IMG/VR virus record: IMGVR_UViG_3300007734_000756
Source of the DNA: an uncultured virus (IMG/VR IMGVR_UViG_3300007734_000756)
Taxonomy: Duplodnaviria; Heunggongvirae; Uroviricota; Caudoviricetes
DNA length: 61,810 nt
Direction: 5' to 3' (one strand)
In this document: one piece after another, positions 1 to 61,810 of the stretch
Numbering within the stretch: position 1 is the first letter of the stretch
Layout: the number at the start of each line of letters is the position of its first letter
Notes under the pieces: model-generated
What the model was told of the DNA's origin: nothing
What the model saw: the letters and a program-made list of their open reading frames with translations, nothing else
The model's database searches: none
Translations under genes and position numbers: made by a program

Positions 1-970
1 TCACCACCCCAGTAGAGTCCGCCAGCGTCATCGAAGCCGTACCATCCTTGGCTTTGATGTTCGTTACTTCTATAGTGGTGAGATCAAGAGCAGCATTAGA
101 AATCTGCACCTGACCATTGCCGTTGGGGGCTATGACGATGTTCCCATCCACCCCGTCCTGAATCGTAATGCTGCCGGAGTTGGTGCCTGCGTTCGTGTTA
201 AGAATCAGGTCAGCAGTGCCATTGCTCGTGATCGTGACGTTGATGTTGGAGTCGCCAACACGAACGGTGTCTGCGTCAAGCTGAACGTCACCCGTCCCAT
301 TGGGGGCAAGAACGATGTTGCCGTTGGTATCCGTAGAGGAGAGGGTGTTGGCGTCCAGCCGGAGGTTGTCTACGTTAAGAAGCGTAGAAACGGTGATTGC
401 GCCCGTGCTGTCAGCAATCGTAGCGGCAGCAGTGCCGTCTTTTGCCTTGATGTTAGTGACTTCAAGATTAGTAGTGTCAACGGTAACAAACTCCCCCGTC
501 CCACTCTGCGTAGCGATCTTTACGAAGTCAGTACCATTCCAAGCAATCAGCGCCCGTTCGCCAGCCGTAATCGTTACACCAGTCGAGGTACCGCTGCTGG
601 TCGTCGCCTGAACAACAACAGATTGATTTGTAGAAGTGCTATTGAAGATCAGGTAAGTCTTACTGAACTGCGAGTTAGTAAGAGACGAATAACTAACCGT
701 GATTGTCAGGGTGCTCGCTGGGTTCCCCGTGCAACGAATCAGGGCGTATTGAGCAGAACCGGTAGAGCCACTCCCAGCCGCGACAAGAGCCGTTCCTGTA
801 GTTTTAGACAGCGTGACCGCAGTCTGACTGCCGCTAATGACCTGTGCGTTGGCAATCGCGTCATCAAGATACTTGGTGATGTAGTCGTTTACCGTATCGC
901 CCCAAGTACCGGAAAGTTCTCCAGTGACGGGAAGAGCCAGACCAAGAAGATTTGAATATGCAGTGGTCAT
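1..970 (-). CDS. Tail fibre / baseplate-proximal fibre protein, runs off the left edge
   Basis: ATG at 970 with GAGG upstream. My translation: MTTAYSNLLGLALPVTGELSGTWGDTVN..., Thr/Gly/Asn-rich with internal repeats (EVTNIKAKDGTA x2, GNIV(L/I)APNG x2). Not in the ORF track because it has no stop in the window. Confidence 0.75.
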   Translation of the reverse strand, partial: MTTAYSNLLGLALPVTGELSGTWGDTVNDYITKYLDDAIANAQVISGSQTAVTLSKTTGTALVAAGSGSTGSAQYALIRCTGNPASTLTITVSYSSLTNSQFSKTYLIFNSTSTNQSVVVQATTSSGTSTGVTITAGERALIAWNGTDFVKIATQSGTGEFVTVDTTNLEVTNIKAKDGTAAATIADSTGAITVSTLLNVDNLRLDANTLSSTDTNGNIVLAPNGTGDVQLDADTVRVGDSNINVTITSNGTADLILNTNAGTNSGSITIQDGVDGNIVIAPNGNGQVQISNAALDLTTIEVTNIKAKDGTASMTLADSTGVV

Positions 971-977
971 TTGAGCC

Positions 978-1946
978 TCATGCTGCTATTTGATTCCAGT
1001 TGGCGGTCTGTGAGTCGTTTACTGCTACATAAGAAGCGGTTTGTGAGTCATTGACGTTTATCCATGTTGCCACCTGACCCGTTCCCACACTACTCCACCC
1101 CGCGCTTTGCGCGTCACTCACATTCTGCCAGTTTGCGTTCTGGTCGTCATTAATTTGACCCCAGACATTTACTTGCCCGATAACTCCAATTGCCTGAACG
1201 CCTGATGGAGTTGCCGTCGCCCCGCCTGTAACAGTTACTGTACCTACAAAACCAGTCGCCGATACACCAGAAACAAGAACAATGATTGAATTAAGAACTG
1301 TAACCGTGCCAATTTGCCCGGTGGCTTGTACTCCAGTAACTGGGACAACCGCTGTACCGGTTATCGACGCCTGACCTATAACTCCCGTAGCAGAAACGCC
1401 AGAAGGAAGTACGGTCGCTCCACCAGTAACCGTAACAGTGCCAAGCTCCCCTGTTGCGGAAACTCCGGTTACTTGTACAAGAGAGCCTGCGGAGACTGTA
1501 ACGGTGCCGATCTGACCAGTGGCAACGTTGCCACTTACAATTACAACGGCAGTACCAGAAACAGTGACGGTGCCTATTGCACCGGTGGCTGATACCCCCG
1601 TTACGGCAACTACCGCCCCTGCATCAACAGTGACGGTACCAATCTCGCCGGTCGCTTGTACGCCGGTTACCGCAACATTCGCATCAGCCGTGACTACAAC
1701 TGTGCCAACTTCCCCAGTTGCCTGTACGCCTGAGACTACAACAATCGCTTCTGCTACTACAGTAACGGTGCCTATGAACCCCGTGGCCTGAACGCCTGTT
1801 ACCGGGACATCCGCATCAGCCGTTACTACAACCGAGCCTAAAAAGGTTTGAGCCGTGACTGCCGATTTGCCGACGCCCCAGCCCTGCTGCCCCCAGCCAA
1901 CGCCAGAGGCAGACCAACCTTCAAACGCTACGATTGCATCTGACAC
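978..1946 (-). CDS. Virion structural protein with ~21-aa V/T/G repeats
   Basis: About 11 repeats of VTGVxATGxIGTVTV; Trp-rich termini; located in the structural operon. Confidence 0.7.
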   Translation of the reverse strand: MSDAIVAFEGWSASGVGWGQQGWGVGKSAVTAQTFLGSVVVTADADVPVTGVQATGFIGTVTVVAEAIVVVSGVQATGEVGTVVVTADANVAVTGVQATGEIGTVTVDAGAVVAVTGVSATGAIGTVTVSGTAVVIVSGNVATGQIGTVTVSAGSLVQVTGVSATGELGTVTVTGGATVLPSGVSATGVIGQASITGTAVVPVTGVQATGQIGTVTVLNSIIVLVSGVSATGFVGTVTVTGGATATPSGVQAIGVIGQVNVWGQINDDQNANWQNVSDAQSAGWSSVGTGQVATWINVNDSQTASYVAVNDSQTANWNQIAA

Positions 1947-1948
1947 AC

Positions 1949-2368
1949 TTATGCAATCCTAATGATCGCAGACGAAGCATCGTTAGTCGGGAACTGAACG
2001 GTAAAGTTGCCGTTCGTAGAAGTCTTGTCCCCGCCAAAATCCAACACTGCAATCGCTTTGTTTGATTTACTTGAGTTGTAAATCAACGCCCCACGCGCCG
2101 TGATTGTGGCGTTAGACCAAGTAGTATCAGAGAAATCAACGAATGCCGTTGTACCCGATAGACTTACGGTTGCACCGGCCAAGGTATTACCGCCCGCCAC
2201 ATACCCAGTGCCCACCACTTCATCGGACGTGGTGTATACCGTCGTACTTGCCCCCAAAGTAGCAGCACTGGTATACAGCGCAATCTTGATTGTGTCCGTG
2301 TCCATGTCATGTTCACCCAGCAGAATCTGCTGTTTGAACGAAGAACACATTGCCTGAGAAATAGCCAT
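1949..2368 (-). CDS. Conserved virion structural protein
   Basis: 139 aa, beta-rich (IKIALYT...TARGALIYN...VLDFGGDK); GAGG RBS; operon context. Confidence 0.65.
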   Translation of the reverse strand: MAISQAMCSSFKQQILLGEHDMDTDTIKIALYTSAATLGASTTVYTTSDEVVGTGYVAGGNTLAGATVSLSGTTAFVDFSDTTWSNATITARGALIYNSSKSNKAIAVLDFGGDKTSTNGNFTVQFPTNDASSAIIRIA

Positions 2369-2371
2369 TTA

Positions 2372-3019
2372 TCACCTCACTGGTACACGAACCTGACCAG
2401 AACGATAAGTGTCCTGGCGCAGCTTACCATCACCAAGTTGTTTCAGAAGAGCGACTGACTGTGTGTACAACGCAGTGTACATCTCAACTACGTCTTGTTC
2501 ACCCTTCTGGAATCGAATAGCTTCAACTAGTGCGCCGTTTAGAAGAGCCGAATCAAACTCATCACCAAGCCACGTCGTACCCGCGGTCACAATAGATTCA
2601 GGGTAGTAGCCGTAATGAAGCTCTGTGCTGTAAGCCAAGTTGGGTGTTGGCCCCAGGATAAACGCCGAATCATCAAAGATTGCGTAATGCTTAGGACGCC
2701 CACGCTCTGACGTATTGGCACTTTGGCCAGAAAACGGATACGCCTCGCGAATAAAGTTAACGTCTTTATCAAGCAGGTAGTAATACCGATTGTCCGTATC
2801 AATTACGGCTAGAGAATATACATACAGAAAATCAGAAGGAATCTGCAAATACGGATTGCCGATGCTCATAGCCCCAGTTACGTTTTTCCGTAGCGCCGGA
2901 ATCTGAACAGAGTTGTAGATCTTCTGTTCAGCCTGCTCGGTAAACATATCTAGGATGGCATCAGTGAACTCCGCTTCACAGATGTCCTTGATATTCTGTT
3001 TAAGCTCTGTGTAATTCAT
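2372..3019 (-). CDS. Head-tail adaptor / tail tubular protein A-like
   Basis: 215 aa MNYTELK...GRPKHYA...LGPTP...LLNGALVEA pattern typical of podovirus adaptors. Confidence 0.6.
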   Translation of the reverse strand: MNYTELKQNIKDICEAEFTDAILDMFTEQAEQKIYNSVQIPALRKNVTGAMSIGNPYLQIPSDFLYVYSLAVIDTDNRYYYLLDKDVNFIREAYPFSGQSANTSERGRPKHYAIFDDSAFILGPTPNLAYSTELHYGYYPESIVTAGTTWLGDEFDSALLNGALVEAIRFQKGEQDVVEMYTALYTQSVALLKQLGDGKLRQDTYRSGQVRVPVR

Positions 3020-3168
3020 GCCATCGGGCCGCGAGCCATAACACCTTTAGTTGCCGCGCCAGTACCACGAATCTTGATGCCCGTGGTTTTAACATTCTTC
3101 TCAGGGTAACCGCTGTTCTTCAGGTCTACCTTGGGAGCCGGCTTGGGCTGATTAGAATCCTTTTTCAT
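3016..3168 (-). CDS. Small basic protein (50 aa)
   Basis: MKKDSNQPKP...GIKIRGTGAATKGVMARGPMA; ATGA overlaps with both neighbours; below the ORF-track cutoff. Confidence 0.7.
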   Translation of the reverse strand: MKKDSNQPKPAPKVDLKNSGYPEKNVKTTGIKIRGTGAATKGVMARGPMA

Positions 3169-3344
3169 TTTGCACCCGACTTACGATAGGTGAAAGACGA
3201 TTTCTTCTGATTGGCAACCTTGGCTAGATTCCTGCCAAGCTCACGCATCTGCAAATTGGTTTTACCGCCTTTGGCAAACTTTGTCAGCGGCTTGCCAGGG
3301 TGCATAGCTTTTTCATGCTTATGCACTGCTTTCTTTGCGTCCAT
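3165..3344 (-). CDS. Small basic protein (59 aa)
   Basis: MDAKKAVHKHEKAMHPGKPLTKFAKGGKTN...; AGGAG RBS; stop overlaps the next start. Confidence 0.7.
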   Translation of the reverse strand: MDAKKAVHKHEKAMHPGKPLTKFAKGGKTNLQMRELGRNLAKVANQKKSSFTYRKSGAK

Positions 3345-3352
3345 AATGACTC

Positions 3353-3739
3353 CTAAGTCGTTACCGTTACTGTACCAACTTGGCCCACTGCAACCAAGTC
3401 ATTTGGCGTAAGCGGCGCATCAAATCCACTTGAACCACCTACTGGATTCCAGCCCCACTGAATCTGCCTACTACCTAAACCCAAATTACCGTCAGCCAAA
3501 GTTCCAGACGTAACGTACGTTGTATCTCGTCTTGGATTCCTCAGCGCCTGGGGATCATCAACTGGGTACATTCCAAGCTGAAGTTGAGGGTGATCCGGAT
3601 CCCAACATTCGTGACAGACCAACAAGTTAACTTGTTTGGTCTTGATGATCAGCTTCTGTAGATCTCGCAGACGATATCGAAATCCACACCGATCACACAT
3701 TGCAATGGCAATTTTGCCACTGGCAAATCTGTTACCCAT
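3353..3739 (-). CDS. Conserved Zn-ribbon phage protein
   Basis: CDRC and CHEC pairs followed by DPDHPQL. Confidence 0.7.
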   Translation of the reverse strand: MGNRFASGKIAIAMCDRCGFRYRLRDLQKLIIKTKQVNLLVCHECWDPDHPQLQLGMYPVDDPQALRNPRRDTTYVTSGTLADGNLGLGSRQIQWGWNPVGGSSGFDAPLTPNDLVAVGQVGTVTVTT

Positions 3740-4677
3740 TACGCACCACTGCTGCCAAGATAGTACCGACGAGGTACAAAACGTACCGCGGCCTTCTCTC
3801 GATCTTCCCCTGCAGCCAAATTAAATTGCTCGTCGTATTGAGCTTTTAACATCTCAACGCGACTAGATAGTTCAGGAACTTTGGTCGCAATTCGATACGC
3901 CAATCCTGATGTCAACGCCGGCAAGAACCTAAAGTTCATATCGCCAGTCTGAACTCCTGATCCAGCATCTTGGATTCTGCGTAGTCGCCAATAAACAAAC
4001 TGATACGTCTGTGTGTTATCTGGCACTAACCAAACCGTTACAGACGGAAGGTTTGGGTTTGATACCGGCGACTGATCTGCATGTGATGCTGCTACTGTGT
4101 TGTTTTGCCCACGCGCCACGCCCATCAGTGTGTTGCCACTAATGTATTGATAAAAAATATCTTCTGACCCAATCCTAATAAAACCATAGCCTGGGAGGCC
4201 CACTACGGTATTTAACGGAATAGAAGTGACACTAGAGTTAATGCCACCCACAATATCAACTACAGATGACGTAGGAGATACCGCACCTGACAATCTGTTT
4301 ACCAAAACCTGAATAGGCCGTCCTTGCGCTAGCTTATTAGGAATTGTGGCGTACGTTGAAACACTAATCCGCGTGATATTTAAATCAGCCTGGGTAGATG
4401 CCGTGTTTTGACCAGTACGGATGACGTGTTCAAGCAAGTCAATGGTGTCAGTGGGCAATGCATATGTACTCAAACCTGCGGTCAACGTAATGATCCCAGG
4501 CTCAATTGTCCACATGTTAATGCCGCGATTTTGCCATTCAATCGTCAGCAAATTCATTGAGCGTCGCGCAGTCTTTAAGTCATAACCTGACCGCATTTCG
4601 CGACCGGCAATCTCCCAGGCTTCTTCCGCAATTTCTGTGAAGTCTAGGTCAAACGCGGTTGTGCCAGAAGTGGTCAT
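3739..4677 (-). CDS. Head-tail connector/adaptor-like protein
   Basis: MTTSGT...EEAWE...ARRSMNLL..EWQNRG; C-terminal RFLPALTSGLAY...EDRE. Confidence 0.6.
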   Translation of the reverse strand: MTTSGTTAFDLDFTEIAEEAWEIAGREMRSGYDLKTARRSMNLLTIEWQNRGINMWTIEPGIITLTAGLSTYALPTDTIDLLEHVIRTGQNTASTQADLNITRISVSTYATIPNKLAQGRPIQVLVNRLSGAVSPTSSVVDIVGGINSSVTSIPLNTVVGLPGYGFIRIGSEDIFYQYISGNTLMGVARGQNNTVAASHADQSPVSNPNLPSVTVWLVPDNTQTYQFVYWRLRRIQDAGSGVQTGDMNFRFLPALTSGLAYRIATKVPELSSRVEMLKAQYDEQFNLAAGEDREKAAVRFVPRRYYLGSSGA

Positions 4678-4913
4678 CTGAATCCTGCCGTTTTCTTAGC
4701 TATGCCTTTTGGCTGCGGCACAAACTGTTTGCCTTTGGCTTTACCTGCTCGTTTTGCTCGCGTCGTTGCTGCATACTCTGCAGGGGACAAAGATTTAATC
4801 GCTGCTTCAGGCAAATATCGCTCACCCGTCTTAGATGACGGTTTACCGGATTTAGTTGTCCAACGTTGTTGGGTCCAATCCTTAAGCGATTGTTGAGGCG
4901 CTTTAATCGCCAT
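4674..4913 (-). CDS. Small basic protein, DUF5872-like
   Basis: Likely start at ATG 4913: MAIKAPQQSLKDWTQQRWTTKSG...ERYLP; family assignment from recall. Confidence 0.65.
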   Translation of the reverse strand: MAIKAPQQSLKDWTQQRWTTKSGKPSSKTGERYLPEAAIKSLSPAEYAATTRAKRAGKAKGKQFVPQPKGIAKKTAGFR

Positions 4914-5427
4914 TACCGTAACTCCCGAATGCCTCAAGGTATTCTATGGCGTTGCGCAAGACTGCAGGGCTATCCTTAAACATTCCAAGCGCACGATTAC
5001 ATTGTTTGCACAAGACCCCACGAAACTCCCCTGTCTCATGGTTATGATCAATTGCGCTGTCCATAAGTGCAACCTCATTTTGGCAAATAGCGCAGCACTC
5101 TTCTTGGCGTTCGTAGCGATCAATCAACTGTTCTGGCGTGATGCCCCGACGAGCACAGCGTTTTGCAAGAGTCCAACTGTCTTTATTGCGGTACTCTCTT
5201 ACACGCTCCGGGTTTTTGACCGTCCAACTCCGGTGTGCTTCATATAAACATTTGTTGCAAGTGCTCCGCAAAAGATGTGCATTGGCCCCGCCGCGACTTC
5301 TAAACAACTTAACTGGCTGCATCGTACAGCACTTCGTGCATAACTTTGAATTCCCGTTAGCAAGCAACTGCGTTTCGCGTTTTTTGGCTTCAGCAGCGCG
5401 ACGTTTTTCGTTGGTTGCGTATGGCAT
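4903..5427 (-). CDS. Endonuclease VII-family (His-Me) free-standing homing endonuclease
   Basis: CAIC...IDHNHETGEFRGVLCKQCNRALG signature plus N-terminal Cys pairs. Confidence 0.85.
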   Translation of the reverse strand: MPYATNEKRRAAEAKKRETQLLANGNSKLCTKCCTMQPVKLFRSRGGANAHLLRSTCNKCLYEAHRSWTVKNPERVREYRNKDSWTLAKRCARRGITPEQLIDRYERQEECCAICQNEVALMDSAIDHNHETGEFRGVLCKQCNRALGMFKDSPAVLRNAIEYLEAFGSYGNGD

Positions 5428-5429
5428 CT

Positions 5430-5714
5430 TTAGTCTCGATAACCGCCGCCACGAGCTTTATATTGTTTTGCCAATAATTGACTTTTACGCCCGCTCCACT
5501 GACCCGCCGCTGTTCCTTGCGTTGCCTGCCCTTTGATACGGTTAAACAAAGCTTTACGCATGCCCGGCTTTGTGTAATTGCCAGCTTCATTAACACGACT
5601 GACTTTGCCGCCCTCTGCGTACTCGTAGAAGGCGGTGTCATCTCGACGTTGTTTACGCTTTGGCCCAGGCATTTTGTTAGGGCTAATAGCGCCCATACCG
5701 CGTGAAGACATCAT
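5430..5714 (-). CDS. Small basic protein, DUF5872-like
   Basis: NYTKPGMRK...GQWSGRKSQLLAKQYKARGGGY. Confidence 0.65.
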   Translation of the reverse strand: MMSSRGMGAISPNKMPGPKRKQRRDDTAFYEYAEGGKVSRVNEAGNYTKPGMRKALFNRIKGQATQGTAAGQWSGRKSQLLAKQYKARGGGYRD

Positions 5715-5723
5715 CGCAGTCTC

Positions 5724-6041
5724 CTAGATCATACGACCTCGAGTTTTGCCGCGTTGAGCACAACCATCGGCACGTTTTGATGCTGAGCCTACAGATCCGC
5801 CAGATGCATACCCACGTTTCATAGACTGACGCTTTGACTCTTCATAAGCCTTATCCATCTCACGCTGCTTACGATCTTCCTCAACCTGCTGTTTCATACG
5901 AGCAGCTTGGGCAGGACTAGGCGTCATTTCTGCTGGATTCAAAGGCGGGTTTCGTACTTCCGGGCCTGCTTCAGGGCCACGTTGAAATTCATCTGGCAAA
6001 ACCGGAAGAGGAGGAACGCTCATCGATTGACGTTTTTTCAT
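5724..6041 (-). CDS. Small virion-associated protein
   Basis: C-terminal YASGGSV...RADGCAQRGKTRG, paralogous to the C-terminus of 6043-6531. Confidence 0.7.
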   Translation of the reverse strand: MKKRQSMSVPPLPVLPDEFQRGPEAGPEVRNPPLNPAEMTPSPAQAARMKQQVEEDRKQREMDKAYEESKRQSMKRGYASGGSVGSASKRADGCAQRGKTRGRMI

Positions 6042-6042
6042 G

Positions 6043-6531
6043 TCAGCACTTCCCGCCGCCCATCATGCGTACTTGTGTACCTTTAGTCTTACCTTTCTTG
6101 GCAATACCATCAGCAGCACGAGTGTAACCACCAGACGAATACGCCATACCGCCGCCCATCATCTTCTTAGCCATGCCGCCATGCTTCATCTTGCCCACAC
6201 CATCAGCCGCAAATGCTGGAACTTTTTTGCCATCTTTCTCAACCATCGGCATACCGCCGCTAGCGTAACCGCCACGCTTCATACCTTTGGCCTCGGCCAT
6301 CTCATGTTTGATCATGGACTTTGGAGCGCCTTTTTTCTTCATAAAGGCAATCTCTTTACCAACCATGGCTTTAGATTCTTTCATGTCACCACCTTCTTTA
6401 AACTTACGGCCTTTGTCGGCCTGCATGAACTCACGTCCAACGGACGCAGGAACACCCACGCGCTTGGCGAAGGCGGGATTGTTTGCCACAGCAGCCATGA
6501 AATTGTGCTGCTTTGACGTTTTACTCGGCAT
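6043..6531 (-). CDS. Lys/Met/Gly-rich basic protein
   Basis: Multiple xxGG repeats; RAADGIAKKGKTKG tail. Confidence 0.7.
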   Translation of the reverse strand: MPSKTSKQHNFMAAVANNPAFAKRVGVPASVGREFMQADKGRKFKEGGDMKESKAMVGKEIAFMKKKGAPKSMIKHEMAEAKGMKRGGYASGGMPMVEKDGKKVPAFAADGVGKMKHGGMAKKMMGGGMAYSSGGYTRAADGIAKKGKTKGTQVRMMGGGKC

Positions 6532-6712
6532 CGTCTTTCTTCCGTTTTAAGATTCTCTGAACAGTATTGGTTTCCCAAATACGAATACCAGTCCAAACAA
6601 TCGTAAATACGGCGGCTATTGAGGGAAGCATATCTACTAGTGTCCCAATGACTGTCACCACTGACAAAGCATCGAGAATCATCTTCCCTGTTTCGTGCGT
6701 CGTCTCAGTCAT
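6521..6712 (-). CDS. Small membrane protein (holin-like)
   Basis: 63 aa with hydrophobic segment(s) and a basic/charged C-terminus. Confidence 0.55.
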   Translation of the reverse strand: MTETTHETGKMILDALSVVTVIGTLVDMLPSIAAVFTIVWTGIRIWETNTVQRILKRKKDDAE

Positions 6713-6713
6713 T

Positions 6714-6968
6714 TCAACAATTCCATGCTCTCAAGGATTTGTTAATCCGGCTGTTGGGATCTTTCGCTGTCTTGGCTGAAGTCAGTTTCTTCTTCATCCC
6801 TGTCATCCTGGCACAGAATGACTTCTTCCTTGATCCGCCCTCCGGCTGTGGCGGTTTCAACCCCGGTTTGCCAGGATTGGCTGCATTGTAAGAAGCGCGT
6901 CCTTTGGCATTCAAACCACCACTTGGATTTTTGCCTTCTTTGCGTTGCCATGCCGGGGTCTTTGCCAT
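6714..6968 (-). CDS. Basic protein, DUF6321-like
   Basis: MAKTPAWQRKEGKNPSGGLN...RKKSFCARM...SLRAWNC; start at ATG 6968. Confidence 0.65.
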   Translation of the reverse strand: MAKTPAWQRKEGKNPSGGLNAKGRASYNAANPGKPGLKPPQPEGGSRKKSFCARMTGMKKKLTSAKTAKDPNSRINKSLRAWNC

Positions 6969-6970
6969 GA

Positions 6971-7567
6971 TTACCCGCAAATGATAGTTGCAAACGTCAC
7001 GTTGGTTAGCGTCACCACCGTGAAATCCTGCGGGCTACTACGCGTGGTCAAAATGCCTTCTGCTGCCATGTACAAACTATTGACCGCAATAGCAGACGCA
7101 GGAGTGTTTACCTGAAGGATTAGCTGCGAAGACAGCCCGTTTACGTTAAACGAAATCGATCCCGCTGATGCCGTGCCAACGTAATACAAGCCTTTAATCC
7201 GGGTGCGTGGTAGCGCAAGACTGCCTGTGGTGCCAATCTTTACATTACCCGCCGAGGCTCCACTAGCGGTGATGGAGTCAACGCGGGCGTAATAATTGGA
7301 CGACGTGGCCGTTGTTGCATTAGCGCCAGTCACTACTTCACTAACTACCGTATTGGTCAAATCGCCAACACGCAGACCGCGAATTGTGAATGTGATGCCC
7401 GAATCATTGCCAGCCGAAGTAATGACTACTTTGTAACCATACCCGTTGGGGCCTACGGTGTTTGCTAGGAGCGACAAGGCTCCAGCCCCCGCAATAGACG
7501 CATTTGCCCGATATAGGGCATCGTCTGTTGCAGGGGTGACTGCCCATACGTCATATTGCATGACCAA
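6971..7567 (-). CDS. Virion structural protein (head decoration/fibre-like)
   Basis: 198 aa Ala/Ser/Thr-rich beta protein; AGGAG RBS. Confidence 0.6.
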   Translation of the reverse strand: MVMQYDVWAVTPATDDALYRANASIAGAGALSLLANTVGPNGYGYKVVITSAGNDSGITFTIRGLRVGDLTNTVVSEVVTGANATTATSSNYYARVDSITASGASAGNVKIGTTGSLALPRTRIKGLYYVGTASAGSISFNVNGLSSQLILQVNTPASAIAVNSLYMAAEGILTTRSSPQDFTVVTLTNVTFATIICG

Positions 7568-7573
7568 CTCCTA

Positions 7574-7939
7574 TCAGGCCGCTGTGGTTACGTTAGTCCA
7601 CGTAGTCGAGCCAGTTGTGTTGACGTACAGCCGAGTGCTGGTGCTGGAACCATCCGTGCGGAGATACAGCGAGCCTTGTGCGGCAGAGATCGTGGGTGCG
7701 CCAGAGCCAACGTAGATTCCAAGACCCGCCGTGGAACTCATAAGAAACGCAGCCATTCCGCCAGCCGTGGGCGCAGTGCCGCTGTCAGCCGTGATGTTGC
7801 CGGTAGCGCTTACCGTCGTAACACTGGTCGCAGGACCAAGAGTAGCAGTTGTGGTAACAGCGCCAGTGGTCGAGTTAACAGAAATGGTTTCAAACCCATT
7901 CTGTGACCGTACTGGGCCGGAGAAACTGGTGTTAGCCAT
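7574..7939 (-). CDS. Head decoration-like protein
   Basis: MANTSFSGPVRSQNGF start; GSGAPT..A..GSLYLRTDG motif; first gene after the capsid terminator. Confidence 0.6.
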   Translation of the reverse strand: MANTSFSGPVRSQNGFETISVNSTTGAVTTTATLGPATSVTTVSATGNITADSGTAPTAGGMAAFLMSSTAGLGIYVGSGAPTISAAQGSLYLRTDGSSTSTRLYVNTTGSTTWTNVTTAA

Positions 7940-7944
7940 GATGC

Positions 7945-8020
7945 CTCACATGCGAGTAGCGCGTATTAGTCTGCATGTCGTCAGCCGGGACTGTCTAATA
8001 CGCGGGATGACCCCGGAATA
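7945..8020 (-). ncRNA. Structured RNA downstream of the gpT-like capsid gene, probable Mu-gpT-DE motif
   Basis: Three interleaved pairings on the minus strand: CCGGG/CCCGG, CGCGUAUUAG/CUAAUACGCG, ACAUGC/GCAUGU. Position matches the described Mu-gpT downstream element; family identity is from recall and unverified. Confidence 0.6.
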
Positions 8021-8040
8021 ACTCTTTGTACCATACTCAT

Positions 8041-8070
8041 AAACAAAAGAAAAGGGGCCGAAGCCCCTTT
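8041..8070 (-). terminator. Rho-independent terminator of the major capsid gene
   Basis: AAAGGGGC-UUCG-GCCCCUUU followed by UCUUUUGUUU on the minus strand. Confidence 0.9.
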
Positions 8071-8083
8071 CCTAATCTACTGC

Positions 8084-8995
8084 TTAGCTTGCGCCTGGAG
8101 ATCCATAAACACCCAACGGATCTGACGCGCCGAACGAGTAACGCTCGCGACTCTTGTAACGAGCATTACCAGTATCGAAGTCAGCATCCATCGAGTTCTG
8201 GATAGGCGTACGGACAAAGTGCTTCAGTCCGTTAGGCACGTCCGTGATCAAGAACCAAGCATTCGTATCAGTCAGATAGTGATTGACACGATAGCCTTCC
8301 GGAATGGAACCGTTGTTCTTGAGCGCGTTGATGTCGTTATCAGCCGTTGCCGTACGGAGTTCCGTCTCAAGCAGTCGGGTTGCAACGAACATAAGCGCCG
8401 GGGGAACAATCAGTTTCCGGGGCTTGGCGGCGATCAGCAGACCACGCTCATCGGTCCAGCCAGCGATCTGAATGACAGCAGCCTCAAGCGAGGTTTCATT
8501 CAGGTCTGCGCCAGTTGACGGGCGATTGCTGTTGGTACCACCAGACACAAGCGGATGCGCCGTCGAGAACAGGGGCTGGCCGTCACCGTACGTGACCGCA
8601 CCGTTAAACCCGTTGTTCAGAATTGACGCACCTTTAACCTGCTTGGTGTACGCCATGGCACGAGCGAGGGCCTTGGTATACCGCGAAGACAGACTGTCAT
8701 ACAGGTTGTCTTCCATCGCCTCTTCAGTGATGGAGAAACCCATTGCAATTGTTTCGTGGTTGTACCGCGCCGTCCATGCTTCTTGCGCATTGTCATACGC
8801 AATTGCAGAACCCTCGTTTTTGACGGGGGCGGCAGAGAAGCCAGACAGCTTGGTTTCCTCTTCAAACGAACGCTCGGAAGTCTCGGTTTCGTAGATTTCC
8901 TTGTGTTCTTCACCGTACCGTTTGTACTCCAGACCGAACAGTGCATTAAGCCCTGGCAGGAGTTCTTTCAGTAGTTGTGCGCGTGAAATAGCCAT
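8084..8995 (-). CDS. Major capsid protein (Mu gpT-like, HK97 fold)
   Basis: MAISRAQLLKELLPGLNALFG...; LIVPPAL, NHYLTDTNAWF, RERYSFG motifs; strong AAGGAG RBS and a terminator. Confidence 0.9.
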   Translation of the reverse strand: MAISRAQLLKELLPGLNALFGLEYKRYGEEHKEIYETETSERSFEEETKLSGFSAAPVKNEGSAIAYDNAQEAWTARYNHETIAMGFSITEEAMEDNLYDSLSSRYTKALARAMAYTKQVKGASILNNGFNGAVTYGDGQPLFSTAHPLVSGGTNSNRPSTGADLNETSLEAAVIQIAGWTDERGLLIAAKPRKLIVPPALMFVATRLLETELRTATADNDINALKNNGSIPEGYRVNHYLTDTNAWFLITDVPNGLKHFVRTPIQNSMDADFDTGNARYKSRERYSFGASDPLGVYGSPGAS

Positions 8996-9007
8996 TTGTT
9001 AACTCCT

Positions 9008-9838
9008 TTAGGCCGTTGCCGTACCAGCGTAATACTCATGCTGGCCGAAGTTGAGCTTAACCAGAAGCTCGGGGTACTGGGTAAACACCAGTGTCGCGCT
9101 TGAAGCAAACGCCGCAACAGGGGCTTGATTCAGCACAACCGTCGTTGCACCAGCGTTAGCAGCGGTGGCAACAAACGAGCCGCTGGGAATGTACTGCCCG
9201 TTTGAAGCCAGACTGCCAACATCCGTACCAACCGGCAGGGCAAAAGGCAGCGCCGAGCAAGTGATAGTTTCAGTAGCAATGCTGGTAAACGTTGCAGTGC
9301 CAAGCGACACAGCGGTTTCAGGCACAACACCCAGAACACGAATGGGCAGCGAACTAGTCGTTGCTGGAGTCGCGGTCGGAGCCAGCAGGGCGTTTGCGGA
9401 GTTACCAGTGTTAGCGTTTCCGGTGTTGTTGATGCAGGCCAGATTCTGACCAATCATCGCACGAGCACCAGACGCGATTACCGTAGTAGCCGAGCAAACA
9501 GCCGCTTGGAACACCGTATCCGGATCGTCGCAAACATAAGCCACGCAATCACCAGCCGCCGTGGAGGCAACCCAGTTCTGCGAGAACTGCTTCTGTTTGG
9601 TCGTCGGATTGGTGTACGAACAACCAAGGAAGATACCAACGAGAGTACCGGCAGTACCGGTGCTAACGCTAATACGTTCCAGATTGCCGCGCACAAGCGC
9701 AACGAAATCACCGTAGAAGATGTCCGTGCCATACGCGTAAGTGATGTTATACATCCGCGTAGAACCAGCAAACACCTGACCGCCGATCAGGTTGATCGGC
9801 TTTAGCCCGTAGGGCTTGTCAACCGTGGGGTAAGCCAT
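9008..9838 (-). CDS. Capsid-associated (cement/decoration) protein
   Basis: PYGLKP...IFYGD.V...GIFLGCSYT...V.DDP; immediately upstream of the capsid gene. Confidence 0.65.
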   Translation of the reverse strand: MAYPTVDKPYGLKPINLIGGQVFAGSTRMYNITYAYGTDIFYGDFVALVRGNLERISVSTGTAGTLVGIFLGCSYTNPTTKQKQFSQNWVASTAAGDCVAYVCDDPDTVFQAAVCSATTVIASGARAMIGQNLACINNTGNANTGNSANALLAPTATPATTSSLPIRVLGVVPETAVSLGTATFTSIATETITCSALPFALPVGTDVGSLASNGQYIPSGSFVATAANAGATTVVLNQAPVAAFASSATLVFTQYPELLVKLNFGQHEYYAGTATA

Positions 9839-9855
9839 TTAAAGCTCCTAAAAGT

Positions 9856-10299
9856 TTACCGGGTCGATTTCACCGACGACTGCCGCTCTTTAAACAACGG
9901 CATCCGCGGATCGTTTTCCCGCATGAAATTGTTGTCCACTGCGCTCATTTGATTATCGGTTTGCTGCTGATAGTAGCCGTTCCGATCCTCAACAAGCTCA
10001 GTAGGAGTTTTGCAAAGCATCAATCCACCGATTACCACGTTGTCTTTGAACTTCTCGTTCTCAACAACCAGCATTTGGATCTCGGGATGATCGGACGCTT
10101 TGACAGGTTCCCAACCCTCGCGAAACTTTGAAGAAACATTCATGGGGTCCGCCGTTCCCAGCGTACTGACACGAATCCAACGAAATTCAAATCCCGGTTC
10201 TGGGTTAGGCGAAGGCAGCAATTCCGGGCGTTGCCAAGATTTGCGACGCGCAACTTTCTCTCGGGTTTCAAGTTCGCGGTTGGTTCTAGTCTCAGCCAT
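9856..10299 (-). CDS. Conserved head morphogenesis protein
   Basis: FRWIR...REGWEPV...IGGLMLCK; sits between scaffold and capsid. Confidence 0.65.
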   Translation of the reverse strand: MAETRTNRELETREKVARRKSWQRPELLPSPNPEPGFEFRWIRVSTLGTADPMNVSSKFREGWEPVKASDHPEIQMLVVENEKFKDNVVIGGLMLCKTPTELVEDRNGYYQQQTDNQMSAVDNNFMRENDPRMPLFKERQSSVKSTR

Positions 10300-11242
10300 T
10301 TTGTTTCCTCATGTCTTCAGCAACCTGTCGAGCATATTGCTCGGGAGTTAGACCTAGTCGTTTCGCAAGAGCTACAGCAGTCTTAGTAAGCACGATCTTT
10401 TTGGGCGCAGTGCTACGCGATGCTGGTGCTACAACGTTATTTCGACGCGGCCTTTCAGGCGATTCGTCCTCCGATTCAAAGGCATCGGGGAACACTTGAC
10501 GCATACGCCGGTTAATCCGGTCGTAGTATTCTTCACTTTGAGGGTCAATTCCCTCTCGAACAAGCTTTTGATGCAACCCCAGCGCGAGGCTTGTCATCTC
10601 ATCGTCAGATCCAAACCATGGATTGGATTTTTGCCAGTCCAACGCCTTGGAATCAACGGCTGGCGCGACAGGTTCAGGTTTTACCTCAACTTGTTTTGGT
10701 TGTAAAGCCGGTTTATATGCTGCTAAACGCTCTGCCTTAGCTTGAACATTGTTTAACGCAATCTGCGCTTCAACAACTTTATCCGAATCTCCAGACTCAT
10801 AAGCTTGTTTATACGCCCGTTTTGATGCCTCAAGCTCGTGACTAATCCTGGCTTTAGCCTGCTCAAGCAAAGCGGTTTGAGTTTTTGAAGATTCCTGCTT
10901 AAGTTTCTCATTCTCTTGCAGCAACTGCTGTGCAAGACGAATAGCTTCTTCTTTCTCTCTAGCCGCGGCTTCCGCTCTACGTCGTTCGTCGTGATATCCC
11001 TTAGTAAAGTGCTGAATCCGCTTACGCACTTTGTCGGAATACTCATTAAGTTCTTCCTCGGTTACCTCTGCAGGCGGCTCCGATGGAGTTCGATTACGGT
11101 CTCTTGGAGGCGTATCGTCTACAACCTCAATCTCAACCTCTTTAGATTCCGGTTCTTTTGCCTCTGATTCAGGCGTTTCTTCCGTTTTAACCTCTGGTTT
11201 GTCCGGATCCGGAAACTCAAATTCAACTTTTTGAAATGGCAT
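10292..11242 (-). CDS. Capsid scaffolding protein
   Basis: Acidic N-terminus, coiled coil, WxxxNPWFG, C-terminal ALAKRLGLTPEQYA. Confidence 0.7.
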   Translation of the reverse strand: MPFQKVEFEFPDPDKPEVKTEETPESEAKEPESKEVEIEVVDDTPPRDRNRTPSEPPAEVTEEELNEYSDKVRKRIQHFTKGYHDERRRAEAAAREKEEAIRLAQQLLQENEKLKQESSKTQTALLEQAKARISHELEASKRAYKQAYESGDSDKVVEAQIALNNVQAKAERLAAYKPALQPKQVEVKPEPVAPAVDSKALDWQKSNPWFGSDDEMTSLALGLHQKLVREGIDPQSEEYYDRINRRMRQVFPDAFESEDESPERPRRNNVVAPASRSTAPKKIVLTKTAVALAKRLGLTPEQYARQVAEDMRKQNG

Positions 11243-11243
11243 A

Positions 11244-11456
11244 TTAGTCCTTTCGCAGGGCGTTTAACTGCGCCCGAAGTTCGTCGCATTGACGCTTCAA
11301 ATGAACTACATATTCTGACTGTGTACGCTCTCGTTCTTGAGTAGTTACAATTAACCGATGTACTCGAGAACTTAGAGAGTCCAACTGATGTTTAATTTGA
11401 TTCAGTTCGTACCAGTCAAAATCAGATGTCACGCCTAGAGTTACATGTTCACTCAT
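11244..11456 (-). CDS. Hypothetical coiled-coil protein
   Basis: 70 aa; ATGA overlap with the GroES stop. Confidence 0.55.
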   Translation of the reverse strand: MSEHVTLGVTSDFDWYELNQIKHQLDSLSSRVHRLIVTTQERERTQSEYVVHLKRQCDELRAQLNALRKD

Positions 11457-11818
11457 GCTCTAGTCACTCCTCGAGGGTCAGGCACAACCGCTTCAATACT
11501 GTCGTCGTTTAACAGACGATATTCATGGCCATTGACCTTAAACCTAGTGCCCGAGTTGGGACGAAACATCACAAAGTCGCCAACCTTGCACCAGGGCCCC
11601 GTAGGAAATCTGTCTTTATCAGCATAGGCTTGTTCGCCCATGTCTAAGACAGCACCCATCATAGAGAGAACTTGTTCAGCATGGCGCGTCTGATCTGCTT
11701 TAACTAGACCTGAATCGTAAGTTTCTTCCACCTGCGGCAATGCAATTAGCAAGCGGTACCCAACTGGTTTGGGTAATTGAGCTTCAAACTCTTCCGCCGT
11801 TAACGTGTCAGTCATCAT
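11453..11818 (-). CDS. groES: GroES-like co-chaperonin
   Basis: PKPVGYRLLI...SGLV...VLDMG...KVGDFV.F...G..Y.LLNDDSIEAVV; start near 11818 is approximate. Confidence 0.85.
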   Translation of the reverse strand: MMTDTLTAEEFEAQLPKPVGYRLLIALPQVEETYDSGLVKADQTRHAEQVLSMMGAVLDMGEQAYADKDRFPTGPWCKVGDFVMFRPNSGTRFKVNGHEYRLLNDDSIEAVVPDPRGVTRA

Positions 11819-12005
11819 TTCCATCCATATAGTTTTGCGCAAGGTCTTGGATTTCACGCAATGCTAGGTCTAGACCTCGAATCAACCCGCATTGTTGTTG
11901 GTAGACTGCAAAATCAGCCGCCCCACCACTCGCAAGAAAATCAACGTGTGATTTTCTGTGTTCAAACAACTTGTCCTGCAGCACGTCAAAGACGGTCTTA
12001 GCCAC
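11808..12005 (-). CDS. Conserved small protein after the portal
   Basis: L.SG...DF..YQ..CG.IRGL motif; GTG start with GAGG RBS. Confidence 0.65.
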   Translation of the reverse strand: MAKTVFDVLQDKLFEHRKSHVDFLASGGAADFAVYQQQCGLIRGLDLALREIQDLAQNYMDGNDD

Positions 12006-12008
12006 GCG

Positions 12009-14399
12009 TTACCTCGCTTTGGATTGTGTAAGCATCTTTATCATTTCAAGCTGTGTCTTCTGTTCTTGTTGCTGAGCTTTGGTCTGCATCGCAGAACCTT
12101 CTTTCTGCGCTTCAACAACTACTTTCTGCTCTTCAATGCTCAACTTACGGTTAGCCAATTCAATGTCGGCTTGATCTTTAGCAGCTTTCCGTTGAACTTC
12201 GCTTTGTTTAATGGCCAGTTCCTGCTGCTGCATTTGAACAACCGGGTCTTGCGCCATCTGCTGAGCTTGTTGCTGCGCCGCTTGGGCTTGATGCATTTGT
12301 GTAAGCTGCGCCCCTGCCTGAGCCATGAGCCTAGAAACAGCAACTTCCAACTCCTCCGGAATTTCTTCATTTGGAGCCGGCAACGTAACGCCCAGCCTTT
12401 CTTCAAGCTGTTTTCTATAAACAAACCCTAAGTGCTCTGCTAAGTGGGCCTGCAGAGAACTCATAATTTGTTGTGCCATGGGATTCTGACCAATAGCCTG
12501 CGCAATCATTGGATCTTGCATAAACGATTGATGCGCCGCCATGTGCGCTTCGTGATCCTGGTACATAAACGCTTTCATAGGTTTACCTACCAACGCGCCC
12601 ATGTTTTCGGACATCGGATCACGCGGCTTCTGATCTTCCGCCAACGGTACAACTTTGTCCGCGTTTCTAATTCCTAGCGTCTCTAACATTTGCCTGTGTA
12701 GATACGGTAGGTCATAAATCTGCGGGGCGCTCTGTGCCATTTGAAAAGCGGCTTGATACTGCACAACCCGCTGCGCCATGGTCGTGGCATTAGGATCAGA
12801 AACAGGGATTACTTCAACTACCGCATAATCCTCTGCTCGAGCGCGACGATCTACACCTTCTGGAATGTAGTCATACGGTTCATTTGCATAGTCAGCAATG
12901 ATTTCCTTTAGAAGCTTAAACTCCTGCTTCATTGAGAAATGTACCCGCGCCTGCACTGCGGCCATCGGCTTAAGCGTACGTTCCAACAACGCCAACGTCG
13001 TACCCACCGGAGCTTGCGACGACATGTCACTAATGTTCATGTCGCTAATCGCACCCAGCCTTCTACCTTCCTGAGTAATCTTCTCCAACAACCCAGCCAA
13101 CACTTGACTTGGCTCTTTGTACGGGAGCGTCATAATGTTGTCCCGCACAGTACCGCTCGGGACATCTACGTCTCTAAACTCGCCCGGAGCAATAGGAGTG
13201 TCATCCCCCTTAATCCTCAATCCACGAGCCTTAAGACCTCCTGGAAGATTTGAAAGAGTGCCAGCGTCAACGAGCTGGCGAATGATAGAAGTACCCGCTC
13301 TGGCATACCCGCCAATAATGTGAATGAGACCCAATCCATAAAACCCAAACCCCGGTACATATATGTAATGAACAAAATGCTGCCGCTTTAGTTGCCGCTC
13401 ATCATTCGGATCCCAATTCCTCCGAATCGACAACACTTCATTCGTGCCCTTCACCACCGTAATTACATACGGCTTGGGCAAATCATCCTCGTCGTCAATC
13501 CCACGCACATTCGTGTACGTATGAATCTCATACAACGCAAACCTGTCATCAGAAGTTAGCGTGTACCCACCTTCTTCGGCTTTTTTCTTCTCTATGTCAG
13601 AGAAGTATTCAATCGGCTCACCCAACTCAACATCACGATAAAACCCATCGGCCTGCAGCTTGCGCAGTTCCGTCTTGGTTTTCCGCATCATGTGAGTTAC
13701 ACGCTCCGCCGTGTCAATGTGCGAAGCGCCATACGGGACAATCATGTCCTCAGCCGAGATATACAACGACACCTGCCGCCTCAAAATCGGGTCGTAGTAC
13801 ACCTTTTTAAACGCTGAACCCGCAAGGCCCAGGCTGTAAAGCATCCTTTCATGCTCTGACCGATACTCAACCATCCTTTCAGTCAGCTGATAATTCATGT
13901 CCGCCTTCACCCGATTGGCAGACTCTTCCTTCTCTTTGGTTATCTCTCCAATAATCTTGGACTTAACCGGCCCCTGCGCCGGAAAAGTCTCACTCATCGT
14001 CTCAGCCTGAAACCTAATCACCGCTTCAGCCAAAACCGTGGAATAAACACCGCACGCGTCATCCCAAGGCTCAGTCCGGTCCTCATACTTAAACCCAAGA
14101 ACCTCTAAACCTTTTACATATGTATCTGCCCACTCTTTTCGCGCATTTAAATCCGCTTCGACTAACTCAACCATGTCAGACGCTAATGTTTGCAAATCCC
14201 CTTCATCCAGGAATTCCGCCAAATTCGCATCAAAATCATCAACGTCCATCTCGTCCGGCATAAGAGTAATCTCCATACTCCCATCCGATAACGTCACTGA
14301 ATCCGGATTCTCAATCTCAATCTCTAATGCCGGCTCCATCGTTTCCATAATCCCCACCGGAGCAGCATAAAGACCTTTGTCTACCAAGTTCGTCGCCAT
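12009..14399 (-). CDS. Portal protein (P22-like with a long C-terminal barrel)
   Basis: 796 aa after terL; AFKKVYYD, GFYGLGLIH motifs; Gln-rich coiled-coil tail. Confidence 0.85.
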   Translation of the reverse strand: MATNLVDKGLYAAPVGIMETMEPALEIEIENPDSVTLSDGSMEITLMPDEMDVDDFDANLAEFLDEGDLQTLASDMVELVEADLNARKEWADTYVKGLEVLGFKYEDRTEPWDDACGVYSTVLAEAVIRFQAETMSETFPAQGPVKSKIIGEITKEKEESANRVKADMNYQLTERMVEYRSEHERMLYSLGLAGSAFKKVYYDPILRRQVSLYISAEDMIVPYGASHIDTAERVTHMMRKTKTELRKLQADGFYRDVELGEPIEYFSDIEKKKAEEGGYTLTSDDRFALYEIHTYTNVRGIDDEDDLPKPYVITVVKGTNEVLSIRRNWDPNDERQLKRQHFVHYIYVPGFGFYGLGLIHIIGGYARAGTSIIRQLVDAGTLSNLPGGLKARGLRIKGDDTPIAPGEFRDVDVPSGTVRDNIMTLPYKEPSQVLAGLLEKITQEGRRLGAISDMNISDMSSQAPVGTTLALLERTLKPMAAVQARVHFSMKQEFKLLKEIIADYANEPYDYIPEGVDRRARAEDYAVVEVIPVSDPNATTMAQRVVQYQAAFQMAQSAPQIYDLPYLHRQMLETLGIRNADKVVPLAEDQKPRDPMSENMGALVGKPMKAFMYQDHEAHMAAHQSFMQDPMIAQAIGQNPMAQQIMSSLQAHLAEHLGFVYRKQLEERLGVTLPAPNEEIPEELEVAVSRLMAQAGAQLTQMHQAQAAQQQAQQMAQDPVVQMQQQELAIKQSEVQRKAAKDQADIELANRKLSIEEQKVVVEAQKEGSAMQTKAQQQEQKTQLEMIKMLTQSKAR

Positions 14400-14407
14400 G
14401 TTGACCT

Positions 14408-15895
14408 CTAGTAGTAAGCTTTGCGCCTACGAAAATACATCTGTTCCTCGGGTTCGTCAGAATCTAATCTGACAAATCCACCCGACCGAAACCGAATCAG
14501 CGCCTGCGTCGTCGAATCCACTAAGTCATCATGCGGCGCATTCGGAAACGCAGCCATCTGCTCTATCAATTCATCCGCCCACCGTGCTTCTGGCGCCCAC
14601 ACTTTACCCGACTTGAATAGATCCGTCACCGAGTTCATCCGCACAAACTTGTCATTCCCCCTCACCGGCGTGTACTCACTCACCGCTATACCCATCCGCC
14701 TTAATTCAAATATCAACGGACTCCCCGCGGCCTTCGCTTCCACAATACAAGCATCAGGCTCCCACTCCTTATACTTCTCAAACGCCCTCTGCTTTAACTC
14801 CGGAAACTCTAACCTCTCCTGATACGCATCTAACAAAATAATATTTGGCTCAACCTCATCCTTGTAAAACACCCCCCACGTCGTACACGCAGAATAGTCA
14901 CTCCTCTCATTCTTCGTAAACGCCGTGTCCCAACTCTGTATCAAAAACTCACAAGGCGGCGGCTTCTCCTTATCCCACCTCTTCCACCACTCCCTCTTTA
15001 CTAACGCCCCCTCTTCCCCAGTCGGCGTCTGCTGATACTGCGCATTCCACTTCGTCGGACCAACCTCTTCCCTTAACGCCTCTAACTCCTCAATACTCCA
15101 AAACTCCGGCCACAACGGATTCCCACTCGGCATAATCGCCGGCAACTCAATTACTTCCCACTCATCCGTCTTATCCCGGTTCTGCGCATCCTTAATAATC
15201 CGACCCGTCAGATCTCTTTCTGACCAACGAGTCATCACCACCACAATCGCAGCCCCAGGCTGCAACCTTTGCCGGGGTCCAGACGTGTACCACTCATACA
15301 CACTGTCAAATACTTCCGGGTTGTGCGACGCTAACCTCGCCTCCTGCTCACTATGCGGATCATCAATAATCAATAAATCCGCACCCTTACCCGTTACCGT
15401 GCCCCCCACACCTATAGCGAAGTACTCCCCACCCTTATTCGTCGCCCACCTACCAGCAGCTTTACTGTCCTGCCTCAAAGACACCCCAGGAAACACTCGC
15501 GCGTACTGCTCACTTCCCACTAAGTTCCTTACTTTCCTACCAAACCCAACCGCCAAGTCCGCCGTGTTCGATGTCTGAATCACCTTCTTGTGCGGAAACC
15601 TACCCAGAAACCAACTCGGCAATAAAAAACTAGCAAACTCACTCTTCGTATGCCGCGGAGCCATATTGATAATCAATCGCTTTAACTTCCCCTCCGCTAT
15701 CTCCTCAAACTTCTTCGCCATCAACGCATGGTGCCGCCCATTCACAAACCCAGGCCACACCACCTTCACATACTCCATAAACTTACCCTGCGCCTTCTCC
15801 CTCTCTAACGCATTCCTATACTCCTCCACCTGCTCTAACAACTTCTGATACTCAGCAGGATCTAACTGCTCAATCAATTTCTCTAATTGTTGCAC
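14408..15895 (-). CDS. terL: Terminase large subunit
   Basis: Walker A variant MAPRHTKS, Walker B LLIIDDP, VMTRW, nuclease QSWDTA and HDDLVDS. Confidence 0.95.
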   Translation of the reverse strand: MQQLEKLIEQLDPAEYQKLLEQVEEYRNALEREKAQGKFMEYVKVVWPGFVNGRHHALMAKKFEEIAEGKLKRLIINMAPRHTKSEFASFLLPSWFLGRFPHKKVIQTSNTADLAVGFGRKVRNLVGSEQYARVFPGVSLRQDSKAAGRWATNKGGEYFAIGVGGTVTGKGADLLIIDDPHSEQEARLASHNPEVFDSVYEWYTSGPRQRLQPGAAIVVVMTRWSERDLTGRIIKDAQNRDKTDEWEVIELPAIMPSGNPLWPEFWSIEELEALREEVGPTKWNAQYQQTPTGEEGALVKREWWKRWDKEKPPPCEFLIQSWDTAFTKNERSDYSACTTWGVFYKDEVEPNIILLDAYQERLEFPELKQRAFEKYKEWEPDACIVEAKAAGSPLIFELRRMGIAVSEYTPVRGNDKFVRMNSVTDLFKSGKVWAPEARWADELIEQMAAFPNAPHDDLVDSTTQALIRFRSGGFVRLDSDEPEEQMYFRRRKAYY

Positions 15896-15958
15896 TGCAA
15901 CCTACTCTCAAAGGTGCCAAAAAATACGGGCTTTTATCTCAACCAATGTTGCGCCGCA

Positions 15959-16264
15959 TCATTCCAAATTCTTAAAGTTGATATACACCGGCCTAATCGT
16001 CCTTCCCAGCTTCCTAACCTTCTTCAATACCCCCAACTCCACCAACCTATCCACCAACCTCTGCGTATTCTTCATCCCCATCTTCCCCCTCAAATACGCA
16101 ATCTCCCTCACCGTAGGACTAAATCCATACCGCTTCCAAAACTCATCCACTATCAAAAACACCTCTTTCTGCGCCGGACTCACTATCCTCTCCATACACC
16201 CTTTATAACTACCCCCCTGCCTCATCCCAACATTTACCCTTACCCGCTTTACATAATCCTTCAT
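15959..16264 (-). CDS. LexA-like winged-HTH DNA-binding protein (no peptidase domain)
   Basis: SPAQKEVF..V.EFW...GFSPTVREIA...LVELGVL matches the LexA N-terminal domain; start uncertain. Confidence 0.7.
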   Translation of the reverse strand: MKDYVKRVRVNVGMRQGGSYKGCMERIVSPAQKEVFLIVDEFWKRYGFSPTVREIAYLRGKMGMKNTQRLVDRLVELGVLKKVRKLGRTIRPVYINFKNLE

Positions 16265-16267
16265 TTC

Positions 16268-16365
16268 TGTGCATAACCTGTGGATAACTACCCCAAAAGT
16301 GGAAATATTTCCACCCCCCACCCTATTTTTCACCCAAAACACTAGGGGGGGGTTCCGTATCCACA
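16268..16365. promoter_or_regulatory. DnaA-box cluster
   Basis: TGTGCATAA (16268-16276) and TGTGGATAA (16279-16287) fit TTWTNCACA; GTATCCACA (16357-16365) is an 8/9 match in the opposite orientation. Confidence 0.55.
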
Positions 16366-17051
16366 GGGGGTGGGGTCGCGCTAGCTAGCTTTTGCGATTC
16401 GTCAGAAATTTGTGAGTCACTGTTATTTGATGACTCACTGTGGGGATTACTATGTATTGAGCCACGGTGCGTCACGACCGCGTCGGGGGCCTCCCCACCG
16501 TGGTGGGGTCCAGCTAGCTCTGTTAGCAGGGCCTCAGCATCGCTGTTGCCGCTCTCATCGACGGTGCGCATCATGGCTTTCAACTGATTCAGTAGCTCTA
16601 GCTTGGCGTCATCGCTCTTCTTGATGACAGTAGTCTCGGTCCGATGTGTGAAAGCACTCACTTCCGTTATGGTGCCCAGAACCCGGACAGCTTGGACTCG
16701 GACCGCGGGCGCGACATCCGGATCGAGGATGGTCTGAGTCAGGGTTTGGACGATCAAAGCTCGCAAAGCCGCAGGGGTTCGATACTCCTGTGCCTCCAGT
16801 GCCGACTTGTACGCTTCGATTTCACGGGCCACGCCTGGGTGAGCCGCGAGAGCATAGGGTTCGTTGCGTAGTGTTGATGGTGCTGCCTTGGCCTTGTAGC
16901 TCTTCCTGTATGCCTCAGCCTTTGTTGCTCCCTTTGCTACTTCCCGTGCGAACTTGCGTTGTTTCGGTGTGAGTTCTTTAGATGCTGCTGCCCCTAGCAG
17001 TGCTGCGTCAGGGATTGTGTCTAGTGCTTCTATTACCTGTGACCGTTTCAT
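16323..17051 (-). CDS. terS: Terminase small subunit
   Basis: LTPKQRKFA....G.T..EAYRKSY HTH typical of TerS; upstream of terL; start at 17051 or 17093. Confidence 0.7.
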   Translation of the reverse strand: MKRSQVIEALDTIPDAALLGAAASKELTPKQRKFAREVAKGATKAEAYRKSYKAKAAPSTLRNEPYALAAHPGVAREIEAYKSALEAQEYRTPAALRALIVQTLTQTILDPDVAPAVRVQAVRVLGTITEVSAFTHRTETTVIKKSDDAKLELLNQLKAMMRTVDESGNSDAEALLTELAGPHHGGEAPDAVVTHRGSIHSNPHSESSNNSDSQISDESQKLASATPPPVDTEPPPSVLGEK

Positions 17052-17207
17052 GCTGATGCCCTTCGGGCTGAGGAAAAGGGTGGGGTACATCATAGCCCTA
17101 CCCTATCGCCCCTGTCCAACGGGTTAAAAAATATCATGGCCAAAAGTGCCCAAAAACCCCCTTGACAAGTTTAGAGTCGGGTCTCCCTCAACCAACAGGA
17201 GCACACG

Positions 17208-17402
17208 ATGAAACGACTAACACGGTGGCTACAGCCCTACAGAGTAATCGCAGTGGACGGATCCCTCGGAGTCTGGGAGCGCTGGACACACCGCGCCTGG
17301 ACACTCGATGACGCGCTGGCCTGGGCTCGCTGCTACCCCGCTGACGCCGTGATCATCATCACCACCCGCACTGGCCGCATCGTGGCCGCACGAGGAATCT
17401 GA
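17208..17402 (+). CDS. Early hypothetical protein
   Basis: AGGAG RBS; first gene of the GC-rich plus-strand block. Confidence 0.65.
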   Translation: MKRLTRWLQPYRVIAVDGSLGVWERWTHRAWTLDDALAWARCYPADAVIIITTRTGRIVAARGI

Positions 17403-17404
17403 CC

Positions 17405-17998
17405 ATGACACTCACCGTTCTCAACCGCAAGGGGATCCCCATGACCGACGATCAATTACACGCCGCTGCCCACAACATGGCTCGCATCGGCGGAGGATTT
17501 GCTAACGCCATCGCCACCGCCTACTTCCGCGCCGACTCGGACAACAAGGCCAAGCTGCTGCTGACCTTCGGCGACCTGTTCTCCCGTCACGCACTGGAGA
17601 CGGACGAGACGATCCGCGACGTGGTGAAGCAAATCCGCGAGCGCGCCAACGGACCCTGGTACGCCGTGGGCTGGGACCTAATCGCCGAGACGATGAGCGA
17701 CGAAACCCTGGAACGCTGGGTACAGAGTTACGGCACCCTTGCTGCAACCTGGGAGGCCCTGGCCAATGCCTACAACCTGCCCTCGATCCTCAACGGCGCC
17801 TGGGCGGTTCGCACGTCGGACACAGACGGACAGACGGTCCGGCAGTACAACCGCCTGGAAGAGGCCATCGCTCGCTACGGCGAAATGGCCGGAGAGACGC
17901 CAACGGATGCGCAAATTGATGCCCTGCTGGAAGGCCGTCTCGACGAGGTTGTCGCAGTGTCCGACTACGGCACCGGCGTGGTCCTGTACCGAATCTAA
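17405..17998 (+). CDS. Early hypothetical protein
   Basis: 197 aa (alternative start 17441); GGGFA.AIA.AY..AD..N motif; strong GC3 bias. Confidence 0.7.
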   Translation: MTLTVLNRKGIPMTDDQLHAAAHNMARIGGGFANAIATAYFRADSDNKAKLLLTFGDLFSRHALETDETIRDVVKQIRERANGPWYAVGWDLIAETMSDETLERWVQSYGTLAATWEALANAYNLPSILNGAWAVRTSDTDGQTVRQYNRLEEAIARYGEMAGETPTDAQIDALLEGRLDEVVAVSDYGTGVVLYRI

Positions 17999-18031
17999 AC
18001 CCCTGGGGCCTACGGGCCCCGCAACCTGGAG
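17998..18031 (+). repeat. Intergenic hairpin + RBS repeat, copy 1
   Basis: AACCCC-TGGGGCC-TACG-GGCCCC-GCAACCTGGAG. Confidence 0.8.
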
Positions 18032-18039
18032 AAGCAACC

Positions 18040-18486
18040 ATGATCGACCTGAACACCATCCTCAACACCGCCCTGACCCAGGCCCTCAACGAGGCCCTCA
18101 AGCCGCTGCTGGAGCGCATCGCCACCATCGAATCAAGTGTGCAGCACCTGGATGTCTGGAGCACAAGCACCGGCAACGTGATGACCGACCGTCTCACCGC
18201 TCTGGAAGCGCGCGTGATGGCCACCACCGATCCAGGCAGCCTGGATGCAATCTGCCACCGCCTGGACACCCTAGAGGCCCGAGAAGGCACGGTGGAAGAC
18301 CTGGAAGACACCATCGATGAACGGATCGGCACCTTCCTCGACAACGATGACTTGACGAGCCGGATCGACGTTGACGGACTAGACCTGCACCGCGCAATCG
18401 AGGAGGCCCTGGACGGAATGGACCTGACCGACATTGTCAGTGCTACGGTTCGTGACCTGCTGGCTGACGCTCGCATCACCCTCTAA
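18040..18486 (+). CDS. Early acidic coiled-coil protein
   Basis: 148 aa; GGAG RBS; heptad pattern. Confidence 0.7.
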   Translation: MIDLNTILNTALTQALNEALKPLLERIATIESSVQHLDVWSTSTGNVMTDRLTALEARVMATTDPGSLDAICHRLDTLEAREGTVEDLEDTIDERIGTFLDNDDLTSRIDVDGLDLHRAIEEALDGMDLTDIVSATVRDLLADARITL

Positions 18487-18519
18487 CCCCATGGGGCCCT
18501 CGGGCCCCGCAACCTGGAG
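18485..18519 (+). repeat. Intergenic hairpin + RBS repeat, copy 2
   Basis: AACCCCATGGGGCC-CTCG-GGCCCC-GCAACCTGGAG. Confidence 0.8.
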
Positions 18520-18525
18520 CACATC

Positions 18526-18705
18526 ATGTCCGACCTGAACCCCTACCGCATCGCCCTGTTTTCCGAGCGTCCAACGATGGACGAGGCCCTCGAGTACGCC
18601 TACATGGTTGCACGGGCGAGCGACGAGCCCAATGCTGTGATCACCGCCATCCACGTTGTTCTCAACACTGCCATCCGCCTGACGGAGAAACCCTCATGCA
18701 ACTGA
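18526..18705 (+). CDS. Early hypothetical protein (59 aa)
   Basis: MSDLNPYRIALFSERPTMDEALEYAY...; follows the repeat's GGAG; below the track cutoff. Confidence 0.65.
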   Translation: MSDLNPYRIALFSERPTMDEALEYAYMVARASDEPNAVITAIHVVLNTAIRLTEKPSCN

Positions 18706-18953
18706 CCTACCTGCAAGACCCTGGCCATGGCTGGATCGCCTGCCCCCTGCCCCTGGCACACGACCTGGGGATCGCCGCCCAGGTAAGCCGCTACTCCTAC
18801 CTGGATGGCGACACCCTGTGGCTCGAGGAGGATTGTGACGCTGGCCTTCTGATCGATGCCCTACGCGCTGCCGGCACACCCTACACCCTGGTGGCCCAGC
18901 ATGTCCCCACAGACGCATACGTCCGGGCCCTGCCCCGCTGGAGAGCACGATGA
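18696..18953 (+). CDS. Conserved early phage protein
   Basis: DPGHGW...S.YSY....WLEEDCDA motif. Confidence 0.7.
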   Translation: MQLTYLQDPGHGWIACPLPLAHDLGIAAQVSRYSYLDGDTLWLEEDCDAGLLIDALRAAGTPYTLVAQHVPTDAYVRALPRWRAR

Positions 18954-19237
18954 ACCAAGCCGGAACCATCAACTTCACCGCCGCCCTGCTGACGCACGGA
19001 TCCTGGGGTCACCGCGACCTGGGGATCCACCCCTCCAGCATGACCCTCTGGCTGGATGACAACCGCCGAACCGGCATGATCGAATGGGACATTCCTTCCC
19101 TGGGTGAATTCGAGAACATCGGCCTGTGGTTCGAGGATGGTGTCCTGGTGGACTACGACGGGGTGATGGCACTGCCCCGCGAGGCCATGGCCATGCTGCG
19201 CGCCTACGGGTTTGTCGTGCCGGATGACATGGAATGA
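18950..19237 (+). CDS. Early hypothetical protein
   Basis: IEWDIP...IGLWF....L.DYDGV..LP; ATGA coupling. Confidence 0.7.
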   Translation: MNQAGTINFTAALLTHGSWGHRDLGIHPSSMTLWLDDNRRTGMIEWDIPSLGEFENIGLWFEDGVLVDYDGVMALPREAMAMLRAYGFVVPDDME

Positions 19238-19434
19238 CCGTATCCGCCCTCATCGAGGCGGTTCAGGCCGGAACCTACCGCATCCGTGCGGTGGGCTCCG
19301 GAGCCCCCTGGATCGAGCGTAAGACACGCCTGGGCTGGGTCCGTGCCCGAGCCCCCTCTCATGTCATACATACCGCCGCCCAACAACTGACACCCCGCAT
19401 CGACGGGGCAATCAAAACCTGGAGCAACACATGA
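19234..19434 (+). CDS. Early hypothetical protein
   Basis: 66 aa; ATGA coupling at both ends. Confidence 0.55.
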   Translation: MTVSALIEAVQAGTYRIRAVGSGAPWIERKTRLGWVRARAPSHVIHTAAQQLTPRIDGAIKTWSNT

Positions 19435-20135
19435 CCGGATTCGTTTTTTACGATGGACCTAGCTCGATCAACGGAGCCCCCATCGTCGGTATCGCCACGA
19501 TGGAATCCCGCAATGGCAAGACAGGCAACATGATCCAAACGTTCATCGTTCGCGCCGATCAACACCCGCTCGAGGCCCTGAGCACTGGTGCCGACTCCGC
19601 GATCTGCGGAGACTGTGCGCTACGAGGATCACCCGACGAGCCCCGCCTGTGTTACGTCGATGTGGGCAAGTCTGTCTCGCAAGTATGGTCAGCCTGGGTC
19701 CGTGGTGCCTATCCCATGGCCACACCTGCCCAGGCCCGTGCCGCCGCCGCTGGGCGGAAGGTCCGGATGGGAGCCTACGGCGATCCGTTCGCTATCCGCC
19801 GCTCAGCCTGGGATTGGCTAGCCGCCGCAGACGGATGGACAGGCTACACCCACCAGTGGCGACGGGCCAATGCCCAATGGCTCCGCGCCTTTGCCATGGC
19901 ATCCGTCGATTCCCTGGCGGAATTGGAGATGGCGCAATCCCTGGGCTGGCGCACGTTCAGGGTTCGCTCCGCTGCCGATCATCTGGCCCCCCGCGAGGCC
20001 CCGTGCCCAGCATCGAAAGAGTCTGGACAACGGAAGCAGTGCATCGATTGCATGGCCTGTGATGGTGCCGACCGCCCAGGCAAGGCCAGCATGGTGATCG
20101 TTGCCCACGGGATCATGGCCAAATACTTCAACTGA
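19431..20135 (+). CDS. Cys-rich putative Fe-S/metal enzyme (gp88-like, radical-SAM-related?)
   Basis: CGDC..CYV, VRMGAYGD, TGYTH, ASVDS, CPA...CIDCMAC. Confidence 0.55.
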   Translation: MTGFVFYDGPSSINGAPIVGIATMESRNGKTGNMIQTFIVRADQHPLEALSTGADSAICGDCALRGSPDEPRLCYVDVGKSVSQVWSAWVRGAYPMATPAQARAAAAGRKVRMGAYGDPFAIRRSAWDWLAAADGWTGYTHQWRRANAQWLRAFAMASVDSLAELEMAQSLGWRTFRVRSAADHLAPREAPCPASKESGQRKQCIDCMACDGADRPGKASMVIVAHGIMAKYFN

Positions 20136-20137
20136 CC

Positions 20138-20163
20138 AACCGGGCCCTTCGGGGCCCTTGGAG
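20138..20163 (+). repeat. Intergenic hairpin + RBS repeat, copy 3
   Basis: AACC-GGGCCC-TTCG-GGGCCC-TTGGAG. Confidence 0.7.
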
Positions 20164-20169
20164 ACACTC

Positions 20170-20517
20170 ATGTACGACCTACACTGCTACGCGCGCAAGA
20201 CCCACAAGTACCGCGCCGGATGGACCGGCTGGGATGACTGGGACTACCTCACCACCCTGCGGGTCACCCCGTTGCGATCAGCCCGTGAGCCCCGCGGGTT
20301 CGATGACGGCGGGACCTACGTTCAGTACGTCCGATTGCCTGCCGGCGTCAACCGCAAGGCCAAGGCGCGCATCATCCGGTCTATCGAGGACACCATCAGC
20401 GGCACCGGCTGCAAACATCAATACGACTGCTGCGGCTGCGCTAGCCACAGGGCAACCGTTCGCTCGATCAGCCGCCGCGATCTACTCATTCACACCAGCG
20501 TTTCATTTAACTATTGA
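20170..20517 (+). CDS. Early protein with CxHxYDCCGC motif
   Basis: Start at ATG 20170 after GGAG; GCKHQYDCCGC. Confidence 0.7.
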   Translation: MYDLHCYARKTHKYRAGWTGWDDWDYLTTLRVTPLRSAREPRGFDDGGTYVQYVRLPAGVNRKAKARIIRSIEDTISGTGCKHQYDCCGCASHRATVRSISRRDLLIHTSVSFNY

Positions 20518-20524
20518 GGCAACC

Positions 20525-20707
20525 ATGGACCCAATCATCCGCTACAAGAAACACACCGACGTTCAGGAAACATGGCGCGAGCACGGCTGGACCAGCCCCG
20601 CAGAGAATCCCGTCATCGTGGCCAAATGGAAGTTTTACCAGACCATTGGCACCCGCGGCATCGAGGCAGACGAGGAGGAACTGTTGAAGCATCAGGCCCG
20701 ACGCTGA
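20525..20707 (+). CDS. Early hypothetical protein
   Basis: MDPIIRYKKHTDVQETWREHGW..P; GAGG RBS. Confidence 0.6.
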   Translation: MDPIIRYKKHTDVQETWREHGWTSPAENPVIVAKWKFYQTIGTRGIEADEEELLKHQARR

Positions 20708-21516
20708 CGCAAAAGGCACAGGCGCATAGCCTGTGAAAGCCTGAAGGTGCCCAGCCGACGCCACGCGTCATGGGCATCTTCTCCCACGACCTCGCTCATC
20801 CAGTAAGGCCAGCCGGTTTCCCTGGCTACCCTCTCCCCGGTACCCGACGCATCGTTATCCGCGATCACCACCCCCGCGGGCAACTTCCTGGCGATCTTGG
20901 CTAGATTCCCAGCACTGAAACAGACATGGATCCGATAGGGAATCTTCAGGGCCTCACAGATCATCCGGACAGCAATCCCAGTGACGTACCCCTCTACCAG
21001 GATATGCTGACCCCTGGCGTCCATCACAAACTCCGCTTCGCTGGTGCGCTGCCCGGTCAAAAACTTCTTTTGACCATCCGGTGAGATCAACTGGCAACCG
21101 ACCAGCCGGCCATCTACTTTCATCGGCACAACCAACAACACCGCGTTATCGGTCTGCCAAACCAGACCCCGCTCGGTTTTCAGGCCCTTCTGGAATAGGT
21201 AATCGTGCTCATGCATGACTGCCTTGCTGATGATCCAGGCTGCTTTCTGGGCTGCTTTCTCTTGATCAGCCTGCGTTTTGCCTGCGTTTTGCCTGCGTTC
21301 TATCTGCGTTTTGATATCAGCCGGTTTATCTGACTGCCATACCGATACCGACGTTTCAGTGGCATGGTTCTGAACGAAGCCATGATCACCCATGTACTTC
21401 ACTGCCCCGTTACGCTTCTTTGGATGGTCTTCCGTCGCATACCTACGCCATACCCCCACGGGGGGAAGGTAGTCGATCAGGATGCCGTGCAGCCGACAGA
21501 AATCCAGAAAGGTCAT
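20692..21516 (-). CDS. TOPRIM-domain primase
   Basis: GCQLISPDGQKKFL.G, LVEGYVTG, FSAGNL, IADND. Confidence 0.85.
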   Translation of the reverse strand: MTFLDFCRLHGILIDYLPPVGVWRRYATEDHPKKRNGAVKYMGDHGFVQNHATETSVSVWQSDKPADIKTQIERRQNAGKTQADQEKAAQKAAWIISKAVMHEHDYLFQKGLKTERGLVWQTDNAVLLVVPMKVDGRLVGCQLISPDGQKKFLTGQRTSEAEFVMDARGQHILVEGYVTGIAVRMICEALKIPYRIHVCFSAGNLAKIARKLPAGVVIADNDASGTGERVARETGWPYWMSEVVGEDAHDAWRRLGTFRLSQAMRLCLLRQRRA

Positions 21517-22979
21517 CGCTTGCTCCGCAGGTACTTGATCAGCCGGTGTTTGATAAACCCATCCACCTCTTTGTTGGGAGTCACCGGTTTATCCTGCAAA
21601 CCATTCGGCCAGTGCCCAAACTTTTCTTTGAAAGTGTGCGACGCACGACCCCTGCTCCATCCTTTGTACACAACGTTGTGATACAGCATCGACCACCAAT
21701 CCTGCTTGCTTAGCTGGCCGATCTGCCGGCTCCTCAATTCCTCCATCTGGCCGGGAACCTCAACCACTAGGCTCTTCCGCGGCCTGACGTATCCGCAGTG
21801 CGCACAAATGTCCGACTTTGGATCCCACAACGCGTGACACGCCGGACACTGCGACTCTTTCTTTTCCTTCTCTGTCGGCTCTTGTTTAGGTTTCTCCCGG
21901 CCATCATCCAGTTTGCTTACGCCGTTCTGATAGATGTCATCCCAGTCTTCCTGAAAGCGTAAGTAGTTGCCGCTGTGATCAAGCCATAGCGCAAACTCTT
22001 TACCCTCATACCCTCGCATCACCCTGCCCATCTGCTGGATGTGAGACGACAGAGATTTGCTAAAGGGTCTGGCAGATATGCCAACCATGACATCCGGCAC
22101 GTCAAACCCCTTGGTCAGAACGTCCGTCGCGATCAGCCCGTGGATGTTTGTGTCCGGTTTGGAAAACTCCTCAATAACCTGCCGCTTGTAGTCATCGTCA
22201 TCCCGGTAACTGATCGCAATAAAGTTAAATCCCTGCTCAGCAAACTTGCTGGCCAAGTGCGCCCCATGGTTCACGCCAGAACAAAACACAATCGTCTTAC
22301 GCGGCCCTCCGAAGACCTCAGCCGTTTTGGATACCCATTCCTGAACGATATCCCCGGTGATGACTTTTCCTCGAGTAGACGCCTCCACCTGGGACCATTC
22401 ACCCGCGACCTTCTTTGCCCCCGTCATGTCGATCTGCTTGGCTATGAACACCCGCAGCGGCACCAGAACTTTCTTCTCAACCAACTGCGCAGTCGTGACC
22501 GTCGAGATCACGTTGTCGTACGTCCGCCCCAGCCCTTTGGTAAACGGTGTCGCAGTCAGCCCGACAACCCGGACACTCGGATTGTTCTTGATGAACTCGA
22601 TGGTCTGCCCACGCATTGCGTGACATTCATCAACAATCATCAAGTTCAAGCCAGGAAAAGATCCACGACGCTCGAGAGTCTGCGCAGAACAAACCTGAAT
22701 GTGCTCACTGGGCCTGTATCGCCAATGCCCAGCCTGCAGTACGCCGTGGTTGATCTGGTACTTCTGTAGCCTCTGACTGGTCTGATCACACAGGATCACC
22801 CGGTCAAGGATCATCGCCGCCCGGTTGCCTTTGGACAAAACAGCAGAAAGCAAAGCTATCGCCATTTCTGTCTTTCCAGCCCCGGTCGGCGCGTACAGAA
22901 TCTGCGCTCGAGATCCATCCGCAAACCCCTGGCGCAGCGCCTCCAAAGTTTCGTTTTGGTAGTCTCGCAACGTCAGCAT
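21513..22979 (-). CDS. SF2 DEAD/DEAH (SSL2-like) helicase with Zn ribbon
   Basis: APTGAGKT, VDECH, LTATP, GFDVPD, QQMGR, CPAC/CAHC. Confidence 0.92.
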   Translation of the reverse strand: MLTLRDYQNETLEALRQGFADGSRAQILYAPTGAGKTEMAIALLSAVLSKGNRAAMILDRVILCDQTSQRLQKYQINHGVLQAGHWRYRPSEHIQVCSAQTLERRGSFPGLNLMIVDECHAMRGQTIEFIKNNPSVRVVGLTATPFTKGLGRTYDNVISTVTTAQLVEKKVLVPLRVFIAKQIDMTGAKKVAGEWSQVEASTRGKVITGDIVQEWVSKTAEVFGGPRKTIVFCSGVNHGAHLASKFAEQGFNFIAISYRDDDDYKRQVIEEFSKPDTNIHGLIATDVLTKGFDVPDVMVGISARPFSKSLSSHIQQMGRVMRGYEGKEFALWLDHSGNYLRFQEDWDDIYQNGVSKLDDGREKPKQEPTEKEKKESQCPACHALWDPKSDICAHCGYVRPRKSLVVEVPGQMEELRSRQIGQLSKQDWWSMLYHNVVYKGWSRGRASHTFKEKFGHWPNGLQDKPVTPNKEVDGFIKHRLIKYLRSKR

Positions 22980-22982
22980 TGC

Positions 22983-23771
22983 TTACCCCTGCAGTTTCTT
23001 AAGCTGCCTCTGTTGCGCAGCCACCTGCTTCTTCAGTTCAGCGTTCTCCCACTGATACCGATCCCGGCTAGCCTTGACCGACTCCAACTCCACCCGCAAC
23101 AACTTGATCTCGGCCCGGAGATCATCGATCAACTGACCAGCCGCCTCCTTCTCCTCAGCCGGCAACACCGCCATAGCCAGCTTTTTGGTTAGCTCCGCGT
23201 TCTCTTCCGCCAGGGTTTCGATCATTACATCCTGCTCTGACGGACCCTCATCCGGCTCTGCAGGGGTGGCAACGTTGCCACTTGGCTCAGGTTTGGCCGC
23301 GGGAACTGGCTTCTTTTCCACTGGCGGGGTGGCAACGTTGCCACTTTCAGGGGTGCGCAAAGCACTGACAAACGTATGACTGACCCCTACGTGTTTACCG
23401 ATCTGCCGGTTGCTCCACTTGATGCACTCATCATCCGACAACATTTCCAAGACCAACCGACGCTTCTCTGTGCGGCTTAGAGGCTTACCGTGCGCAGTGT
23501 TGGCCTTCCACTTCCCTAACCAAACATCCCGCCACGTACCCGTAATCACGTCGGCTTCGATCTCGTACTCGTCAATGTCACTGGTCGCTTGATACCGGTG
23601 AAACCCATCCACCAGGACGTACGTAGACTTGTCCACGAGCACAACCGTGACCGGAGGAAAGCGTACGCCGTCTCGCATCAGGTCTGCGTACGTTTGCACG
23701 AGTTCCAAATCCAGAGAAATGCGGCTTTGGTACTTCTGATCTACCGTTATGTCTTTGATATTCAAGAACAT
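22983..23771 (-). CDS. parB: ParB-like protein (ParB/Srx domain, HTH, coiled coil)
   Basis: FPPVTV...LVDGFHRYQA (ParB box II-like), N..HG.PLS, HTH SNRQIGKHVGVSHTFV, C-terminal coiled coil. Confidence 0.8.
   Translation of the reverse strand: MFLNIKDITVDQKYQSRISLDLELVQTYADLMRDGVRFPPVTVVLVDKSTYVLVDGFHRYQATSDIDEYEIEADVITGTWRDVWLGKWKANTAHGKPLSRTEKRRLVLEMLSDDECIKWSNRQIGKHVGVSHTFVSALRTPESGNVATPPVEKKPVPAAKPEPSGNVATPAEPDEGPSEQDVMIETLAEENAELTKKLAMAVLPAEEKEAAGQLIDDLRAEIKLLRVELESVKASRDRYQWENAELKKQVAAQQRQLKKLQG
23266..23344. repeat. Two copies of the 16-bp palindrome GTGGCAACGTTGCCAC inside parB
   Basis: Exact copies at 23266-23281 and 23329-23344; further copies at 1519, 24592, 44184 and 50183. Confidence 0.9.
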
Positions 23772-24108
23772 TTGTTTGATTTCCCTTTGTTACCTGTTAT
23801 ATTCCGTTCCAATATACCAGCCAGATTCCCAAGTTCTGAGTCGCCCAAGGGGTGGAGCCCGTCCTCCTCCCCCGCCCCAGGCGGCTAGAGTAACTTTTCT
23901 AGCGCCCCAGGCTACCGTGGCGGCAACGATTATTTCAATGTGGAACTTGTCTACCACCCTTGTTTCCACATCTGTACCAGTCCCTCGTTGACAGGCTGGC
24001 GACGAACAAACCGGGGGTGCTCGGTGCCGTGTGTTTTCTTCCGCGCCGCCCATTCAGGCTCTTGCTATCGTGCGGAGTACGCCCGGCTACCCGCCGGGAG
24101 GGGTAGCT

Positions 24109-24381
24109 CTACTGCGTTACTTCGTCAACAATCTTGCCGTGCTCTAGGCCGACGCGATGCTTAATCTCGATGGCATAGTAGGTGAAATCTTTGTGGCCGT
24201 GGCTAACCGCGCTGCTCGCAAATTTGCGACAGCATTCGATAGCTGAATCAAGGGTGTCGTGAAGATAAACAAAGCGGGCTGATCGACCTGACTGCGACCG
24301 CATGAACACAGCGTACTTGGGACAGTCGGCCTCGTGCAATTGCTGCACTGTTCGCTTGAGATAACCCGGTTCGTTGTCCAT
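24109..24381 (-). CDS. Hypothetical protein
   Basis: 90-aa ORF with protein-like composition, downstream of a long hairpin leader. Confidence 0.55.
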   Translation of the reverse strand: MDNEPGYLKRTVQQLHEADCPKYAVFMRSQSGRSARFVYLHDTLDSAIECCRKFASSAVSHGHKDFTYYAIEIKHRVGLEHGKIVDEVTQ

Positions 24382-24589
24382 GCCACAGCCTTTGAATGCG
24401 TGGCACCAAAACGAAAACCCTCACGGGGATAGGCTTTGGGCTTGGTTGCCACTATCAAGAAGGCTCGCCCCTCCCTGACTGTTTGACTAAGCCCGCCCCC
24501 GTGAGGGTTCGGATGTGCGCTGGCGAGAGCATGTCGGGTTACCAGCCCAACAATTATTTGTATCGTATCAACCAACTCCAAGACGTGTC

Positions 24590-24609
24590 AAGTGGCAACG
24601 TTGCCACTT
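24590..24609. promoter_or_regulatory. Intergenic parS-like palindrome
   Basis: AAGTGGCAACGTTGCCACTT, a perfect 20-bp palindrome. Confidence 0.65.
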
Positions 24610-24636
24610 AAAAAAACAGGGCCACGAGAGCCCTGT
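24610..24636 (-). terminator. Rho-independent terminator
   Basis: ACAGGGC-UCUCGUG-GCCCUGU followed by a U run on the minus strand, downstream of 24668-24955. Confidence 0.75.
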
Positions 24637-24667
24637 AAACATACCTGGAGGAGACTACACACGTAGT

Positions 24668-24955
24668 CTACTTCAAACCGCGCAAGGCGGCAATGGCTGC
24701 GTCCATGGAATTAGCTTTAACCAGCGGACCACCCGGCCAATCATCGAAGAACTTCTGCTCCGCCTCGGTCAACTTCTGCTGTGACGGCGGCTTCTGTCCG
24801 TCCTTGATCTCAATCAGCAAGGTATGCCCCCGATACCCGACTAAAAGATCTGGTAATCCATCCCCCTGCGTGATCACCCGGACGTACGCGCCGGCCTTGC
24901 GTAGTCCCTCTACGATCTCGTGAGAGTTACTGTCAACCCTGGCGGCTCTTCTCAT
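24668..24955 (-). CDS. PD-(D/E)XK nuclease, VRR-NUC / Holliday junction resolvase-like
   Basis: G.PDLLVG......L.EIK......LT..E..F...W. Confidence 0.8.
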   Translation of the reverse strand: MRRAARVDSNSHEIVEGLRKAGAYVRVITQGDGLPDLLVGYRGHTLLIEIKDGQKPPSQQKLTEAEQKFFDDWPGGPLVKANSMDAAIAALRGLK

Positions 24956-24997
24956 CCATCCCTCCGTTCCGTTTTTTGCAAGTCAGACATGTTCATT

Positions 24998-25027
24998 TTG
25001 ACACACTCAAAATATACCTGTTATATT
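24998..25027 (+). promoter_or_regulatory. Sigma70-type promoter for the recombination operon
   Basis: TTGACA, 18 nt, TATATT with an extended -10 TG; AGGAG RBS downstream. Confidence 0.7.
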
Positions 25028-25057
25028 CCGCTCCCCATTACCCGTTAGGAGACTACT

Positions 25058-25285
25058 GTGACTGATGAAGAACGAAAAGAATGGATTGCTTGCGTAGCTG
25101 CCTCACACAAAACAACGCAGGTGCTGATGGACATCACGACGGGACCGCGGCAGGGACTCATTGCTGCTTGCATGTTGTTGATTACCGTTGCCAACGCTTG
25201 TGATGTTGAGAAGGGAAACACAGTCGATATGTTGATGCATCTGTGGGAAGTGTTTGACAACGAAGCGGACAGGCCAATCCAATGA
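25058..25285 (+). CDS. Hypothetical protein
   Basis: GTG start, AGGAG RBS, ATGA coupling. Confidence 0.6.
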   Translation: MTDEERKEWIACVAASHKTTQVLMDITTGPRQGLIAACMLLITVANACDVEKGNTVDMLMHLWEVFDNEADRPIQ

Positions 25286-26157
25286 AGATCACCAACAAAC
25301 ACAACCTGCCGCAGACGATTGTCAATGTACTCCATCGTCCGACGTACTCCAAAGGCAAAGCACACATCTCTGCGACGGAGTTGATCAACAGCCCGCGGAT
25401 TGTTCAGTTGAAGAGGATGCACTGGGATGAGCTCGAGCAAGACGCATCCGAGCTGTGGTGGTCGTTGTTTGGCTCTGCAGTACACAACATCCTCGAGCAT
25501 GGCCGCGATGTTCATCATGTAGTCGAGCAACGTCTACATGCGGAGTGTGCTGGCTGGTCTATCTCTGGTGCTATCGATCTGCAGGAAGTAGAAGAGGACG
25601 GGATCATCATCAGTGACTACAAAGTCACAAGCGCGTACTCGGTGATGAACGAGAAGGAAGACTGGCACAAGCAGTTGAACATCTATGCGTGGCTAGTTGA
25701 GACGGTCAAGAAGCAGAACGTTAAGAAGCTACAGATCGTGGCCATCGTACGCGATTGGGCGGCTCGTGAAGCGAAGGTGAAGCCTGAGTACCCACAGTCC
25801 CCTGTTGTAGTTATTGATATCCCTCTGTGGCCGTTTGATCAGCGCCAGGAGTTCATTGAAGACCGGATAACTGTGCATTCCGATGCTGCGTTTGATGCAG
25901 ACATGGAAGAGAAGTTGCCGGAGTGTTCATCAACGGATATGTGGGAACGACCAACGTTGTACGCAATCAAGAAAGAAGGAGGTGTAAAGGCAAAGAAAGT
26001 ATTTGATACCCGAGAGGAGGCCGAAGCTGCCCTGACTGACGGCCACTTCATTGAAGTACGTTCAGGGGAACGAATCCGCTGCGCCAACTATTGCCCGGTC
26101 AGTGGGTTTTGCGATCAGTACCAAGAATATTTGAGGACTCAAAATGGTGACGCTTAA
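25282..26157 (+). CDS. PD-(D/E)XK exonuclease (RecB/Cas4-like)
   Basis: GSAVH.ILE, ISGAIDL, DYK, QLNIY, C-terminal C..YC.V..FC. Confidence 0.85.
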   Translation: MKITNKHNLPQTIVNVLHRPTYSKGKAHISATELINSPRIVQLKRMHWDELEQDASELWWSLFGSAVHNILEHGRDVHHVVEQRLHAECAGWSISGAIDLQEVEEDGIIISDYKVTSAYSVMNEKEDWHKQLNIYAWLVETVKKQNVKKLQIVAIVRDWAAREAKVKPEYPQSPVVVIDIPLWPFDQRQEFIEDRITVHSDAAFDADMEEKLPECSSTDMWERPTLYAIKKEGGVKAKKVFDTREEAEAALTDGHFIEVRSGERIRCANYCPVSGFCDQYQEYLRTQNGDA

Positions 26158-26410
26158 TTTTATGGATGAGGATGTTCCTTTCATTATTTCGGCCATTCGT
26201 GCGCGGTCTAACGACCTGTTAGAGAGCGTATTGATTCAGGTTGATATTCAACGCAAGATTCCTATGAAGTCCGAGCCGTTTCCGCCGTCTGAGATCAATG
26301 TAGACGCCCCGCCGGTTGAAGCGACGGTCACTCCTAAACGTCCCGGTCGCCCAAAAGGTCGCAAAGACTCTGTGAAACGTCGCTCCCCAAAGAGTGGAGT
26401 CGCTAAATGA
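26144..26410 (+). CDS. Hypothetical protein with an AT-hook-like tail
   Basis: KRPGRPKGRK. Confidence 0.6.
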   Translation: MVTLNFMDEDVPFIISAIRARSNDLLESVLIQVDIQRKIPMKSEPFPPSEINVDAPPVEATVTPKRPGRPKGRKDSVKRRSPKSGVAK

Positions 26411-27093
26411 GCGTACACAAGAAACTGATGCAGGCCAGGATCAAGCTGCAGAGTATTGAGCTTAAGAAATCTGGCCAGAACAAGTTTGCCGGGTTCAGTT
26501 ACTTTGAACTGGGTGACTTCCTTCCCGCGGTGCAATCGATCTTCGCTGAGGTCGGACTGTGCGGCGTAGTGTCGTATTCCAATGAGTACGCCACGCTCAA
26601 AATCTTTGACGTTGATCAACCGTCAGATCCGATTGTGATTCTGTCCCCTATGGCTGAGCTAGTGCTGAAAGGGACTCATCCAATTCAGAACATGGGCGCG
26701 ATCCAGACCTATCAGCGTAGGTACCTTTGGATGACTGCACTCGAGATCGTAGAGCACGACCAACTGGACGCTACTGTTGGTGAGCCCGTCAAAGCTGAGC
26801 CGAAACCGGAACCGAAACCGGTGGTGAAACCTCCAAAGAAGATCGAGGGAAAGCCTGGGAGTTGGCAGCTATCCATTGGTCTGAATGAAGACGGTGACGC
26901 TGATAGCTGGGTTGATGCGGTTCTTGACATCACCAAGACGGCGCTGACGTTTGCGACTACCGCGGCTGACGTTCGCGAGATCTTCAAGGTTAACAAGGCG
27001 ATCTACGACAACCTGAAGCAGATTAGCGACGAGTCGTATAACCAAGTGCTGGGTATGTTCCGCGACTCCAAAGACAAATTCAAAGAGGAATAA
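26407..27093 (+). CDS. erf: ERF-family ssDNA annealing protein
   Basis: KSGQNKF..F.YFEL.D; Q.MGA..TY.RRY. Confidence 0.85.
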   Translation: MSVHKKLMQARIKLQSIELKKSGQNKFAGFSYFELGDFLPAVQSIFAEVGLCGVVSYSNEYATLKIFDVDQPSDPIVILSPMAELVLKGTHPIQNMGAIQTYQRRYLWMTALEIVEHDQLDATVGEPVKAEPKPEPKPVVKPPKKIEGKPGSWQLSIGLNEDGDADSWVDAVLDITKTALTFATTAADVREIFKVNKAIYDNLKQISDESYNQVLGMFRDSKDKFKEE

Positions 27094-27095
27094 GC

Positions 27096-27461
27096 ATGGC
27101 TAACATTAATCGCGTAACACTGCTGGGTGCATTGGGTAAAGACCCGGAGATTCGACAGTTAAACAACGGAAAAGCTGCGGCATCGCTCAACGTAGCTACG
27201 TCGGTCAACAAGAAACAAGGTAATGAATGGGTCAGCGATACCCAGTGGCATCGCGTTGTGGCGTACGACAAAGTGGCTGAGGTTGCCGGAACGCTGACAA
27301 AGGGTCAGGCGGTGTTCGTAGATGGTCGGTTGAACTATCGCAAGTACACCAACAAAGAGGGTGTTGAGCAGACCGTCACGGAAATCGTGGCCAATGAGCT
27401 TCATCCGATTTCTAAGGTGGACTCCAAGAAACCCGCGGCTGACGAAGAGATTCCGTTCTGA
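27096..27461 (+). CDS. ssb: Single-stranded DNA-binding protein
   Basis: NRVTLLG.LGKDPEIR, TQWHRVV, acidic EIPF C-terminus. Confidence 0.95.
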   Translation: MANINRVTLLGALGKDPEIRQLNNGKAAASLNVATSVNKKQGNEWVSDTQWHRVVAYDKVAEVAGTLTKGQAVFVDGRLNYRKYTNKEGVEQTVTEIVANELHPISKVDSKKPAADEEIPF

Positions 27462-27868
27462 TGGAAACCTCTCAGTATGAGGCCGTCAAGGTTGCCATGA
27501 AGCAAGACGCGACCGGCTACATCCTGACCCTACGTATTCACCCCGATGAAGTACCGGAGGAAATCCTTCGAGACTTTGTCGGGGCGCGGTATCAGGTCGT
27601 GATGGTTCGCCTGGATCAGCATGATCAGCCCATGGCGCGTCAGCCTAACTATGTCCAACTTGCCGGAATGTTGTGCAATAACAAAACATTCCATGAGTAT
27701 TTAGTGGATCGTGGGTTCATCTTCGAGGCCACAGAGGTCGAGACAACAGACTGGTTACGGACAGAGCTTGGCATCAAATCTCGCAAAGAACTGGGACACA
27801 ACCAAGACGCGGTTAAAAAACTTATGACCATCAATCAGGACTTTCAATCATGGCAACAAAACGCCTAA
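27461..27868 (+). CDS. Conserved phage protein
   Basis: GARYQVVMV; AGMLC...F; LGIKSRKEL. Confidence 0.65.
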   Translation: METSQYEAVKVAMKQDATGYILTLRIHPDEVPEEILRDFVGARYQVVMVRLDQHDQPMARQPNYVQLAGMLCNNKTFHEYLVDRGFIFEATEVETTDWLRTELGIKSRKELGHNQDAVKKLMTINQDFQSWQQNA

Positions 27869-28164
27869 TCCCGTACTCGGTACATTTACCGGAGGAGATC
27901 TTCCAGCAACTCAAAGAGGCAGCACAGAACCGCAAAGCTTCGTCTGTGGTGCGTGACGCCATAACCATGTATCTCCAGCGTACAAGTGAGTTCGATACTG
28001 GATATAACAAAGCTATCAATGATGCGATTCGGATAGTCAAATCTAATCCAACTGCCAAGAGTTTGTCTGTCAATGGTTTGCCTGTCAGTTCTCTGTTATG
28101 CGCAGGACTTACCAGTCTTATGAAGGAGACGACCAATGTCCCGAAAAAAACCAGAGGGTCTTAA
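27850..28164 (+). CDS. Ribbon-helix-helix DNA-binding protein
   Basis: YSVHLPEEIFQQLKEAA....SSVVRDAI..YL. Confidence 0.6.
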   Translation: MATKRLIPYSVHLPEEIFQQLKEAAQNRKASSVVRDAITMYLQRTSEFDTGYNKAINDAIRIVKSNPTAKSLSVNGLPVSSLLCAGLTSLMKETTNVPKKTRGS

Positions 28165-28315
28165 CGCGCTGCTGCCCGTCCAGGTTCCGCCTATCGAGGA
28201 GATCACACTGTTGGATTTCTTCGCGGCGTTTGCCGTGATGGGTGGCGCATCTCCTCAAACGGCGTTTGACGTGGCAGAGGGCATGGTTAAAGAGAGAAAG
28301 GAACGGATGAAATGA
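28136..28315 (+). CDS. Hypothetical protein (59 aa)
   Basis: TLLDFFAA.A....A.DVAE.MV.ER motif common in phages; AAGGAG RBS. Confidence 0.6.
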   Translation: MSRKKPEGLNALLPVQVPPIEEITLLDFFAAFAVMGGASPQTAFDVAEGMVKERKERMK

Positions 28316-28485
28316 TTGACTACAGTGAAGGGCACTGGCTACTGAAGACACTGGTTCACGAGATGTATGAAGCTTGTTTGAAGAATGACTACGCCAAAGC
28401 CAAAGAGATTTGCGATCAGATTGTGGTCAATGCTCGCATCACCCGCGCACAGTTAACCATCCAAGAACAAAAGGAACCCAAATGA
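28312..28485 (+). CDS. Hypothetical protein (57 aa)
   Basis: MIDYSEG...; ATGA coupling at both ends. Confidence 0.6.
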   Translation: MIDYSEGHWLLKTLVHEMYEACLKNDYAKAKEICDQIVVNARITRAQLTIQEQKEPK

Positions 28486-28712
28486 AAGAGAAAATCGTAG
28501 AGCGTATCCCGCAGACCGTTTACTGGTTGGATGGGCTGATGCACGTTCCTCATCTGACGCGTAACGATGCATACGTCCGGCCAGGGTATGGCCGGCATGA
28601 TGTGAGGTTCTGGACTAGCCAGCAACTAAAGTTACTTGGAGCAATCGAGGCCAAACATCTTTTGGCGGATCGCAAACTAGATCTGCCTGAGAAACCCAAA
28701 AAGGTGCGCTGA
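28482..28712 (+). CDS. Hypothetical protein
   Basis: MKEKIVERIP...; ATGA coupling. Confidence 0.6.
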   Translation: MKEKIVERIPQTVYWLDGLMHVPHLTRNDAYVRPGYGRHDVRFWTSQQLKLLGAIEAKHLLADRKLDLPEKPKKVR

Positions 28713-28713
28713 C

Positions 28714-29058
28714 ATGTTTGATCCTGTCTACAAGATCGTTTCGTTTTTTGGTACTCCGATGTGTACAGACAAAGCAACGTATGCAGAATGGCATGAAGCG
28801 GCCAGACGCAGTCCACCAGGAGAAGCGGGGTTTTGTACAGACTGCACCCCTGAGTATCAGACTCAAATGATCAAAGAGGGCCGATGCGAAAACCCGTGGA
28901 TCAAATTTGAACTGTATGACGAAGATGATCTAAACCCTCATAAATTCTTAGAGGAAGAAAACATCATCTTCAAACTGAGCGACAAAGGGATTGTTGGGTA
29001 CATTCCAACGGACGTGAAGAAACTAACGCGAGCCCGATTGGGTCGCAGAAAGTTGTAG
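28714..29058 (+). CDS. Hypothetical Cys-containing protein
   Basis: FCTDCTPEYQ..M...RC..P. Confidence 0.65.
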   Translation: MFDPVYKIVSFFGTPMCTDKATYAEWHEAARRSPPGEAGFCTDCTPEYQTQMIKEGRCENPWIKFELYDEDDLNPHKFLEEENIIFKLSDKGIVGYIPTDVKKLTRARLGRRKL

Positions 29059-29067
29059 GAGATCGGA

Positions 29068-29247
29068 ATGTTTGAAACAACTTACGGCACAGATTATGGC
29101 GACCATGACATTCAGCGTCGCATTCTGATTGAGTATCTACAAGTAATGGTGGCGAGAGGCGATTGGCACGGAGTAGCAGATGCAGCAATGGATATCAGAG
29201 AGCTCGAAGCAGAGCATCGAAAAAACAATCGACAGTCTGATCGATGA
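29068..29247 (+). CDS. Hypothetical protein (59 aa)
   Basis: AGGAG RBS; YL......DWHGVADAAMDIRELEA. Confidence 0.6.
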   Translation: MFETTYGTDYGDHDIQRRILIEYLQVMVARGDWHGVADAAMDIRELEAEHRKNNRQSDR

Positions 29248-29406
29248 CTGTAAAGGGATCGTTGATTATTACGTTGACAACATCAAGCTACCGGGGGACG
29301 GCAGGAAGGTTGTGCGAGAAGCGATGTATGCACGGGTTACACGCCTGACGTTCTCTGGGTTTGGGTCAAGGTTGCCGTTTAAGTGGACTGGCGTAAGGAA
29401 GAAAAC

Positions 29407-29628
29407 ATGACACGGGAAGACATCATCAGGATGGCGCGGGAGGCTGGGTTGTCAAACGACTTTGGTCATTTGGGCTACCCATATTTGCCAGAACTTGAAC
29501 GCTTTGCCGCTCTTGTCGCTGCTGCCGAGCGTGAAAGCATAGCCGCATGGGTCGCCTCACAACGAAATGATGTTCCGGCTACTGGTTCAGAAATATCCGC
29601 AGCAATTAGAGCAAGGGGAGAGAAATGA
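29407..29628 (+). CDS. MTREDIIRMAREAG-type modular accessory protein, copy 1
   Basis: Paralogue of the next gene; ends AIRARGEK. Confidence 0.75.
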   Translation: MTREDIIRMAREAGLSNDFGHLGYPYLPELERFAALVAAAERESIAAWVASQRNDVPATGSEISAAIRARGEK

Positions 29629-29873
29629 CTAAGGATGACATCATCAGGATGGCGCGAGAGGCTGGTTTTCCTGTCAGCAAATGGGACGATGGAGTAGATG
29701 AAGTAATGGATGGCGATAACTACCACATTCAAACAGACCTAATTGAACGCTTTGCTGAGCTTGTCGCCGCTGCTGAACGATCTGCGTGTGCGAAGGTGTG
29801 TGATGACTGGCCCAATGGCCGGGACGATGTGTATTTAATCGGCAAAGCGATTAGAGCAAGGGGAGAGAAATGA
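29625..29873 (+). CDS. MTKDDIIRMAREAG-type modular accessory protein, copy 2
   Basis: ERFA.LVAAAER...AIRARGEK. Confidence 0.75.
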   Translation: MTKDDIIRMAREAGFPVSKWDDGVDEVMDGDNYHIQTDLIERFAELVAAAERSACAKVCDDWPNGRDDVYLIGKAIRARGEK

Positions 29874-29992
29874 ACGGAGAGAACTTTTGCTGGCTGATTG
29901 TCGGATTTATTGTCGGTCGTTTGGTTGGAGATTCGGTTAAAGATACTTTACAAAATCTTATAAACAATCTTCGAGGAAGGGGAGAGAAATGA
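29870..29992 (+). CDS. Small membrane peptide (40 aa)
   Basis: MNGENFCWLIVGFIVGRLVG...RGEK; ATGA coupling at both ends. Confidence 0.6.
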   Translation: MNGENFCWLIVGFIVGRLVGDSVKDTLQNLINNLRGRGEK

Positions 29993-30213
29993 GCAAACTA
30001 CAGCCAGTAGCAATCACAGACAAGTACAAAGAAGCCGCAGCGGAGATGCTTTACGAAGCCATCGACGAGAACCCAGACACGGCAATCATTGTCTTGTTCT
30101 GGAAAGATCGTGGGCAATTCAAGATCAAGACAAGTGCTACACAAGACCGACTGCAACTGATCGGTGCGCTGACTGAAGCACTGCACAAAGTTGTTAAGGA
30201 TGGGTACGCATGA
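29989..30213 (+). CDS. Hypothetical protein
   Basis: 74 aa; coupled start and stop. Confidence 0.65.
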   Translation: MSKLQPVAITDKYKEAAAEMLYEAIDENPDTAIIVLFWKDRGQFKIKTSATQDRLQLIGALTEALHKVVKDGYA

Positions 30214-30614
30214 AAAATGTCTATGACCCAGCACGATACGATTTGAACTATGACCCCGCACGATTCGGACGCAACTGGAACGGACATCCTTTCGGAGAGA
30301 AAAACATGATGGAACAAAAACTCGGCGCAATTGCAGGTGGTGACTACAGAAACGCTGGTCAGGATCAGCAGAAAATGAGCAACATCCAAGATCAAATGGG
30401 GCACATGGAAAACCACATCAGTTTTTTGATGAACGCCATTGACACGCTGGAATCCCGTTTGCATATGGTGCTGCGGGACGAACCCGGCAAAGCGGAGTCT
30501 GAAGGTTTAACCAAAACAATGTGCCCGTTAGCCAACGCGCTGCATACGTTTAACCGCCGACTCGACAACGCCAGCAAAAACATCATGAGCGTGATTGATC
30601 GGCTAGAGGTGTGA
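30210..30614 (+). CDS. Hypothetical coiled-coil protein
   Basis: YDPAR duplicated at the N-terminus; helical C-terminus. Confidence 0.65.
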   Translation: MKNVYDPARYDLNYDPARFGRNWNGHPFGEKNMMEQKLGAIAGGDYRNAGQDQQKMSNIQDQMGHMENHISFLMNAIDTLESRLHMVLRDEPGKAESEGLTKTMCPLANALHTFNRRLDNASKNIMSVIDRLEV

Positions 30615-30615
30615 G

Positions 30616-30840
30616 ATGAGCAACGTCATTCCATTTAACGGCATAACACTTCTTGATCTTGACCCAGATCAGGTGCTGGAAGCCAACAAAGGAGCTTTCG
30701 AGGGACTGATATTGATTGGCTTAAACACAGACGGCGAGGAAGTTTTTGCCTCTACTTATGCAGATGGGCCAACCGTTCTGTGGATGCTTGAACGCGCCAA
30801 ACTGCGGTTGCTCAGAATTATTGACGGAGAAGGCGTATGA
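30616..30840 (+). CDS. Conserved small phage protein
   Basis: NVIPF.GIT.LD.DPD.VL...LWMLERAK. Confidence 0.7.
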   Translation: MSNVIPFNGITLLDLDPDQVLEANKGAFEGLILIGLNTDGEEVFASTYADGPTVLWMLERAKLRLLRIIDGEGV

Positions 30841-31046
30841 GTCTTGACGCAATGAAACAGGCGCTAGAGGCGTTGGAAGAAGCGGTGTTTTATACCAGCA
30901 GCGAATCGTGGTCACCTTCTATGACACGGGAATGCGAGGCAGCAATTACCGCTCTCCGCGCTGCAATTCCGCATAGCGAAGACTGCTGGCGGTGGCATCA
31001 CGAATGTGCAGCAATCAGGATGGAGAGGATATTTCATGAGCATTGA
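30837..31046 (+). CDS. Modular accessory protein (MKQALEAL module)
   Basis: N-terminal module shared with 31036 and 31646. Confidence 0.65.
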   Translation: MSLDAMKQALEALEEAVFYTSSESWSPSMTRECEAAITALRAAIPHSEDCWRWHHECAAIRMERIFHEH

Positions 31047-31416
31047 CGCAATGAAACAAGCCTTGGCAGCGCTGAATGACTATGAGCCAAACGAAGCGCA
31101 CAAAGTTGCCACCGCTCTCCGCGCTGCAATCGAGCAGGCGCAGGAGCCGGTGGCGTGGATGTATCACGGCATTCGACACGACGACACGCCACATGAACGC
31201 CCGAGCCTCATCTGGAAACCGGATCAAATGGACGTGATGAGCTTTGAGAAAGGCGCAAAAGCTACCCCGCTCTACACCGCCCCACCACAGCGCAAGCCGC
31301 TGACGGATGAGGAGATTGAGGTTTTGGCAAAAAAGCATAACGGCATTTACTACGATTGCGACATCACATTTGCCCGAGCCATTGAAGCCGCACACGGCAT
31401 AAAGGGGGAAGCATGA
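31036..31416 (+). CDS. Modular accessory protein
   Basis: MKQAL / EPVAW / PLYTAP / LTDEEI / FARAIEA modules. Confidence 0.7.
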   Translation: MSIDAMKQALAALNDYEPNEAHKVATALRAAIEQAQEPVAWMYHGIRHDDTPHERPSLIWKPDQMDVMSFEKGAKATPLYTAPPQRKPLTDEEIEVLAKKHNGIYYDCDITFARAIEAAHGIKGEA

Positions 31417-31649
31417 CCACACACCTGACAAAAATCTGGTGGGACTTGAACAAGCACAAGCTGGTCGAGCAGGCAATACCAGAGGCCGAGATTTACAAGC
31501 GTGAGTGGGTCGGGCTGACGGATGAGGTCATTTGGCTGGAGTACCAACGCTTTTGGCCGTTTCATCCAGCCGAAGAACCAACGCTGGCTAAGGACATTGT
31601 CAAGTTTGCCCGAGCCATCGAAGCCAAGCTGAAGGAGAAGAACACATGA
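31413..31649 (+). CDS. Modular accessory protein
   Basis: WVGLTDE...FARAIEAKLKEKNT. Confidence 0.7.
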   Translation: MTTHLTKIWWDLNKHKLVEQAIPEAEIYKREWVGLTDEVIWLEYQRFWPFHPAEEPTLAKDIVKFARAIEAKLKEKNT

Positions 31650-32077
31650 CTGACCGCGAACTGATGCAGCAGGCGCTGGAGGCGCTGACTGCATATGACG
31701 GGACGAATGGAGCAAGCCAAAGAAAGCGCGTCCTTGCCGCCCTGCGCGAGAGGCTGGCACAGCCAGAGCAGGAGCCAATAGCGTGGGTATACCAAGAAGG
31801 GCTGGAGGCATTGAAAAGCGGCAGGCCGTGGACTGCGTACGGCAGCAATGGGTACAGCCGAATTCCTTTATATCTCAACGACGCAGTAGCTCCAAGGGTA
31901 GAGCCCCGCGCAAGCGGGAGTGGTGCAGGGTTCGAGTCCCTGCCTGCGTCATCGCAATGGAAAGGGTTGACGGATGATGAAATCGTGCTGATTTGCGGTG
32001 AATGCGCTGCGTCTTACGCTGACGATATTCGCTATGCTCGCGCCATCGAAGCCAAGCTACGGGCGAAAAACACATGA
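31646..32077 (+). CDS. Modular accessory protein carrying an in-frame tRNA-like insert
   Basis: MQQALEAL / EPIAW / PLY / [24-aa insert] / WKGLTDDEI / ARAIEAKLRAKNT. Confidence 0.7.
   Translation: MTDRELMQQALEALTAYDGTNGASQRKRVLAALRERLAQPEQEPIAWVYQEGLEALKSGRPWTAYGSNGYSRIPLYLNDAVAPRVEPRASGSGAGFESLPASSQWKGLTDDEIVLICGECAASYADDIRYARAIEAKLRAKNT
31880..31951 (+). ncRNA. tRNA-like cloverleaf lacking an anticodon loop
   Basis: Acceptor GACGCAG/CTGCGTC, T8A9, D stem GCTC/GAGC with GG in the loop, CCCGC-GCAA-GCGGG in place of the anticodon arm, T arm (G)CAGGG-TTCGAGT-CCCTG(C), discriminator A, no encoded CCA. Confidence 0.75.
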
Positions 32078-32262
32078 AATATGAGCAAGCCAAACCGTTA
32101 CTGGACGAACTCTGCCAACTGGCTGTGATGTATCACGCATCTCAGGCGCTAAGAACCAAACTGTTTGATGCGTTAAACAAACACATCCCGCACCTAGATG
32201 AAGGATGCTTTGAAAGAGGGTGCCCAATGATTGAGACGTTTCCGCCAAAGGAAAACACATGA
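32074..32262 (+). CDS. Hypothetical protein
   Basis: 62 aa; AACACATGA joints at both ends. Confidence 0.6.
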   Translation: MKYEQAKPLLDELCQLAVMYHASQALRTKLFDALNKHIPHLDEGCFERGCPMIETFPPKENT

Positions 32263-32426
32263 CAGGGTTCGGGTTGGCCCCAATAAAGATGGAAGGCGGT
32301 ATCGCGGATCCTGACGGGTTCGTTTGGGAGTGCAACTGCGAAGACTGCCAAGTTAGGTATCAAGAGTGGAAGAAGGCGTTTGATATAGAGCAGAAACAAC
32401 TAGAGGAGAGACTAAATGCTAGATGA
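32259..32426 (+). CDS. Small protein (55 aa) with a capsid-like N-terminal peptide
   Basis: MTGFGLAPIKMEGGIADPDGFVWECNCEDC...; ATGA coupling. Confidence 0.55.
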   Translation: MTGFGLAPIKMEGGIADPDGFVWECNCEDCQVRYQEWKKAFDIEQKQLEERLNAR

Positions 32427-32625
32427 CATAGCAATCACAAACCTGGAGCGCGACAAAGCGTGGGCTAGCTTTATCAGGAGGAAATCAGTCAAAGCGTATA
32501 TGAAAGACAAGAAAGACTTTAACTTCCCACTCGACGGGTCTTATGAGGTCTGGTGTATGGCGTGGGAGAAAGCATGGAATTTAGGATTTAAATCCGGGTA
32601 TCACGAACGCAAAGAGTCACTCTAA
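32416..32625 (+). CDS. Hypothetical protein
   Basis: GAGGAG RBS; Trp-rich. Confidence 0.6.
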   Translation: MLDDIAITNLERDKAWASFIRRKSVKAYMKDKKDFNFPLDGSYEVWCMAWEKAWNLGFKSGYHERKESL

Positions 32626-32639
32626 GTAATAGGAAACAA

Positions 32640-33113
32640 ATGGATCCCAAGCTGTTTGAACTGTTGTCAGATTTAACCCTTGCATACCGTCAGGGCGAAA
32701 CAATCGAACCGGAGATAAACCAAATAGAAGAAATGCTGGAGGGAATGCAGAAAAAGAATCCGCTGTCTGACAAAGCTTTGAAAATCTTTGAGCACATTAG
32801 AAAGCTCAAGAAACCTGTGACTGCACACGACATCAGCGTCAGGTTTCATCTAGCTCAATCTACATCTGCCACACATCTGAGGGAATTAAATGCAGCAGGC
32901 TTGCTCACCAAAAGGCGCATCAAAAGCACCACGATCTGGGAAGTCCAAACAACATCCCTGCCCGTGGCCGTTCCCGACAAACGTGTTGAAGCCCGACCCG
33001 TTGAGCTTGATCGGCCTGAAGTCGTTATCCGAAAGTCAGAGCCAATCAAATCAGTCTGGCCGTCGAACCCGTTCCAAACCAGCTACCCTCACGCACGAGG
33101 CTATGATGATTGA
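32640..33113 (+). CDS. Winged-HTH DNA-binding protein
   Basis: PVTAHDISVRFHLAQSTSATHLRELNAAGLL. Confidence 0.65.
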   Translation: MDPKLFELLSDLTLAYRQGETIEPEINQIEEMLEGMQKKNPLSDKALKIFEHIRKLKKPVTAHDISVRFHLAQSTSATHLRELNAAGLLTKRRIKSTTIWEVQTTSLPVAVPDKRVEARPVELDRPEVVIRKSEPIKSVWPSNPFQTSYPHARGYDD

Positions 33114-33128
33114 ACTAGGAGAAGCTAA

Positions 33129-33422
33129 ATGGTAACCCTGGGTGATGTCATTCGAGACAAAATGAAGATCATGGAAATCATGGAAGAAGACCAGAAAGCA
33201 GACGACATTCAAGTCGGCGGCACACACTACAAAGATATGACGGTTCAACCTTGGGAAGTGATGGAGTCTTTGCTGACCCCAGAAGAGTTCCGGGGGTTCC
33301 TAAAAGGCAACATCATCAAGTACGCGATGCGCCAAGGCAGGAAAGATTCAGATGACGCCGGTAAGCTCAGGCACTACCAGCAGAAACTGAAAGAGATAAC
33401 CAGTGAACAATACACTTACTGA
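33129..33422 (+). CDS. DUF3310 / SaV-like protein
   Basis: QVGGTHY....QPWE...GFLKGNIIKY..R.G.K..D..K..HY. Confidence 0.85.
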   Translation: MVTLGDVIRDKMKIMEIMEEDQKADDIQVGGTHYKDMTVQPWEVMESLLTPEEFRGFLKGNIIKYAMRQGRKDSDDAGKLRHYQQKLKEITSEQYTY

Positions 33423-33672
33423 TAAAGAGCGGGAGCACGTCAGACGAGTAAAGGAACTACCTTGCTCCGTCTGCGATGCTCCTGGCCCGAGTGATGCCCA
33501 TCACATTAAACAACACCGGCAATACACCGTGGTGGCTCTCTGTAAAGATTGCCACCAGGGTGCGGTGATGGGCTGGCACGGTCAGCGGAGAATGTGGGCT
33601 ATCAAAAAGATGGACGAGTTAGATGCTCTCAACATCACGATAGCCCGCCTCACTGCTTCATTGACTTCCTAA
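33403..33672 (+). CDS. Ref/DUF968-like HNH Zn-finger nuclease
   Basis: LPCSVC....DAHH.......ALCKDCH.G. Confidence 0.7.
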   Translation: MNNTLTDKEREHVRRVKELPCSVCDAPGPSDAHHIKQHRQYTVVALCKDCHQGAVMGWHGQRRMWAIKKMDELDALNITIARLTASLTS

Positions 33673-36600
33673 CCGATTCTGCATTCTTGGCCAGATCGAT
33701 CAGCAGCAACTTCATCCGATCAATGTTCTCGCGCTTATCCTCTGCGCTCATGGAAGTGTCTTCTGTGTATATCCGGATGTACTGACGAATCTTGGCCATC
33801 TGCTTCGAGGTGTTGTCGTAGAGCTTAGCCAGCGCGACCTTGTCACCCTTCTCTTCCAAGATCGCCTGGACCTTGGCAGAGTCACCAATTGCTGCGTAAT
33901 GCCTCATGTCAGCAAACGCTTCGCTGATACCTTTGGCGTTCTCATAGAAGGACGTGACGTACTCAGACTGCGTGGCCGGCAGTGACTTGATGAACCCGAC
34001 ACTCGCGATGTCCACCCATTTCTCTGACGGGTATGCCCCTTCGTTGAACGGCGACATGGCGTGTTTAGATGCCCAGGCAATCGTTCCACCCAGCCAGCCA
34101 AAGTAAGCTTTGATTGCATACTCCGCCTGGACAGGAGACATCTCAGCTTTGGTAGGCAGGAACAGGTTAGAGATGCCACTGACTGCCATGGCCAACGGGC
34201 TGGTGTTGTCGGTCTTCCGCTCCTCTTTGGACAACCGCTCCATACCCGCGGATTCAATCGGCGCTCCAGTAAAGCTATCCTTGTTGGAGTACAGATCGAC
34301 CAGCGGCTTGAACATTTGCGGCATCGGGTTCAGAGAGAACGTATCCGAGATCATCCGGCGCAGCGTGTTCTCGAACTGCTTACCCTCAGCCTCTTCGTCA
34401 AAGATCTGCTCCGCCACCCGCTCTGCAATCGTTCCAAACGCGCCAATTTCAAACGGTTTCGGGATACGTAGTGCGTACTCCATTCCGGGCAACTTGAACC
34501 ACCAGAAGTTATCCCGATCCCAAGCATCCCGTTTCTTAAACTCTTCGTCATCCTTGCCTGCGAAGTACAAAGCCAGAGAAGCTAAGACCACAGCAGAAGT
34601 CACAGTGGTAAACGCGGTGGCTTTTTTCTTGTCATCCTGTTCAATCGGCTCGCCCGTGACAGTGTTATAGAACACCCGTACGGTCGGGCTAATGCCATCC
34701 CTGCCAAGCTTGTACAGACCTTGGACGCGAGCGTTGAAGAACGGGACAGTCTGAGCCAAGAACCTCACCGCCGGCCACGAGCCCTGCATTGAGAAGTCCA
34801 GCAGATCACGCGCCATGAACGATGCGGTCAAGTGATCCTTTCCTTGCTCGCGAAGCTGGTTGTACAACGCGATCCGGTTAGCCGCCTCGGACTTGTTGCC
34901 CCACTCCTGATACTTGTTCCACGCAGCCAAAAGCTTCTCTGTAACTTGGCCAGGGGAAGTCAAGATGGTGTCAGGATTGACGCCCTGTTTAATCAACCGC
35001 TTCACCAAGCGCGCTTGATCGCCCTCGTAGATCGATCCAAAGTTAAAGATCGCGCCACCAGCCAAGGCCGATAAGAACCGGGGATTGCTCTTGTCAGACC
35101 CCTTCCAACCTTCGTACACGTTGGTTACCGGGTTCCACTTCATATCTCCACCGGCCAGCGCGATTGCCTGGATAGAGTCGCGGAACAAGTTCCTTACCTT
35201 AAACGCAGGGCTCAAGGTCACGCCGTACTGCAGCATGTTCTTGAAGTCTTTCATCACGCTAACGAACTTGGACTGCGGACCCATGTACCCGATAGACGAG
35301 ATGGACTCAAACAGCATCGGATCAATAATCTGAACGTAGGTTGGGATACCCTCGAGCATAATCTTGACCGTGCTCTGAGCACCGTCTCTACGCTCAGTCA
35401 TCCAACCTTGCAGCGATCCATCTCCAACCATTTCTCCAGAAGACCGCAGATATACCTTGCCGTTTTGCCACATGTACTGAACCTTCAGGCTCGGTACCGC
35501 AGCATCCTGAGCAAACGCAGCATTAACTGTTTCAGCAGCAGCACGGTTCTTCATCGACGCAGAAAGGATGTGACTCCAGTTGCGTACGATGTTCTCCATC
35601 AAATCACCAAACGGGCTGGTGCCACCTTTGATGTTGTAAGAGAAGTACTGATTGGGCAGGCCAGATGAATCCATGGCGGCGGACAACATACCGTCTTCCA
35701 TCTCACGATAGAACGGGATGTACCACACGTCATTAGAGAACCGCTCATATCCGACCGGGTTCATCTCGAGATCCAAAACCTTTGCGGCTTTCTGATCATC
35801 AGTCAGATCGGTACGCTGCCAAGTCTTCTCAATCTCACGAGCGGTAGACGTAATCAAACCCTGGGTCATTGCAACGCTCAACACCGATTTGTTCAGTTTG
35901 TTGAGTTCGTTACGGGCTTTCATGTACAACTCAATCCGCGGTGTACCGTTAAGATCACCTTCCGCTAACAACTGACGTTCGTTGATCAGATCCTCGATCC
36001 CTTCGATCTTGGACTGACGACCAGTTTTCATCAGTTGAGCTTCACGATTCAACGCGATCCACATTAAGAATCGATCCACCTCGGGGCCGATAGGCTTCAG
36101 GATGTCCATCATCCCTTGGCTCTTGGGCTTGATGTCTAACGCGCCGTCATTCAGAAATACTTCGCCGTTAAACAGGAGGCCCTCGAGTGCTCCGTCTACC
36201 GTACGAGACATACGCGCCATGATGTATGCGCGTTCGCTGTAATCCTTGATGGTTCGATACTGATCGGCAACACCTTGAGCGACACGCCTCCAGAACCCGT
36301 CTCGCATCCCAGCGATCTTGTCGATGATCGTCGCCCGCTGCGGCGCGTAAATCGGCTGAGCTTTAGCCAGGAACTCTTCTGGCACCCCAACAAACTCTGC
36401 CGGGTTGAGCGGTTTACGTTTCTGCAGGAACTCCTGTGCCGTGTTAATGACCTTCTCACGACTGGGCACCACAGACTGTTTGATGTCGCTCTCAAACAGC
36501 ATCGTATCGGTTTGGAATTCACCGTTACCTTTAGCCAGACTATCTAGCGCGCGGATCACAGTGGCATCAGACGGCAAACCAAACATCGATTTGATCTTCT

Positions 36601-39600
36601 GCACAAACTCTTTGAGCCACTGCTGCAGCCTGGAGATCAGAGAGTCACCGTAGGCAAACCGGTTCTGAACAATTCTTGAACCGTTAACAGCCCAGAACTC
36701 AGACGGGTTGATGTACTGGTAGTAATCCGCCGGTACATCACCGTTCTTGATCATCTCCTTCGCCGTTGCCAGCAACTGATCAGGTGCAACCTCTGGTGAA
36801 CCAAAATGATACTGAGTCAACAACTCAAAGTATTGCTGTTCGCTTTCTGTCGTAGCCCGACGCGCAGCCGCGGTCAATTGCATCAGCCACTCAGTACCGA
36901 TTGCAGACTGAATGTCAGACGGCATCATCCGCTCAAGGTGATGCAGGATCTCGTGAACAGCCGTGTCGGCTTGCTCAACTTGCGGAACTAAACGAATGAT
37001 CTGGTCAATACTGTTGTACTCACCAGCAACACCCGCTTCTGCCTTGGTGCTGATGCTGATACCAAGCTGATCAACCAGCGCCGGATTCTGGCCAATAAAC
37101 CAAAGAGCAAGTTCAACGCCTTTGTCCGACAGCAGACCTTGACGCCGAGCACGGAGTAGACGTTCGCGGATGTAGTCAGCACCGCGTACCCGTTCGCCTG
37201 CTGCAGGTTTCTCAACTTGTGCGGCTTTATCAAGAGCAGTCTTCACGCCCTCGATAAACGCGGTATCACCGATTACGCCATCGGTATGCTGCTTGTTGAG
37301 AAACTTGATGCGACGTTTAGTCTGAACAGGCGCAGCTTTAGTAACCGACTGGATTGGGACAACAGACTGCAGCGGCGGATTGCTGGGCTTGTTCCGAGCA
37401 TCGATGATGTTCTTGGTATTCCGGTCACGTACATCTGCGACCAATTCCAAGTCGTACCCAGAACTACTAAGCACTTTGATAAGCAATTCTGTCGCGTCAG
37501 CCGCCGGAACTGCATTTGCCCGCATCTTATTGCCAGCAGAGGTAAAGGTAATGTTTTTTGTTTGTTTATGAATCTTGCCGCCTGTACCACCCTTACTGAC
37601 TTCAATCGTGTAGTACTGCGGAGTAATAGGATTGCGCTTAAGCTTAAACGTCTCGCCCATGCGCAACTTGTCTACAACCGTACCCCCCAGTTCAGCCAGT
37701 TCCAGAGCAGCCTGGGGTGAAGTAATAGCTGCCGCCTGTTGGGAAACTAATTTCTTGTAATCAAAACCGACCGGCATCAGGAAACCTTGCAGCAGGTTGC
37801 CCTGATTGTCTGTGTAACTAATTAAGTTTCCACCACCTGCAGCTTGTTTGCCGCGGAGCAGATTACCAGTGATGATGTACCGCTTCTCACGAGTCCCAAT
37901 TTGGCCACGGTCGAATGCCTGAGTGATGGGGATATCTTCGATAGAACCATTCTCAGTTGGAACGCCCATCGTTGTTGCGGGGCTCCAAACGATCTTATCT
38001 GCTTGGGCTGTTTCTGCTTCATTAGTGTTGGCTAACTGACTAAGACGCAACGTCATTGTTTGAGCCGCACCATTCACTAGTGCAAACCTGACTTCCCAGT
38101 CACTTAGTGACGCAGCAGACTTTGTACGGCCCTTTTTCTTAACGTCTATTACAACGCCATACAACACACCATCTTTGCTGCTAAGACTCACAATCTCCGA
38201 AATGCGTGGCAAACGTTTACGCACAATACTAATTGCGGCTTCCATCGCCGTGGTTTGCCTGTTGACAATTTCACGTTGCTCATCTGTTGCGTCTTTCGGC
38301 AAAGACTGAATGAGCTTTTGAATTTCTTCATCAACAGCATCTTTAAAACCTTGTGCTTGCTGATTACGCTTCGCTTCGGGCTTAGATCCGTCAAGTCCTT
38401 TAAGTGCTAACTCTCGGACCTGATCAAGCTTCAAAGGTTTGGTCAGTCGTTTAGCATCAACAACCTGAAGTACAACCGGCGCAGTAAACGGACTATCAGT
38501 GCCAGGATCTTGGGGCTGAAGCTCAAACGTTTCCACAACCCGAGCATCCAACTGTTTAACCTGAGCCTCGAGATCGTTCTGACCCAGAGACTCGATCAAC
38601 GCAATTTGATTGTTGTATTCCTCAATCAAGGTTTTGTAGAGCGCAGACTGTTCTGCAAGGGGAAGCAGACCAATGCGGCCCGTCACCTTGGCCATCGCTC
38701 CTTCTATTCTGGGATTCTGATCCTGATCAAACTTAATCGGGAAGCCCAATGTCGCGTTAAGCTCAGACCCTCCAACAACCTCAGCCGCTACACGATCCCC
38801 GTACTTGTTCATAAAGTCCGGCGTCTTCACGTCTTGAGTAGCAGTCTTCCTGCCGGCGGTGGTGTTAGCACTTAGTGCTGCCATCTTGTTAGCCAGCACA
38901 GCGGCTGGGCGAAGCTCGATAGGCACATTTGCCGACAGTTGGATGTAGTACGGCAGGCCAAACGTAGCAGGCTTACCTTCGGGCGAACGACCATCTTCGG
39001 TCACTTGGCCAGTGCGATTAATCCTACCCAGCATCTGAACGTGATTGTTGATGTCTGGCTCAGCCTGCGCCAGGATCATCACGCGCCGACGCTGATCAGC
39101 AAACTTCTCCGACGCATGCATCGACAGGCCAGTAGACCCGGACCTGTTGATGATTAGCGCATCAATCTGACCTTCGTTGAACTTGGAGATAGTGTTCTTT
39201 TTGCCAGCGGTATTGAGTTCTGATCTGTTCCTGGGCGTTAATCTAGCTACCCCGTCTTTAGTCGAAACAACAGTGTTACGACCAGTAATCTCACCAATCG
39301 AATACCCAGCCGCTTCGATACGTTCTTTGATGGCATCAATCGGCGAGATAGGGATGTCTAGTGTCCGGCCCATCGCCCGAATGAAATCTAGCGTATCTTC
39401 ATATGCCGACAGCGCCTCATCGCCAAGCTCATCATCTGTGAGGTAGTGAGGTAACTTGCGACCGTCAGGATAGGAAATCTTAACTGTTCGCACTTTCTCA
39501 AGGTAACGCTCGAGCACATCGGCAAACGATGCCTCAAGTACATTACCTATCTTAATATTGTTAGCTTCGGCAAAATCCTTAATGAACATTTCCATGGTGT

Positions 39601-42600
39601 TGGAAACCGTAATGACTGGTTTCTCACCACGCTGGATAGCAGCAACAGCTAGGTCTGCTGTTTCTTTAGACTTGAGCGCTAACAAGAACGTACCTAGTAC
39701 GTTGTGCATGACGCTAGTAAAGTTCGTGGCTTCGACTTGAGGCGCGGCTACAGAACCGTCCTCCATCACTTCGCCCTGCGTATCTAGATCCGCCTGCAGG
39801 TTGCGAACGGATTTGGCTTTGAGTTCATCAAATGCCACGATGTCGCGCATCGCAGTAGACAGATCTTCTGCTGCAGCCTGATCTACTTCCACTGTCTCGT
39901 TGGTGTATGAAATGCCAGCAAATGATCGTTCGCGGCGCAGATACTGTGTTGCTTTGACCAGCATCGCAGACACAGCTTGCTGCATCGGGATAGACGACAG
40001 GGCATTGATTAGACGATTGGGCTCCCCTGGGAACGCCATGCCGATATCGGTTTTGTTGTACGCATCCAGCACATCAACGTTCTTGGCAAACGTAGCAGAC
40101 GAGTAAAAGACGCTACCAGCTTTGTCGATGTACTCACGAGCGATATTTCCAAGACCCGTAGCTTGATTAACACCAGATCGTTTACCGATGTTATGAGACT
40201 CATCCATGATTAACATGGCGTTCTCATTAATGAATTGATTTAAGAACTCATGCCGGAAGTAAAGCTCTGGCTTTGGGTACCGCATAAGCCCAGCTTCATC
40301 GCGCTTTGGTTTACCAGAACTCTTAGGATTCATCTGGAAATATGACGTAAAGATCACGTCATAGTTGCCCAGTGACTTGTTATCCATTATCTGCTTGAGC
40401 GCAGCCTCATGCCGTTTGTTATCCGGCGTATCAAGAAACTTGCCGCGGCGCTCAGGAATAGAAGCTCGCAATTCAGCAATTTGTTCTTTTAGTTCTTTTA
40501 CTTCTTCATCAGTTGACGAATTAATAAATTTAGTAAGCGCAGTGTCTCGTTCTTGTCCTTCTAGTTTTGTAAATTTTTCGCCTAATTGAATACTTGCAAT
40601 ATCAGCCGCTACTTCACGCACTTCTGTGATGTCGGCCTCAATCTCTTGTTTCTCGCCATACCATTGCAACGCTTCGGCATCTAATGGCACAGACTTGTTG
40701 TTATCCGTCATCAGCGGACGGACATCAGTCATTCCGATGTCATGCAGGTCGCGCATGATGTCGCCATACAAATCTGCCATCTGTGTAACAAACACAGGAA
40801 CCTTCTTGTTCAACATGGCATAGCGGATCATGCCTGCCACAACACGGCCTTTGCCAATACCGGTCTGATCTCCAATGATGAATCCGCGATTAGATTCAAT
40901 GTTGTAGATCGACAGAGCAAGAGCCTCTACCTGCTCAGCAGAGAAAGCTTGTGCAAACTGTTCCGGCGTGTACTGCAGTTTGTTCTGCACGTACTGATCA
41001 ATGTCGCCGACCTTCTCACGCAACTTGGCAAACGCATCTTCAATAGGCGTGAGGTGGTTGGTAGCAACCAGCGTATTGACTGATTTGTTACCAGAGAAGT
41101 TGTTATACGGAACCTGCAGACGCTGTGTCTGCTCTTCCGTCAGTCGTGCTCGAGCCGGCCCCGCAGCAGCGGTTGTATCCACTGGAGCAGGCTCGCTTGG
41201 TTGTACACCTCTTCCGCCTTCGGGTCGTTCTTCTCCAGCACCCTCGGCAGTCCCGGCCCCGGCACCCTCCGCTTCTCCAGTAGGTCTTTCACCACCGGGT
41301 TCTCCGCCAGGAGCAGGAGCGGCACCTCGTCCCTCTCCAGCGGCACCTCCAGCAGGCCCGCTTGGTGCAGCAGGCTCTCCACCTGTTTCAGTTCCCGGTC
41401 GTCTGCCTTCTCCGCCAGCTTCTTCAGCCGCACCTCCAGTTGTAGGCGGTGCTGCTGGGGGTTGAGGCGCAGCCCCTTCGGCCCCTGTATCGCCCCCAGG
41501 AGGCGTCTCTCGTCCCCGGAAGGGCCCCATGTCATTGTTTGTGCCATCCAGAACTCCTCGTAGCTCATCCCAGGTTGTAATCAACCGGGGCAGCGCAGCA
41601 GCAGGCAAGTTGCGTTTAGTTGCATTAGCCTTGCGTCCGTCGATAACAATCATATCAACGGGGTAGGTTGTACCTTGCTTAGCGTATAGATCACCCGCAA
41701 CCGTGAAGTGATCTACAACGTTGTACTCATTGTAGAGTTTGTAGAAAAACTCACGCTTAGACTTGCCCCGATAAGCAGTCCGACGCGAGTCTTCATCCAA
41801 ACGATTTGGTCCGCCGATCAACAGGACAGCACGGCCATCATCCTTCATAGCCGTGAGCGCGTTCAACGCAATCGCGTGATCACGCTGCTTAGTCTCAAAT
41901 CCATCGATGTTATAAGTCTGTTCGCCTTCTCCATACGGAGGGTTAGTCAGTACTACATCTACAGACTTGGGCTGAAATTTCATTGACCCAGCATCTTGCT
42001 GGCTAACTTTGAACCCTTGGGATTCAAGTGCCGCTACTCGGTCAGGATTAATTTCATTGACCGTTGCCTTATCTGCATCGGTAAAAATAAGTAATGCGCC
42101 CTGACCAGCGGTAGGTTCTAAAACTGTGTTGTCAACGTTATCGTAGAGTCCTGATAACTGAATTGCCGCGTGAGCAAGTGGCAACGGTGTGCTGTATGCT
42201 TGATTAGCAATACTGACGCTGTCTCTAACTCCAAGAGTCGGCATCTGCTTGTTATTAAAGTCAACAAGCCGGTTATAAATGTCTTCCGTATATTCTTCTT
42301 TTTCTACCACTTCCCGGCCATACACCACGCCAGCAAGTTCTACAGCCTCGTCTACCAGCTTCGCATCAGGAGTGCCGGGTTCAATCCTACGTCCGAGCAC
42401 ATCACCGGCAGCTCTCCGAGCCTCATTAATGTTGGCAAACCCTTTGCCATCTCGGAAGGTTTGCAGGAACGAATTAGCCAAGCGTACGCGCTCAGGCGCA
42501 GCAGGAGCTTCTGTCTCTGCCAGGATAGCGTCAACGTCTGCAGCTTCGACGGCGGCACTAGAATCCAAACCTTCAAGATCCGCAGCACGGGGATCAAACT

Positions 42601-45298
42601 TCACGCCCATGTACCAGGACTTGAGATACGGCTTAACAATATCTCCAAGGTCTCCGACCATTGCCTTGGCATAAGCAGCAAAAGTCCTGGCACCCTTTTC
42701 AATGTGATAGATGGCCAGCGTAATGCCGTCTTGCACAATCTCAGGATCAATACCGGATCTAAGAGTGCCGCCACTTAGTTTGCGACGCAACCGTTCTCTG
42801 GCTTGTGCTGCGGCTTCCTCACTGACTATCTTGTTAGCCCCAACCTCAACCTTGGGCTTTTGTGGAGGTTCAACAGTGGGAGGTTTAGGCGGAGTAGCCG
42901 GAGGTTGTGTAGGCGTAGTAGAAGTGCCAGAAGGTGTTGGCTGTGCAACTCCCCCTTTAGGCTGATAACCTTTCCCACCTTTTAGCCACGACTCAGAGGG
43001 ATAAGAACTAAACGGCGGCTGGGACAACCAATTTTCTAACCTACTGCGTCTGCCAAACAATTCTTCTATAGCCTGACCCGACCCGCCAGCTTGTTGCAAT
43101 GCATCAATTTGCGAAGACAAGGAATCAAGTTCTTCGCTAGCGCGCTTAACATTATTGGCTTCTTTTTGAGTGCCAAACGTTTGCGCCCAATTTCCATTAA
43201 TTAAGAATTGCCACCCATCAGGTACATCTACACCGTTTTCATCTCTAAATGCTTGTTCAACAGTGTATTTAGACGGAGCTGTAGGGGCAGGCTCAGTTAC
43301 GCCTGCCGGCGCTTGCGGTGGCGGAGTTGCCGTTTCACCAGAAGACGGTTGACGCGGCGGTAACTTACTGACTTGCGATTCATATTGCTGTCGGGCCTGT
43401 TGTTCACTAGGCCACAGCGTCATCTCAGGCAAGTACTGTTTAGCGTCCTGGTCATAGACGCCAACACCAAACATGCCTGACTTGTTCTTAAACAAGCGAA
43501 GTTCAGTGTTCTCTCCGCTAGGCGTAGCTGACAAAATCTCTGCAGATGCATATTGCCGTTTCTGCAGTTCCGTTCTCAAATCAACATCTGGGAACAACGC
43601 AGCAAATTTTTTTGTTTCCTCACGAACAGCTCGATCAGAAGAACTAAAATTATTGTCAATCAACTGCTGTTCTTGTGCCGCTAAAGATTCCCATTCAGCG
43701 CGTTTAGCCGATCCTTCCGGAGGAATGCGACCTTTAGCATCAAGTAATGCTCGTTTCTTTTCTCGGAGAGCCTGTACTTCTTGGACCACAGCATCACGTT
43801 GCTGCTGAGCGTCTTGCACGGCCTGTAAACTTTGCTCGAGCGTAGGCTTCTCTGCCGGAACTTTCTTTGTTTCTTCAACCGGGGGCGTGACCGTGGGCGG
43901 AGCAGTAACCGGTGGCGCTCCTGTGGGCGGAGCGGCAGGCGCGGCAAACTTGGCCTTAAGTAGCTGGTATACCTGATCTTCCGTAGAGCCCAGCATCTGC
44001 GGTTCTTGATCCGGCGTACCCTGTACTTTTTCTTGCAAACGTCGGAACAACTCGCGCTGCTGATCTTCCGGCAACTGGTTGACCATAGTTTGCACAGCCG
44101 CGCCAGCAGAAGGCGGTGAAGGCGGTGAAGGCGGTGCGACCCCGGACGGAGGAGCTATCGGACCAGCGGGGGGAGCGCCAGGGGTGGCAACGTTGCCACC
44201 CTCCGGGGGTGCCTCAGCCGCAGGAGCCCCGCGTAACAGTCCAAATACACCACCCAAAGTACCGCCACCGATAGCAGCCATGGCCGCGGTAGCACCCAAC
44301 CCGGCAGTAAGTGACTGCTCCGGCTTGATGGTCTGCATGGCGATGTTACTGGCAAGTTTGCCACCCACCTCCTCGACCATCTCACTAGCCGACTCACCCA
44401 GCAAACCAGTAATGCCGCGACCCAAGCGGGTCGATTCGAGCTGGGACATAAATCGTTGTCCAGCCCCGGTCTCGGCAGCTTCTCGTACAGACTTAGCCAC
44501 CGGCATTCTGGCCATCGTCTGTTCAATCGTACGCGCGCCCGGTAGTCTCTGCGCCAGGGTGGAAATCACCAACGCTGACGCGCCCACTGCTCGAGCGCGA
44601 TCCAACGCGGTTTGTTTGGCTACGTCAGGATCAATCCCTTGTTGTACAAGTTCTTTGTACATTTCTTCAAAGGATTGAGCACCAACATCAGCGCCCTGCT
44701 GAATAGCGCCAGCACCAATAGCCGCCGCGGTACCGGTACGGGCAGCAATCTCGGCACCCTCTTGAAGACTCCTGCCGGCCATCGCGGCTCTGGCTGCACC
44801 CGCCGCTGTGCCTAGTTTTGCAGCACCAAACGGTACTACTAACTGCGGGATCTGCTCAGTTAAAAACGTACTAATCAGCGCTGGATCTTTAACCGTTTCC
44901 CCGAATGCCACGCCAAACGCAGGCAGTTGGCCACCCGCTCGTTCTGCCTCTTCAATCTTCCTGGCGCGTTCATATTCACGGGCTACCAAACCGGGCGATT
45001 TAAGCCCCTGGCCAGTCTTCTTAATACGCTCGCCAAGTTGGAATAGTCCTGTCTCAGTGTCGCCAGTTCCTAGCGCATATAGCTGGGCGGGAAACTGAAC
45101 CAAGGCCCCAAGGCCGGAGGTAAGTGCAGCGCCAGGATCGCGCAGGAAGGCTTCGCCAACGGTACGTTCTTTGGCTTTTTCTCTGACCGACGCGCCTTGC
45201 TCTGCGATAGCCTGCTGCAAGACTGACTGTGGTGTGCCTTCCGGCGCTTCAATTGAATACGTATATCCATCAGGACCGCGTACCTGGAAGGTCGGCAT
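33650..45298 (-). CDS. Giant polyvalent (DarB-like) injected protein: N6-adenine methyltransferase, Strawberry-notch SF2 helicase, zincin metallopeptidase, LPD38
   Basis: VLEPTAGQGALL and NPPY (MTase); GDQTGIGKGR, DESHN, SSATF, QMLGRINRTGQ (SNO helicase); AVHEILHH (HExxH); RIPKPFEIG...NKDSFTGAPI (LPD38-like). Confidence 0.85.
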   Translation of the reverse strand: MPTFQVRGPDGYTYSIEAPEGTPQSVLQQAIAEQGASVREKAKERTVGEAFLRDPGAALTSGLGALVQFPAQLYALGTGDTETGLFQLGERIKKTGQGLKSPGLVAREYERARKIEEAERAGGQLPAFGVAFGETVKDPALISTFLTEQIPQLVVPFGAAKLGTAAGAARAAMAGRSLQEGAEIAARTGTAAAIGAGAIQQGADVGAQSFEEMYKELVQQGIDPDVAKQTALDRARAVGASALVISTLAQRLPGARTIEQTMARMPVAKSVREAAETGAGQRFMSQLESTRLGRGITGLLGESASEMVEEVGGKLASNIAMQTIKPEQSLTAGLGATAAMAAIGGGTLGGVFGLLRGAPAAEAPPEGGNVATPGAPPAGPIAPPSGVAPPSPPSPPSAGAAVQTMVNQLPEDQQRELFRRLQEKVQGTPDQEPQMLGSTEDQVYQLLKAKFAAPAAPPTGAPPVTAPPTVTPPVEETKKVPAEKPTLEQSLQAVQDAQQQRDAVVQEVQALREKKRALLDAKGRIPPEGSAKRAEWESLAAQEQQLIDNNFSSSDRAVREETKKFAALFPDVDLRTELQKRQYASAEILSATPSGENTELRLFKNKSGMFGVGVYDQDAKQYLPEMTLWPSEQQARQQYESQVSKLPPRQPSSGETATPPPQAPAGVTEPAPTAPSKYTVEQAFRDENGVDVPDGWQFLINGNWAQTFGTQKEANNVKRASEELDSLSSQIDALQQAGGSGQAIEELFGRRSRLENWLSQPPFSSYPSESWLKGGKGYQPKGGVAQPTPSGTSTTPTQPPATPPKPPTVEPPQKPKVEVGANKIVSEEAAAQARERLRRKLSGGTLRSGIDPEIVQDGITLAIYHIEKGARTFAAYAKAMVGDLGDIVKPYLKSWYMGVKFDPRAADLEGLDSSAAVEAADVDAILAETEAPAAPERVRLANSFLQTFRDGKGFANINEARRAAGDVLGRRIEPGTPDAKLVDEAVELAGVVYGREVVEKEEYTEDIYNRLVDFNNKQMPTLGVRDSVSIANQAYSTPLPLAHAAIQLSGLYDNVDNTVLEPTAGQGALLIFTDADKATVNEINPDRVAALESQGFKVSQQDAGSMKFQPKSVDVVLTNPPYGEGEQTYNIDGFETKQRDHAIALNALTAMKDDGRAVLLIGGPNRLDEDSRRTAYRGKSKREFFYKLYNEYNVVDHFTVAGDLYAKQGTTYPVDMIVIDGRKANATKRNLPAAALPRLITTWDELRGVLDGTNNDMGPFRGRETPPGGDTGAEGAAPQPPAAPPTTGGAAEEAGGEGRRPGTETGGEPAAPSGPAGGAAGEGRGAAPAPGGEPGGERPTGEAEGAGAGTAEGAGEERPEGGRGVQPSEPAPVDTTAAAGPARARLTEEQTQRLQVPYNNFSGNKSVNTLVATNHLTPIEDAFAKLREKVGDIDQYVQNKLQYTPEQFAQAFSAEQVEALALSIYNIESNRGFIIGDQTGIGKGRVVAGMIRYAMLNKKVPVFVTQMADLYGDIMRDLHDIGMTDVRPLMTDNNKSVPLDAEALQWYGEKQEIEADITEVREVAADIASIQLGEKFTKLEGQERDTALTKFINSSTDEEVKELKEQIAELRASIPERRGKFLDTPDNKRHEAALKQIMDNKSLGNYDVIFTSYFQMNPKSSGKPKRDEAGLMRYPKPELYFRHEFLNQFINENAMLIMDESHNIGKRSGVNQATGLGNIAREYIDKAGSVFYSSATFAKNVDVLDAYNKTDIGMAFPGEPNRLINALSSIPMQQAVSAMLVKATQYLRRERSFAGISYTNETVEVDQAAAEDLSTAMRDIVAFDELKAKSVRNLQADLDTQGEVMEDGSVAAPQVEATNFTSVMHNVLGTFLLALKSKETADLAVAAIQRGEKPVITVSNTMEMFIKDFAEANNIKIGNVLEASFADVLERYLEKVRTVKISYPDGRKLPHYLTDDELGDEALSAYEDTLDFIRAMGRTLDIPISPIDAIKERIEAAGYSIGEITGRNTVVSTKDGVARLTPRNRSELNTAGKKNTISKFNEGQIDALIINRSGSTGLSMHASEKFADQRRRVMILAQAEPDINNHVQMLGRINRTGQVTEDGRSPEGKPATFGLPYYIQLSANVPIELRPAAVLANKMAALSANTTAGRKTATQDVKTPDFMNKYGDRVAAEVVGGSELNATLGFPIKFDQDQNPRIEGAMAKVTGRIGLLPLAEQSALYKTLIEEYNNQIALIESLGQNDLEAQVKQLDARVVETFELQPQDPGTDSPFTAPVVLQVVDAKRLTKPLKLDQVRELALKGLDGSKPEAKRNQQAQGFKDAVDEEIQKLIQSLPKDATDEQREIVNRQTTAMEAAISIVRKRLPRISEIVSLSSKDGVLYGVVIDVKKKGRTKSAASLSDWEVRFALVNGAAQTMTLRLSQLANTNEAETAQADKIVWSPATTMGVPTENGSIEDIPITQAFDRGQIGTREKRYIITGNLLRGKQAAGGGNLISYTDNQGNLLQGFLMPVGFDYKKLVSQQAAAITSPQAALELAELGGTVVDKLRMGETFKLKRNPITPQYYTIEVSKGGTGGKIHKQTKNITFTSAGNKMRANAVPAADATELLIKVLSSSGYDLELVADVRDRNTKNIIDARNKPSNPPLQSVVPIQSVTKAAPVQTKRRIKFLNKQHTDGVIGDTAFIEGVKTALDKAAQVEKPAAGERVRGADYIRERLLRARRQGLLSDKGVELALWFIGQNPALVDQLGISISTKAEAGVAGEYNSIDQIIRLVPQVEQADTAVHEILHHLERMMPSDIQSAIGTEWLMQLTAAARRATTESEQQYFELLTQYHFGSPEVAPDQLLATAKEMIKNGDVPADYYQYINPSEFWAVNGSRIVQNRFAYGDSLISRLQQWLKEFVQKIKSMFGLPSDATVIRALDSLAKGNGEFQTDTMLFESDIKQSVVPSREKVINTAQEFLQKRKPLNPAEFVGVPEEFLAKAQPIYAPQRATIIDKIAGMRDGFWRRVAQGVADQYRTIKDYSERAYIMARMSRTVDGALEGLLFNGEVFLNDGALDIKPKSQGMMDILKPIGPEVDRFLMWIALNREAQLMKTGRQSKIEGIEDLINERQLLAEGDLNGTPRIELYMKARNELNKLNKSVLSVAMTQGLITSTAREIEKTWQRTDLTDDQKAAKVLDLEMNPVGYERFSNDVWYIPFYREMEDGMLSAAMDSSGLPNQYFSYNIKGGTSPFGDLMENIVRNWSHILSASMKNRAAAETVNAAFAQDAAVPSLKVQYMWQNGKVYLRSSGEMVGDGSLQGWMTERRDGAQSTVKIMLEGIPTYVQIIDPMLFESISSIGYMGPQSKFVSVMKDFKNMLQYGVTLSPAFKVRNLFRDSIQAIALAGGDMKWNPVTNVYEGWKGSDKSNPRFLSALAGGAIFNFGSIYEGDQARLVKRLIKQGVNPDTILTSPGQVTEKLLAAWNKYQEWGNKSEAANRIALYNQLREQGKDHLTASFMARDLLDFSMQGSWPAVRFLAQTVPFFNARVQGLYKLGRDGISPTVRVFYNTVTGEPIEQDDKKKATAFTTVTSAVVLASLALYFAGKDDEEFKKRDAWDRDNFWWFKLPGMEYALRIPKPFEIGAFGTIAERVAEQIFDEEAEGKQFENTLRRMISDTFSLNPMPQMFKPLVDLYSNKDSFTGAPIESAGMERLSKEERKTDNTSPLAMAVSGISNLFLPTKAEMSPVQAEYAIKAYFGWLGGTIAWASKHAMSPFNEGAYPSEKWVDIASVGFIKSLPATQSEYVTSFYENAKGISEAFADMRHYAAIGDSAKVQAILEEKGDKVALAKLYDNTSKQMAKIRQYIRIYTEDTSMSAEDKRENIDRMKLLLIDLAKNAESVRKSMKQ

Positions 45299-45302
45299 AA
45301 GA

Positions 45303-47246
45303 TTACCTCGGAGCAGTAGCGCCTGTTACTGTAACACCTTGGGACCGCGCAGATCCAGTTGTTGCGGGAGGCGGCGTGGTTGTTCTTCCGGAACGAGCAC
45401 GTAATTCCGCAATTTGCCGATCCAATCCTTGTAAAATTTCTCTATCCGCTTTGAGAGCGTTTTCGTATTCTTCAACCAATCGTTTTTCTTGGTTACTGCG
45501 TTTGTCGGCAGCTTTGCCCAAAGCAGAATTCAAGAGCGGATTTTCACGCGCTTTAGCAGAGTTATCAGAAATCTTTTCAGCAATTCGCGCGCGTTCACCT
45601 ACTGCTTGATTAAGTAATTGCTCAATCGAACCCGATTCCCTAGCGCCAGCCCCAATCTGAGCAACAGCAATCTGAGCAATACGATTAAGATCGTCGCGAC
45701 TAATTTCATACCCAAGCTGCGCGGCCCTAGTCTGTACCTCTGCTTGAATCTTGTTAAGATCAGAACCATACCGCTGCAATGCACCCAACGCGGCTGCTGC
45801 CAATTCGCTATCAATTTTTCGATCAGCAATGTCAGTCTGCGACTCAATCTGCGCAGCGACTTCTGCGACCTTAGCTCCAAGTTCCAGACCTCTTTGACGA
45901 GCTTGGAACGCGGCCCGTTGTTCTTCTACGTCACGGCCACGCATAGCCTGACGACCAGCCTGCATATCTTTCAAAGCTTGCAGACCAAACGCTTCATTTG
46001 CTGCACGAGCACGATTAGCAGATTCTGCTGCTCCGCCTAGTACGCTGCCAATCCCCCGCCGGCCAGCACCACCAGCCAGGAACGCAATCAGACTATCCAG
46101 CCGCTGTTTCTCCGGATCCATCATCTGCGCATATCGCTGCTCCAAACGAGCCTGCTCTGCTTCAGCTTGGCGACGCGCTTCTGGCGATTCCTTGGGAAAC
46201 GTAGTGCCAAGATTTTCAACTTCACCACGCAGCCTAGCAAGCTCAGCCATCTGTGGTTGATCTCGAGACGCACGACTTCTCAAAAGACTGGTGCGCATCT
46301 CACCTTGAAGTTGACGCATCAAAGCATCGTTACTTGGCGGCATAGCGCCGGCTAAGGCACTTGCAATCCCAGTTCCTACGGCAGAAGGGGTACGCAGATC
46401 TGGCGCAGCAGCAGCGCCTGTGTCTCTAGGCGGAGGTGGCGCGGCATCCTGTGTGCGCGGAGGAATTGTAGCGCCGTTCGGCGCAAACGCCGCTTCAAGA
46501 TCTGCTGCCGGAGTAGCCCTAACTTCTTGTCGAGCGATGCCCGCGGCTACCTGTTTTAACGGGTCATCGAGATCAGCGGTTGATTGCGGGACAGGGCGCG
46601 ACGGCGCAGGAGGGGCATATTGTCGAGCCACACTACGACCAGCCTCTACTGCACGTTGTTGTTCTTGAGCAGCAAACGCAGCCTGTCTTTGGGCGCGTCC
46701 ACTAACGTCTCTAGCTAAGAATCGTTCAACATCAGGCGACAACGCAACTCGTTGCCCTGAATCCATTTCCGCCATTTCCCGACGAGCTTTTACTTGCAAG
46801 TCTTCAGACATGGTCGGTAACGTTCTATCTGGGATCGGTTGAACTCTTACGTCTGAGCCGGTTTCGCCGTTAAACGCCACAATACCGCCAGCCGCCATAG
46901 CCTGTTGCGGCATAACATTCTGCGCCCCAGGAGCAGCAGCAACTCCGCGACTCATGGCTTGCTGACGCATAGCCTGTTGTTGCTGAAGCGTCTTGCCAAC
47001 CTGTTGAGCTAACTCTTGTTTTGTTAACTCAAACGCTTCCTCTTCCTTCTGATCTTTGATAGTAGGCAAGCCCCCAGGTGGCATGGCCTGAGCCTGCTTC
47101 GCGGCCATCAGTTGGCGCTTCTCTCGCGTTAATTGCTCATACGCGATCAGCTCCAATAGATCGTTACTAAGCTGGACACGTTTGCGTAACTTGTCTTCTT
47201 GCCCGCGGTACGCATCCATTACACGCGAAAGATCCATGTTCAGCAT
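45303..47246 (-). CDS. Internal virion / DNA ejection protein
   Basis: 647 aa, Ala/Gln-rich helical; AMAAGGIVAF motif; located between the pilot gene and the giant gene. Confidence 0.6.
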   Translation of the reverse strand: MLNMDLSRVMDAYRGQEDKLRKRVQLSNDLLELIAYEQLTREKRQLMAAKQAQAMPPGGLPTIKDQKEEEAFELTKQELAQQVGKTLQQQQAMRQQAMSRGVAAAPGAQNVMPQQAMAAGGIVAFNGETGSDVRVQPIPDRTLPTMSEDLQVKARREMAEMDSGQRVALSPDVERFLARDVSGRAQRQAAFAAQEQQRAVEAGRSVARQYAPPAPSRPVPQSTADLDDPLKQVAAGIARQEVRATPAADLEAAFAPNGATIPPRTQDAAPPPPRDTGAAAAPDLRTPSAVGTGIASALAGAMPPSNDALMRQLQGEMRTSLLRSRASRDQPQMAELARLRGEVENLGTTFPKESPEARRQAEAEQARLEQRYAQMMDPEKQRLDSLIAFLAGGAGRRGIGSVLGGAAESANRARAANEAFGLQALKDMQAGRQAMRGRDVEEQRAAFQARQRGLELGAKVAEVAAQIESQTDIADRKIDSELAAAALGALQRYGSDLNKIQAEVQTRAAQLGYEISRDDLNRIAQIAVAQIGAGARESGSIEQLLNQAVGERARIAEKISDNSAKARENPLLNSALGKAADKRSNQEKRLVEEYENALKADREILQGLDRQIAELRARSGRTTTPPPATTGSARSQGVTVTGATAPR

Positions 47247-47255
47247 GGCTAATCC

Positions 47256-48122
47256 TTATCTGACAGGCGGAGTAGTACCGGAACTCGGAGGTGTGGTAGT
47301 CGGTGCAGCACTAATTACACCCAAGTCTCTAAGCAAAGTAAGTAAACCAGACCCAGTACCAAACAAGTTGCTCAAAAAGTCTGGCTGTGAATAGCCGTAG
47401 TTTGACGCGGAAATCGGCAAGTCTTTATAAAACTGTCGCTGCCATTCCAACTGTTTGTACGGGAAGTCGCGTTCCTGCTCAAACTGTTTAATGTCAGCCG
47501 TTAAACCTTCTTGCTCAATCCCGCGCTGTACGCCGCCCAACTCAGCTTGTTTCTGCAACGCTGACAGGCCATAGTCTTGAGCCTGTTTAGTCGCAGCCAT
47601 TTGACGCTGTTGCTCAACATTAAACTGTTCTTGAGCTTTATCAAACGCGCTTCGATATCCTTCACCCGTAATTTTGGCTAGTTGCGACTGTAAGTTACGC
47701 TGCGCTTCAGATTCCATCAGCGCACCCCGTGCCCCGCCAAATCCACCCGCTCGAGTAGCAGCAGCACGATTAGCTAGATTCTGAATCTGAGATTGACGGG
47801 TGGCTTCGTCAAACTGAGGTTGAAGCGCAGCCATCAAATACGGATTCATATATGACTGCGCATCAGTCGCGGTAAATGACGTAGGTGTATACGCCTTCAT
47901 TTGATCGGTCGGAATCGTCAGTCCTCCGATCCCGCTAAACGCCGTCTGCTGTAATGTTGACGGGCCTGCAGTCAACTGACCGGTATATGCCTCGTATGGA
48001 GTAGCCGCCTGCGATTCGACTTTCCCAAGCATACTGGTAATACCAGGACCGGCCCATTCGGCCAAACCGGTTTGTGTACTGGTCTGCTGGCCAACATTGG
48101 TTGGAACGTTTGACGTTGCCAT
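47256..48122 (-). CDS. DNA pilot / ejection protein
   Basis: YMNPY...A.RAGGFGGAR...E.QR; Gln/Ala-rich; hydrophobic Gly-rich C-terminus. Confidence 0.65.
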   Translation of the reverse strand: MATSNVPTNVGQQTSTQTGLAEWAGPGITSMLGKVESQAATPYEAYTGQLTAGPSTLQQTAFSGIGGLTIPTDQMKAYTPTSFTATDAQSYMNPYLMAALQPQFDEATRQSQIQNLANRAAATRAGGFGGARGALMESEAQRNLQSQLAKITGEGYRSAFDKAQEQFNVEQQRQMAATKQAQDYGLSALQKQAELGGVQRGIEQEGLTADIKQFEQERDFPYKQLEWQRQFYKDLPISASNYGYSQPDFLSNLFGTGSGLLTLLRDLGVISAAPTTTPPSSGTTPPVR

Positions 48123-48124
48123 GC

Positions 48125-49276
48125 TTACCTCGGCATAAATTTGTCAGGATTGATCTGTTTACCCTGCTTGGTCGTACCAGTCCGGGCTTTACGAATACGG
48201 TCCATCATGTCGTACAGACGCTGCGCTCCGGACTCAGAATTACCATTCCCAAGATGGGACACAACATCTGCAGGAATGACAAACTCACCATGGCTTAGTC
48301 TGGCCGGCTGAGTCCCTTCAATATTAGCCGGGATTTTATCAGCCATACCATCCGTAGAACCGTTCAAATAGCGTCCTTTAGCTAAACCCATCAGGCCACC
48401 CTGGGCTGCTTGGACGGGGCCTTGTCGTACAGGAGCAAAGACCGGTGCTGCGCCAGTTCTACCTAGATAAGTTTTATACGCATCATCTAAAGCACGACCA
48501 GAACCACCGCCGCTGATCATTCCAAAGTATGGACTTTGATAAATGTCCATAGAACTCATTCTATTCAAACCAGATGAAACATAGTTTGAGTATTCGGGGC
48601 TATTGTAAAAGTCTGAAAACCCGCTAGGTTTAGCAGTCGATCCTTCTTTCTTGGGCGCAGGCGGACCCATGGTAATAGCGTCTTCTATTTTTGCTGACGA
48701 TTTCGGCGCGGGAGTAATAGCAGGGGCCAGTCCTTTAGCTTGTTCTTGAGCGGCAGTGCGCGCTGTTTGAACGCTAGTATCCGTAGGAGAAGATGGCGTT
48801 GGCACATATTGAGTGTCTGAAAAGTACCTACGACCGCCTGAGCCAGGACGCCGATTAGGATCCTCTGGCATCTTTACTCTCTCACGCACTGCTGTGTATT
48901 TAGGCACTGAACCTTGATACCCCACAGCGGCTGGCGCACCAGAGCCACGCATAGAAGACAACAACGCCATAATCCCAAACAGTCCCATAGGATTAGGTTT
49001 TCCGTCCTCGCCAACAATCAGCCCTTTAAGAAAGTTTTTTAGTTCTACAGGGATTTGAGGCGGAGTATCAGTTTTAGGCGGCTGTTCTTCTGGATGCTCC
49101 TCCAAAGACGGATCTTGAATTGGCAAGTCGCCGATAAAAGGTGGAGATATCGGATCTGTTGGGTGTTCTTCCAGCGAAGGATCTTCAGTAGGCAAATCTC
49201 CAAGAAAGTCATATGTCGTATCCGTAGCATACGGATTGCCGCCAGCATAAATAGAAACATAATCATCCGGATCCAT
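48125..49276 (-). CDS. Internal virion protein
   Basis: C-terminal G..DGMAD.IPA.......LS.GEFVIPADVVS.LGNG domain; duplicated DLP..DPSLEEHP. Confidence 0.6.
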   Translation of the reverse strand: MDPDDYVSIYAGGNPYATDTTYDFLGDLPTEDPSLEEHPTDPISPPFIGDLPIQDPSLEEHPEEQPPKTDTPPQIPVELKNFLKGLIVGEDGKPNPMGLFGIMALLSSMRGSGAPAAVGYQGSVPKYTAVRERVKMPEDPNRRPGSGGRRYFSDTQYVPTPSSPTDTSVQTARTAAQEQAKGLAPAITPAPKSSAKIEDAITMGPPAPKKEGSTAKPSGFSDFYNSPEYSNYVSSGLNRMSSMDIYQSPYFGMISGGGSGRALDDAYKTYLGRTGAAPVFAPVRQGPVQAAQGGLMGLAKGRYLNGSTDGMADKIPANIEGTQPARLSHGEFVIPADVVSHLGNGNSESGAQRLYDMMDRIRKARTGTTKQGKQINPDKFMPR

Positions 49277-49277
49277 A

Positions 49278-52200
49278 TCAACCTCTCAACATTTTGATTA
49301 ACTCATCATTAGTCATGGGCGCTTCCTGATACGGGCTAGTCAGTTGTTCCCACGGGATAAACTGTTCTGGCTGTTTCATCGGAGCCTGGGGCGGCTGCTG
49401 CTGCTGTTGCGATTGTTGCATCATTCCCAGCAATCCTAACAGCCCAAACAAATCCATGGACTGATCCTGCCGCTGAGGAGGAGGGGGTGGCGGCGGGGGT
49501 GGCGGCGGAGGTGGCTGTGGTGGAGGCGGTCGGGGGGGTTGCTGCGGTGGGGGTTGTTCTTCACGCGGAACAGTAAGATCAATCGGATTGCCATCTGCAT
49601 CAGTCAAATGGATCGTACCGTCGTCTTCAACAATTAAAACGTTGCCGTCATCATCAACAAATACATCTGCAGGGCGTCCGGTCTGATCGCCTTCAACTTC
49701 AAAACCAAATCCTGGTTGGGTATCTTGTCCTGTACCCAGACCCATAAGTGCGTCAACATCTGCTTGAAGATCCCGCTCTTCCGCAGTCCCGCCCAAATCC
49801 ATAAGCGCGTCAACATCTGCTTGAAGGTTTTGAGCATTTGCGAGATCGGTACCCGCCTTTTCGTTGTAAGAAATTTCGTCGCCAGTATCCCAAGCGCCTC
49901 GAAGATCACCTTCGTCTATATCTGTACCTTCACCTAAATCCGCACCCCCTGCGTCTGCATCTGTACCGACACTTAAACCTCCTGCGTCTGTGTCTGCATC
50001 GTACCCACCTGCAGGGGTGTCTTCACCCTCTACGTCTGCGTCTGTACCTTCACCTAAACCTGTGCCAACGCCCAGACTGCTTGCGTCTGTATCTGCATCG
50101 TATTCACTCGAAGCAGCATCCTCACCGTCTGCACCTACGCCGGTATCTTCACCGCCACCCAGCGTGTCTTCTGGAAAGGAGGGTGGCAACGTTGCCAGAT
50201 AGGCGTCTATATCCCCGCCAAACTGTTGATACGTTTCATCGTCAGGGAAGCCGCGCTCTTGAGCCAACTGATCTCTAAACTGCTTTTGTTGAATCTCATA
50301 CTGCCGACCGCTTTCTTCAAGCTTGCGCTCATCTTCTAAGTGTTTGGCATAACGCTCTTTGCTGCCACCAAACTCATCACGCGTCGCAGCATCCGGCCAA
50401 CCCTCAGCAGATGCAAGATCATCTTGATACGCCGTTGAATCTCCGTCGTAACTTAAATAAGTAACATAATCAGGGAACCCGGCATCAGTCGCTTGGTCTT
50501 GCCTAAACTGTTCAACGTTGCCTTGATACAGGTTATAGATATCTACATTGGGGAAACCAAGCTCGTCGGCTAATCTTTCGCGCTCTGCTTGCTGATCAGA
50601 GCGGTAAGCATAGATATCGCCGTTATAAAATTTATATGTTTCATAGTCGTCAAAACCGTAATCTCTGGCTATTTGAGCTTTTTCAGTTTCAGTAAGCTCT
50701 GGTTCAACAGCCTGAACGGTGTCGTTCCCTGTGCCGCCTGCAACCGTGTCCTCGCCCTCAACAGCTTTGACCGTATCGTTACCTGAACCGCCCTCAACTG
50801 TTTTGTCTCCAACAACAGCAGCGGTGTCGTTACCAGTCCCGCCGTAGATAATTTCTTCTGCTTCCCGCGCTTCTCTTGCTTTGCGCTCTTCGTCCGTCTC
50901 GCCGCCAAGCAGATCATTTCCCAAGCCGCCGGTAGGCGTATCGACTACAGTGCCATCGCCCGGTTCAAACTCTTCAGCATCTTCTCCGGGCGTATAGGGG
51001 AATGGCTCTGTTGATGGCTTGGTACCAAAGAACTCTTCTACGCCTAAACCGGGGGTTAACGGAGTCAAAGGCACTTCAGGAGCGCCTATAGGCTCTACAT
51101 CAGCACGTGGCAGACTCGCTTGATAAGCTTCAACGTCACCTTCAAACCGTTGTTGCGTGGCGTAATCAGGGAAACCTGCTTTCTGAGCGTCAAGCTCACG
51201 CTGCCCAGTAACAAATTCTTTTATGTCAGTAAACGTAGAAGACTCATCTCGCTTACCAATAAACTTCAATAAGTCTTCATCAGACGGTTCAAACCCAATG
51301 TCGTCAAAGAACTCTTTAGCTTCATCACGCGTGACGGCTTGACTATCAAACTGCTCAGTAAATTGCTTAGTTAGCTCTTTCTCATCGCCTTGTTGAACTA
51401 AAGCAAGCAGATCATCCTGCGTGAGTGTCAGCCCTTCTTTCTGTGCAATATCAGCCAGTTCGGCGGCATCTAGCGTACGATCGTCAACAAAGCTATTAAT
51501 TAATCCTTGTAAGTCAGCATCAGCACCTTCACCGACAAACTTTGCAATGTCAGCGGGACTAGCCTCGTAATCGGCAAATAACGGGTTATTGGCAAACGCA
51601 TTCGCTACTTCATCGCTAGTGCGGAAGTTTTGATCTAATGTATTAACCGCTTCTGTTGCGATCTCTTTTGCAACATCACTAATTTCTTCACCAGCGACCT
51701 CTGACAAACCGGTGATGCTTTTGTCCAAATCTCCTAAATACTTATCACGATCTACCAACAGATCTTGAATTGTTTTGTTTAACCCACCGTTTCCATCTTC
51801 ACCAAATAACTTAGTTACATAGCCATCATAAGTATCTACTTTGTCATCTAACTTGGTTTTATCAGTGTTAAACGTTGCAAGCTTTGTATTAAAATTTGTT
51901 ACGGCTGATTCAAATTGCGGAATATTAGTATTTAAATAATCTGCTTGTTTTTCTAACGTATCTTTTGCATGAAGCCCAAGGCTAAGCACAAATTCATTAG
52001 TAGTAGGATTTACATAATATGTTCCATACTCTGGATCATTAATCTCAACCAAACCCATGCGCTGCGCGTATGCTGTATTAGCGGCAGGGTTGTAATGAAT
52101 AGTGTTAGATTTCCAATCGTAGATTTGACCGGATAAATTTAATAAATTAGACGAATCTTTAAGATTCTGTTGTTTTGTATTTAACGCCGTAGACTCTGAA

Positions 52201-52979
52201 TTAAGTACGCTTGCAATCCCTGAAAGCCGAGTACTTTCAGTATCTATTTCGCCGCGTAAAGTATTGGCTTCCGATTGCGTTGTTTCAAATTCTGTAGCGG
52301 TTTTGTTAAGATCACTTACAACAGACTTCAATCCAGAAGCCGCTGTATTAGCCAGCGTACCAAATACAGATTGGCTTAATGCATTACCAATAGCTAATGC
52401 GGGATCTTGATTATTTAGAATGCTACTAACTGCTGCTTTGGTAGCATCGCTAATTAGTCTGCCTTCAATTTTGGAAGGATCAACGCCAAGCTCAGTACGC
52501 AAAGTGTTGTTAATTAAACCGCCGACTGCCCCAGATAGCGCGGAGTTAAATACTTGATTTAAATCCTTTCCTTGCAAAACAGCAGCAGCGCCTTGGGCTG
52601 AAGCGTTAGTAATAACTGTTTTAAGGATTGCGTCGGTAGCGGTGGTTTGAAACGCCAAATCCCCTGCGCCACCATATCCCGCAACATTACCAAGTTCTGG
52701 GAAAGCGGCATCTCCAACCGCCGCACCGGCTTCTGTTGCGATATAACTCGTAGCTAAGTTAATTACATAGTCTTCCATGTTCCCGCCCGACATGGCGGTG
52801 CGGGCTAACGATGTTACATACGGCGGCACTCCAACAGCGGTTAGAGCAATAGTCGCAATTGTGGGAAGCGGATCTTTGGCAATTGCATCGAATGTTTTGC
52901 CAATACCGGTTAAACCCCTATCTACCCATCCAGTAATAGTGTTGAACGCGTTGCTTAACTCTTGTCTGGGATTACACAT
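49278..52979 (-). CDS. Large acidic, repeat-rich internal virion protein
   Basis: 1233 aa: hydrophobic Ala/Gly N-terminus, coiled coil, GFPD repeats, Asp/Gly tract, poly-Pro, Gln tail. Confidence 0.65.
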   Translation of the reverse strand: MCNPRQELSNAFNTITGWVDRGLTGIGKTFDAIAKDPLPTIATIALTAVGVPPYVTSLARTAMSGGNMEDYVINLATSYIATEAGAAVGDAAFPELGNVAGYGGAGDLAFQTTATDAILKTVITNASAQGAAAVLQGKDLNQVFNSALSGAVGGLINNTLRTELGVDPSKIEGRLISDATKAAVSSILNNQDPALAIGNALSQSVFGTLANTAASGLKSVVSDLNKTATEFETTQSEANTLRGEIDTESTRLSGIASVLNSESTALNTKQQNLKDSSNLLNLSGQIYDWKSNTIHYNPAANTAYAQRMGLVEINDPEYGTYYVNPTTNEFVLSLGLHAKDTLEKQADYLNTNIPQFESAVTNFNTKLATFNTDKTKLDDKVDTYDGYVTKLFGEDGNGGLNKTIQDLLVDRDKYLGDLDKSITGLSEVAGEEISDVAKEIATEAVNTLDQNFRTSDEVANAFANNPLFADYEASPADIAKFVGEGADADLQGLINSFVDDRTLDAAELADIAQKEGLTLTQDDLLALVQQGDEKELTKQFTEQFDSQAVTRDEAKEFFDDIGFEPSDEDLLKFIGKRDESSTFTDIKEFVTGQRELDAQKAGFPDYATQQRFEGDVEAYQASLPRADVEPIGAPEVPLTPLTPGLGVEEFFGTKPSTEPFPYTPGEDAEEFEPGDGTVVDTPTGGLGNDLLGGETDEERKAREAREAEEIIYGGTGNDTAAVVGDKTVEGGSGNDTVKAVEGEDTVAGGTGNDTVQAVEPELTETEKAQIARDYGFDDYETYKFYNGDIYAYRSDQQAERERLADELGFPNVDIYNLYQGNVEQFRQDQATDAGFPDYVTYLSYDGDSTAYQDDLASAEGWPDAATRDEFGGSKERYAKHLEDERKLEESGRQYEIQQKQFRDQLAQERGFPDDETYQQFGGDIDAYLATLPPSFPEDTLGGGEDTGVGADGEDAASSEYDADTDASSLGVGTGLGEGTDADVEGEDTPAGGYDADTDAGGLSVGTDADAGGADLGEGTDIDEGDLRGAWDTGDEISYNEKAGTDLANAQNLQADVDALMDLGGTAEERDLQADVDALMGLGTGQDTQPGFGFEVEGDQTGRPADVFVDDDGNVLIVEDDGTIHLTDADGNPIDLTVPREEQPPPQQPPRPPPPQPPPPPPPPPPPPPQRQDQSMDLFGLLGLLGMMQQSQQQQQPPQAPMKQPEQFIPWEQLTSPYQEAPMTNDELIKMLRG

Positions 52980-53364
52980 CTACAGTACCCCGATAGATGG
53001 TTCGGCCCTGATCATCCGTGCCAACTTGTTCTACTTTAACCGGGTATCCCAAGCGCTTCATCATTTCGATAAGCTGCATGTTGTGCGTTTCGCCAAACAC
53101 AGATTCAAAGCCAGACTTGTCTAAGGCTTTGGCAAACTCTTTCATATTCTTCAAAAAGTTCTTTTGCGTGTCGGCGTTAAACACATACATCTGAGCGGTC
53201 TTCTGTGGCAAAAGTTTGATCCACAAAAGCGTATCCCCATTACGCATTACCCGATGCGTATTGTTTTGAATGGATAGAGCAACGGCTGCGTACACACGCT
53301 TCCAGTCCATACCCATTTCTTTGACTTCATCAGACTCTTTAATGATGTCTTGTGTGCTCTTCAT
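52972..53364 (-). CDS. Hypothetical protein, possibly GNAT-like fold
   Basis: 130 aa ending N......KRLGY; position equivalent to the acetyltransferase-like gene of podovirus tail modules. Confidence 0.45.
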   Translation of the reverse strand: MKSTQDIIKESDEVKEMGMDWKRVYAAVALSIQNNTHRVMRNGDTLLWIKLLPQKTAQMYVFNADTQKNFLKNMKEFAKALDKSGFESVFGETHNMQLIEMMKRLGYPVKVEQVGTDDQGRTIYRGTVDV

Positions 53365-54017
53365 ACCGCGCTCACAAAGGTAAGAGTAGCAACAACTGAC
53401 GGAATCGAAGGGTGCGGAAACGGCGTTGTCTGAGCCGCTTCTGCTTCAAACGTAACCGCTACGTTATTAACTGCAGCCCACATCTCAACGGTGTCCTCGG
53501 GAGCCAACTGCACGTAGAAATTACACGCTGCGATGATGAACCCGTCGATTCCCCCGTGCTTGGCGATCACATCAAACTTACTAGCCGTGCCAGCTACGTC
53601 TATATTGTTAACCCGCAGCCAAATCCATGCTGTATGAATCTGAGTGTCAGTGTTTTTTAACTGAACACTAAATTGATAGTTGTAGATACCGCCAACCGAC
53701 ACAGCAATACCATCGGTGCCATCGTTAGTGCAGGCTGACAAAAAGTCATTTGTATCAAACGTGATCTGTGTTGGCGTATCGACTGTAAATGTTTTATCTG
53801 TTGTGCGTTGGATAGCCGCATACGGGAAGTACAGATTCGAGCCCCCCGGCGGTACATCGCCAAGTGGCGGACTAATCAGCGCGTTATATGACTGTGTGAG
53901 ACGGTTATAAAACAGTCGATGAACGTTATTTAGCTGATCCTGATACGGACGATCATAGCCTTCCCGCGCCTGGGGCAAGGCAGGTGGTGCAACCTTCTGA
54001 ATAATCGGGGAAGTCAT
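53361..54017 (-). CDS. Tail protein with a C1q/TNF-like jelly-roll C-terminus
   Basis: PALP....Y...Y..QLNN..RLFYN; G.YNYQFSVQL...L...D.VE. Confidence 0.6.
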   Translation of the reverse strand: MTSPIIQKVAPPALPQAREGYDRPYQDQLNNVHRLFYNRLTQSYNALISPPLGDVPPGGSNLYFPYAAIQRTTDKTFTVDTPTQITFDTNDFLSACTNDGTDGIAVSVGGIYNYQFSVQLKNTDTQIHTAWIWLRVNNIDVAGTASKFDVIAKHGGIDGFIIAACNFYVQLAPEDTVEMWAAVNNVAVTFEAEAAQTTPFPHPSIPSVVATLTFVSAV

Positions 54018-56120
54018 TTAGCGCTTGCCATCAGGCCGCATGTCAATCCGGGGCGACCCAAGCTGCCATGTCGTGTTTAGATCATTGGATTCGATCTTCA
54101 TCGCCATCTGTCGGGCGCGGACTCGTGTATAGACCTGACCGGTAAACTGTTCAACGGGAACCACTGCCGTACGGGTAACGTCGGCATAACTAAAATAACC
54201 CTCAGAGTGGTTAGCATTGACCGCCGGACTAATAGAATACCCCGATCCAGAGTTCTGCAATGGGAGCAGGTACATCGTTACTTTTGGACTGTTTGTCGTA
54301 GACCCAGAGAATGTAATGTCAGGCAGCATTCGCCAGACAAACATGAACTTATGGCCGTCATCTAAATCAAATTCAGAAGACGTAATGTAAGAGTTGATAG
54401 CTGAATCTACGCCAGCTTCGTTGTCATTAAGGCCAAATTCCTGATTAACCAGAGTATTAGAGTAAGTCGCAGCCAGCGGGTACTCGCGCAAACCAGAATC
54501 TAACCAAGCCGTACGCGCCATGGTGCCGTAGTACCAAATGTCTTCCATGTAGTTATAGACAACGTACTTGTCAATTGTCTCTGATTCCGCAGAACAATAA
54601 AACCACCAGATTTCATAGAACCCTTCATTGGTTCCGGCAAAGATCTGTGGGTACTGAGACTGGTTTAAATCCTCAAAGATGTAGCGACGCAAATCACAAC
54701 GAAGTGGTTGTACTCGTCCATCGTATTTGTAGAACTTGTCTTTACCCATCCAATACGACACGCCGTTGGCGTAGGCTACCGCGTTTTCACTGGCAATAGA
54801 AATGTTTTCGCCGACCAACTGCGCGCCCCAGACGATAGGGGCACCAACGTATTGCAAAGAATAAAGCGCCGCATCCGTCCAAACCAACACCTCCTGACGG
54901 GACTGAGTGGCACTAATAATCTCAGAGCCTCTGGATAGTCTTAGAAAACCTGCTTGGTTAGTAGATGCAGGTGTCCAGTTAAACGGATCTTCTTGGTCTG
55001 ACCACCGGATCAACATCGGATCAAATATGTTCGTGCTGTACTCGCTACAGCCGAGCGCAAACACAAATCGATTGATGTCTGAAACTAACAAGTAATTCTG
55101 TTTGGTAGGTACGTCCGTAGCCCCACCCCAGGCGGAAAGTAGAGGCGCGTTGGGCAGAATCGTATGAGCCCCGCTTTGACTGCCTGACGTATTGATAGGA
55201 GTACCGCCCGCTGTTGCAGCAAGCTGGAAGGTCGTACCCGATGCGTTAACCACGTAATACTGAGTTCCAACCGTAAGCCCTGTAGGCAAAGCCCCGGTGG
55301 TAGCAAGTCGGATCGGTGTGCCGTTTGAGATTTGGGCAGACGAAACAGTGACTACCGCAGGTGACGCAATGGTGACGGTAAAGCTCAGGGGAAGACTACC
55401 CAGCGTGGCATCCCAGTAATAGATACCGCCACCTCGGGGGCCAAAGATCAGGTCTTCACCAAAGTTAGATTGGCTCCACAGCCTGATGGGGTCGGTTGAA
55501 GCTTGCCCAATACCCCAAGCACCTGATCCCCAGCTTGACGCACCCCAGCCGGTAAGAGGTTCCACAAAAGACGGGCCAGTATTGATTTGATATACCGCCC
55601 GGACAGTCCCACCGCCAGTGGCAGTTGTAGGGTTACCGCTAACGGTAATGGTGTAAGTCGTAGCCGATACGACAGTGATTTTATACTGACCAGTAATAGT
55701 GATGCCGCCGACAGCAGATCCACCATAAAAGGTTACAAAATCGTCTGTTTTATAGCCGCCATTTGCATCGGTGACCGTTACTGTTTGAGAACCAGTAGTC
55801 GTAGCAAACGGATTAGTTAGCGTGACCGCTGACCGAATCGGCGTAATGTCGTTGTACGCACCGCCCTGGCTGATGTAGTACTTAAGGTTAGTCCCAACGG
55901 CAATTAAATTCTGCCCGCCGAGCGTTACCCAGTTCCAAAGCGCCCGGCAAACACCCAGAAAAGTTGTTACCGGACTCTGAAACGGTGCCCAACCACCAAT
56001 CTTTTCAGGCGTTCCTTGGCGAAAACGAATCTTGTCGCACTCGTACCAACCCCCTTCATTGGTATAGCGCGTGTTTTCACGGTTTACCCCACTTTTTAAT
56101 AACAGTTTTTTAAGAGCCAT
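54018..56120 (-). CDS. Tail nozzle / stabilization protein (P22 gp10 / T7 gp12-like)
   Basis: 700 aa beta-propeller-like; IRWSDQED..W, EIWWFY, YVVYNY..W..G...RTAW, terminal R.D.RPDG.R. Confidence 0.75.
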   Translation of the reverse strand: MALKKLLLKSGVNRENTRYTNEGGWYECDKIRFRQGTPEKIGGWAPFQSPVTTFLGVCRALWNWVTLGGQNLIAVGTNLKYYISQGGAYNDITPIRSAVTLTNPFATTTGSQTVTVTDANGGYKTDDFVTFYGGSAVGGITITGQYKITVVSATTYTITVSGNPTTATGGGTVRAVYQINTGPSFVEPLTGWGASSWGSGAWGIGQASTDPIRLWSQSNFGEDLIFGPRGGGIYYWDATLGSLPLSFTVTIASPAVVTVSSAQISNGTPIRLATTGALPTGLTVGTQYYVVNASGTTFQLAATAGGTPINTSGSQSGAHTILPNAPLLSAWGGATDVPTKQNYLLVSDINRFVFALGCSEYSTNIFDPMLIRWSDQEDPFNWTPASTNQAGFLRLSRGSEIISATQSRQEVLVWTDAALYSLQYVGAPIVWGAQLVGENISIASENAVAYANGVSYWMGKDKFYKYDGRVQPLRCDLRRYIFEDLNQSQYPQIFAGTNEGFYEIWWFYCSAESETIDKYVVYNYMEDIWYYGTMARTAWLDSGLREYPLAATYSNTLVNQEFGLNDNEAGVDSAINSYITSSEFDLDDGHKFMFVWRMLPDITFSGSTTNSPKVTMYLLPLQNSGSGYSISPAVNANHSEGYFSYADVTRTAVVPVEQFTGQVYTRVRARQMAMKIESNDLNTTWQLGSPRIDMRPDGKR

Positions 56121-56122
56121 GG

Positions 56123-56605
56123 CTACCTCAAGTACATCGCCCGTTCGTCTTTTCTACGTATTACCAGCCCTGGTAGCACTTTACCCGCCGACAGGTTCCA
56201 CTTCAAGAACTCGTCGGCTGCACCCTCAAAGTCGCCTCGGTTGTGCTTGGCTCGAAGGGTAGAAGCCTGAAGATTCCCTAGCCCAACGTTGAAAGCGAAC
56301 GAAGTGAGTGCCAGATGGCGAGGGCTAAGATCATCCACAGTACATAGTCGGCGTACCCCCGCCAGAAACCGCGCCAAATCCTGTTGGAGAATGCTGTCCA
56401 CCTCTTCATCCGTCAGCCTCCGATCCCAACCGGCAGGAACGACGAGGCCAAGTCTTGCATCAAACGGTACGCGCAGGTGAGCAGGATCGATGACGTGACC
56501 AACACCGACAGTCCAAAGACGAGCAGGGCAACGGTAAGGCTCATGCTTAACCCCTTCATGATGACGCAGCATCTTTAGCAGATCTTTCACTTCTTTGCTT
56601 TGCAA
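56123..56605 (-). CDS. Endolysin, GH24 lysozyme
   Basis: HEG...PY.C....WTVGVGH; SFAFNVG.GN; F.KW...GKVLPGL..RR..E. Confidence 0.92.
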   Translation of the reverse strand: MQSKEVKDLLKMLRHHEGVKHEPYRCPARLWTVGVGHVIDPAHLRVPFDARLGLVVPAGWDRRLTDEEVDSILQQDLARFLAGVRRLCTVDDLSPRHLALTSFAFNVGLGNLQASTLRAKHNRGDFEGAADEFLKWNLSAGKVLPGLVIRRKDERAMYLR

Positions 56606-57072
56606 CCATTAAAGTGATACCGCCGCATGTTGCCACCGCCGCCTTCAAGCCCGCAATGCGGACACTTCACAATATGACGCTTACCTTTACACGCCTCGCT
56701 GAGCCGCGTCGTAAACTCTGGGTCTGCTAATCGCTTGGCCGCGCCCTGAAGGTATGGTTCGCGCTGACGCTTAATTCCAGTCGCCCCATCCACGCTCGGA
56801 GCCTTGTTGTAAAGCATATCCAACCCTTGCCGCAACAACTCAGCTTCTATGGCACGCGCCTCTTCAACCGTCCCGGTTTCCTTGATGACAACAAACTCAA
56901 ACCCGGATATGCCGTATTTTTGGGCGTCTTCTGCGTAGCCTTCGTAATGCCGAAACTTGGCGCAATTGATGGCGCATCGGTGATTCCGCAGCCGAAGCTC
57001 TATCTGGCTAGAGCTTCCTATGTATCGCTTACCGTTGTGCTTGTTGACAACGGCATAGACCCCGACAGTCAT
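56587..57072 (-). CDS. GIY-YIG free-standing homing endonuclease
   Basis: GVYAVVN..NGKRYIGSS..I..R...H; E; LYN; C-terminal CPHC...MRRYHF..C. Confidence 0.88.
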   Translation of the reverse strand: MTVGVYAVVNKHNGKRYIGSSSQIELRLRNHRCAINCAKFRHYEGYAEDAQKYGISGFEFVVIKETGTVEEARAIEAELLRQGLDMLYNKAPSVDGATGIKRQREPYLQGAAKRLADPEFTTRLSEACKGKRHIVKCPHCGLEGGGGNMRRYHFNGCKAKK

Positions 57073-57581
57073 TTGCCGCTCCTTTCAAATGCGCGGCCTC
57101 CAAAATGGAAGCTGATGATTGACGCCCAAATGATCTGGGTATCTGCATCCCAAAGGTTAGCAATCACCTCGGCAAACGGGGTTCCAAGGTGCCACGCATA
57201 CGCGGCTCCAAAGACGTTGATGAAGCACAGTAGCGCAAACATCCCGTAGGTGATTACAGGTCTTACGAGAGCGCGGGCGTTGATCACCCACCTCGATGCC
57301 CCTTCACCGATAGCAATGTCGTGAGCGTAGAGGGCTTGCTTCTCTTGGAGTGCGATCTGTTGGGTCGAGACTTCAGCGTTGATCGTCAGTTGATCCGTTC
57401 TGATCTCTTCGACCCGTGCCTGTGCCTCGAACCCTGCTTTCCTGAGTTCCAGTTCCCGCTCGATCTGCATCTGGGCGAGCTTGATCTCGTGAGCCTTGTC
57501 CGACCGGTCTTGGAAGAAGTCGAGGAGCTTAGGCAAGCCTCCAGCAAGGAAGGACAGCAGCGTAGTCAGAAGCGTAATCAT
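57069..57581 (-). CDS. Holin-like membrane protein
   Basis: N-terminal hydrophobic helix, coiled coil, VRPVITY plus two TM segments, F.FG.R end. Confidence 0.7.
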   Translation of the reverse strand: MITLLTTLLSFLAGGLPKLLDFFQDRSDKAHEIKLAQMQIERELELRKAGFEAQARVEEIRTDQLTINAEVSTQQIALQEKQALYAHDIAIGEGASRWVINARALVRPVITYGMFALLCFINVFGAAYAWHLGTPFAEVIANLWDADTQIIWASIISFHFGGRAFERSGK

Positions 57582-57652
57582 CGAGATATCTCCGCTAAGA
57601 AAACCATGAGCGCCGCTATCAGGATAAAGACGAGAGTTAACAGGTAGTTCAT
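57578..57652 (-). CDS. 24-aa single-TM micropeptide
   Basis: MNYLLTLVFILIAALMVFLAEISR; ATGA overlaps at both ends. Confidence 0.6.
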   Translation of the reverse strand: MNYLLTLVFILIAALMVFLAEISR

Positions 57653-58062
57653 TTCACCGCCGTCACTTGATCGTCACCCTTCGTGACCGTTACTCGGCCC
57701 TCAGTAACATCAACCTTCATCGGCAATTCTTTCCGGTCGAGCTTATCCAGACGTTCAATGAGTGACTTGATCACCTCAAACTCCGGCTTCTCCTGCTTAG
57801 GATTCGCCCCAGCGATACCGTTCAGCATTGAGATCAGGGCAGTTAAAGCTGCACCCAATAGACCCATGACGGCTGCGATCTTCTCGTTCTCAAGGACGAT
57901 AGAAGCGCCCACCCCGATCACTACTATGAGAGTGATATAGAACAGTCCCTGCTTGCCGATAGCTTTACCAGCTACGTCTTTAGCAGAGGATTCCGCCTCT
58001 AGTCTCTGTAGCTCTGCTTGCGCCTGAGCCTTGAGCATTTTGATCTCGTTCATTCCGGCCAC
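57649..58062 (-). CDS. Two-TM membrane protein
   Basis: Two hydrophobic helices; located in the lysis region. Confidence 0.65.
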   Translation of the reverse strand: MAGMNEIKMLKAQAQAELQRLEAESSAKDVAGKAIGKQGLFYITLIVVIGVGASIVLENEKIAAVMGLLGAALTALISMLNGIAGANPKQEKPEFEVIKSLIERLDKLDRKELPMKVDVTEGRVTVTKGDDQVTAVK

Positions 58063-58559
58063 CGATCCACCATGAACTTGATGATGTGGAAGAGAATGAT
58101 CCCGCCTGTACCGATCACAACCGCTATGAAGATGGCGTCAGAGCTGTTCTTGATGAACTTTTTCCTGCGTCTCATCTGCTCGTACACCATCTTCTCTCGC
58201 TGCTCTTTAATCCGCCGCCGCATCTGGACGAACTCGACGTACCCTTCGCGGCCCAGATGCTGAAGCTCTCCGTAGTGAAACCAGTGATAGAGAGCCTTCT
58301 CCATCTCTTTGATCTTTACCTGCGCCGCGTAAGCATCAAACGCTTCTTGGGTAGCAGACTTCGTAAAGACCAACTTCTTGAACAACGGAGGCTTCTTGTT
58401 GGCCTCTATGTTGATCCACTCTTGTAGATCAGAGACAGCAGACGCCCACTTACCCAACTGGCCGAAGACATCTTCTGCCTCTCGGCCAAGCTCAACAGCT
58501 TTTTTTAGGCCGTTAAAGACTGCCGTAGCAGTAGCCAGCAGGGTAACTGGGTCAAGCAC
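58050..58559 (-). CDS. Coiled-coil protein with a C-terminal TM helix
   Basis: MLDPVT..A.A..F...K; helical; hydrophobic C-terminus. Confidence 0.65.
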   Translation of the reverse strand: MLDPVTLLATATAVFNGLKKAVELGREAEDVFGQLGKWASAVSDLQEWINIEANKKPPLFKKLVFTKSATQEAFDAYAAQVKIKEMEKALYHWFHYGELQHLGREGYVEFVQMRRRIKEQREKMVYEQMRRRKKFIKNSSDAIFIAVVIGTGGIILFHIIKFMVDRWPE

Positions 58560-58562
58560 AAT

Positions 58563-58892
58563 TTATGCAGCCTGCGGGAGCCAAGGCAGCGGCGGGGTCA
58601 CAATCGTCGGGAATGCCTGAGCCTGAATCTGCGCCTCTACAGCCGCTTCCGTTGCAGACTGATCCACTCCATTGGCCCAGATCCAATCAAGCACTTCTTG
58701 CTTAGTGACATTCGCATACGGGATAAAGGTATCGGTCGGCGCGGGGAGAGTGCAGGTAGCATAGACCCGGCCTGAATACTCTTTACCGTCGATGACTTGG
58801 GTGTCATCACACGACCAATGAACCGTCTGAATAATATCCTGACGGTCGCCTTCTTGGGCGATGCACTGTAGACAAGAGATGTTCCAGTTCAT
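58563..58892 (-). CDS. Tail fibre-associated protein
   Basis: W.I......VHW....FIPY..VT...VL.W....PLPW; follows the fibre gene. Confidence 0.6.
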   Translation of the reverse strand: MNWNISCLQCIAQEGDRQDIIQTVHWSCDDTQVIDGKEYSGRVYATCTLPAPTDTFIPYANVTKQEVLDWIWANGVDQSATEAAVEAQIQAQAFPTIVTPPLPWLPQAA

Positions 58893-58901
58893 GTTAGCTC
58901 C

Positions 58902-60302
58902 TTACTTAGCTTCAAGGGCGGCGACTTTCGCCTCCAGTTGTTCAATCCGGGCCATTGCTTCTTGCAGGGCAACAGCGGCTTTCATCAGCAGGATAGATGA
59001 CTTGACGGTTTTAGTGGTCGTGCCAGTAGGCTGCTGCGTCTGCGTGACGTTGCCATCCTCGTCCGTCACTTCTACCGTTTCCATGTCTGGGTGTTCATCT
59101 ACCAGACCGGGAGATACTTGCTCAAGTTCTTGTGCGATTACGCCAAGCAACGCCGGAGCATCAGGATTAGCAGCAACATCAGACTTCATCCGATACTTGC
59201 GGAAGCGGATTGCTTTGATGTCATCCCATTGCGAACCCGCGTCTACGATGTCTTGTTTTAGCTTCTGATCGGAGATCGTGCCGTAAACACCGTCGTGGTT
59301 AGCAAGGTCGCCGTCAGAATAGATGTATAGCCGAGTTGTAGTGCTGTCTTCACAGGTAAAAAACCAGTTTGTATTATTATCCGGCGAAGCGGATGAAAAC
59401 TTTATAACTTGCCCGTATGGTGATGCCGACGTATTGGCAACAAATACAGTATTTACATCGGATGCACTGCTCCGCAACTCGTGATATGTGCCCCCAGCAT
59501 CTTGATACGTCCCCGCATTACTCGCCTTGAAATACCCACCCGACGTTATCCGGGCGCGTTCGGTGGCATTGGTATAAAACGCAATAGGCTCCGCACCACT
59601 TTGATATAGCCAAGCCTCACCATTTGACCGGCGAGAAACAATAAAATTGTTTGCACTGCTTGTGTGGTTAATGTAAATATCACCATTAAAACTTGCATTG
59701 TTTTGTACAAATCTTGCAAGCACACCTAAACCGAGCGTGTTCTTGACGATTAGCATCCCATCAGGATTCGTGTCCCCAATAACCAGATTCCCCAACGCAT
59801 CTAGCGTCATGGCTTGAGAAAGCGAAATCGTTCCACCAGCCGAACCTGATGCAGACGTAAAGAAGCGATGCTGTCCCTGATATTGGTTATATAGCGTCGC
59901 CTGTCCAGTTCCTATGTACTTCCAATTAGACCCATCGTAATAGCCATTAAACGAAATCCCACCATCTCCAGTTGACCCGGAAATTCCAAGGCTGTTAACT
60001 TGGATTGCCTTATAGCTACCCCAAGCACTCGGCGTCACCCCTAGACCGAGGTTGCCGGAGGAGTCGAGGCGCAACCTAGAAGTTCCACCCGTGCTGATGG
60101 CAACCGTATCTGCTGCTGGAAACCAGATTCCAGTATTGGTGTCTCCGGTTGCAACAATTGACGGGGTTGCTTCCGCTCCAGCCGCAAACGATGCGACAGT
60201 AGAAAACGCAATGTCGCGCGGCACAACGTAGGTATCGCCTGACTGTGCGGCTTGAATTTGTGGGATTGCTGTATTCAGCAAAAGGACTTCATAAGCGGCC
60301 AT
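58902..60302 (-). CDS. Tail fibre with C-terminal intramolecular chaperone (peptidase S74)
   Basis: Repeated RL.LDSSGNLG / ERARITSGG units; ISDQKLKQDI cleavage motif, LGVIAQELE, terminal coiled coil. Confidence 0.88.
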   Translation of the reverse strand: MAAYEVLLLNTAIPQIQAAQSGDTYVVPRDIAFSTVASFAAGAEATPSIVATGDTNTGIWFPAADTVAISTGGTSRLRLDSSGNLGLGVTPSAWGSYKAIQVNSLGISGSTGDGGISFNGYYDGSNWKYIGTGQATLYNQYQGQHRFFTSASGSAGGTISLSQAMTLDALGNLVIGDTNPDGMLIVKNTLGLGVLARFVQNNASFNGDIYINHTSSANNFIVSRRSNGEAWLYQSGAEPIAFYTNATERARITSGGYFKASNAGTYQDAGGTYHELRSSASDVNTVFVANTSASPYGQVIKFSSASPDNNTNWFFTCEDSTTTRLYIYSDGDLANHDGVYGTISDQKLKQDIVDAGSQWDDIKAIRFRKYRMKSDVAANPDAPALLGVIAQELEQVSPGLVDEHPDMETVEVTDEDGNVTQTQQPTGTTTKTVKSSILLMKAAVALQEAMARIEQLEAKVAALEAK

Positions 60303-60310
60303 TCTGCACC

Positions 60311-60514
60311 TCAGATCGGGTAGTATTCGGTTCCGTTGCTCGTCAGCACACTGCTGGCAACTGTGTAGTCTGTTCCGCTGCTGTTCCTAACAGGCAAGCC
60401 AATCGTGTACTCCGTTCCGTTAGACGAGTCTACAATGAACGGTGCGCCTGGAACCGGAACGTATCCACCCAACGTTCTAACGTTAGGTAGCTTGATGTTA
60501 AGTCCGAGCAACAT
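60311..60514 (-). CDS. Small structural protein
   Basis: Three S.GT(E/D)Y repeats. Confidence 0.55.
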   Translation of the reverse strand: MLLGLNIKLPNVRTLGGYVPVPGAPFIVDSSNGTEYTIGLPVRNSSGTDYTVASSVLTSNGTEYYPI

Positions 60515-60765
60515 TACAGCAGTCCGACAATATTGCTGGCAGTCGTGTTCGTTGACCAGACTCTACGCGCCATCACCGGCAGAATGACACCGGCAGGCAC
60601 GTTGTAGAAGATCACACTTCCACCACCAGTGTCGTTGATCCTGACGTTGCCAGATCCACCGATGTACAGCGCACGCACAGGCGCAGCCAGATCAGCGTCA
60701 GCAGGGGTGATCGCAATACAGTTGACCGCGCAACTGTCTGGAGTCGTGGAGAACGGAGCAGCCAT
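60514..60765 (-). CDS. Head-spike base protein-like (RcGTA Rcc01079 family)
   Basis: AITP.D.DL....RALYIG..GNV.......V.F.NVPAG.ILPV...RV..T.TTA..IVGL. Confidence 0.7.
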   Translation of the reverse strand: MAAPFSTTPDSCAVNCIAITPADADLAAPVRALYIGGSGNVRINDTGGGSVIFYNVPAGVILPVMARRVWSTNTTASNIVGLL

Positions 60766-60766
60766 G

Positions 60767-61063
60767 TTAGACCTCTACCCAAGAATTTGAACCTATCGAG
60801 GCAGTTTGCCACGATTCGCTGATCGCAACAAACGTTTGCCCAGAACTGTTTAAGACGCTCGAAAGCACAACATAACCTTGATTCGTCAGCACAGTAAATG
60901 ACACTTGATACTCGTCAGCATCACTGTCTAAAACCAGAAAACCAACGTTCGTCGGATCAATCTGCCGCCAGGTGTCAGTGGTTTCCCGAACCTCACTCCA
61001 AACACCATCAGCAACAACCAGCGAACTAAACGGGGCTTCCGAGAATGACGAAAAACCGAACAT
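60767..61063 (-). CDS. Structural protein
   Basis: MFGFSSFSEAPFSSL N-terminus and W..(I/V) repeats. Confidence 0.55.
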   Translation of the reverse strand: MFGFSSFSEAPFSSLVVADGVWSEVRETTDTWRQIDPTNVGFLVLDSDADEYQVSFTVLTNQGYVVLSSVLNSSGQTFVAISESWQTASIGSNSWVEV

Positions 61064-61810
61064 CAGTACGTCACCTCAGTTGACTCAATCCGGCAGACCC
61101 AACGAATCTGTGTAGAAATCTGTCCGGTTACTGTTACTGCAAGACAACCGTTCGTCGTGTCAGCACTCAACGATACAGACCAAGAAGACGCTCCAGCATC
61201 ACCATACGGGCTAGATATTGTTGATCCAGTCAGCGTGGTAGACGCAGCGTTTGCTCCTCGCTTGATCTGTCCGTCAAACGTCCATGACTTTGTGTTGCCG
61301 CCACCAGTGATATTGGCGATAACCGTCCCTCGGAAGTAAACCGCAGAATTGTTCGCCAGAACTAGCTGGTTGGTTGCACTTGTTGCGCTTGCGTTACTAA
61401 CTAAACGTGTTGAAGAACCAGTGGTTGTTTCTTTTGCCAGAATCAACAATCCAGTCTGACTTACGCCTGCCGAAGCAGCAATCGGATTGTTACACGCTGG
61501 GATGGCAACATAACCAACCACCCCGCGAGTTGTGCCGTAGGTTCCACCGATAACTGTAGCCCCAAGCGCATCAGCAACGTTATCTGACCCACCGGAAACC
61601 GTAGCTTTATTGGCAGAGGCAGTGTTAAACGATCCACCGCTTACGACAGAATTGTCACCAGATGCTGTATTGGTGTTGCCGCCACCGAGAACTGCGAAGC
61701 CTCCAGAAACGGTGTTGCTTTGTCCGCAACCAAGAAACGACAACCCGCCTGTTACGCTGTTCGTTAACCCGCCTGCCGCAACACTGTATGACCCTGACAC
61801 ACTGTTGTGC
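61063..61810 (-). CDS. Fibre/spike protein with beta-solenoid GGxxNxxSG repeats, 5' end beyond the window
   Basis: 15-aa repeats (S.V.GG..N.ASG) resembling YadA head repeats; frame open to the right edge. Confidence 0.7.
   Translation of the reverse strand, partial: HNSVSGSYSVAAGGLTNSVTGGLSFLGCGQSNTVSGGFAVLGGGNTNTASGDNSVVSGGSFNTASANKATVSGGSDNVADALGATVIGGTYGTTRGVVGYVAIPACNNPIAASAGVSQTGLLILAKETTTGSSTRLVSNASATSATNQLVLANNSAVYFRGTVIANITGGGNTKSWTFDGQIKRGANAASTTLTGSTISSPYGDAGASSWSVSLSADTTNGCLAVTVTGQISTQIRWVCRIESTEVTY

Follow-up and report, generated by a model that had tools for sequence, protein, structure and literature searches.

The 61,810-nt stretch of phage DNA analysed here, which we call the window, raises the question of why one 16-bp palindrome recurs both inside and between its genes, and of what reads it. 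The palindrome, GTGGCAACGTTGCCAC, is present in five exact copies and one 15/16 copy, each at the position that an earlier, sequence-only reading of this DNA had given. The exact copies (listed, like all sites below, without strand) are found at 1519..1534 in a 322-aa ORF, where the frame reads SGNVATG; at 23266..23281 and, 63 bp further on, at 23329..23344 in a ParB-like gene, where both read SGNVATP and fall in linker-coding sequence; at 24592..24607 between genes; and at 44184..44199 near the 5' end of a gene of 3882 aa (residue 367, GGNVATP). The 15/16 copy lies at 50183..50198 in a 1233-aa ORF. Four of the five intragenic copies, two in the ParB-like gene and one each in the 322-aa and 3882-aa ORFs, are therefore translated as (S/G)GNVAT and the remaining one as LATLP, the two readings that had been described.

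This number of copies is not expected by chance. Dinucleotide shuffles produced a mean of 0.02 matches to GTGGCAACGTTGCCAC, and none of 100 contained at least 6. A codon-preserving shuffle, proposed in the sequence-only reading and run here 500 times with all proteins and codon usage kept, gave a mean of 1.03 for the 14-mer core TGGCAACGTTGCCA against 6 observed, and at least 6 in 0 of 500 shuffles, although one of the 6 copies is the intergenic site, which such a shuffle cannot move. A further 16-bp palindrome, GTGGAAATATTTCCAC, perfect and similarly built, had been overlooked; it is found at 16299..16314, after the stop codon of TerS and before a small winged-helix gene, and the relative L005 carries the main palindrome at the corresponding place. 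The relaxed form TGGNA-N4-TNCCA matches 11 times in the window versus 1.04 expected. Relaxed variants include TGGCAATTTTGCCA at 3705..3720 and TGGCAAGTTTGCCA at 44349..44364, both noted before and both present, as well as TGGAAGTTTTACCA at 20627..20640, near the end of the primase gene, and TGGCAGATATGCCA at 22070..22083, within the helicase gene. A site after the primase gene is also found in relatives G004 and G006, and G003 and G004 have sites in the same region of the giant gene as the 44184 copy.

The gene that contains two of the copies (22983..23771, minus strand) encodes an orphan ParB-family protein of 262 aa, assigned by a match to PHROG 1033 ("ParB-like partition protein", E 1e-16), by a structure model (pLDDT 87), and by Foldseek, which aligned that model best with ParB, Noc, and KorB, across about 140 columns (E 2e-7 versus ParB 7bnk). 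A profile search with the protein found sulfiredoxin (5e-8) and Spo0J (1e-4). The window's protein did not match Pfam PF02195 at E<=0.01, while precomputed annotation places PF02195 on many of its homologues, and neither the protein nor its neighbours had an NCBIfam match. Residues 1-90 form a ParB/Srx-type N-domain, which is followed directly by an HTH at residues 100-139, with the recognition helix at 132-139; the ParB, Noc, and KorB structure matches cover these helices. Residues 140-178 form a disordered linker, and for residues 179-261 the model shows two long helices, making a coiled coil of about 80 residues. No Foldseek match covers residues 179-261, so a ParB-type C-terminal dimerisation domain was not recognised there, and folding the protein in two copies scored 0.45 (control, 0.58), which speaks neither for nor against self-association.

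The protein has the fold of canonical ParB/Spo0J, and the phage site shares with parS its 16-bp palindromic form and the ACGT at its centre, but its outer bases differ from those of parS as quoted in the sequence-only reading. The protein also differs in having no ParA partner, in its dimerisation domain, and in GFHR for GERR. Aligned with Spo0J, it keeps Q-x-R, G-x-x-R (including the second R), and N, while GFHRY stands opposite GERRY and A-N opposite E-N, leaving the E of ENLQ absent. The protein may still act as a CTP clamp, but with GERR changed to GFHR and that E missing this is put forward as a proposal only. According to the available part of PMC12704722, nucleotide specificity is predicted by neither sequence nor AlphaFold3. 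The position of the in-gene sites has a counterpart in Bacillus, where the spo0J gene contains its own parS site.

Related phages carry the same pairing of protein and site. Five complete relatives have 11, 12, 8, 3, and 3 copies of TGGNAACGTTNCCA, and the reversed control has 0. Among 183 distinct homologous ParB-like genes, 34 contain GGNAACGTTNCC, and 35 of the 36 in-gene sites map to residues 120-169, the linker that follows the HTH; most relatives have one in-gene site or none. At this linker spot, L006 (59% identical) carries GTGGAAATATTTCCAC, with symmetric changes at positions 5/12 and 8/9, and a Paracoccus homologue carries TGTGAACGTTCACA. Some sites occupy conserved places far from the ParB-like gene. 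Intergenic sites make up 13 of 43 strict sites in six genomes in which only 4-7% of the DNA is non-coding, a count that rests on crude ORF calls in the relatives. The pairing of palindrome and ParB-like protein is most likely common to hundreds of related uncultured phages.

If the ParB-like protein reads the palindrome, its recognition helix should follow the bases of the site, a co-variation that the sequence-only reading had suggested looking for. Helix residues 132, 133, and 134 do track site bases. The relaxed motif occurs at 0.15-0.22 per kb in loci with H132 but at 0.023-0.025 per kb in loci without H132, near the control (0.018 per kb), and relatives with a different recognition helix lack TGGNAACGTTNCCA. 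At residue 133, T goes with C at the variable base and P or V with T or A; all 31 in-gene sites obey this rule, which among them rests on about 3 changes on the tree. The exceptions are 3-5 T133 loci with T/A sites and 1 P133 locus with a C site. When every C-type locus was matched to its nearest T/A-type locus (15 pairs), the five pairs with 84-92% ParB identity, which count as three independent contrasts, had T133P as the sole recognition-helix change common to all five, conservative changes at residue 138 aside. The ACGT centre is found in 110 of 198 sites with F/Y134 versus 2 of 30 with L134. Tree-aware sign tests on 6-7 well-supported independent pairs were non-significant (about 4 concordant and 0-0.2 opposite; median p 0.125), as was the test on in-gene sites only (p 0.5). 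In a raw mutual-information scan that covered the ParB-like protein, helicase, primase, TerS, winged-helix, and further proteins, residue 133 did not stand out, and columns in the helicase and other proteins outscored it; raw mutual information is inflated by highly variable columns. Among 52 T/A-type sites, 25 are hybrids, in which the two halves differ; free assortment would give roughly 23, and the half-sites are therefore independent.

The ParB-type fold, the sites in and near the gene across deep divergence, the helix tracking, and the failure of a LexA-like protein to track site type (see below) together link palindrome and protein, and the earlier proposal that this ParB loads on parS-like sites of its own is supported to that extent. 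We consider it probable that the ParB-like protein binds the palindromes. The fuller reading, in which these serve as cognate sites for an orphan ParB-family protein that the phage itself encodes and that acts in the manner of KorB or Noc, without ParA, seems to us the better explanation, with somewhat less assurance. In a dimer, each HTH domain would recognise one half-site, TGG-N-A, and the C-terminal coiled coil would presumably hold the dimer together. The protein would dock at a handful of dispersed palindromes, as KorB and Noc do; some of these sit at promoters and operon junctions, including those of its own operon and of the packaging genes, and the rest lie in coding frames that tolerate them. 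It is perhaps a nucleotide-gated clamp that leaves its site.

The surroundings of the intergenic copy bear on what such binding might be for. This copy, confirmed as lying about 0.8 kb upstream of the ParB-like gene (821 nt from the start codon), is directly upstream of the leftward ParB operon's promoter-like site, TTGACA-18-TACGAT (24562..24591, minus strand, with TG preceding the second hexamer), so that the palindrome abuts the TTGACA -35-like box; promoter calls here are consensus matches only, and the geometry varies between relatives. A terminator-like hairpin with a T-run (24616..24636, minus strand) closely precedes the palindrome on that strand. The intergenic enrichment, the -35-abutting site, and the conservation of site positions at operon junctions suggest regulation in the manner of KorB, rather than the condensing, positioning, or protection of phage DNA through host ParA or SMC that had been proposed. 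The favoured role would be control of the replication and packaging operons, and we hold only tentatively, at less than even chances, that operon regulation is the protein's main function.

KorB of plasmid RK2 shares the ParB-type N-domain and HTH (Foldseek 8qa9/8qa8). It acts with a ParA-type partner, and no ParA was found in the phage. The available part of PMC11790492 places KorB operators, short palindromes scattered over a replicon of about 60 kb, either directly upstream of the -35 or far from promoters. The window shows a comparable pattern, with 7 perfect or near-perfect and 11 relaxed dispersed sites, one of them abutting a -35. KorB also works with KorA (PMC11790492, same part), whereas the small ORFs beside the ParB-like gene had no family match and included no recognisable KorA-like candidate. 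Further differences are the coiled coil of about 80 residues, the GFHR motif, and the lytic-looking phage setting. Noc is likewise an orphan ParB relative with many dispersed palindromic sites and no ParA (Foldseek 7nfu, 7ol9). It is chromosomal, and its N-terminal helix tethers DNA to the membrane, whereas the phage protein lacks an N-terminal extension. The orphan ParB-fold proteins of mobile elements treated in PMC12704722 also lie outside a parAB operon and lack a ParA-binding motif, but in the part of that paper available no DNA sites are assigned to them, whereas the phage protein can be given a proposed site family and proposed specificity residues.

A different role is suggested by the neighbouring genes. 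An SF2-type DNA helicase gene (21513..22979, minus strand; Pfam and PHROGs) lies immediately downstream of the ParB-like gene and is followed by a Toprim-type DNA primase gene (20692..21516, minus strand; PHROGs), and this order is conserved across 121 related viral loci, with the helicase in 117 and the primase in 109. The ParB-like protein could accordingly be a replication initiator that recruits the helicase and primase encoded beside it, with the in-gene palindromes as the origin. The origin of phage lambda lies within its O gene, and the resemblance extends to dyad sites within the linker-coding stretch of the gene for the binder itself, as well as to adjacent replication genes; Pfam and PHROGs scans of the window recognised no other initiator or DNA polymerase. 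However, O has another fold, and we know of no replication initiator with the ParB/Srx fold. The window has two in-gene copies, and most relatives at most one, rather than an iteron cluster; no AT-rich stretch adjoins them (GC 0.56-0.59 at 23200-23399); and the 3-12 sites per genome are dispersed, some at conserved places distant from the gene. We regard this role as distinctly unlikely.

Relaxed sites are also concentrated between TerS and TerL, where a site or small cluster is found in 26 of 56 loci (0.79 per kb versus 0.139 per kb overall), a concentration that counts among the hints of regulation as well. The idea of bringing ParB to the terminase locus is quoted in PMC6536676, and the ParB-like protein might guide the packaging machinery, or a DNA-modifying enzyme, to its sites. 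Phage ParB homologues that activate DNA-modifying thymine dioxygenases do exist, as described in the part of PMC13229309 available, and genes of no assigned function fill the stretch between primase and TerS (17.2-20.7 kb) in the window. Those dioxygenase-linked ParBs, again according to that part, have no DNA-binding domain, in contrast to the HTH here, and the window showed no recognisable methyltransferase, TET/JBP, or other enzyme of DNA modification. A guide function is thus, in our view, very improbable.

The sequence-only reading had named a rival binder, the small LexA-like winged-helix protein encoded at 15959..16342 on the minus strand, translation of which probably begins at an ATG downstream of the 16299 palindrome. 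Dimeric binding to palindromes is typical of LexA-type proteins, and a site lies just beside this gene in the window and in G002, G003, G004, and G005. The protein does not, however, track site type: its putative recognition helix is identical in L125 and L066, which have C-type sites, and in L133, which has T/A-type sites, as is that of L128 (T/A-type) as far as the truncated sequence extends, and it is nearly the same in loci with and without the motif (G009 versus L036, G007 versus L013). A host regulator reading the palindrome would leave both the location of sites in the ParB-like gene and the helix tracking unexplained. There is accordingly little likelihood that either is the reader.

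A partition or positioning system, with the sites as centromeres and the protein borrowing host ParA or SMC, was the version first put forward. A ParB-type fold with 16-bp palindromes near its gene would suit it, and dispersed centromere sites have precedents among phages and plasmids. The observation that no parA or integrase is visible holds: none was found among 84 ORF translations searched with Pfam or 57 searched with PHROGs, the deviant Walker A motif KGGxGK[ST] does not occur in any of the six frames of the window, and no integrase/repressor module was recognised. The protein begins at its conserved domain and so has no N-terminal ParA-contacting peptide, and its family is found almost solely on viral contigs, with few full-length relatives in bacterial assemblies. 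We give partition only a slim chance. There is hardly any that the palindromes are nucleic-acid hairpins (a cruciform, or a signal for RNA stability or processing) rather than a protein site, for although the RNA hairpins would be stable (-9 to -15.6 kcal/mol) and the symmetric changes would keep pairing too, the 25 hybrid sites would have T-T or A-A stem mismatches at free-assortment frequency, conservation is highest in the ACGT that would form the loop, and sites lie upstream of promoters as well as within genes.

Returning to the ParB-like protein as the reader of the palindromes, a broader form of the reading is that a large uncultured, mostly freshwater podophage family has its own ParA-less ParB-like system, a nucleotide-gated clamp closed by a coiled coil that would time or organise the whole chromosome from 6-12 conserved addresses. 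These would be the gene for the clamp itself, the promoter of the early operon, the end of the primase gene, the junction between TerS and TerL, and the gene of the giant injected protein. We find this form rather doubtful; if true, KorB or Noc would have an equivalent among phages. The family would also offer a natural series of specificity switches, with residue 132 matched to the outer TGG, 133 to the variable base, and 134 to the ACGT centre. Were the regulatory reading to hold, clamp-based long-range control would reach from plasmids to lytic-looking phages.

Phages and other mobile elements commonly encode orphan ParB-fold proteins, and the available part of PMC12704722 names no DNA targets for them. 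Here a phage orphan ParB is paired in silico with a specific site family, conserved site positions, and candidate specificity residues, and since the protein is small and the site 16 bp, binding, nucleotide gating, and function are directly testable. The pairing also illustrates how a regulatory or structural DNA signal can be embedded in the linker-coding sequence of its own binder and in tolerant frames of unrelated genes.

A sigma-54 reading of the palindrome was set aside, as its GG-to-GC spacing does not match the sigma-54 consensus. A packaging-site reading was also considered; assembled terminal repeats do not show where the physical genome ends lie. Rfam and tRNA scans of the window gave no match, and in the literature the motif strings matched three papers, each on Giardia, going by the search listing. 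The 234-aa ORF at 19431-20135 matched, in an Atlas search, only viral proteins of unknown function. Among cultured or deposited phages, a DNA search returned 1 record, covering 13% of the query, and a protein search returned 6 records with partial matches at 31-40% identity.

The 16-bp palindrome GTGGCAACGTTGCCAC is present in the window in five exact copies, at 1519, 23266, 23329, 24592 and 44184, together with a 15/16 copy at 50183 and looser variants at 3705 and 44349, all at the positions given by the sequence-only reading. Dinucleotide shuffles of the window predict 0.02 matches. That reading had also proposed that DNA rather than protein is constrained and had asked for a codon-preserving shuffle. 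We ran 500 shuffles in which codon usage and all encoded proteins were preserved, and the 14-mer core, observed 6 times, averaged 1.03 copies, one of which is fixed in every shuffle because the intergenic copy cannot be moved. Since none of the 500 shuffles reached 6 copies, the constraint acts on DNA, as proposed. The peptide readings it had given also hold, with (S/G)GNVAT in four of the five intragenic copies and LATLP in one, using two of the three possible reading frames. The copy at 24592 is intergenic, and an intragenic position is unremarkable in itself because coding density is ~96%.

Missed earlier was a seventh site built the same way, the perfect 16-bp palindrome GTGGAAATATTTCCAC; it lies at 16299-16314, between the winged-helix gene and TerS, a probable small terminase gene recognized by a weak PHROG match. 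In its relaxed form, TGGNA-N4-TNCCA, the motif matches the window 11 times versus 1.04 expected. In the near-identical phage L005, the main palindrome occupies the 16299-16314 position. The packaging module around 16299 looks like an import from a phage carrying the other type of site, because identity to L005 is only 88% across 14.0-18.5 kb versus 96-98% elsewhere.

The window is essentially an entire phage genome, taken as such because a virus record of 61,829 bases, sharing 98% of sampled words with it, is rated 98% complete. Pfam and PHROGs recognized structural and packaging genes (large terminase, portal, major capsid, SU10-type adaptor), a tail fibre, a lysozyme, an ejection-type protein, and the DNA-metabolism genes Erf, SSB, PD-(D/E)XK exonuclease, endonuclease VII, helicase and primase. 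The 3882-aa polyvalent protein (33650-45298, minus strand; LPD38, Strawberry-notch-type helicase, AAA_34) is probably injected, and its gene has two sites close to the 5' end, one exact and the other a variant, as do homologous genes in the related genomes G003 and G004. As had been noted for parA and integrase, no ParA, integrase, DNA polymerase, methyltransferase or TET/JBP was found among 84 ORF translations (Pfam) or 57 (PHROGs), and the KGGxGK[ST] motif is absent from every frame of the window. Between primase and TerS lies a GC-rich island (17208-20707, plus strand; up to 63% GC) of family-less, opposite-strand genes; the product of 19431-20135 falls into PHROG 2554, a family of exclusively viral proteins without known function, with a minority of look-alikes being DUF7227 or GP88. 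A GIY-YIG homing-endonuclease-like gene (56587-57072, minus strand) lies directly downstream of a 170-aa ORF and overlaps the lysozyme gene (56123-56605) at that gene's 5' end.

The 262-aa product of the ParB-like gene (22983-23771, minus strand) belongs to the ParB fold. It matches PHROG 1033, "ParB-like partition protein" (E 1e-16), and does not reach Pfam PF02195 at E<=0.01; PF02195 is present in the precomputed annotation of many homologs. A structure model built from 40 homologs (mean pLDDT 87) has an alpha/beta domain (residues 1-90), HTH helices (100-139), a disordered linker (140-178) and long helices interpreted as a coiled coil (179-261). Over ~140 columns of N-domain and HTH, Foldseek matched ParB of Myxococcus, Bacillus and Caulobacter as well as Noc and KorB, while sulfiredoxin matched the N-domain only. 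A profile search of PDB sequences placed sulfiredoxin first (5e-8) and Spo0J next (1e-4). Alignment with Spo0J shows that Q-x-R, G-x-x-R and N are retained, but GFHRY replaces GERRY and A replaces the E preceding N, so that the protein departs from the canonical CTP motif. Nucleotide binding is plausible, though of an unpredictable kind, as a section heading of PMC12704722 states. Unlike canonical ParB, the phage protein lacks a ParA partner and differs in its C-terminal part. The N-domain and HTH module, without the coiled coil, occurs in at least 8 copies in one Planctomycetes chromosome (L180, L181, L186, L192, L193, L196, L202, L218; matching residues 3-140 to 3-155) and is frequent in Planctomycetota assemblies.

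Homologs of this protein numbered 258 at E<=0.001 from 1415 candidates, and two viral-contig scans found >540 relatives each, the best 80 of each giving 121 loci. In these the ParB-like gene is followed by helicase (117/121) and primase (109/121), with TerS, the small winged-helix gene and TerL some 7-8 kb downstream. Five complete or near-complete relatives, with ParB-like proteins 39-43% identical to that of the window, contain 11, 12, 8, 3 and 3 copies of TGGNAACGTTNCCA and none of the reversed control pattern. In ten further relatives, whose recognition helix differs, TGGNAACGTTNCCA is absent, and in 8 of them the broader TNNNAACGTTNNNA is at control level; it recovered three copies of TGACAACGTTGTCA in the ninth and two matches in the tenth, one a perfect palindrome with another outer sequence. 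Several of these different-helix relatives have palindromes of their own, which besides TGACAACGTTGTCA include GGTAACTAGTTACC (two copies), TGGAAGATCTTCCA (two, plus three near copies) and CTCAAACGTTTGAG (two, plus two near copies). Relatives with an SPQLV helix have 4-5 tandem copies of CGTTAAATTTAACG at ~110-160 bp spacing, roughly 9 kb downstream of the ParB-like gene (L062:19468-19897, L065:11343-11770), which could be their version of a site cluster or an origin.

Strict sites peak within the ParB-like gene itself (26 sites), with further peaks at +2.0-2.5 kb (13 sites) and +7.5-8 kb (9 sites). In-gene GGNAACGTTNCC is found in 34 of 183 distinct homologous genes, and 35 of 36 such sites fall at residues 120-169, in the linker after the HTH. 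At the same spot, the L006 homolog (59% identical) has GTGGAAATATTTCCAC, with both halves changed symmetrically and the peptide SGNISTP, and a Paracoccus homolog with helix VSNRY has TGTGAACGTTCACA. In one homolog, L066, the in-gene site is in another reading frame.

The sequence-only reading had suggested looking in relatives for palindromes that co-vary with the recognition helix, which in the window is S131-H132-T133-F134-V135. Residues 132, 133 and 134 each track one part of the site. Relaxed-motif density is 0.15-0.22 per kb with H132 versus 0.023-0.025 without (control 0.018 per kb). The variable base of the half-site is C in 66/74 half-sites of SHTFV and SHTYV loci (C-type), and T or A in 146/148 half-sites of seven H132 helix types with P or V133 (T/A-type). 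An ACGT center is present in 110/198 sites with F or Y134 versus 2/30 with L134. When each C-type locus was matched to the closest T/A-type locus, 15 pairs resulted; the five at 84-92% ParB identity (L125 and L066 vs L128, L047 vs L064, L030 and L137 vs L017) amount by our count to three independent contrasts, and the one recognition-helix change they all share is T133P, leaving aside conservative changes at residue 138. All 31 in-gene sites conform to the residue 133 rule, representing about 3 changes on the tree. Among 6-7 supported independent pairs, site type shifts in the same direction in about 4 and in the opposite one in 0-0.2. Tree-aware sign tests of helix against site type are not significant (median p 0.125), a raw mutual-information scan does not single out residue 133, and a few loci break its rule. 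Because of these results and the few tree changes, we grade binding of the palindromes by the ParB-like protein as likely and no higher.

Hairpin formation by the palindromes is physically possible, with predicted energies of -9 to -15.6 kcal/mol. However, 52 distinct T/A-type sites comprise 25 hybrids, 22 T/T and 5 A/A, and the hybrids would be mismatches in a stem. Since free assortment predicts about 23 hybrids, half-sites read independently by a dimeric protein fit this pattern. The rival binder named earlier, the winged-helix LexA-like protein (15959-16342, minus strand), has a site adjoining its gene in the window and four relatives, but its putative recognition helix does not follow site type: it is identical in L125/L066 (C-type) and L133 (T/A-type), as is the incomplete L128 sequence (T/A-type) over its available length, and nearly unchanged between phages with and without the motif.

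Site placement may bear on the role of the ParB-like protein. In six genomes 13/43 strict sites are intergenic, versus about 2-3 expected because only 4-7% of DNA is non-coding under crude ORF calls. The 24592 copy follows a terminator-like hairpin and sits immediately next to TTGACA-18-TACGAT, a sequence directed into the leftward operon with the ParB-like, helicase and primase genes. A -35-like hexamer abuts the site in G003 and G004 and is 10 bp off in the related genome G006; no clear promoter was seen beside the site in the other cases examined. Across genomes with ParB-like proteins of only about 40% identity, sites keep their positions in or beside the ParB-like gene, upstream of the early operon, close to the primase end, between TerS and TerL, and within the 5' portion of the giant gene. 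Relaxed sites are found in the TerS-TerL interval of 26/56 loci (0.79 per kb versus 0.139 overall), sometimes as 2-3 copies 37-70 bp apart. Excerpts of PMC11790492 describe KorB as a sliding CTP clamp whose operators are either distant from promoters or 4-10 bp upstream of them, and the phage sites are likewise both promoter-adjacent and distant. By this analogy the role we favor, tentatively and short of probable, would be operon control. Some weight goes to a replication initiator, in keeping with the in-gene sites and the conserved order with helicase and primase, but weakened by the dispersal of sites and the absence of an AT-rich neighbor at in-gene sites. Partition, for which the sequence-only reading had imagined a possibly borrowed host ParA or SMC, is disfavored by the lack of any recognized ParA or lysogeny module in the phage, and guiding of DNA modification or packaging, an idea quoted in PMC6536676 with a related one in the abstract of PMC13229309, by the lack of a recognizable enzyme.

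According to PMC12704722, phages and other mobile elements are already known to encode orphan ParB-fold proteins as a class, and the subfamily might already figure in supplements of the cited papers. The phage protein would be a putative site-specific binder of the ParB family with dispersed sites like those of KorB or Noc. New are the setting, a large family of uncultured phages, and the details: a coiled-coil C-terminus, a non-canonical nucleotide motif, a candidate site written into the linker of the binder itself, and a specificity code that can be read. Within the searched literature, just 3 papers contain one of the palindrome motif strings, all on Giardia.

The ParB operon leader (24375-24560, minus strand) has strong predicted structure (MFE -81.8 kcal/mol, z -4.6), in which a U-run follows a long stem; Rfam gave no match for this leader, which could be an attenuator or small RNA. 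Two direct-repeat copies of 20 nt, 95% identical to each other, occur immediately upstream of the ParB-like start codon (23791-23810) and in the divergent early promoter region (25015-25034).

Follow-up and report, generated by a model that had tools for sequence, protein, structure and literature searches.

Here, we show by comparing sequence variants that a 72-nt stretch inside a small protein-coding gene of an uncultured virus is a tRNA-derived RNA structure, maintained by selection, in which a short capped hairpin replaces the anticodon arm and which is translated in frame as 24 codons. The window, by which we mean the whole 61,810-nt stretch of DNA analyzed, carries this element at positions 31880 to 31951. 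We regard the feature as real, conserved and unusual, and the mechanism proposed for it below, in which host tRNA end-processing enzymes would recognize the element, as plausible.

Anatomy and genomic setting of the element

The element lies in a run of small genes and has the following parts (positions are those of the window).

29383..33672, + strand: run of small ORFs, mostly with 4-nt stop/start overlaps, downstream of exonuclease/Erf/SSB genes
31036..31416, + strand: paralogue without the element (PLY-TAPPQRK-PLTDEEI, from the ORF translation)
31646..32077, + strand: host ORF, 143 aa, with an N-terminal module, a 24-aa insert (residues 79-102) and a C-terminal LTDDEI...AIEAKLRAKNT module
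31880..31951, + strand: anticodon-less tRNA-like element, 72 nt or 24 codons, in frame
31880..31886, + strand: acceptor stem 5' strand, forming 7 bp with 31944-31950
31887-31888, + strand: U8-A9, from the sequence
31889..31904, + strand: D arm, with a 4-bp stem (31889-31892 with 31901-31904) and an 8-nt loop including GG
31905..31918, + strand: hairpin replacing the 17-nt anticodon arm, a 5-bp stem with a GCAA tetraloop directly 3' of the D stem
31919..31924, + strand: variable region AGUGGU, 6 nt, unpaired in the RNAfold structure
31925..31943, + strand: T arm, with a 6-bp stem (31925-31930 with 31938-31943) and the loop UUCGAGU
31944..31951, + strand: acceptor 3' strand and discriminator A, the A at 31951 being unpaired and followed by TCG

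Every feature of the cloverleaf that the earlier note had listed was found at these positions in the sequence and in the RNAfold structure, including the GCAA loop that stands where an anticodon loop would be and the sixth pair of the T stem. No CCA is encoded, TCG following directly after discriminator A31951, and the reading frame stays open through the element, the ORF at 31646-32077 being uninterrupted. The paralogue at 31036-31416 lacks the element, as had been noted, and has PLYTAPPQRKPLTDEEI at the corresponding place. The fold lies beyond chance, since its minimum free energy of -37.2 kcal/mol compares with -25.2 +/- 3.1 in 200 dinucleotide shuffles (z -3.88, RNAfold) and 0/200 shuffles were equally stable. 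Acceptor and T stems stack to 13 bp (7+6), as compared with 12 bp (7/5) in the acceptor branch of a canonical tRNA (PMC5389517). Our own covariance model of the element (R1, 103.1 bits) placed a single copy in the window, and the element is also single-copy in virus records G002 and G003; with one copy in each and no duplication visible at the junctions, a mobile element of MITE or RPE type was rejected.

ARAGORN found neither a tRNA nor a tmRNA in the window, and Rfam at gathering thresholds gave no match anywhere in it. The sole listing in a 1-kb Rfam scan was mascRNA-menRNA (RF01684), an identity rejected because its 23.3 bits fall below the gathering threshold of 42.5, and the Deinococcus_Y_RNA model scored 12.4 bits against 80. 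The tRNA model RF00005, applied to a 93-nt slice, matched at 32.9 bits (gathering 29, E 7.5e-6, model positions 1-71) through an alignment that skips the anticodon arm and treats one G-C pair as an insertion into a 5-bp T stem; the version of the element in the divergent locus L120 scored 35 bits with this model. Because RF00005 matched on the slice while the other detectors were silent, we regard the element as tRNA-derived but not as a tRNA. The earlier note had offered a captured tRNA-derived element as one reading, which at 32.9 bits is correct regarding origin; among the detectors it had put forward, RF00005 responded on the 93-nt slice, and ARAGORN (tRNA and tmRNA) and the Y RNA model did not. 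With no anticodon loop and a 13-bp acceptor branch, the element stands outside the functional tRNA family, and decoding is excluded because the anticodon is missing. Neither is it a member of the mascRNA, tmRNA or Y RNA families. The skipping-rope, DUF2693-FD and salivarius-1 RNAs were rejected as identities because their connectivity differs, as outlined in a 2026 preprint.

The window is nearly identical to virus record G001 (61,829 bp, estimated 98% complete). Its genes include those for terminase, portal and major head proteins, a primase, a helicase and a ParB-like protein, besides an ORF of 3882 aa. The plus-strand run of small ORFs that bears the element (29383-33672) comes just after an exonuclease/Erf/SSB set and contains almost no noncoding space. 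No Pfam family was found for the host ORF or its neighbors; the host ORF has a weak match to a PHROG of unknown function. Tyrosine and serine recombinases (PF00589, PF00239) were absent from G001 (98% complete) and G003 (99% complete), and a genome-scale search with the tRNA model found no tRNA gene in either record. A promoter scan of 28000-34000 found none, and a terminator scan found none adjoining the element, though the same scan also missed the hairpin in L120 that was seen by folding. Inspection by eye revealed no slippery heptamer upstream of the element, and programmed frameshifting was rejected on that ground.

Relatives, gene contexts and selection on the fold

Searches of viral and metagenome contigs yielded 22 distinct 72-nt variants in 23 gene contexts. 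An exact 30-mer spanning the T arm and acceptor 3' strand was present in 11 IMG/VR contigs; a pattern for the 5' part returned 16 loci, 15 of the element's family and one odd tRNA-like sequence; and an architecture pattern that fixes the D arm, a 14-nt gap, the variable region and the T arm, leaving the acceptor stem free, matched 16 viral loci and 20 metagenome contigs. The odd tRNA-like sequence sits in a jumbo-phage tRNA cluster. The architecture pattern had 0 matches in one genome per species across 185,579 species. In the same species genomes, a pattern of T arm plus acceptor picked out five tRNA-Lys(UUU) genes and one non-tRNA site and gave no host candidate, and no tRNA was found with the 3' end of the element including its extra C. 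None of the GenBank phage records carries the element: the best coverage was 42% of the 72 nt, mostly by tRNA T arms, 80% coverage was reached by 0/17 records, and a 1-kb query matched two records, both outside the element. A search with the host protein found the element in 5 of 80 loci and its absence from the other 75, so most relatives of the host protein lack it. Eight sequencing runs were found, all in the form of assembled contigs, which do not reveal RNA ends; four of them, aligned to the window, had neither ends nor joints at the element. A 1109-nt contig from an RNA library shares with the window only positions 31880-31951; it represents the module in other flanks and is not proof of transcription.

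Standard pairing was found in 99.4% of 484 cells (22 variants by 22 pairs), with compensatory changes in 9/22 base pairs, and 0/500 shuffles reached the observed pairing and covariation values. The compensated pairs fall in the acceptor stem (three pairs, in loci L120 and L134, all 7/7 pairs being standard in 22/22 variants), the hairpin stem (4/5 pairs) and the T stem (2/6 pairs). When partners were slid by 1-3 columns only 36-49% of cells paired, and RNAalifold independently predicts the same cloverleaf from the variants. In 22/22 variants the hairpin consists of 5 bp and 4 nt; its loop has 14 different sequences, GNRA in 7 variants and UNCG in 4, and its closing pair is mismatched in 3. G-U cells number 10 and A-C cells 2, an excess that points to plus-strand RNA. 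A73 is found in 22/22 variants, and the 7-bp acceptor stem, canonical T loop and D-loop GG are kept. The D stem is invariant among the 22 variants, in columns that most search patterns fix, and the invariance of the D arm, variable region and much of the T arm is partly by construction, these being fixed by the architecture patterns; the same letters in the D arm, variable region and T arm recur in loci found through other parts of the element. This comparison shows a body held almost letter for letter (acceptor stem, D arm, elbow nucleotides, T arm) and a hairpin that is free in sequence with its pairing kept. Since homologues with covarying stems were found, we interpret the element as maintained and not as a decaying pseudo-tRNA. 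The argument of the earlier note that fully intact stems speak against random decay is borne out in this way, and a one-off pseudo-tRNA, which it had named as the contrary outcome of a search for homologues and covariation, is ruled out by the 22 variants and the 9/22 compensated pairs.

Codon positions were compared among sequences with a common upstream module (group A, n=9; group B, n=6). Third codon positions of the element that are not fixed by the search patterns vary in 0/9 columns in group A and 1/9 in group B, as against 10/20 and 13/20 third positions in the 60 nt upstream (Fisher p 0.011 and 0.014, respectively). The hairpin columns vary in 10/14 (A) and 11/14 (B), and the residues they encode change radically (PRASG, PPAAE, PRFGG, PRLGG and others) while pairing is kept. 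This pattern indicates that the constraint acts on nucleotides or RNA, not on protein.

The encoded residues are themselves absent from many homologues. Among the best 120 of 1236 homologues, the 24 residues are present in 70 and absent in 50, and the alignment has a clean 24-column gap at the insert. Two of these proteins (P0023 and P0074) read ...RIPLYLN-AQWQGLTDEEI..., with flanks as in the window's protein and without the 24-aa insert, and two others (P0034 and P0090) retain remnants, namely the first five or last nine insert residues only. The junction was compared at the protein level, a degenerate junction pattern for empty-site DNA having given 0 matches. AlphaFold2 (32 sequences, mean pLDDT 71) assigned pLDDT below 50 to residues 82-97 and no secondary structure to residues 76-109, leaving the insert (79-102) between two folded modules; the encoded peptide is predicted to be a disordered linker. 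These comparisons show that the small, modular phage protein carries the module as an insertion of exactly 24 codons in its flexible linker and does not need the insert, and the alignments indicate that the element is an insertion/deletion polymorphism.

The element lies in frame inside an ORF, in a constant frame, in 23/23 contexts. It is preceded by at least four unrelated upstream modules (...WTAYG...PLYLN; ...DPQWKDDPELC...GYEAGYN; ...ESDA..F...FN; and a short MTHMKSN) and followed by LTDEEI-type modules or by tails of 8-10 residues that end at the start of the next gene. Its position in the gene varies from mid-gene to near the 5' end, as in L138, where it begins 7 codons after a possible start codon, and to 3' ends. 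Upstream, the commonest base of a column occurs in 10-14 of the 24 segments; from position +1 it occurs in 21-24 of them, and the only flanks shared are AAY before the element and CC after it. The three nucleotides after the discriminator in the 24 distinct segments are CCT in 10, CCA in 6, CCC in 2 and others in 6, so that CC follows A73 in 18/24; A is found at -2 in 22/24 and a pyrimidine at -1 in 23/24, this being U in 10/24. Frame 1 of the element contains two TAG stops and frame 2, which is open, would encode a basic Cys-containing peptide, so the constant frame could be explained by selection for a harmless linker; given four independent upstream families, the constant frame alone is not significant.

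Divergent members keep the fold in other settings. Loci L120, L129 and L133 have an in-frame TGA in the hairpin loop and CCA after the discriminator. The L120 type has two compensated acceptor pairs and a hairpin of unrelated sequence; its CCA is followed by a terminator hairpin and, 140 nt on, by a tyrosine integrase gene (PF00589, 45-47 bits in L120 and L129), with a PrtN-type gene upstream. L134 has the same fold in an AT-rich genome, yet with other stems, and there the element closes a 76-aa ORF one codon before the stop. The N-terminal part of this ORF resembles the L120 ORF; the upstream domain of the L134/L120 type has no Atlas match at >=0.9 and no Pfam family. A further 22 unrelated short-loop tRNA-like sequences were found in other phages, 20/22 in short open stretches rather than long ORFs.

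Candidate roles of the element

Three functions had been suggested in the earlier note, and among them an RNase P/Z signal appears to fit the conserved anatomy best. By analogy with t-elements, we tentatively propose a non-decoding tRNA-derived module recognized by host tRNA end-processing enzymes, a reading that we hold to be possible and somewhat short of probable. In an early polycistronic transcript, the module would fold into a tRNA L-shape unable to decode; host tRNA end-processing enzymes would recognize this shape, with RNase P cutting before G+1 and 3' trimming and CCA completion taking place after A73, so that the message would be severed at the element and a tRNA-like RNA of 72-75 nt released, as with plant-mitochondrial t-elements and mascRNA. 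We propose that the element lies inside an ORF because the operon has almost no noncoding space, and that frame 0 is used for the harmless linker, rich in Pro/Gly/Ser/Ala, that it encodes, frame 1 having two TAG stops. The features read by bacterial RNase P are kept, namely the acceptor/T stack, T loop, D-loop GG, A73, CC and A(-2), the contacts named for RNase P being RCCA-L15, U(-1) and A(-2) (PMC4919922). RNase P requires neither the D arm nor the anticodon stem, and since the D arm and hairpin length are kept beyond its needs, the real partner may read the whole L-shape. Bacterial RNase P also handles 13-bp branches such as that of tRNA-Sec. Several points weigh against processing. U stands at -1 in only 10/24 segments; at 13 bp, the acceptor/T stack exceeds the canonical 12 (PMC5389517); efficient cutting would ruin the message of the host ORF and leave a nonstop mRNA; translating ribosomes would unfold the structure; and many of the invariant columns are fixed by the search patterns. 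A dual use as a 'coding tRNA mimic' seems to us improbable: when translated, the element would be a disordered linker, and when untranslated it would be excised by RNase P/Z, tying the fate of the message to its translation status, with the freed body titrating a tRNA-attacking or tRNA-binding host factor and the variable hairpin as the trace of an arms race.

Conservation of the whole L-shape, including the D arm and anticodon-stem length, beyond the needs of end processing also suits a decoy or sponge, a tRNA-shaped RNA that, free or within the mRNA, would bind a host protein reading the tRNA body, such as a tRNA-targeting defense nuclease or modifier or a tRNA-binding factor. With its loop sealed, such an RNA could not be cut at the anticodon and would be of no use to the ribosome. 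In group A, the hairpin varies no less than synonymous sites do (10/14 columns vs 10/20 third positions upstream), a pattern that an arms race could leave, and the element is accessory, being missing from close relatives. Its body resembles tRNA-Lys, a classic anticodon-nuclease target, in that the only real tRNAs sharing its pattern are the five tRNA-Lys(UUU) genes, but this likeness rests on a pattern of our choosing and on generic arms. One copy per genome, embedded in mRNA, would moreover be a weak sponge dose, and no defense or anti-defense gene is linked to the element; we consider a decoy rather unlikely, though it could also be the role of the RNA released by processing. Slightly less likely still is selfish or neutral DNA, a 72-bp tRNA-derived cassette that would spread by recombination as portable homology and a harmless linker, with no RNA function. 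Presence/absence polymorphism with exact boundaries, partial remnants, 23 contexts with at least four unrelated upstream and many downstream modules, and near-identical sequence between unrelated flanks, where conservation jumps at +1 from 10-14/24 to 21-24/24, would all follow from such spread; the phage has an exonuclease/Erf/SSB recombination set just upstream, and Rickettsia offers a precedent for palindromic elements placed in frame (PMC10969869). Selection on a folded plus strand is, however, needed to explain the compensatory changes in three helices and the excess of G-U over A-C, and the cassette reading is also opposed by the retained tRNA-specific loop nucleotides, by the single copy per genome, with no terminal repeats or target duplications seen, and by the L120 type and the AT-rich L134, which keep the fold with different stems in very different genomes.

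A stability of -37 kcal/mol exactly at the linker between modules would also suit a structure acting uncut in cis, as a ribosome roadblock between protein modules or an mRNA stabilizer, as would the position of the L120 type at a transcript 3' end adjoining a terminator. We consider this very unlikely, as a pause or stabilizer needs no tRNA-specific loops or elbow, no slippery heptamer was seen by eye upstream, and the element is found mid-gene, near the 5' end and at 3' ends alike. The CCA, terminator hairpin, tyrosine integrase 140 nt on and upstream PrtN-type gene of L120 and L129 recall the attP of a temperate phage integrating into tRNA genes, which the element might be or descend from. 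For the window's phage, this was rejected as extremely unlikely on the absence of a recombinase from G001: neither G001 (98%) nor G003 (99%) has a tyrosine or serine recombinase, the species genomes gave 0 matches to the architecture pattern and no tRNA sharing the 3' end with its extra C, G002 has no second partial copy, and an att site would not require the two strands of the acceptor stem to covary.

Comparison with known systems

The literature, as far as titles and the opening lines of abstracts tell, describes no anticodon-less tRNA-like element lying in frame within phage genes; a 2023 survey of structured viral RNAs speaks of tRNA-like candidates in general terms only in the portions consulted, and its supplementary tables might hold the motif. 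What is new here is the in-frame position in protein-coding genes (23/23 contexts), the insertion/deletion polymorphism, and a capped hairpin of free sequence beside an almost frozen body. The element shows that a phage can carry a structured, selected tRNA-like RNA in frame within protein-coding sequence, and annotation misses such an element twice, once because tRNA finders turn it down and once because gene callers register nothing but an ORF. Should the element be a decoy, it would represent a new kind of tRNA-based counter-defense. The family supplies natural controls in its empty-site alleles, remnants and compensated hairpin variants.

Canonical and phage tRNAs (RF00005, 32.9 bits) share origin and fold with the element, but the element lacks the 7-nt anticodon loop and position 26, has a 6-bp T stem and a 13-bp branch, is translated within an ORF and is ARAGORN-negative. 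The 22 short-loop phage sequences likewise combine a complete tRNA body with a short loop closing the anticodon arm, and they show that short-loop sequences of tRNA-like form recur in phages; they belong to other sequence families, however, and 20/22 lie outside long ORFs whereas the element is in an ORF in 23/23 contexts. Rickettsia palindromic elements are similarly short, structured, repeated, in frame and tolerated by the protein, but, as described in PMC10969869, they are ~150 bp long and numerous in each genome, and their structure is not tRNA-like. With mascRNA/menRNA (RF01684) the element shares a tRNA-like form within a long transcript and a reduced anticodon arm, mascRNA/menRNA being cut by RNase P and RNase Z (PMC4919922), and its acceptor and T arms align to the model; mascRNA is eukaryotic and noncoding, and no homology is implied (23.3 vs 42.5 bits).

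If host tRNA enzymes process the element as we tentatively propose, it would, by analogy, work most like a t-element. The t-elements of Arabidopsis mitochondria lie at the 3' ends of nad6 and ccmC mRNAs, within the reading frame (Forner et al. 2007, PMC1920247); cleavage by RNase P/Z frees them as stable RNAs with a non-encoded C or CA (PMC1920247). As described there, they too are non-decoding cloverleaves inside a longer transcript with a conserved T arm, GGTTCRANYCC, which in the window is matched by GGTTCGAGTCC at 31929-31939, within the ORF at 31646-32077. They differ in being organellar, in depending on other host enzymes and in the degeneracy of their other arms (PMC1920247), whereas the phage element keeps all four helices and has a neat 5-bp hairpin with a tetraloop as its anticodon arm; in its ORF a further protein module usually follows in frame, and cleavage is here only proposed. 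Processed in this way, the element would give a bacterial virus its own counterpart of organellar t-elements and of mascRNA, and compact operon punctuation without intergenic space.

Variation within and beside the element

The 72-nt tRNA-like cloverleaf (window 31880-31951, +), which lies in frame in an ORF at 31646-32077, carries a hairpin of 5 bp and a 4-nt loop in place of an anticodon arm (window 31905-31918; columns 26-39 of A2, an alignment of 22 variants). Among nine sequences with a common upstream module, the flanking gene varies at 10 of 20 synonymous sites and this hairpin at least as much, at 10 of 14 columns, in contrast to the remainder of the element, which is nearly frozen. 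Recombination shuffling old alleles is one candidate cause of the variability, and diversifying selection is another. Directly 5' of the element (window 31877-31879), 18 of 24 distinct segments have AAY despite unrelated upstream modules, and these bases could be either a leader belonging to the functional unit or a vestige of cassette movement.

Mosaic proteins and other genes of the window

The small ORFs of window 29383-32625 (+), among which the element's host ORF sits, encode members of a very large mosaic protein family (1236 matches, the best 120 being P0001-P0120) built from interchangeable modules.

Modules of the mosaic small-ORF proteins
Head: MTDRELMQQALEAL
EPVAW...PLY
Cys-rich: CAGRNCGSTNPNLHSAECFEDYEK
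Tail: LTDEEI...AIEAKLKEKN

Other genes of the window
33650-45298 (-): 3882-aa ORF, motifs read by eye from the translation
56587-57069 (-): GIY-YIG endonuclease gene (PF01541, 44.9 bits), adjoining the lysozyme gene
4903-5427 (-): endonuclease VII-like gene

In the 3882-aa ORF, long spacers rich in Pro, Ala and Gly accompany two motifs, one of the NPPY type of methyltransferases and one of the DExH type of helicases. Judged from its sequence, the product is probably a giant protein that belongs to the virion or is injected. The two nuclease genes, possibly encoding homing or recombination nucleases, are not linked to the tRNA-like element.

Short-loop tRNA-like sequences in other phages

On other phage contigs, 22 more distinct tRNA-like sequences (loci L192-L234) have a loop of 3-6 nt at the anticodon-loop position, including:
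L215: 6 bp and UGGA
L216: GAAA loop

The sequence at L228 may lie inside an open frame of ~795 nt. Within a jumbo-phage tRNA cluster (nine tRNAs called), an uncalled tRNA-like sequence (L017, 3001-3075) has its 5' half in common with the element and a 6-nt "anticodon" loop, and its acceptor 3' strand matches poorly.

An element beside an integrase gene

In one lineage, represented by the divergent carrier L120 (2498-4556, virus record G002), a PrtN-type gene is followed by a 121-aa ORF whose stop codon falls within the element hairpin, then by CCA, a terminator hairpin and a tyrosine integrase gene. This arrangement, which may be a clue to the origin of the element family or may reflect separate use as an att site, resembles a genuine tRNA gene ending beside int.
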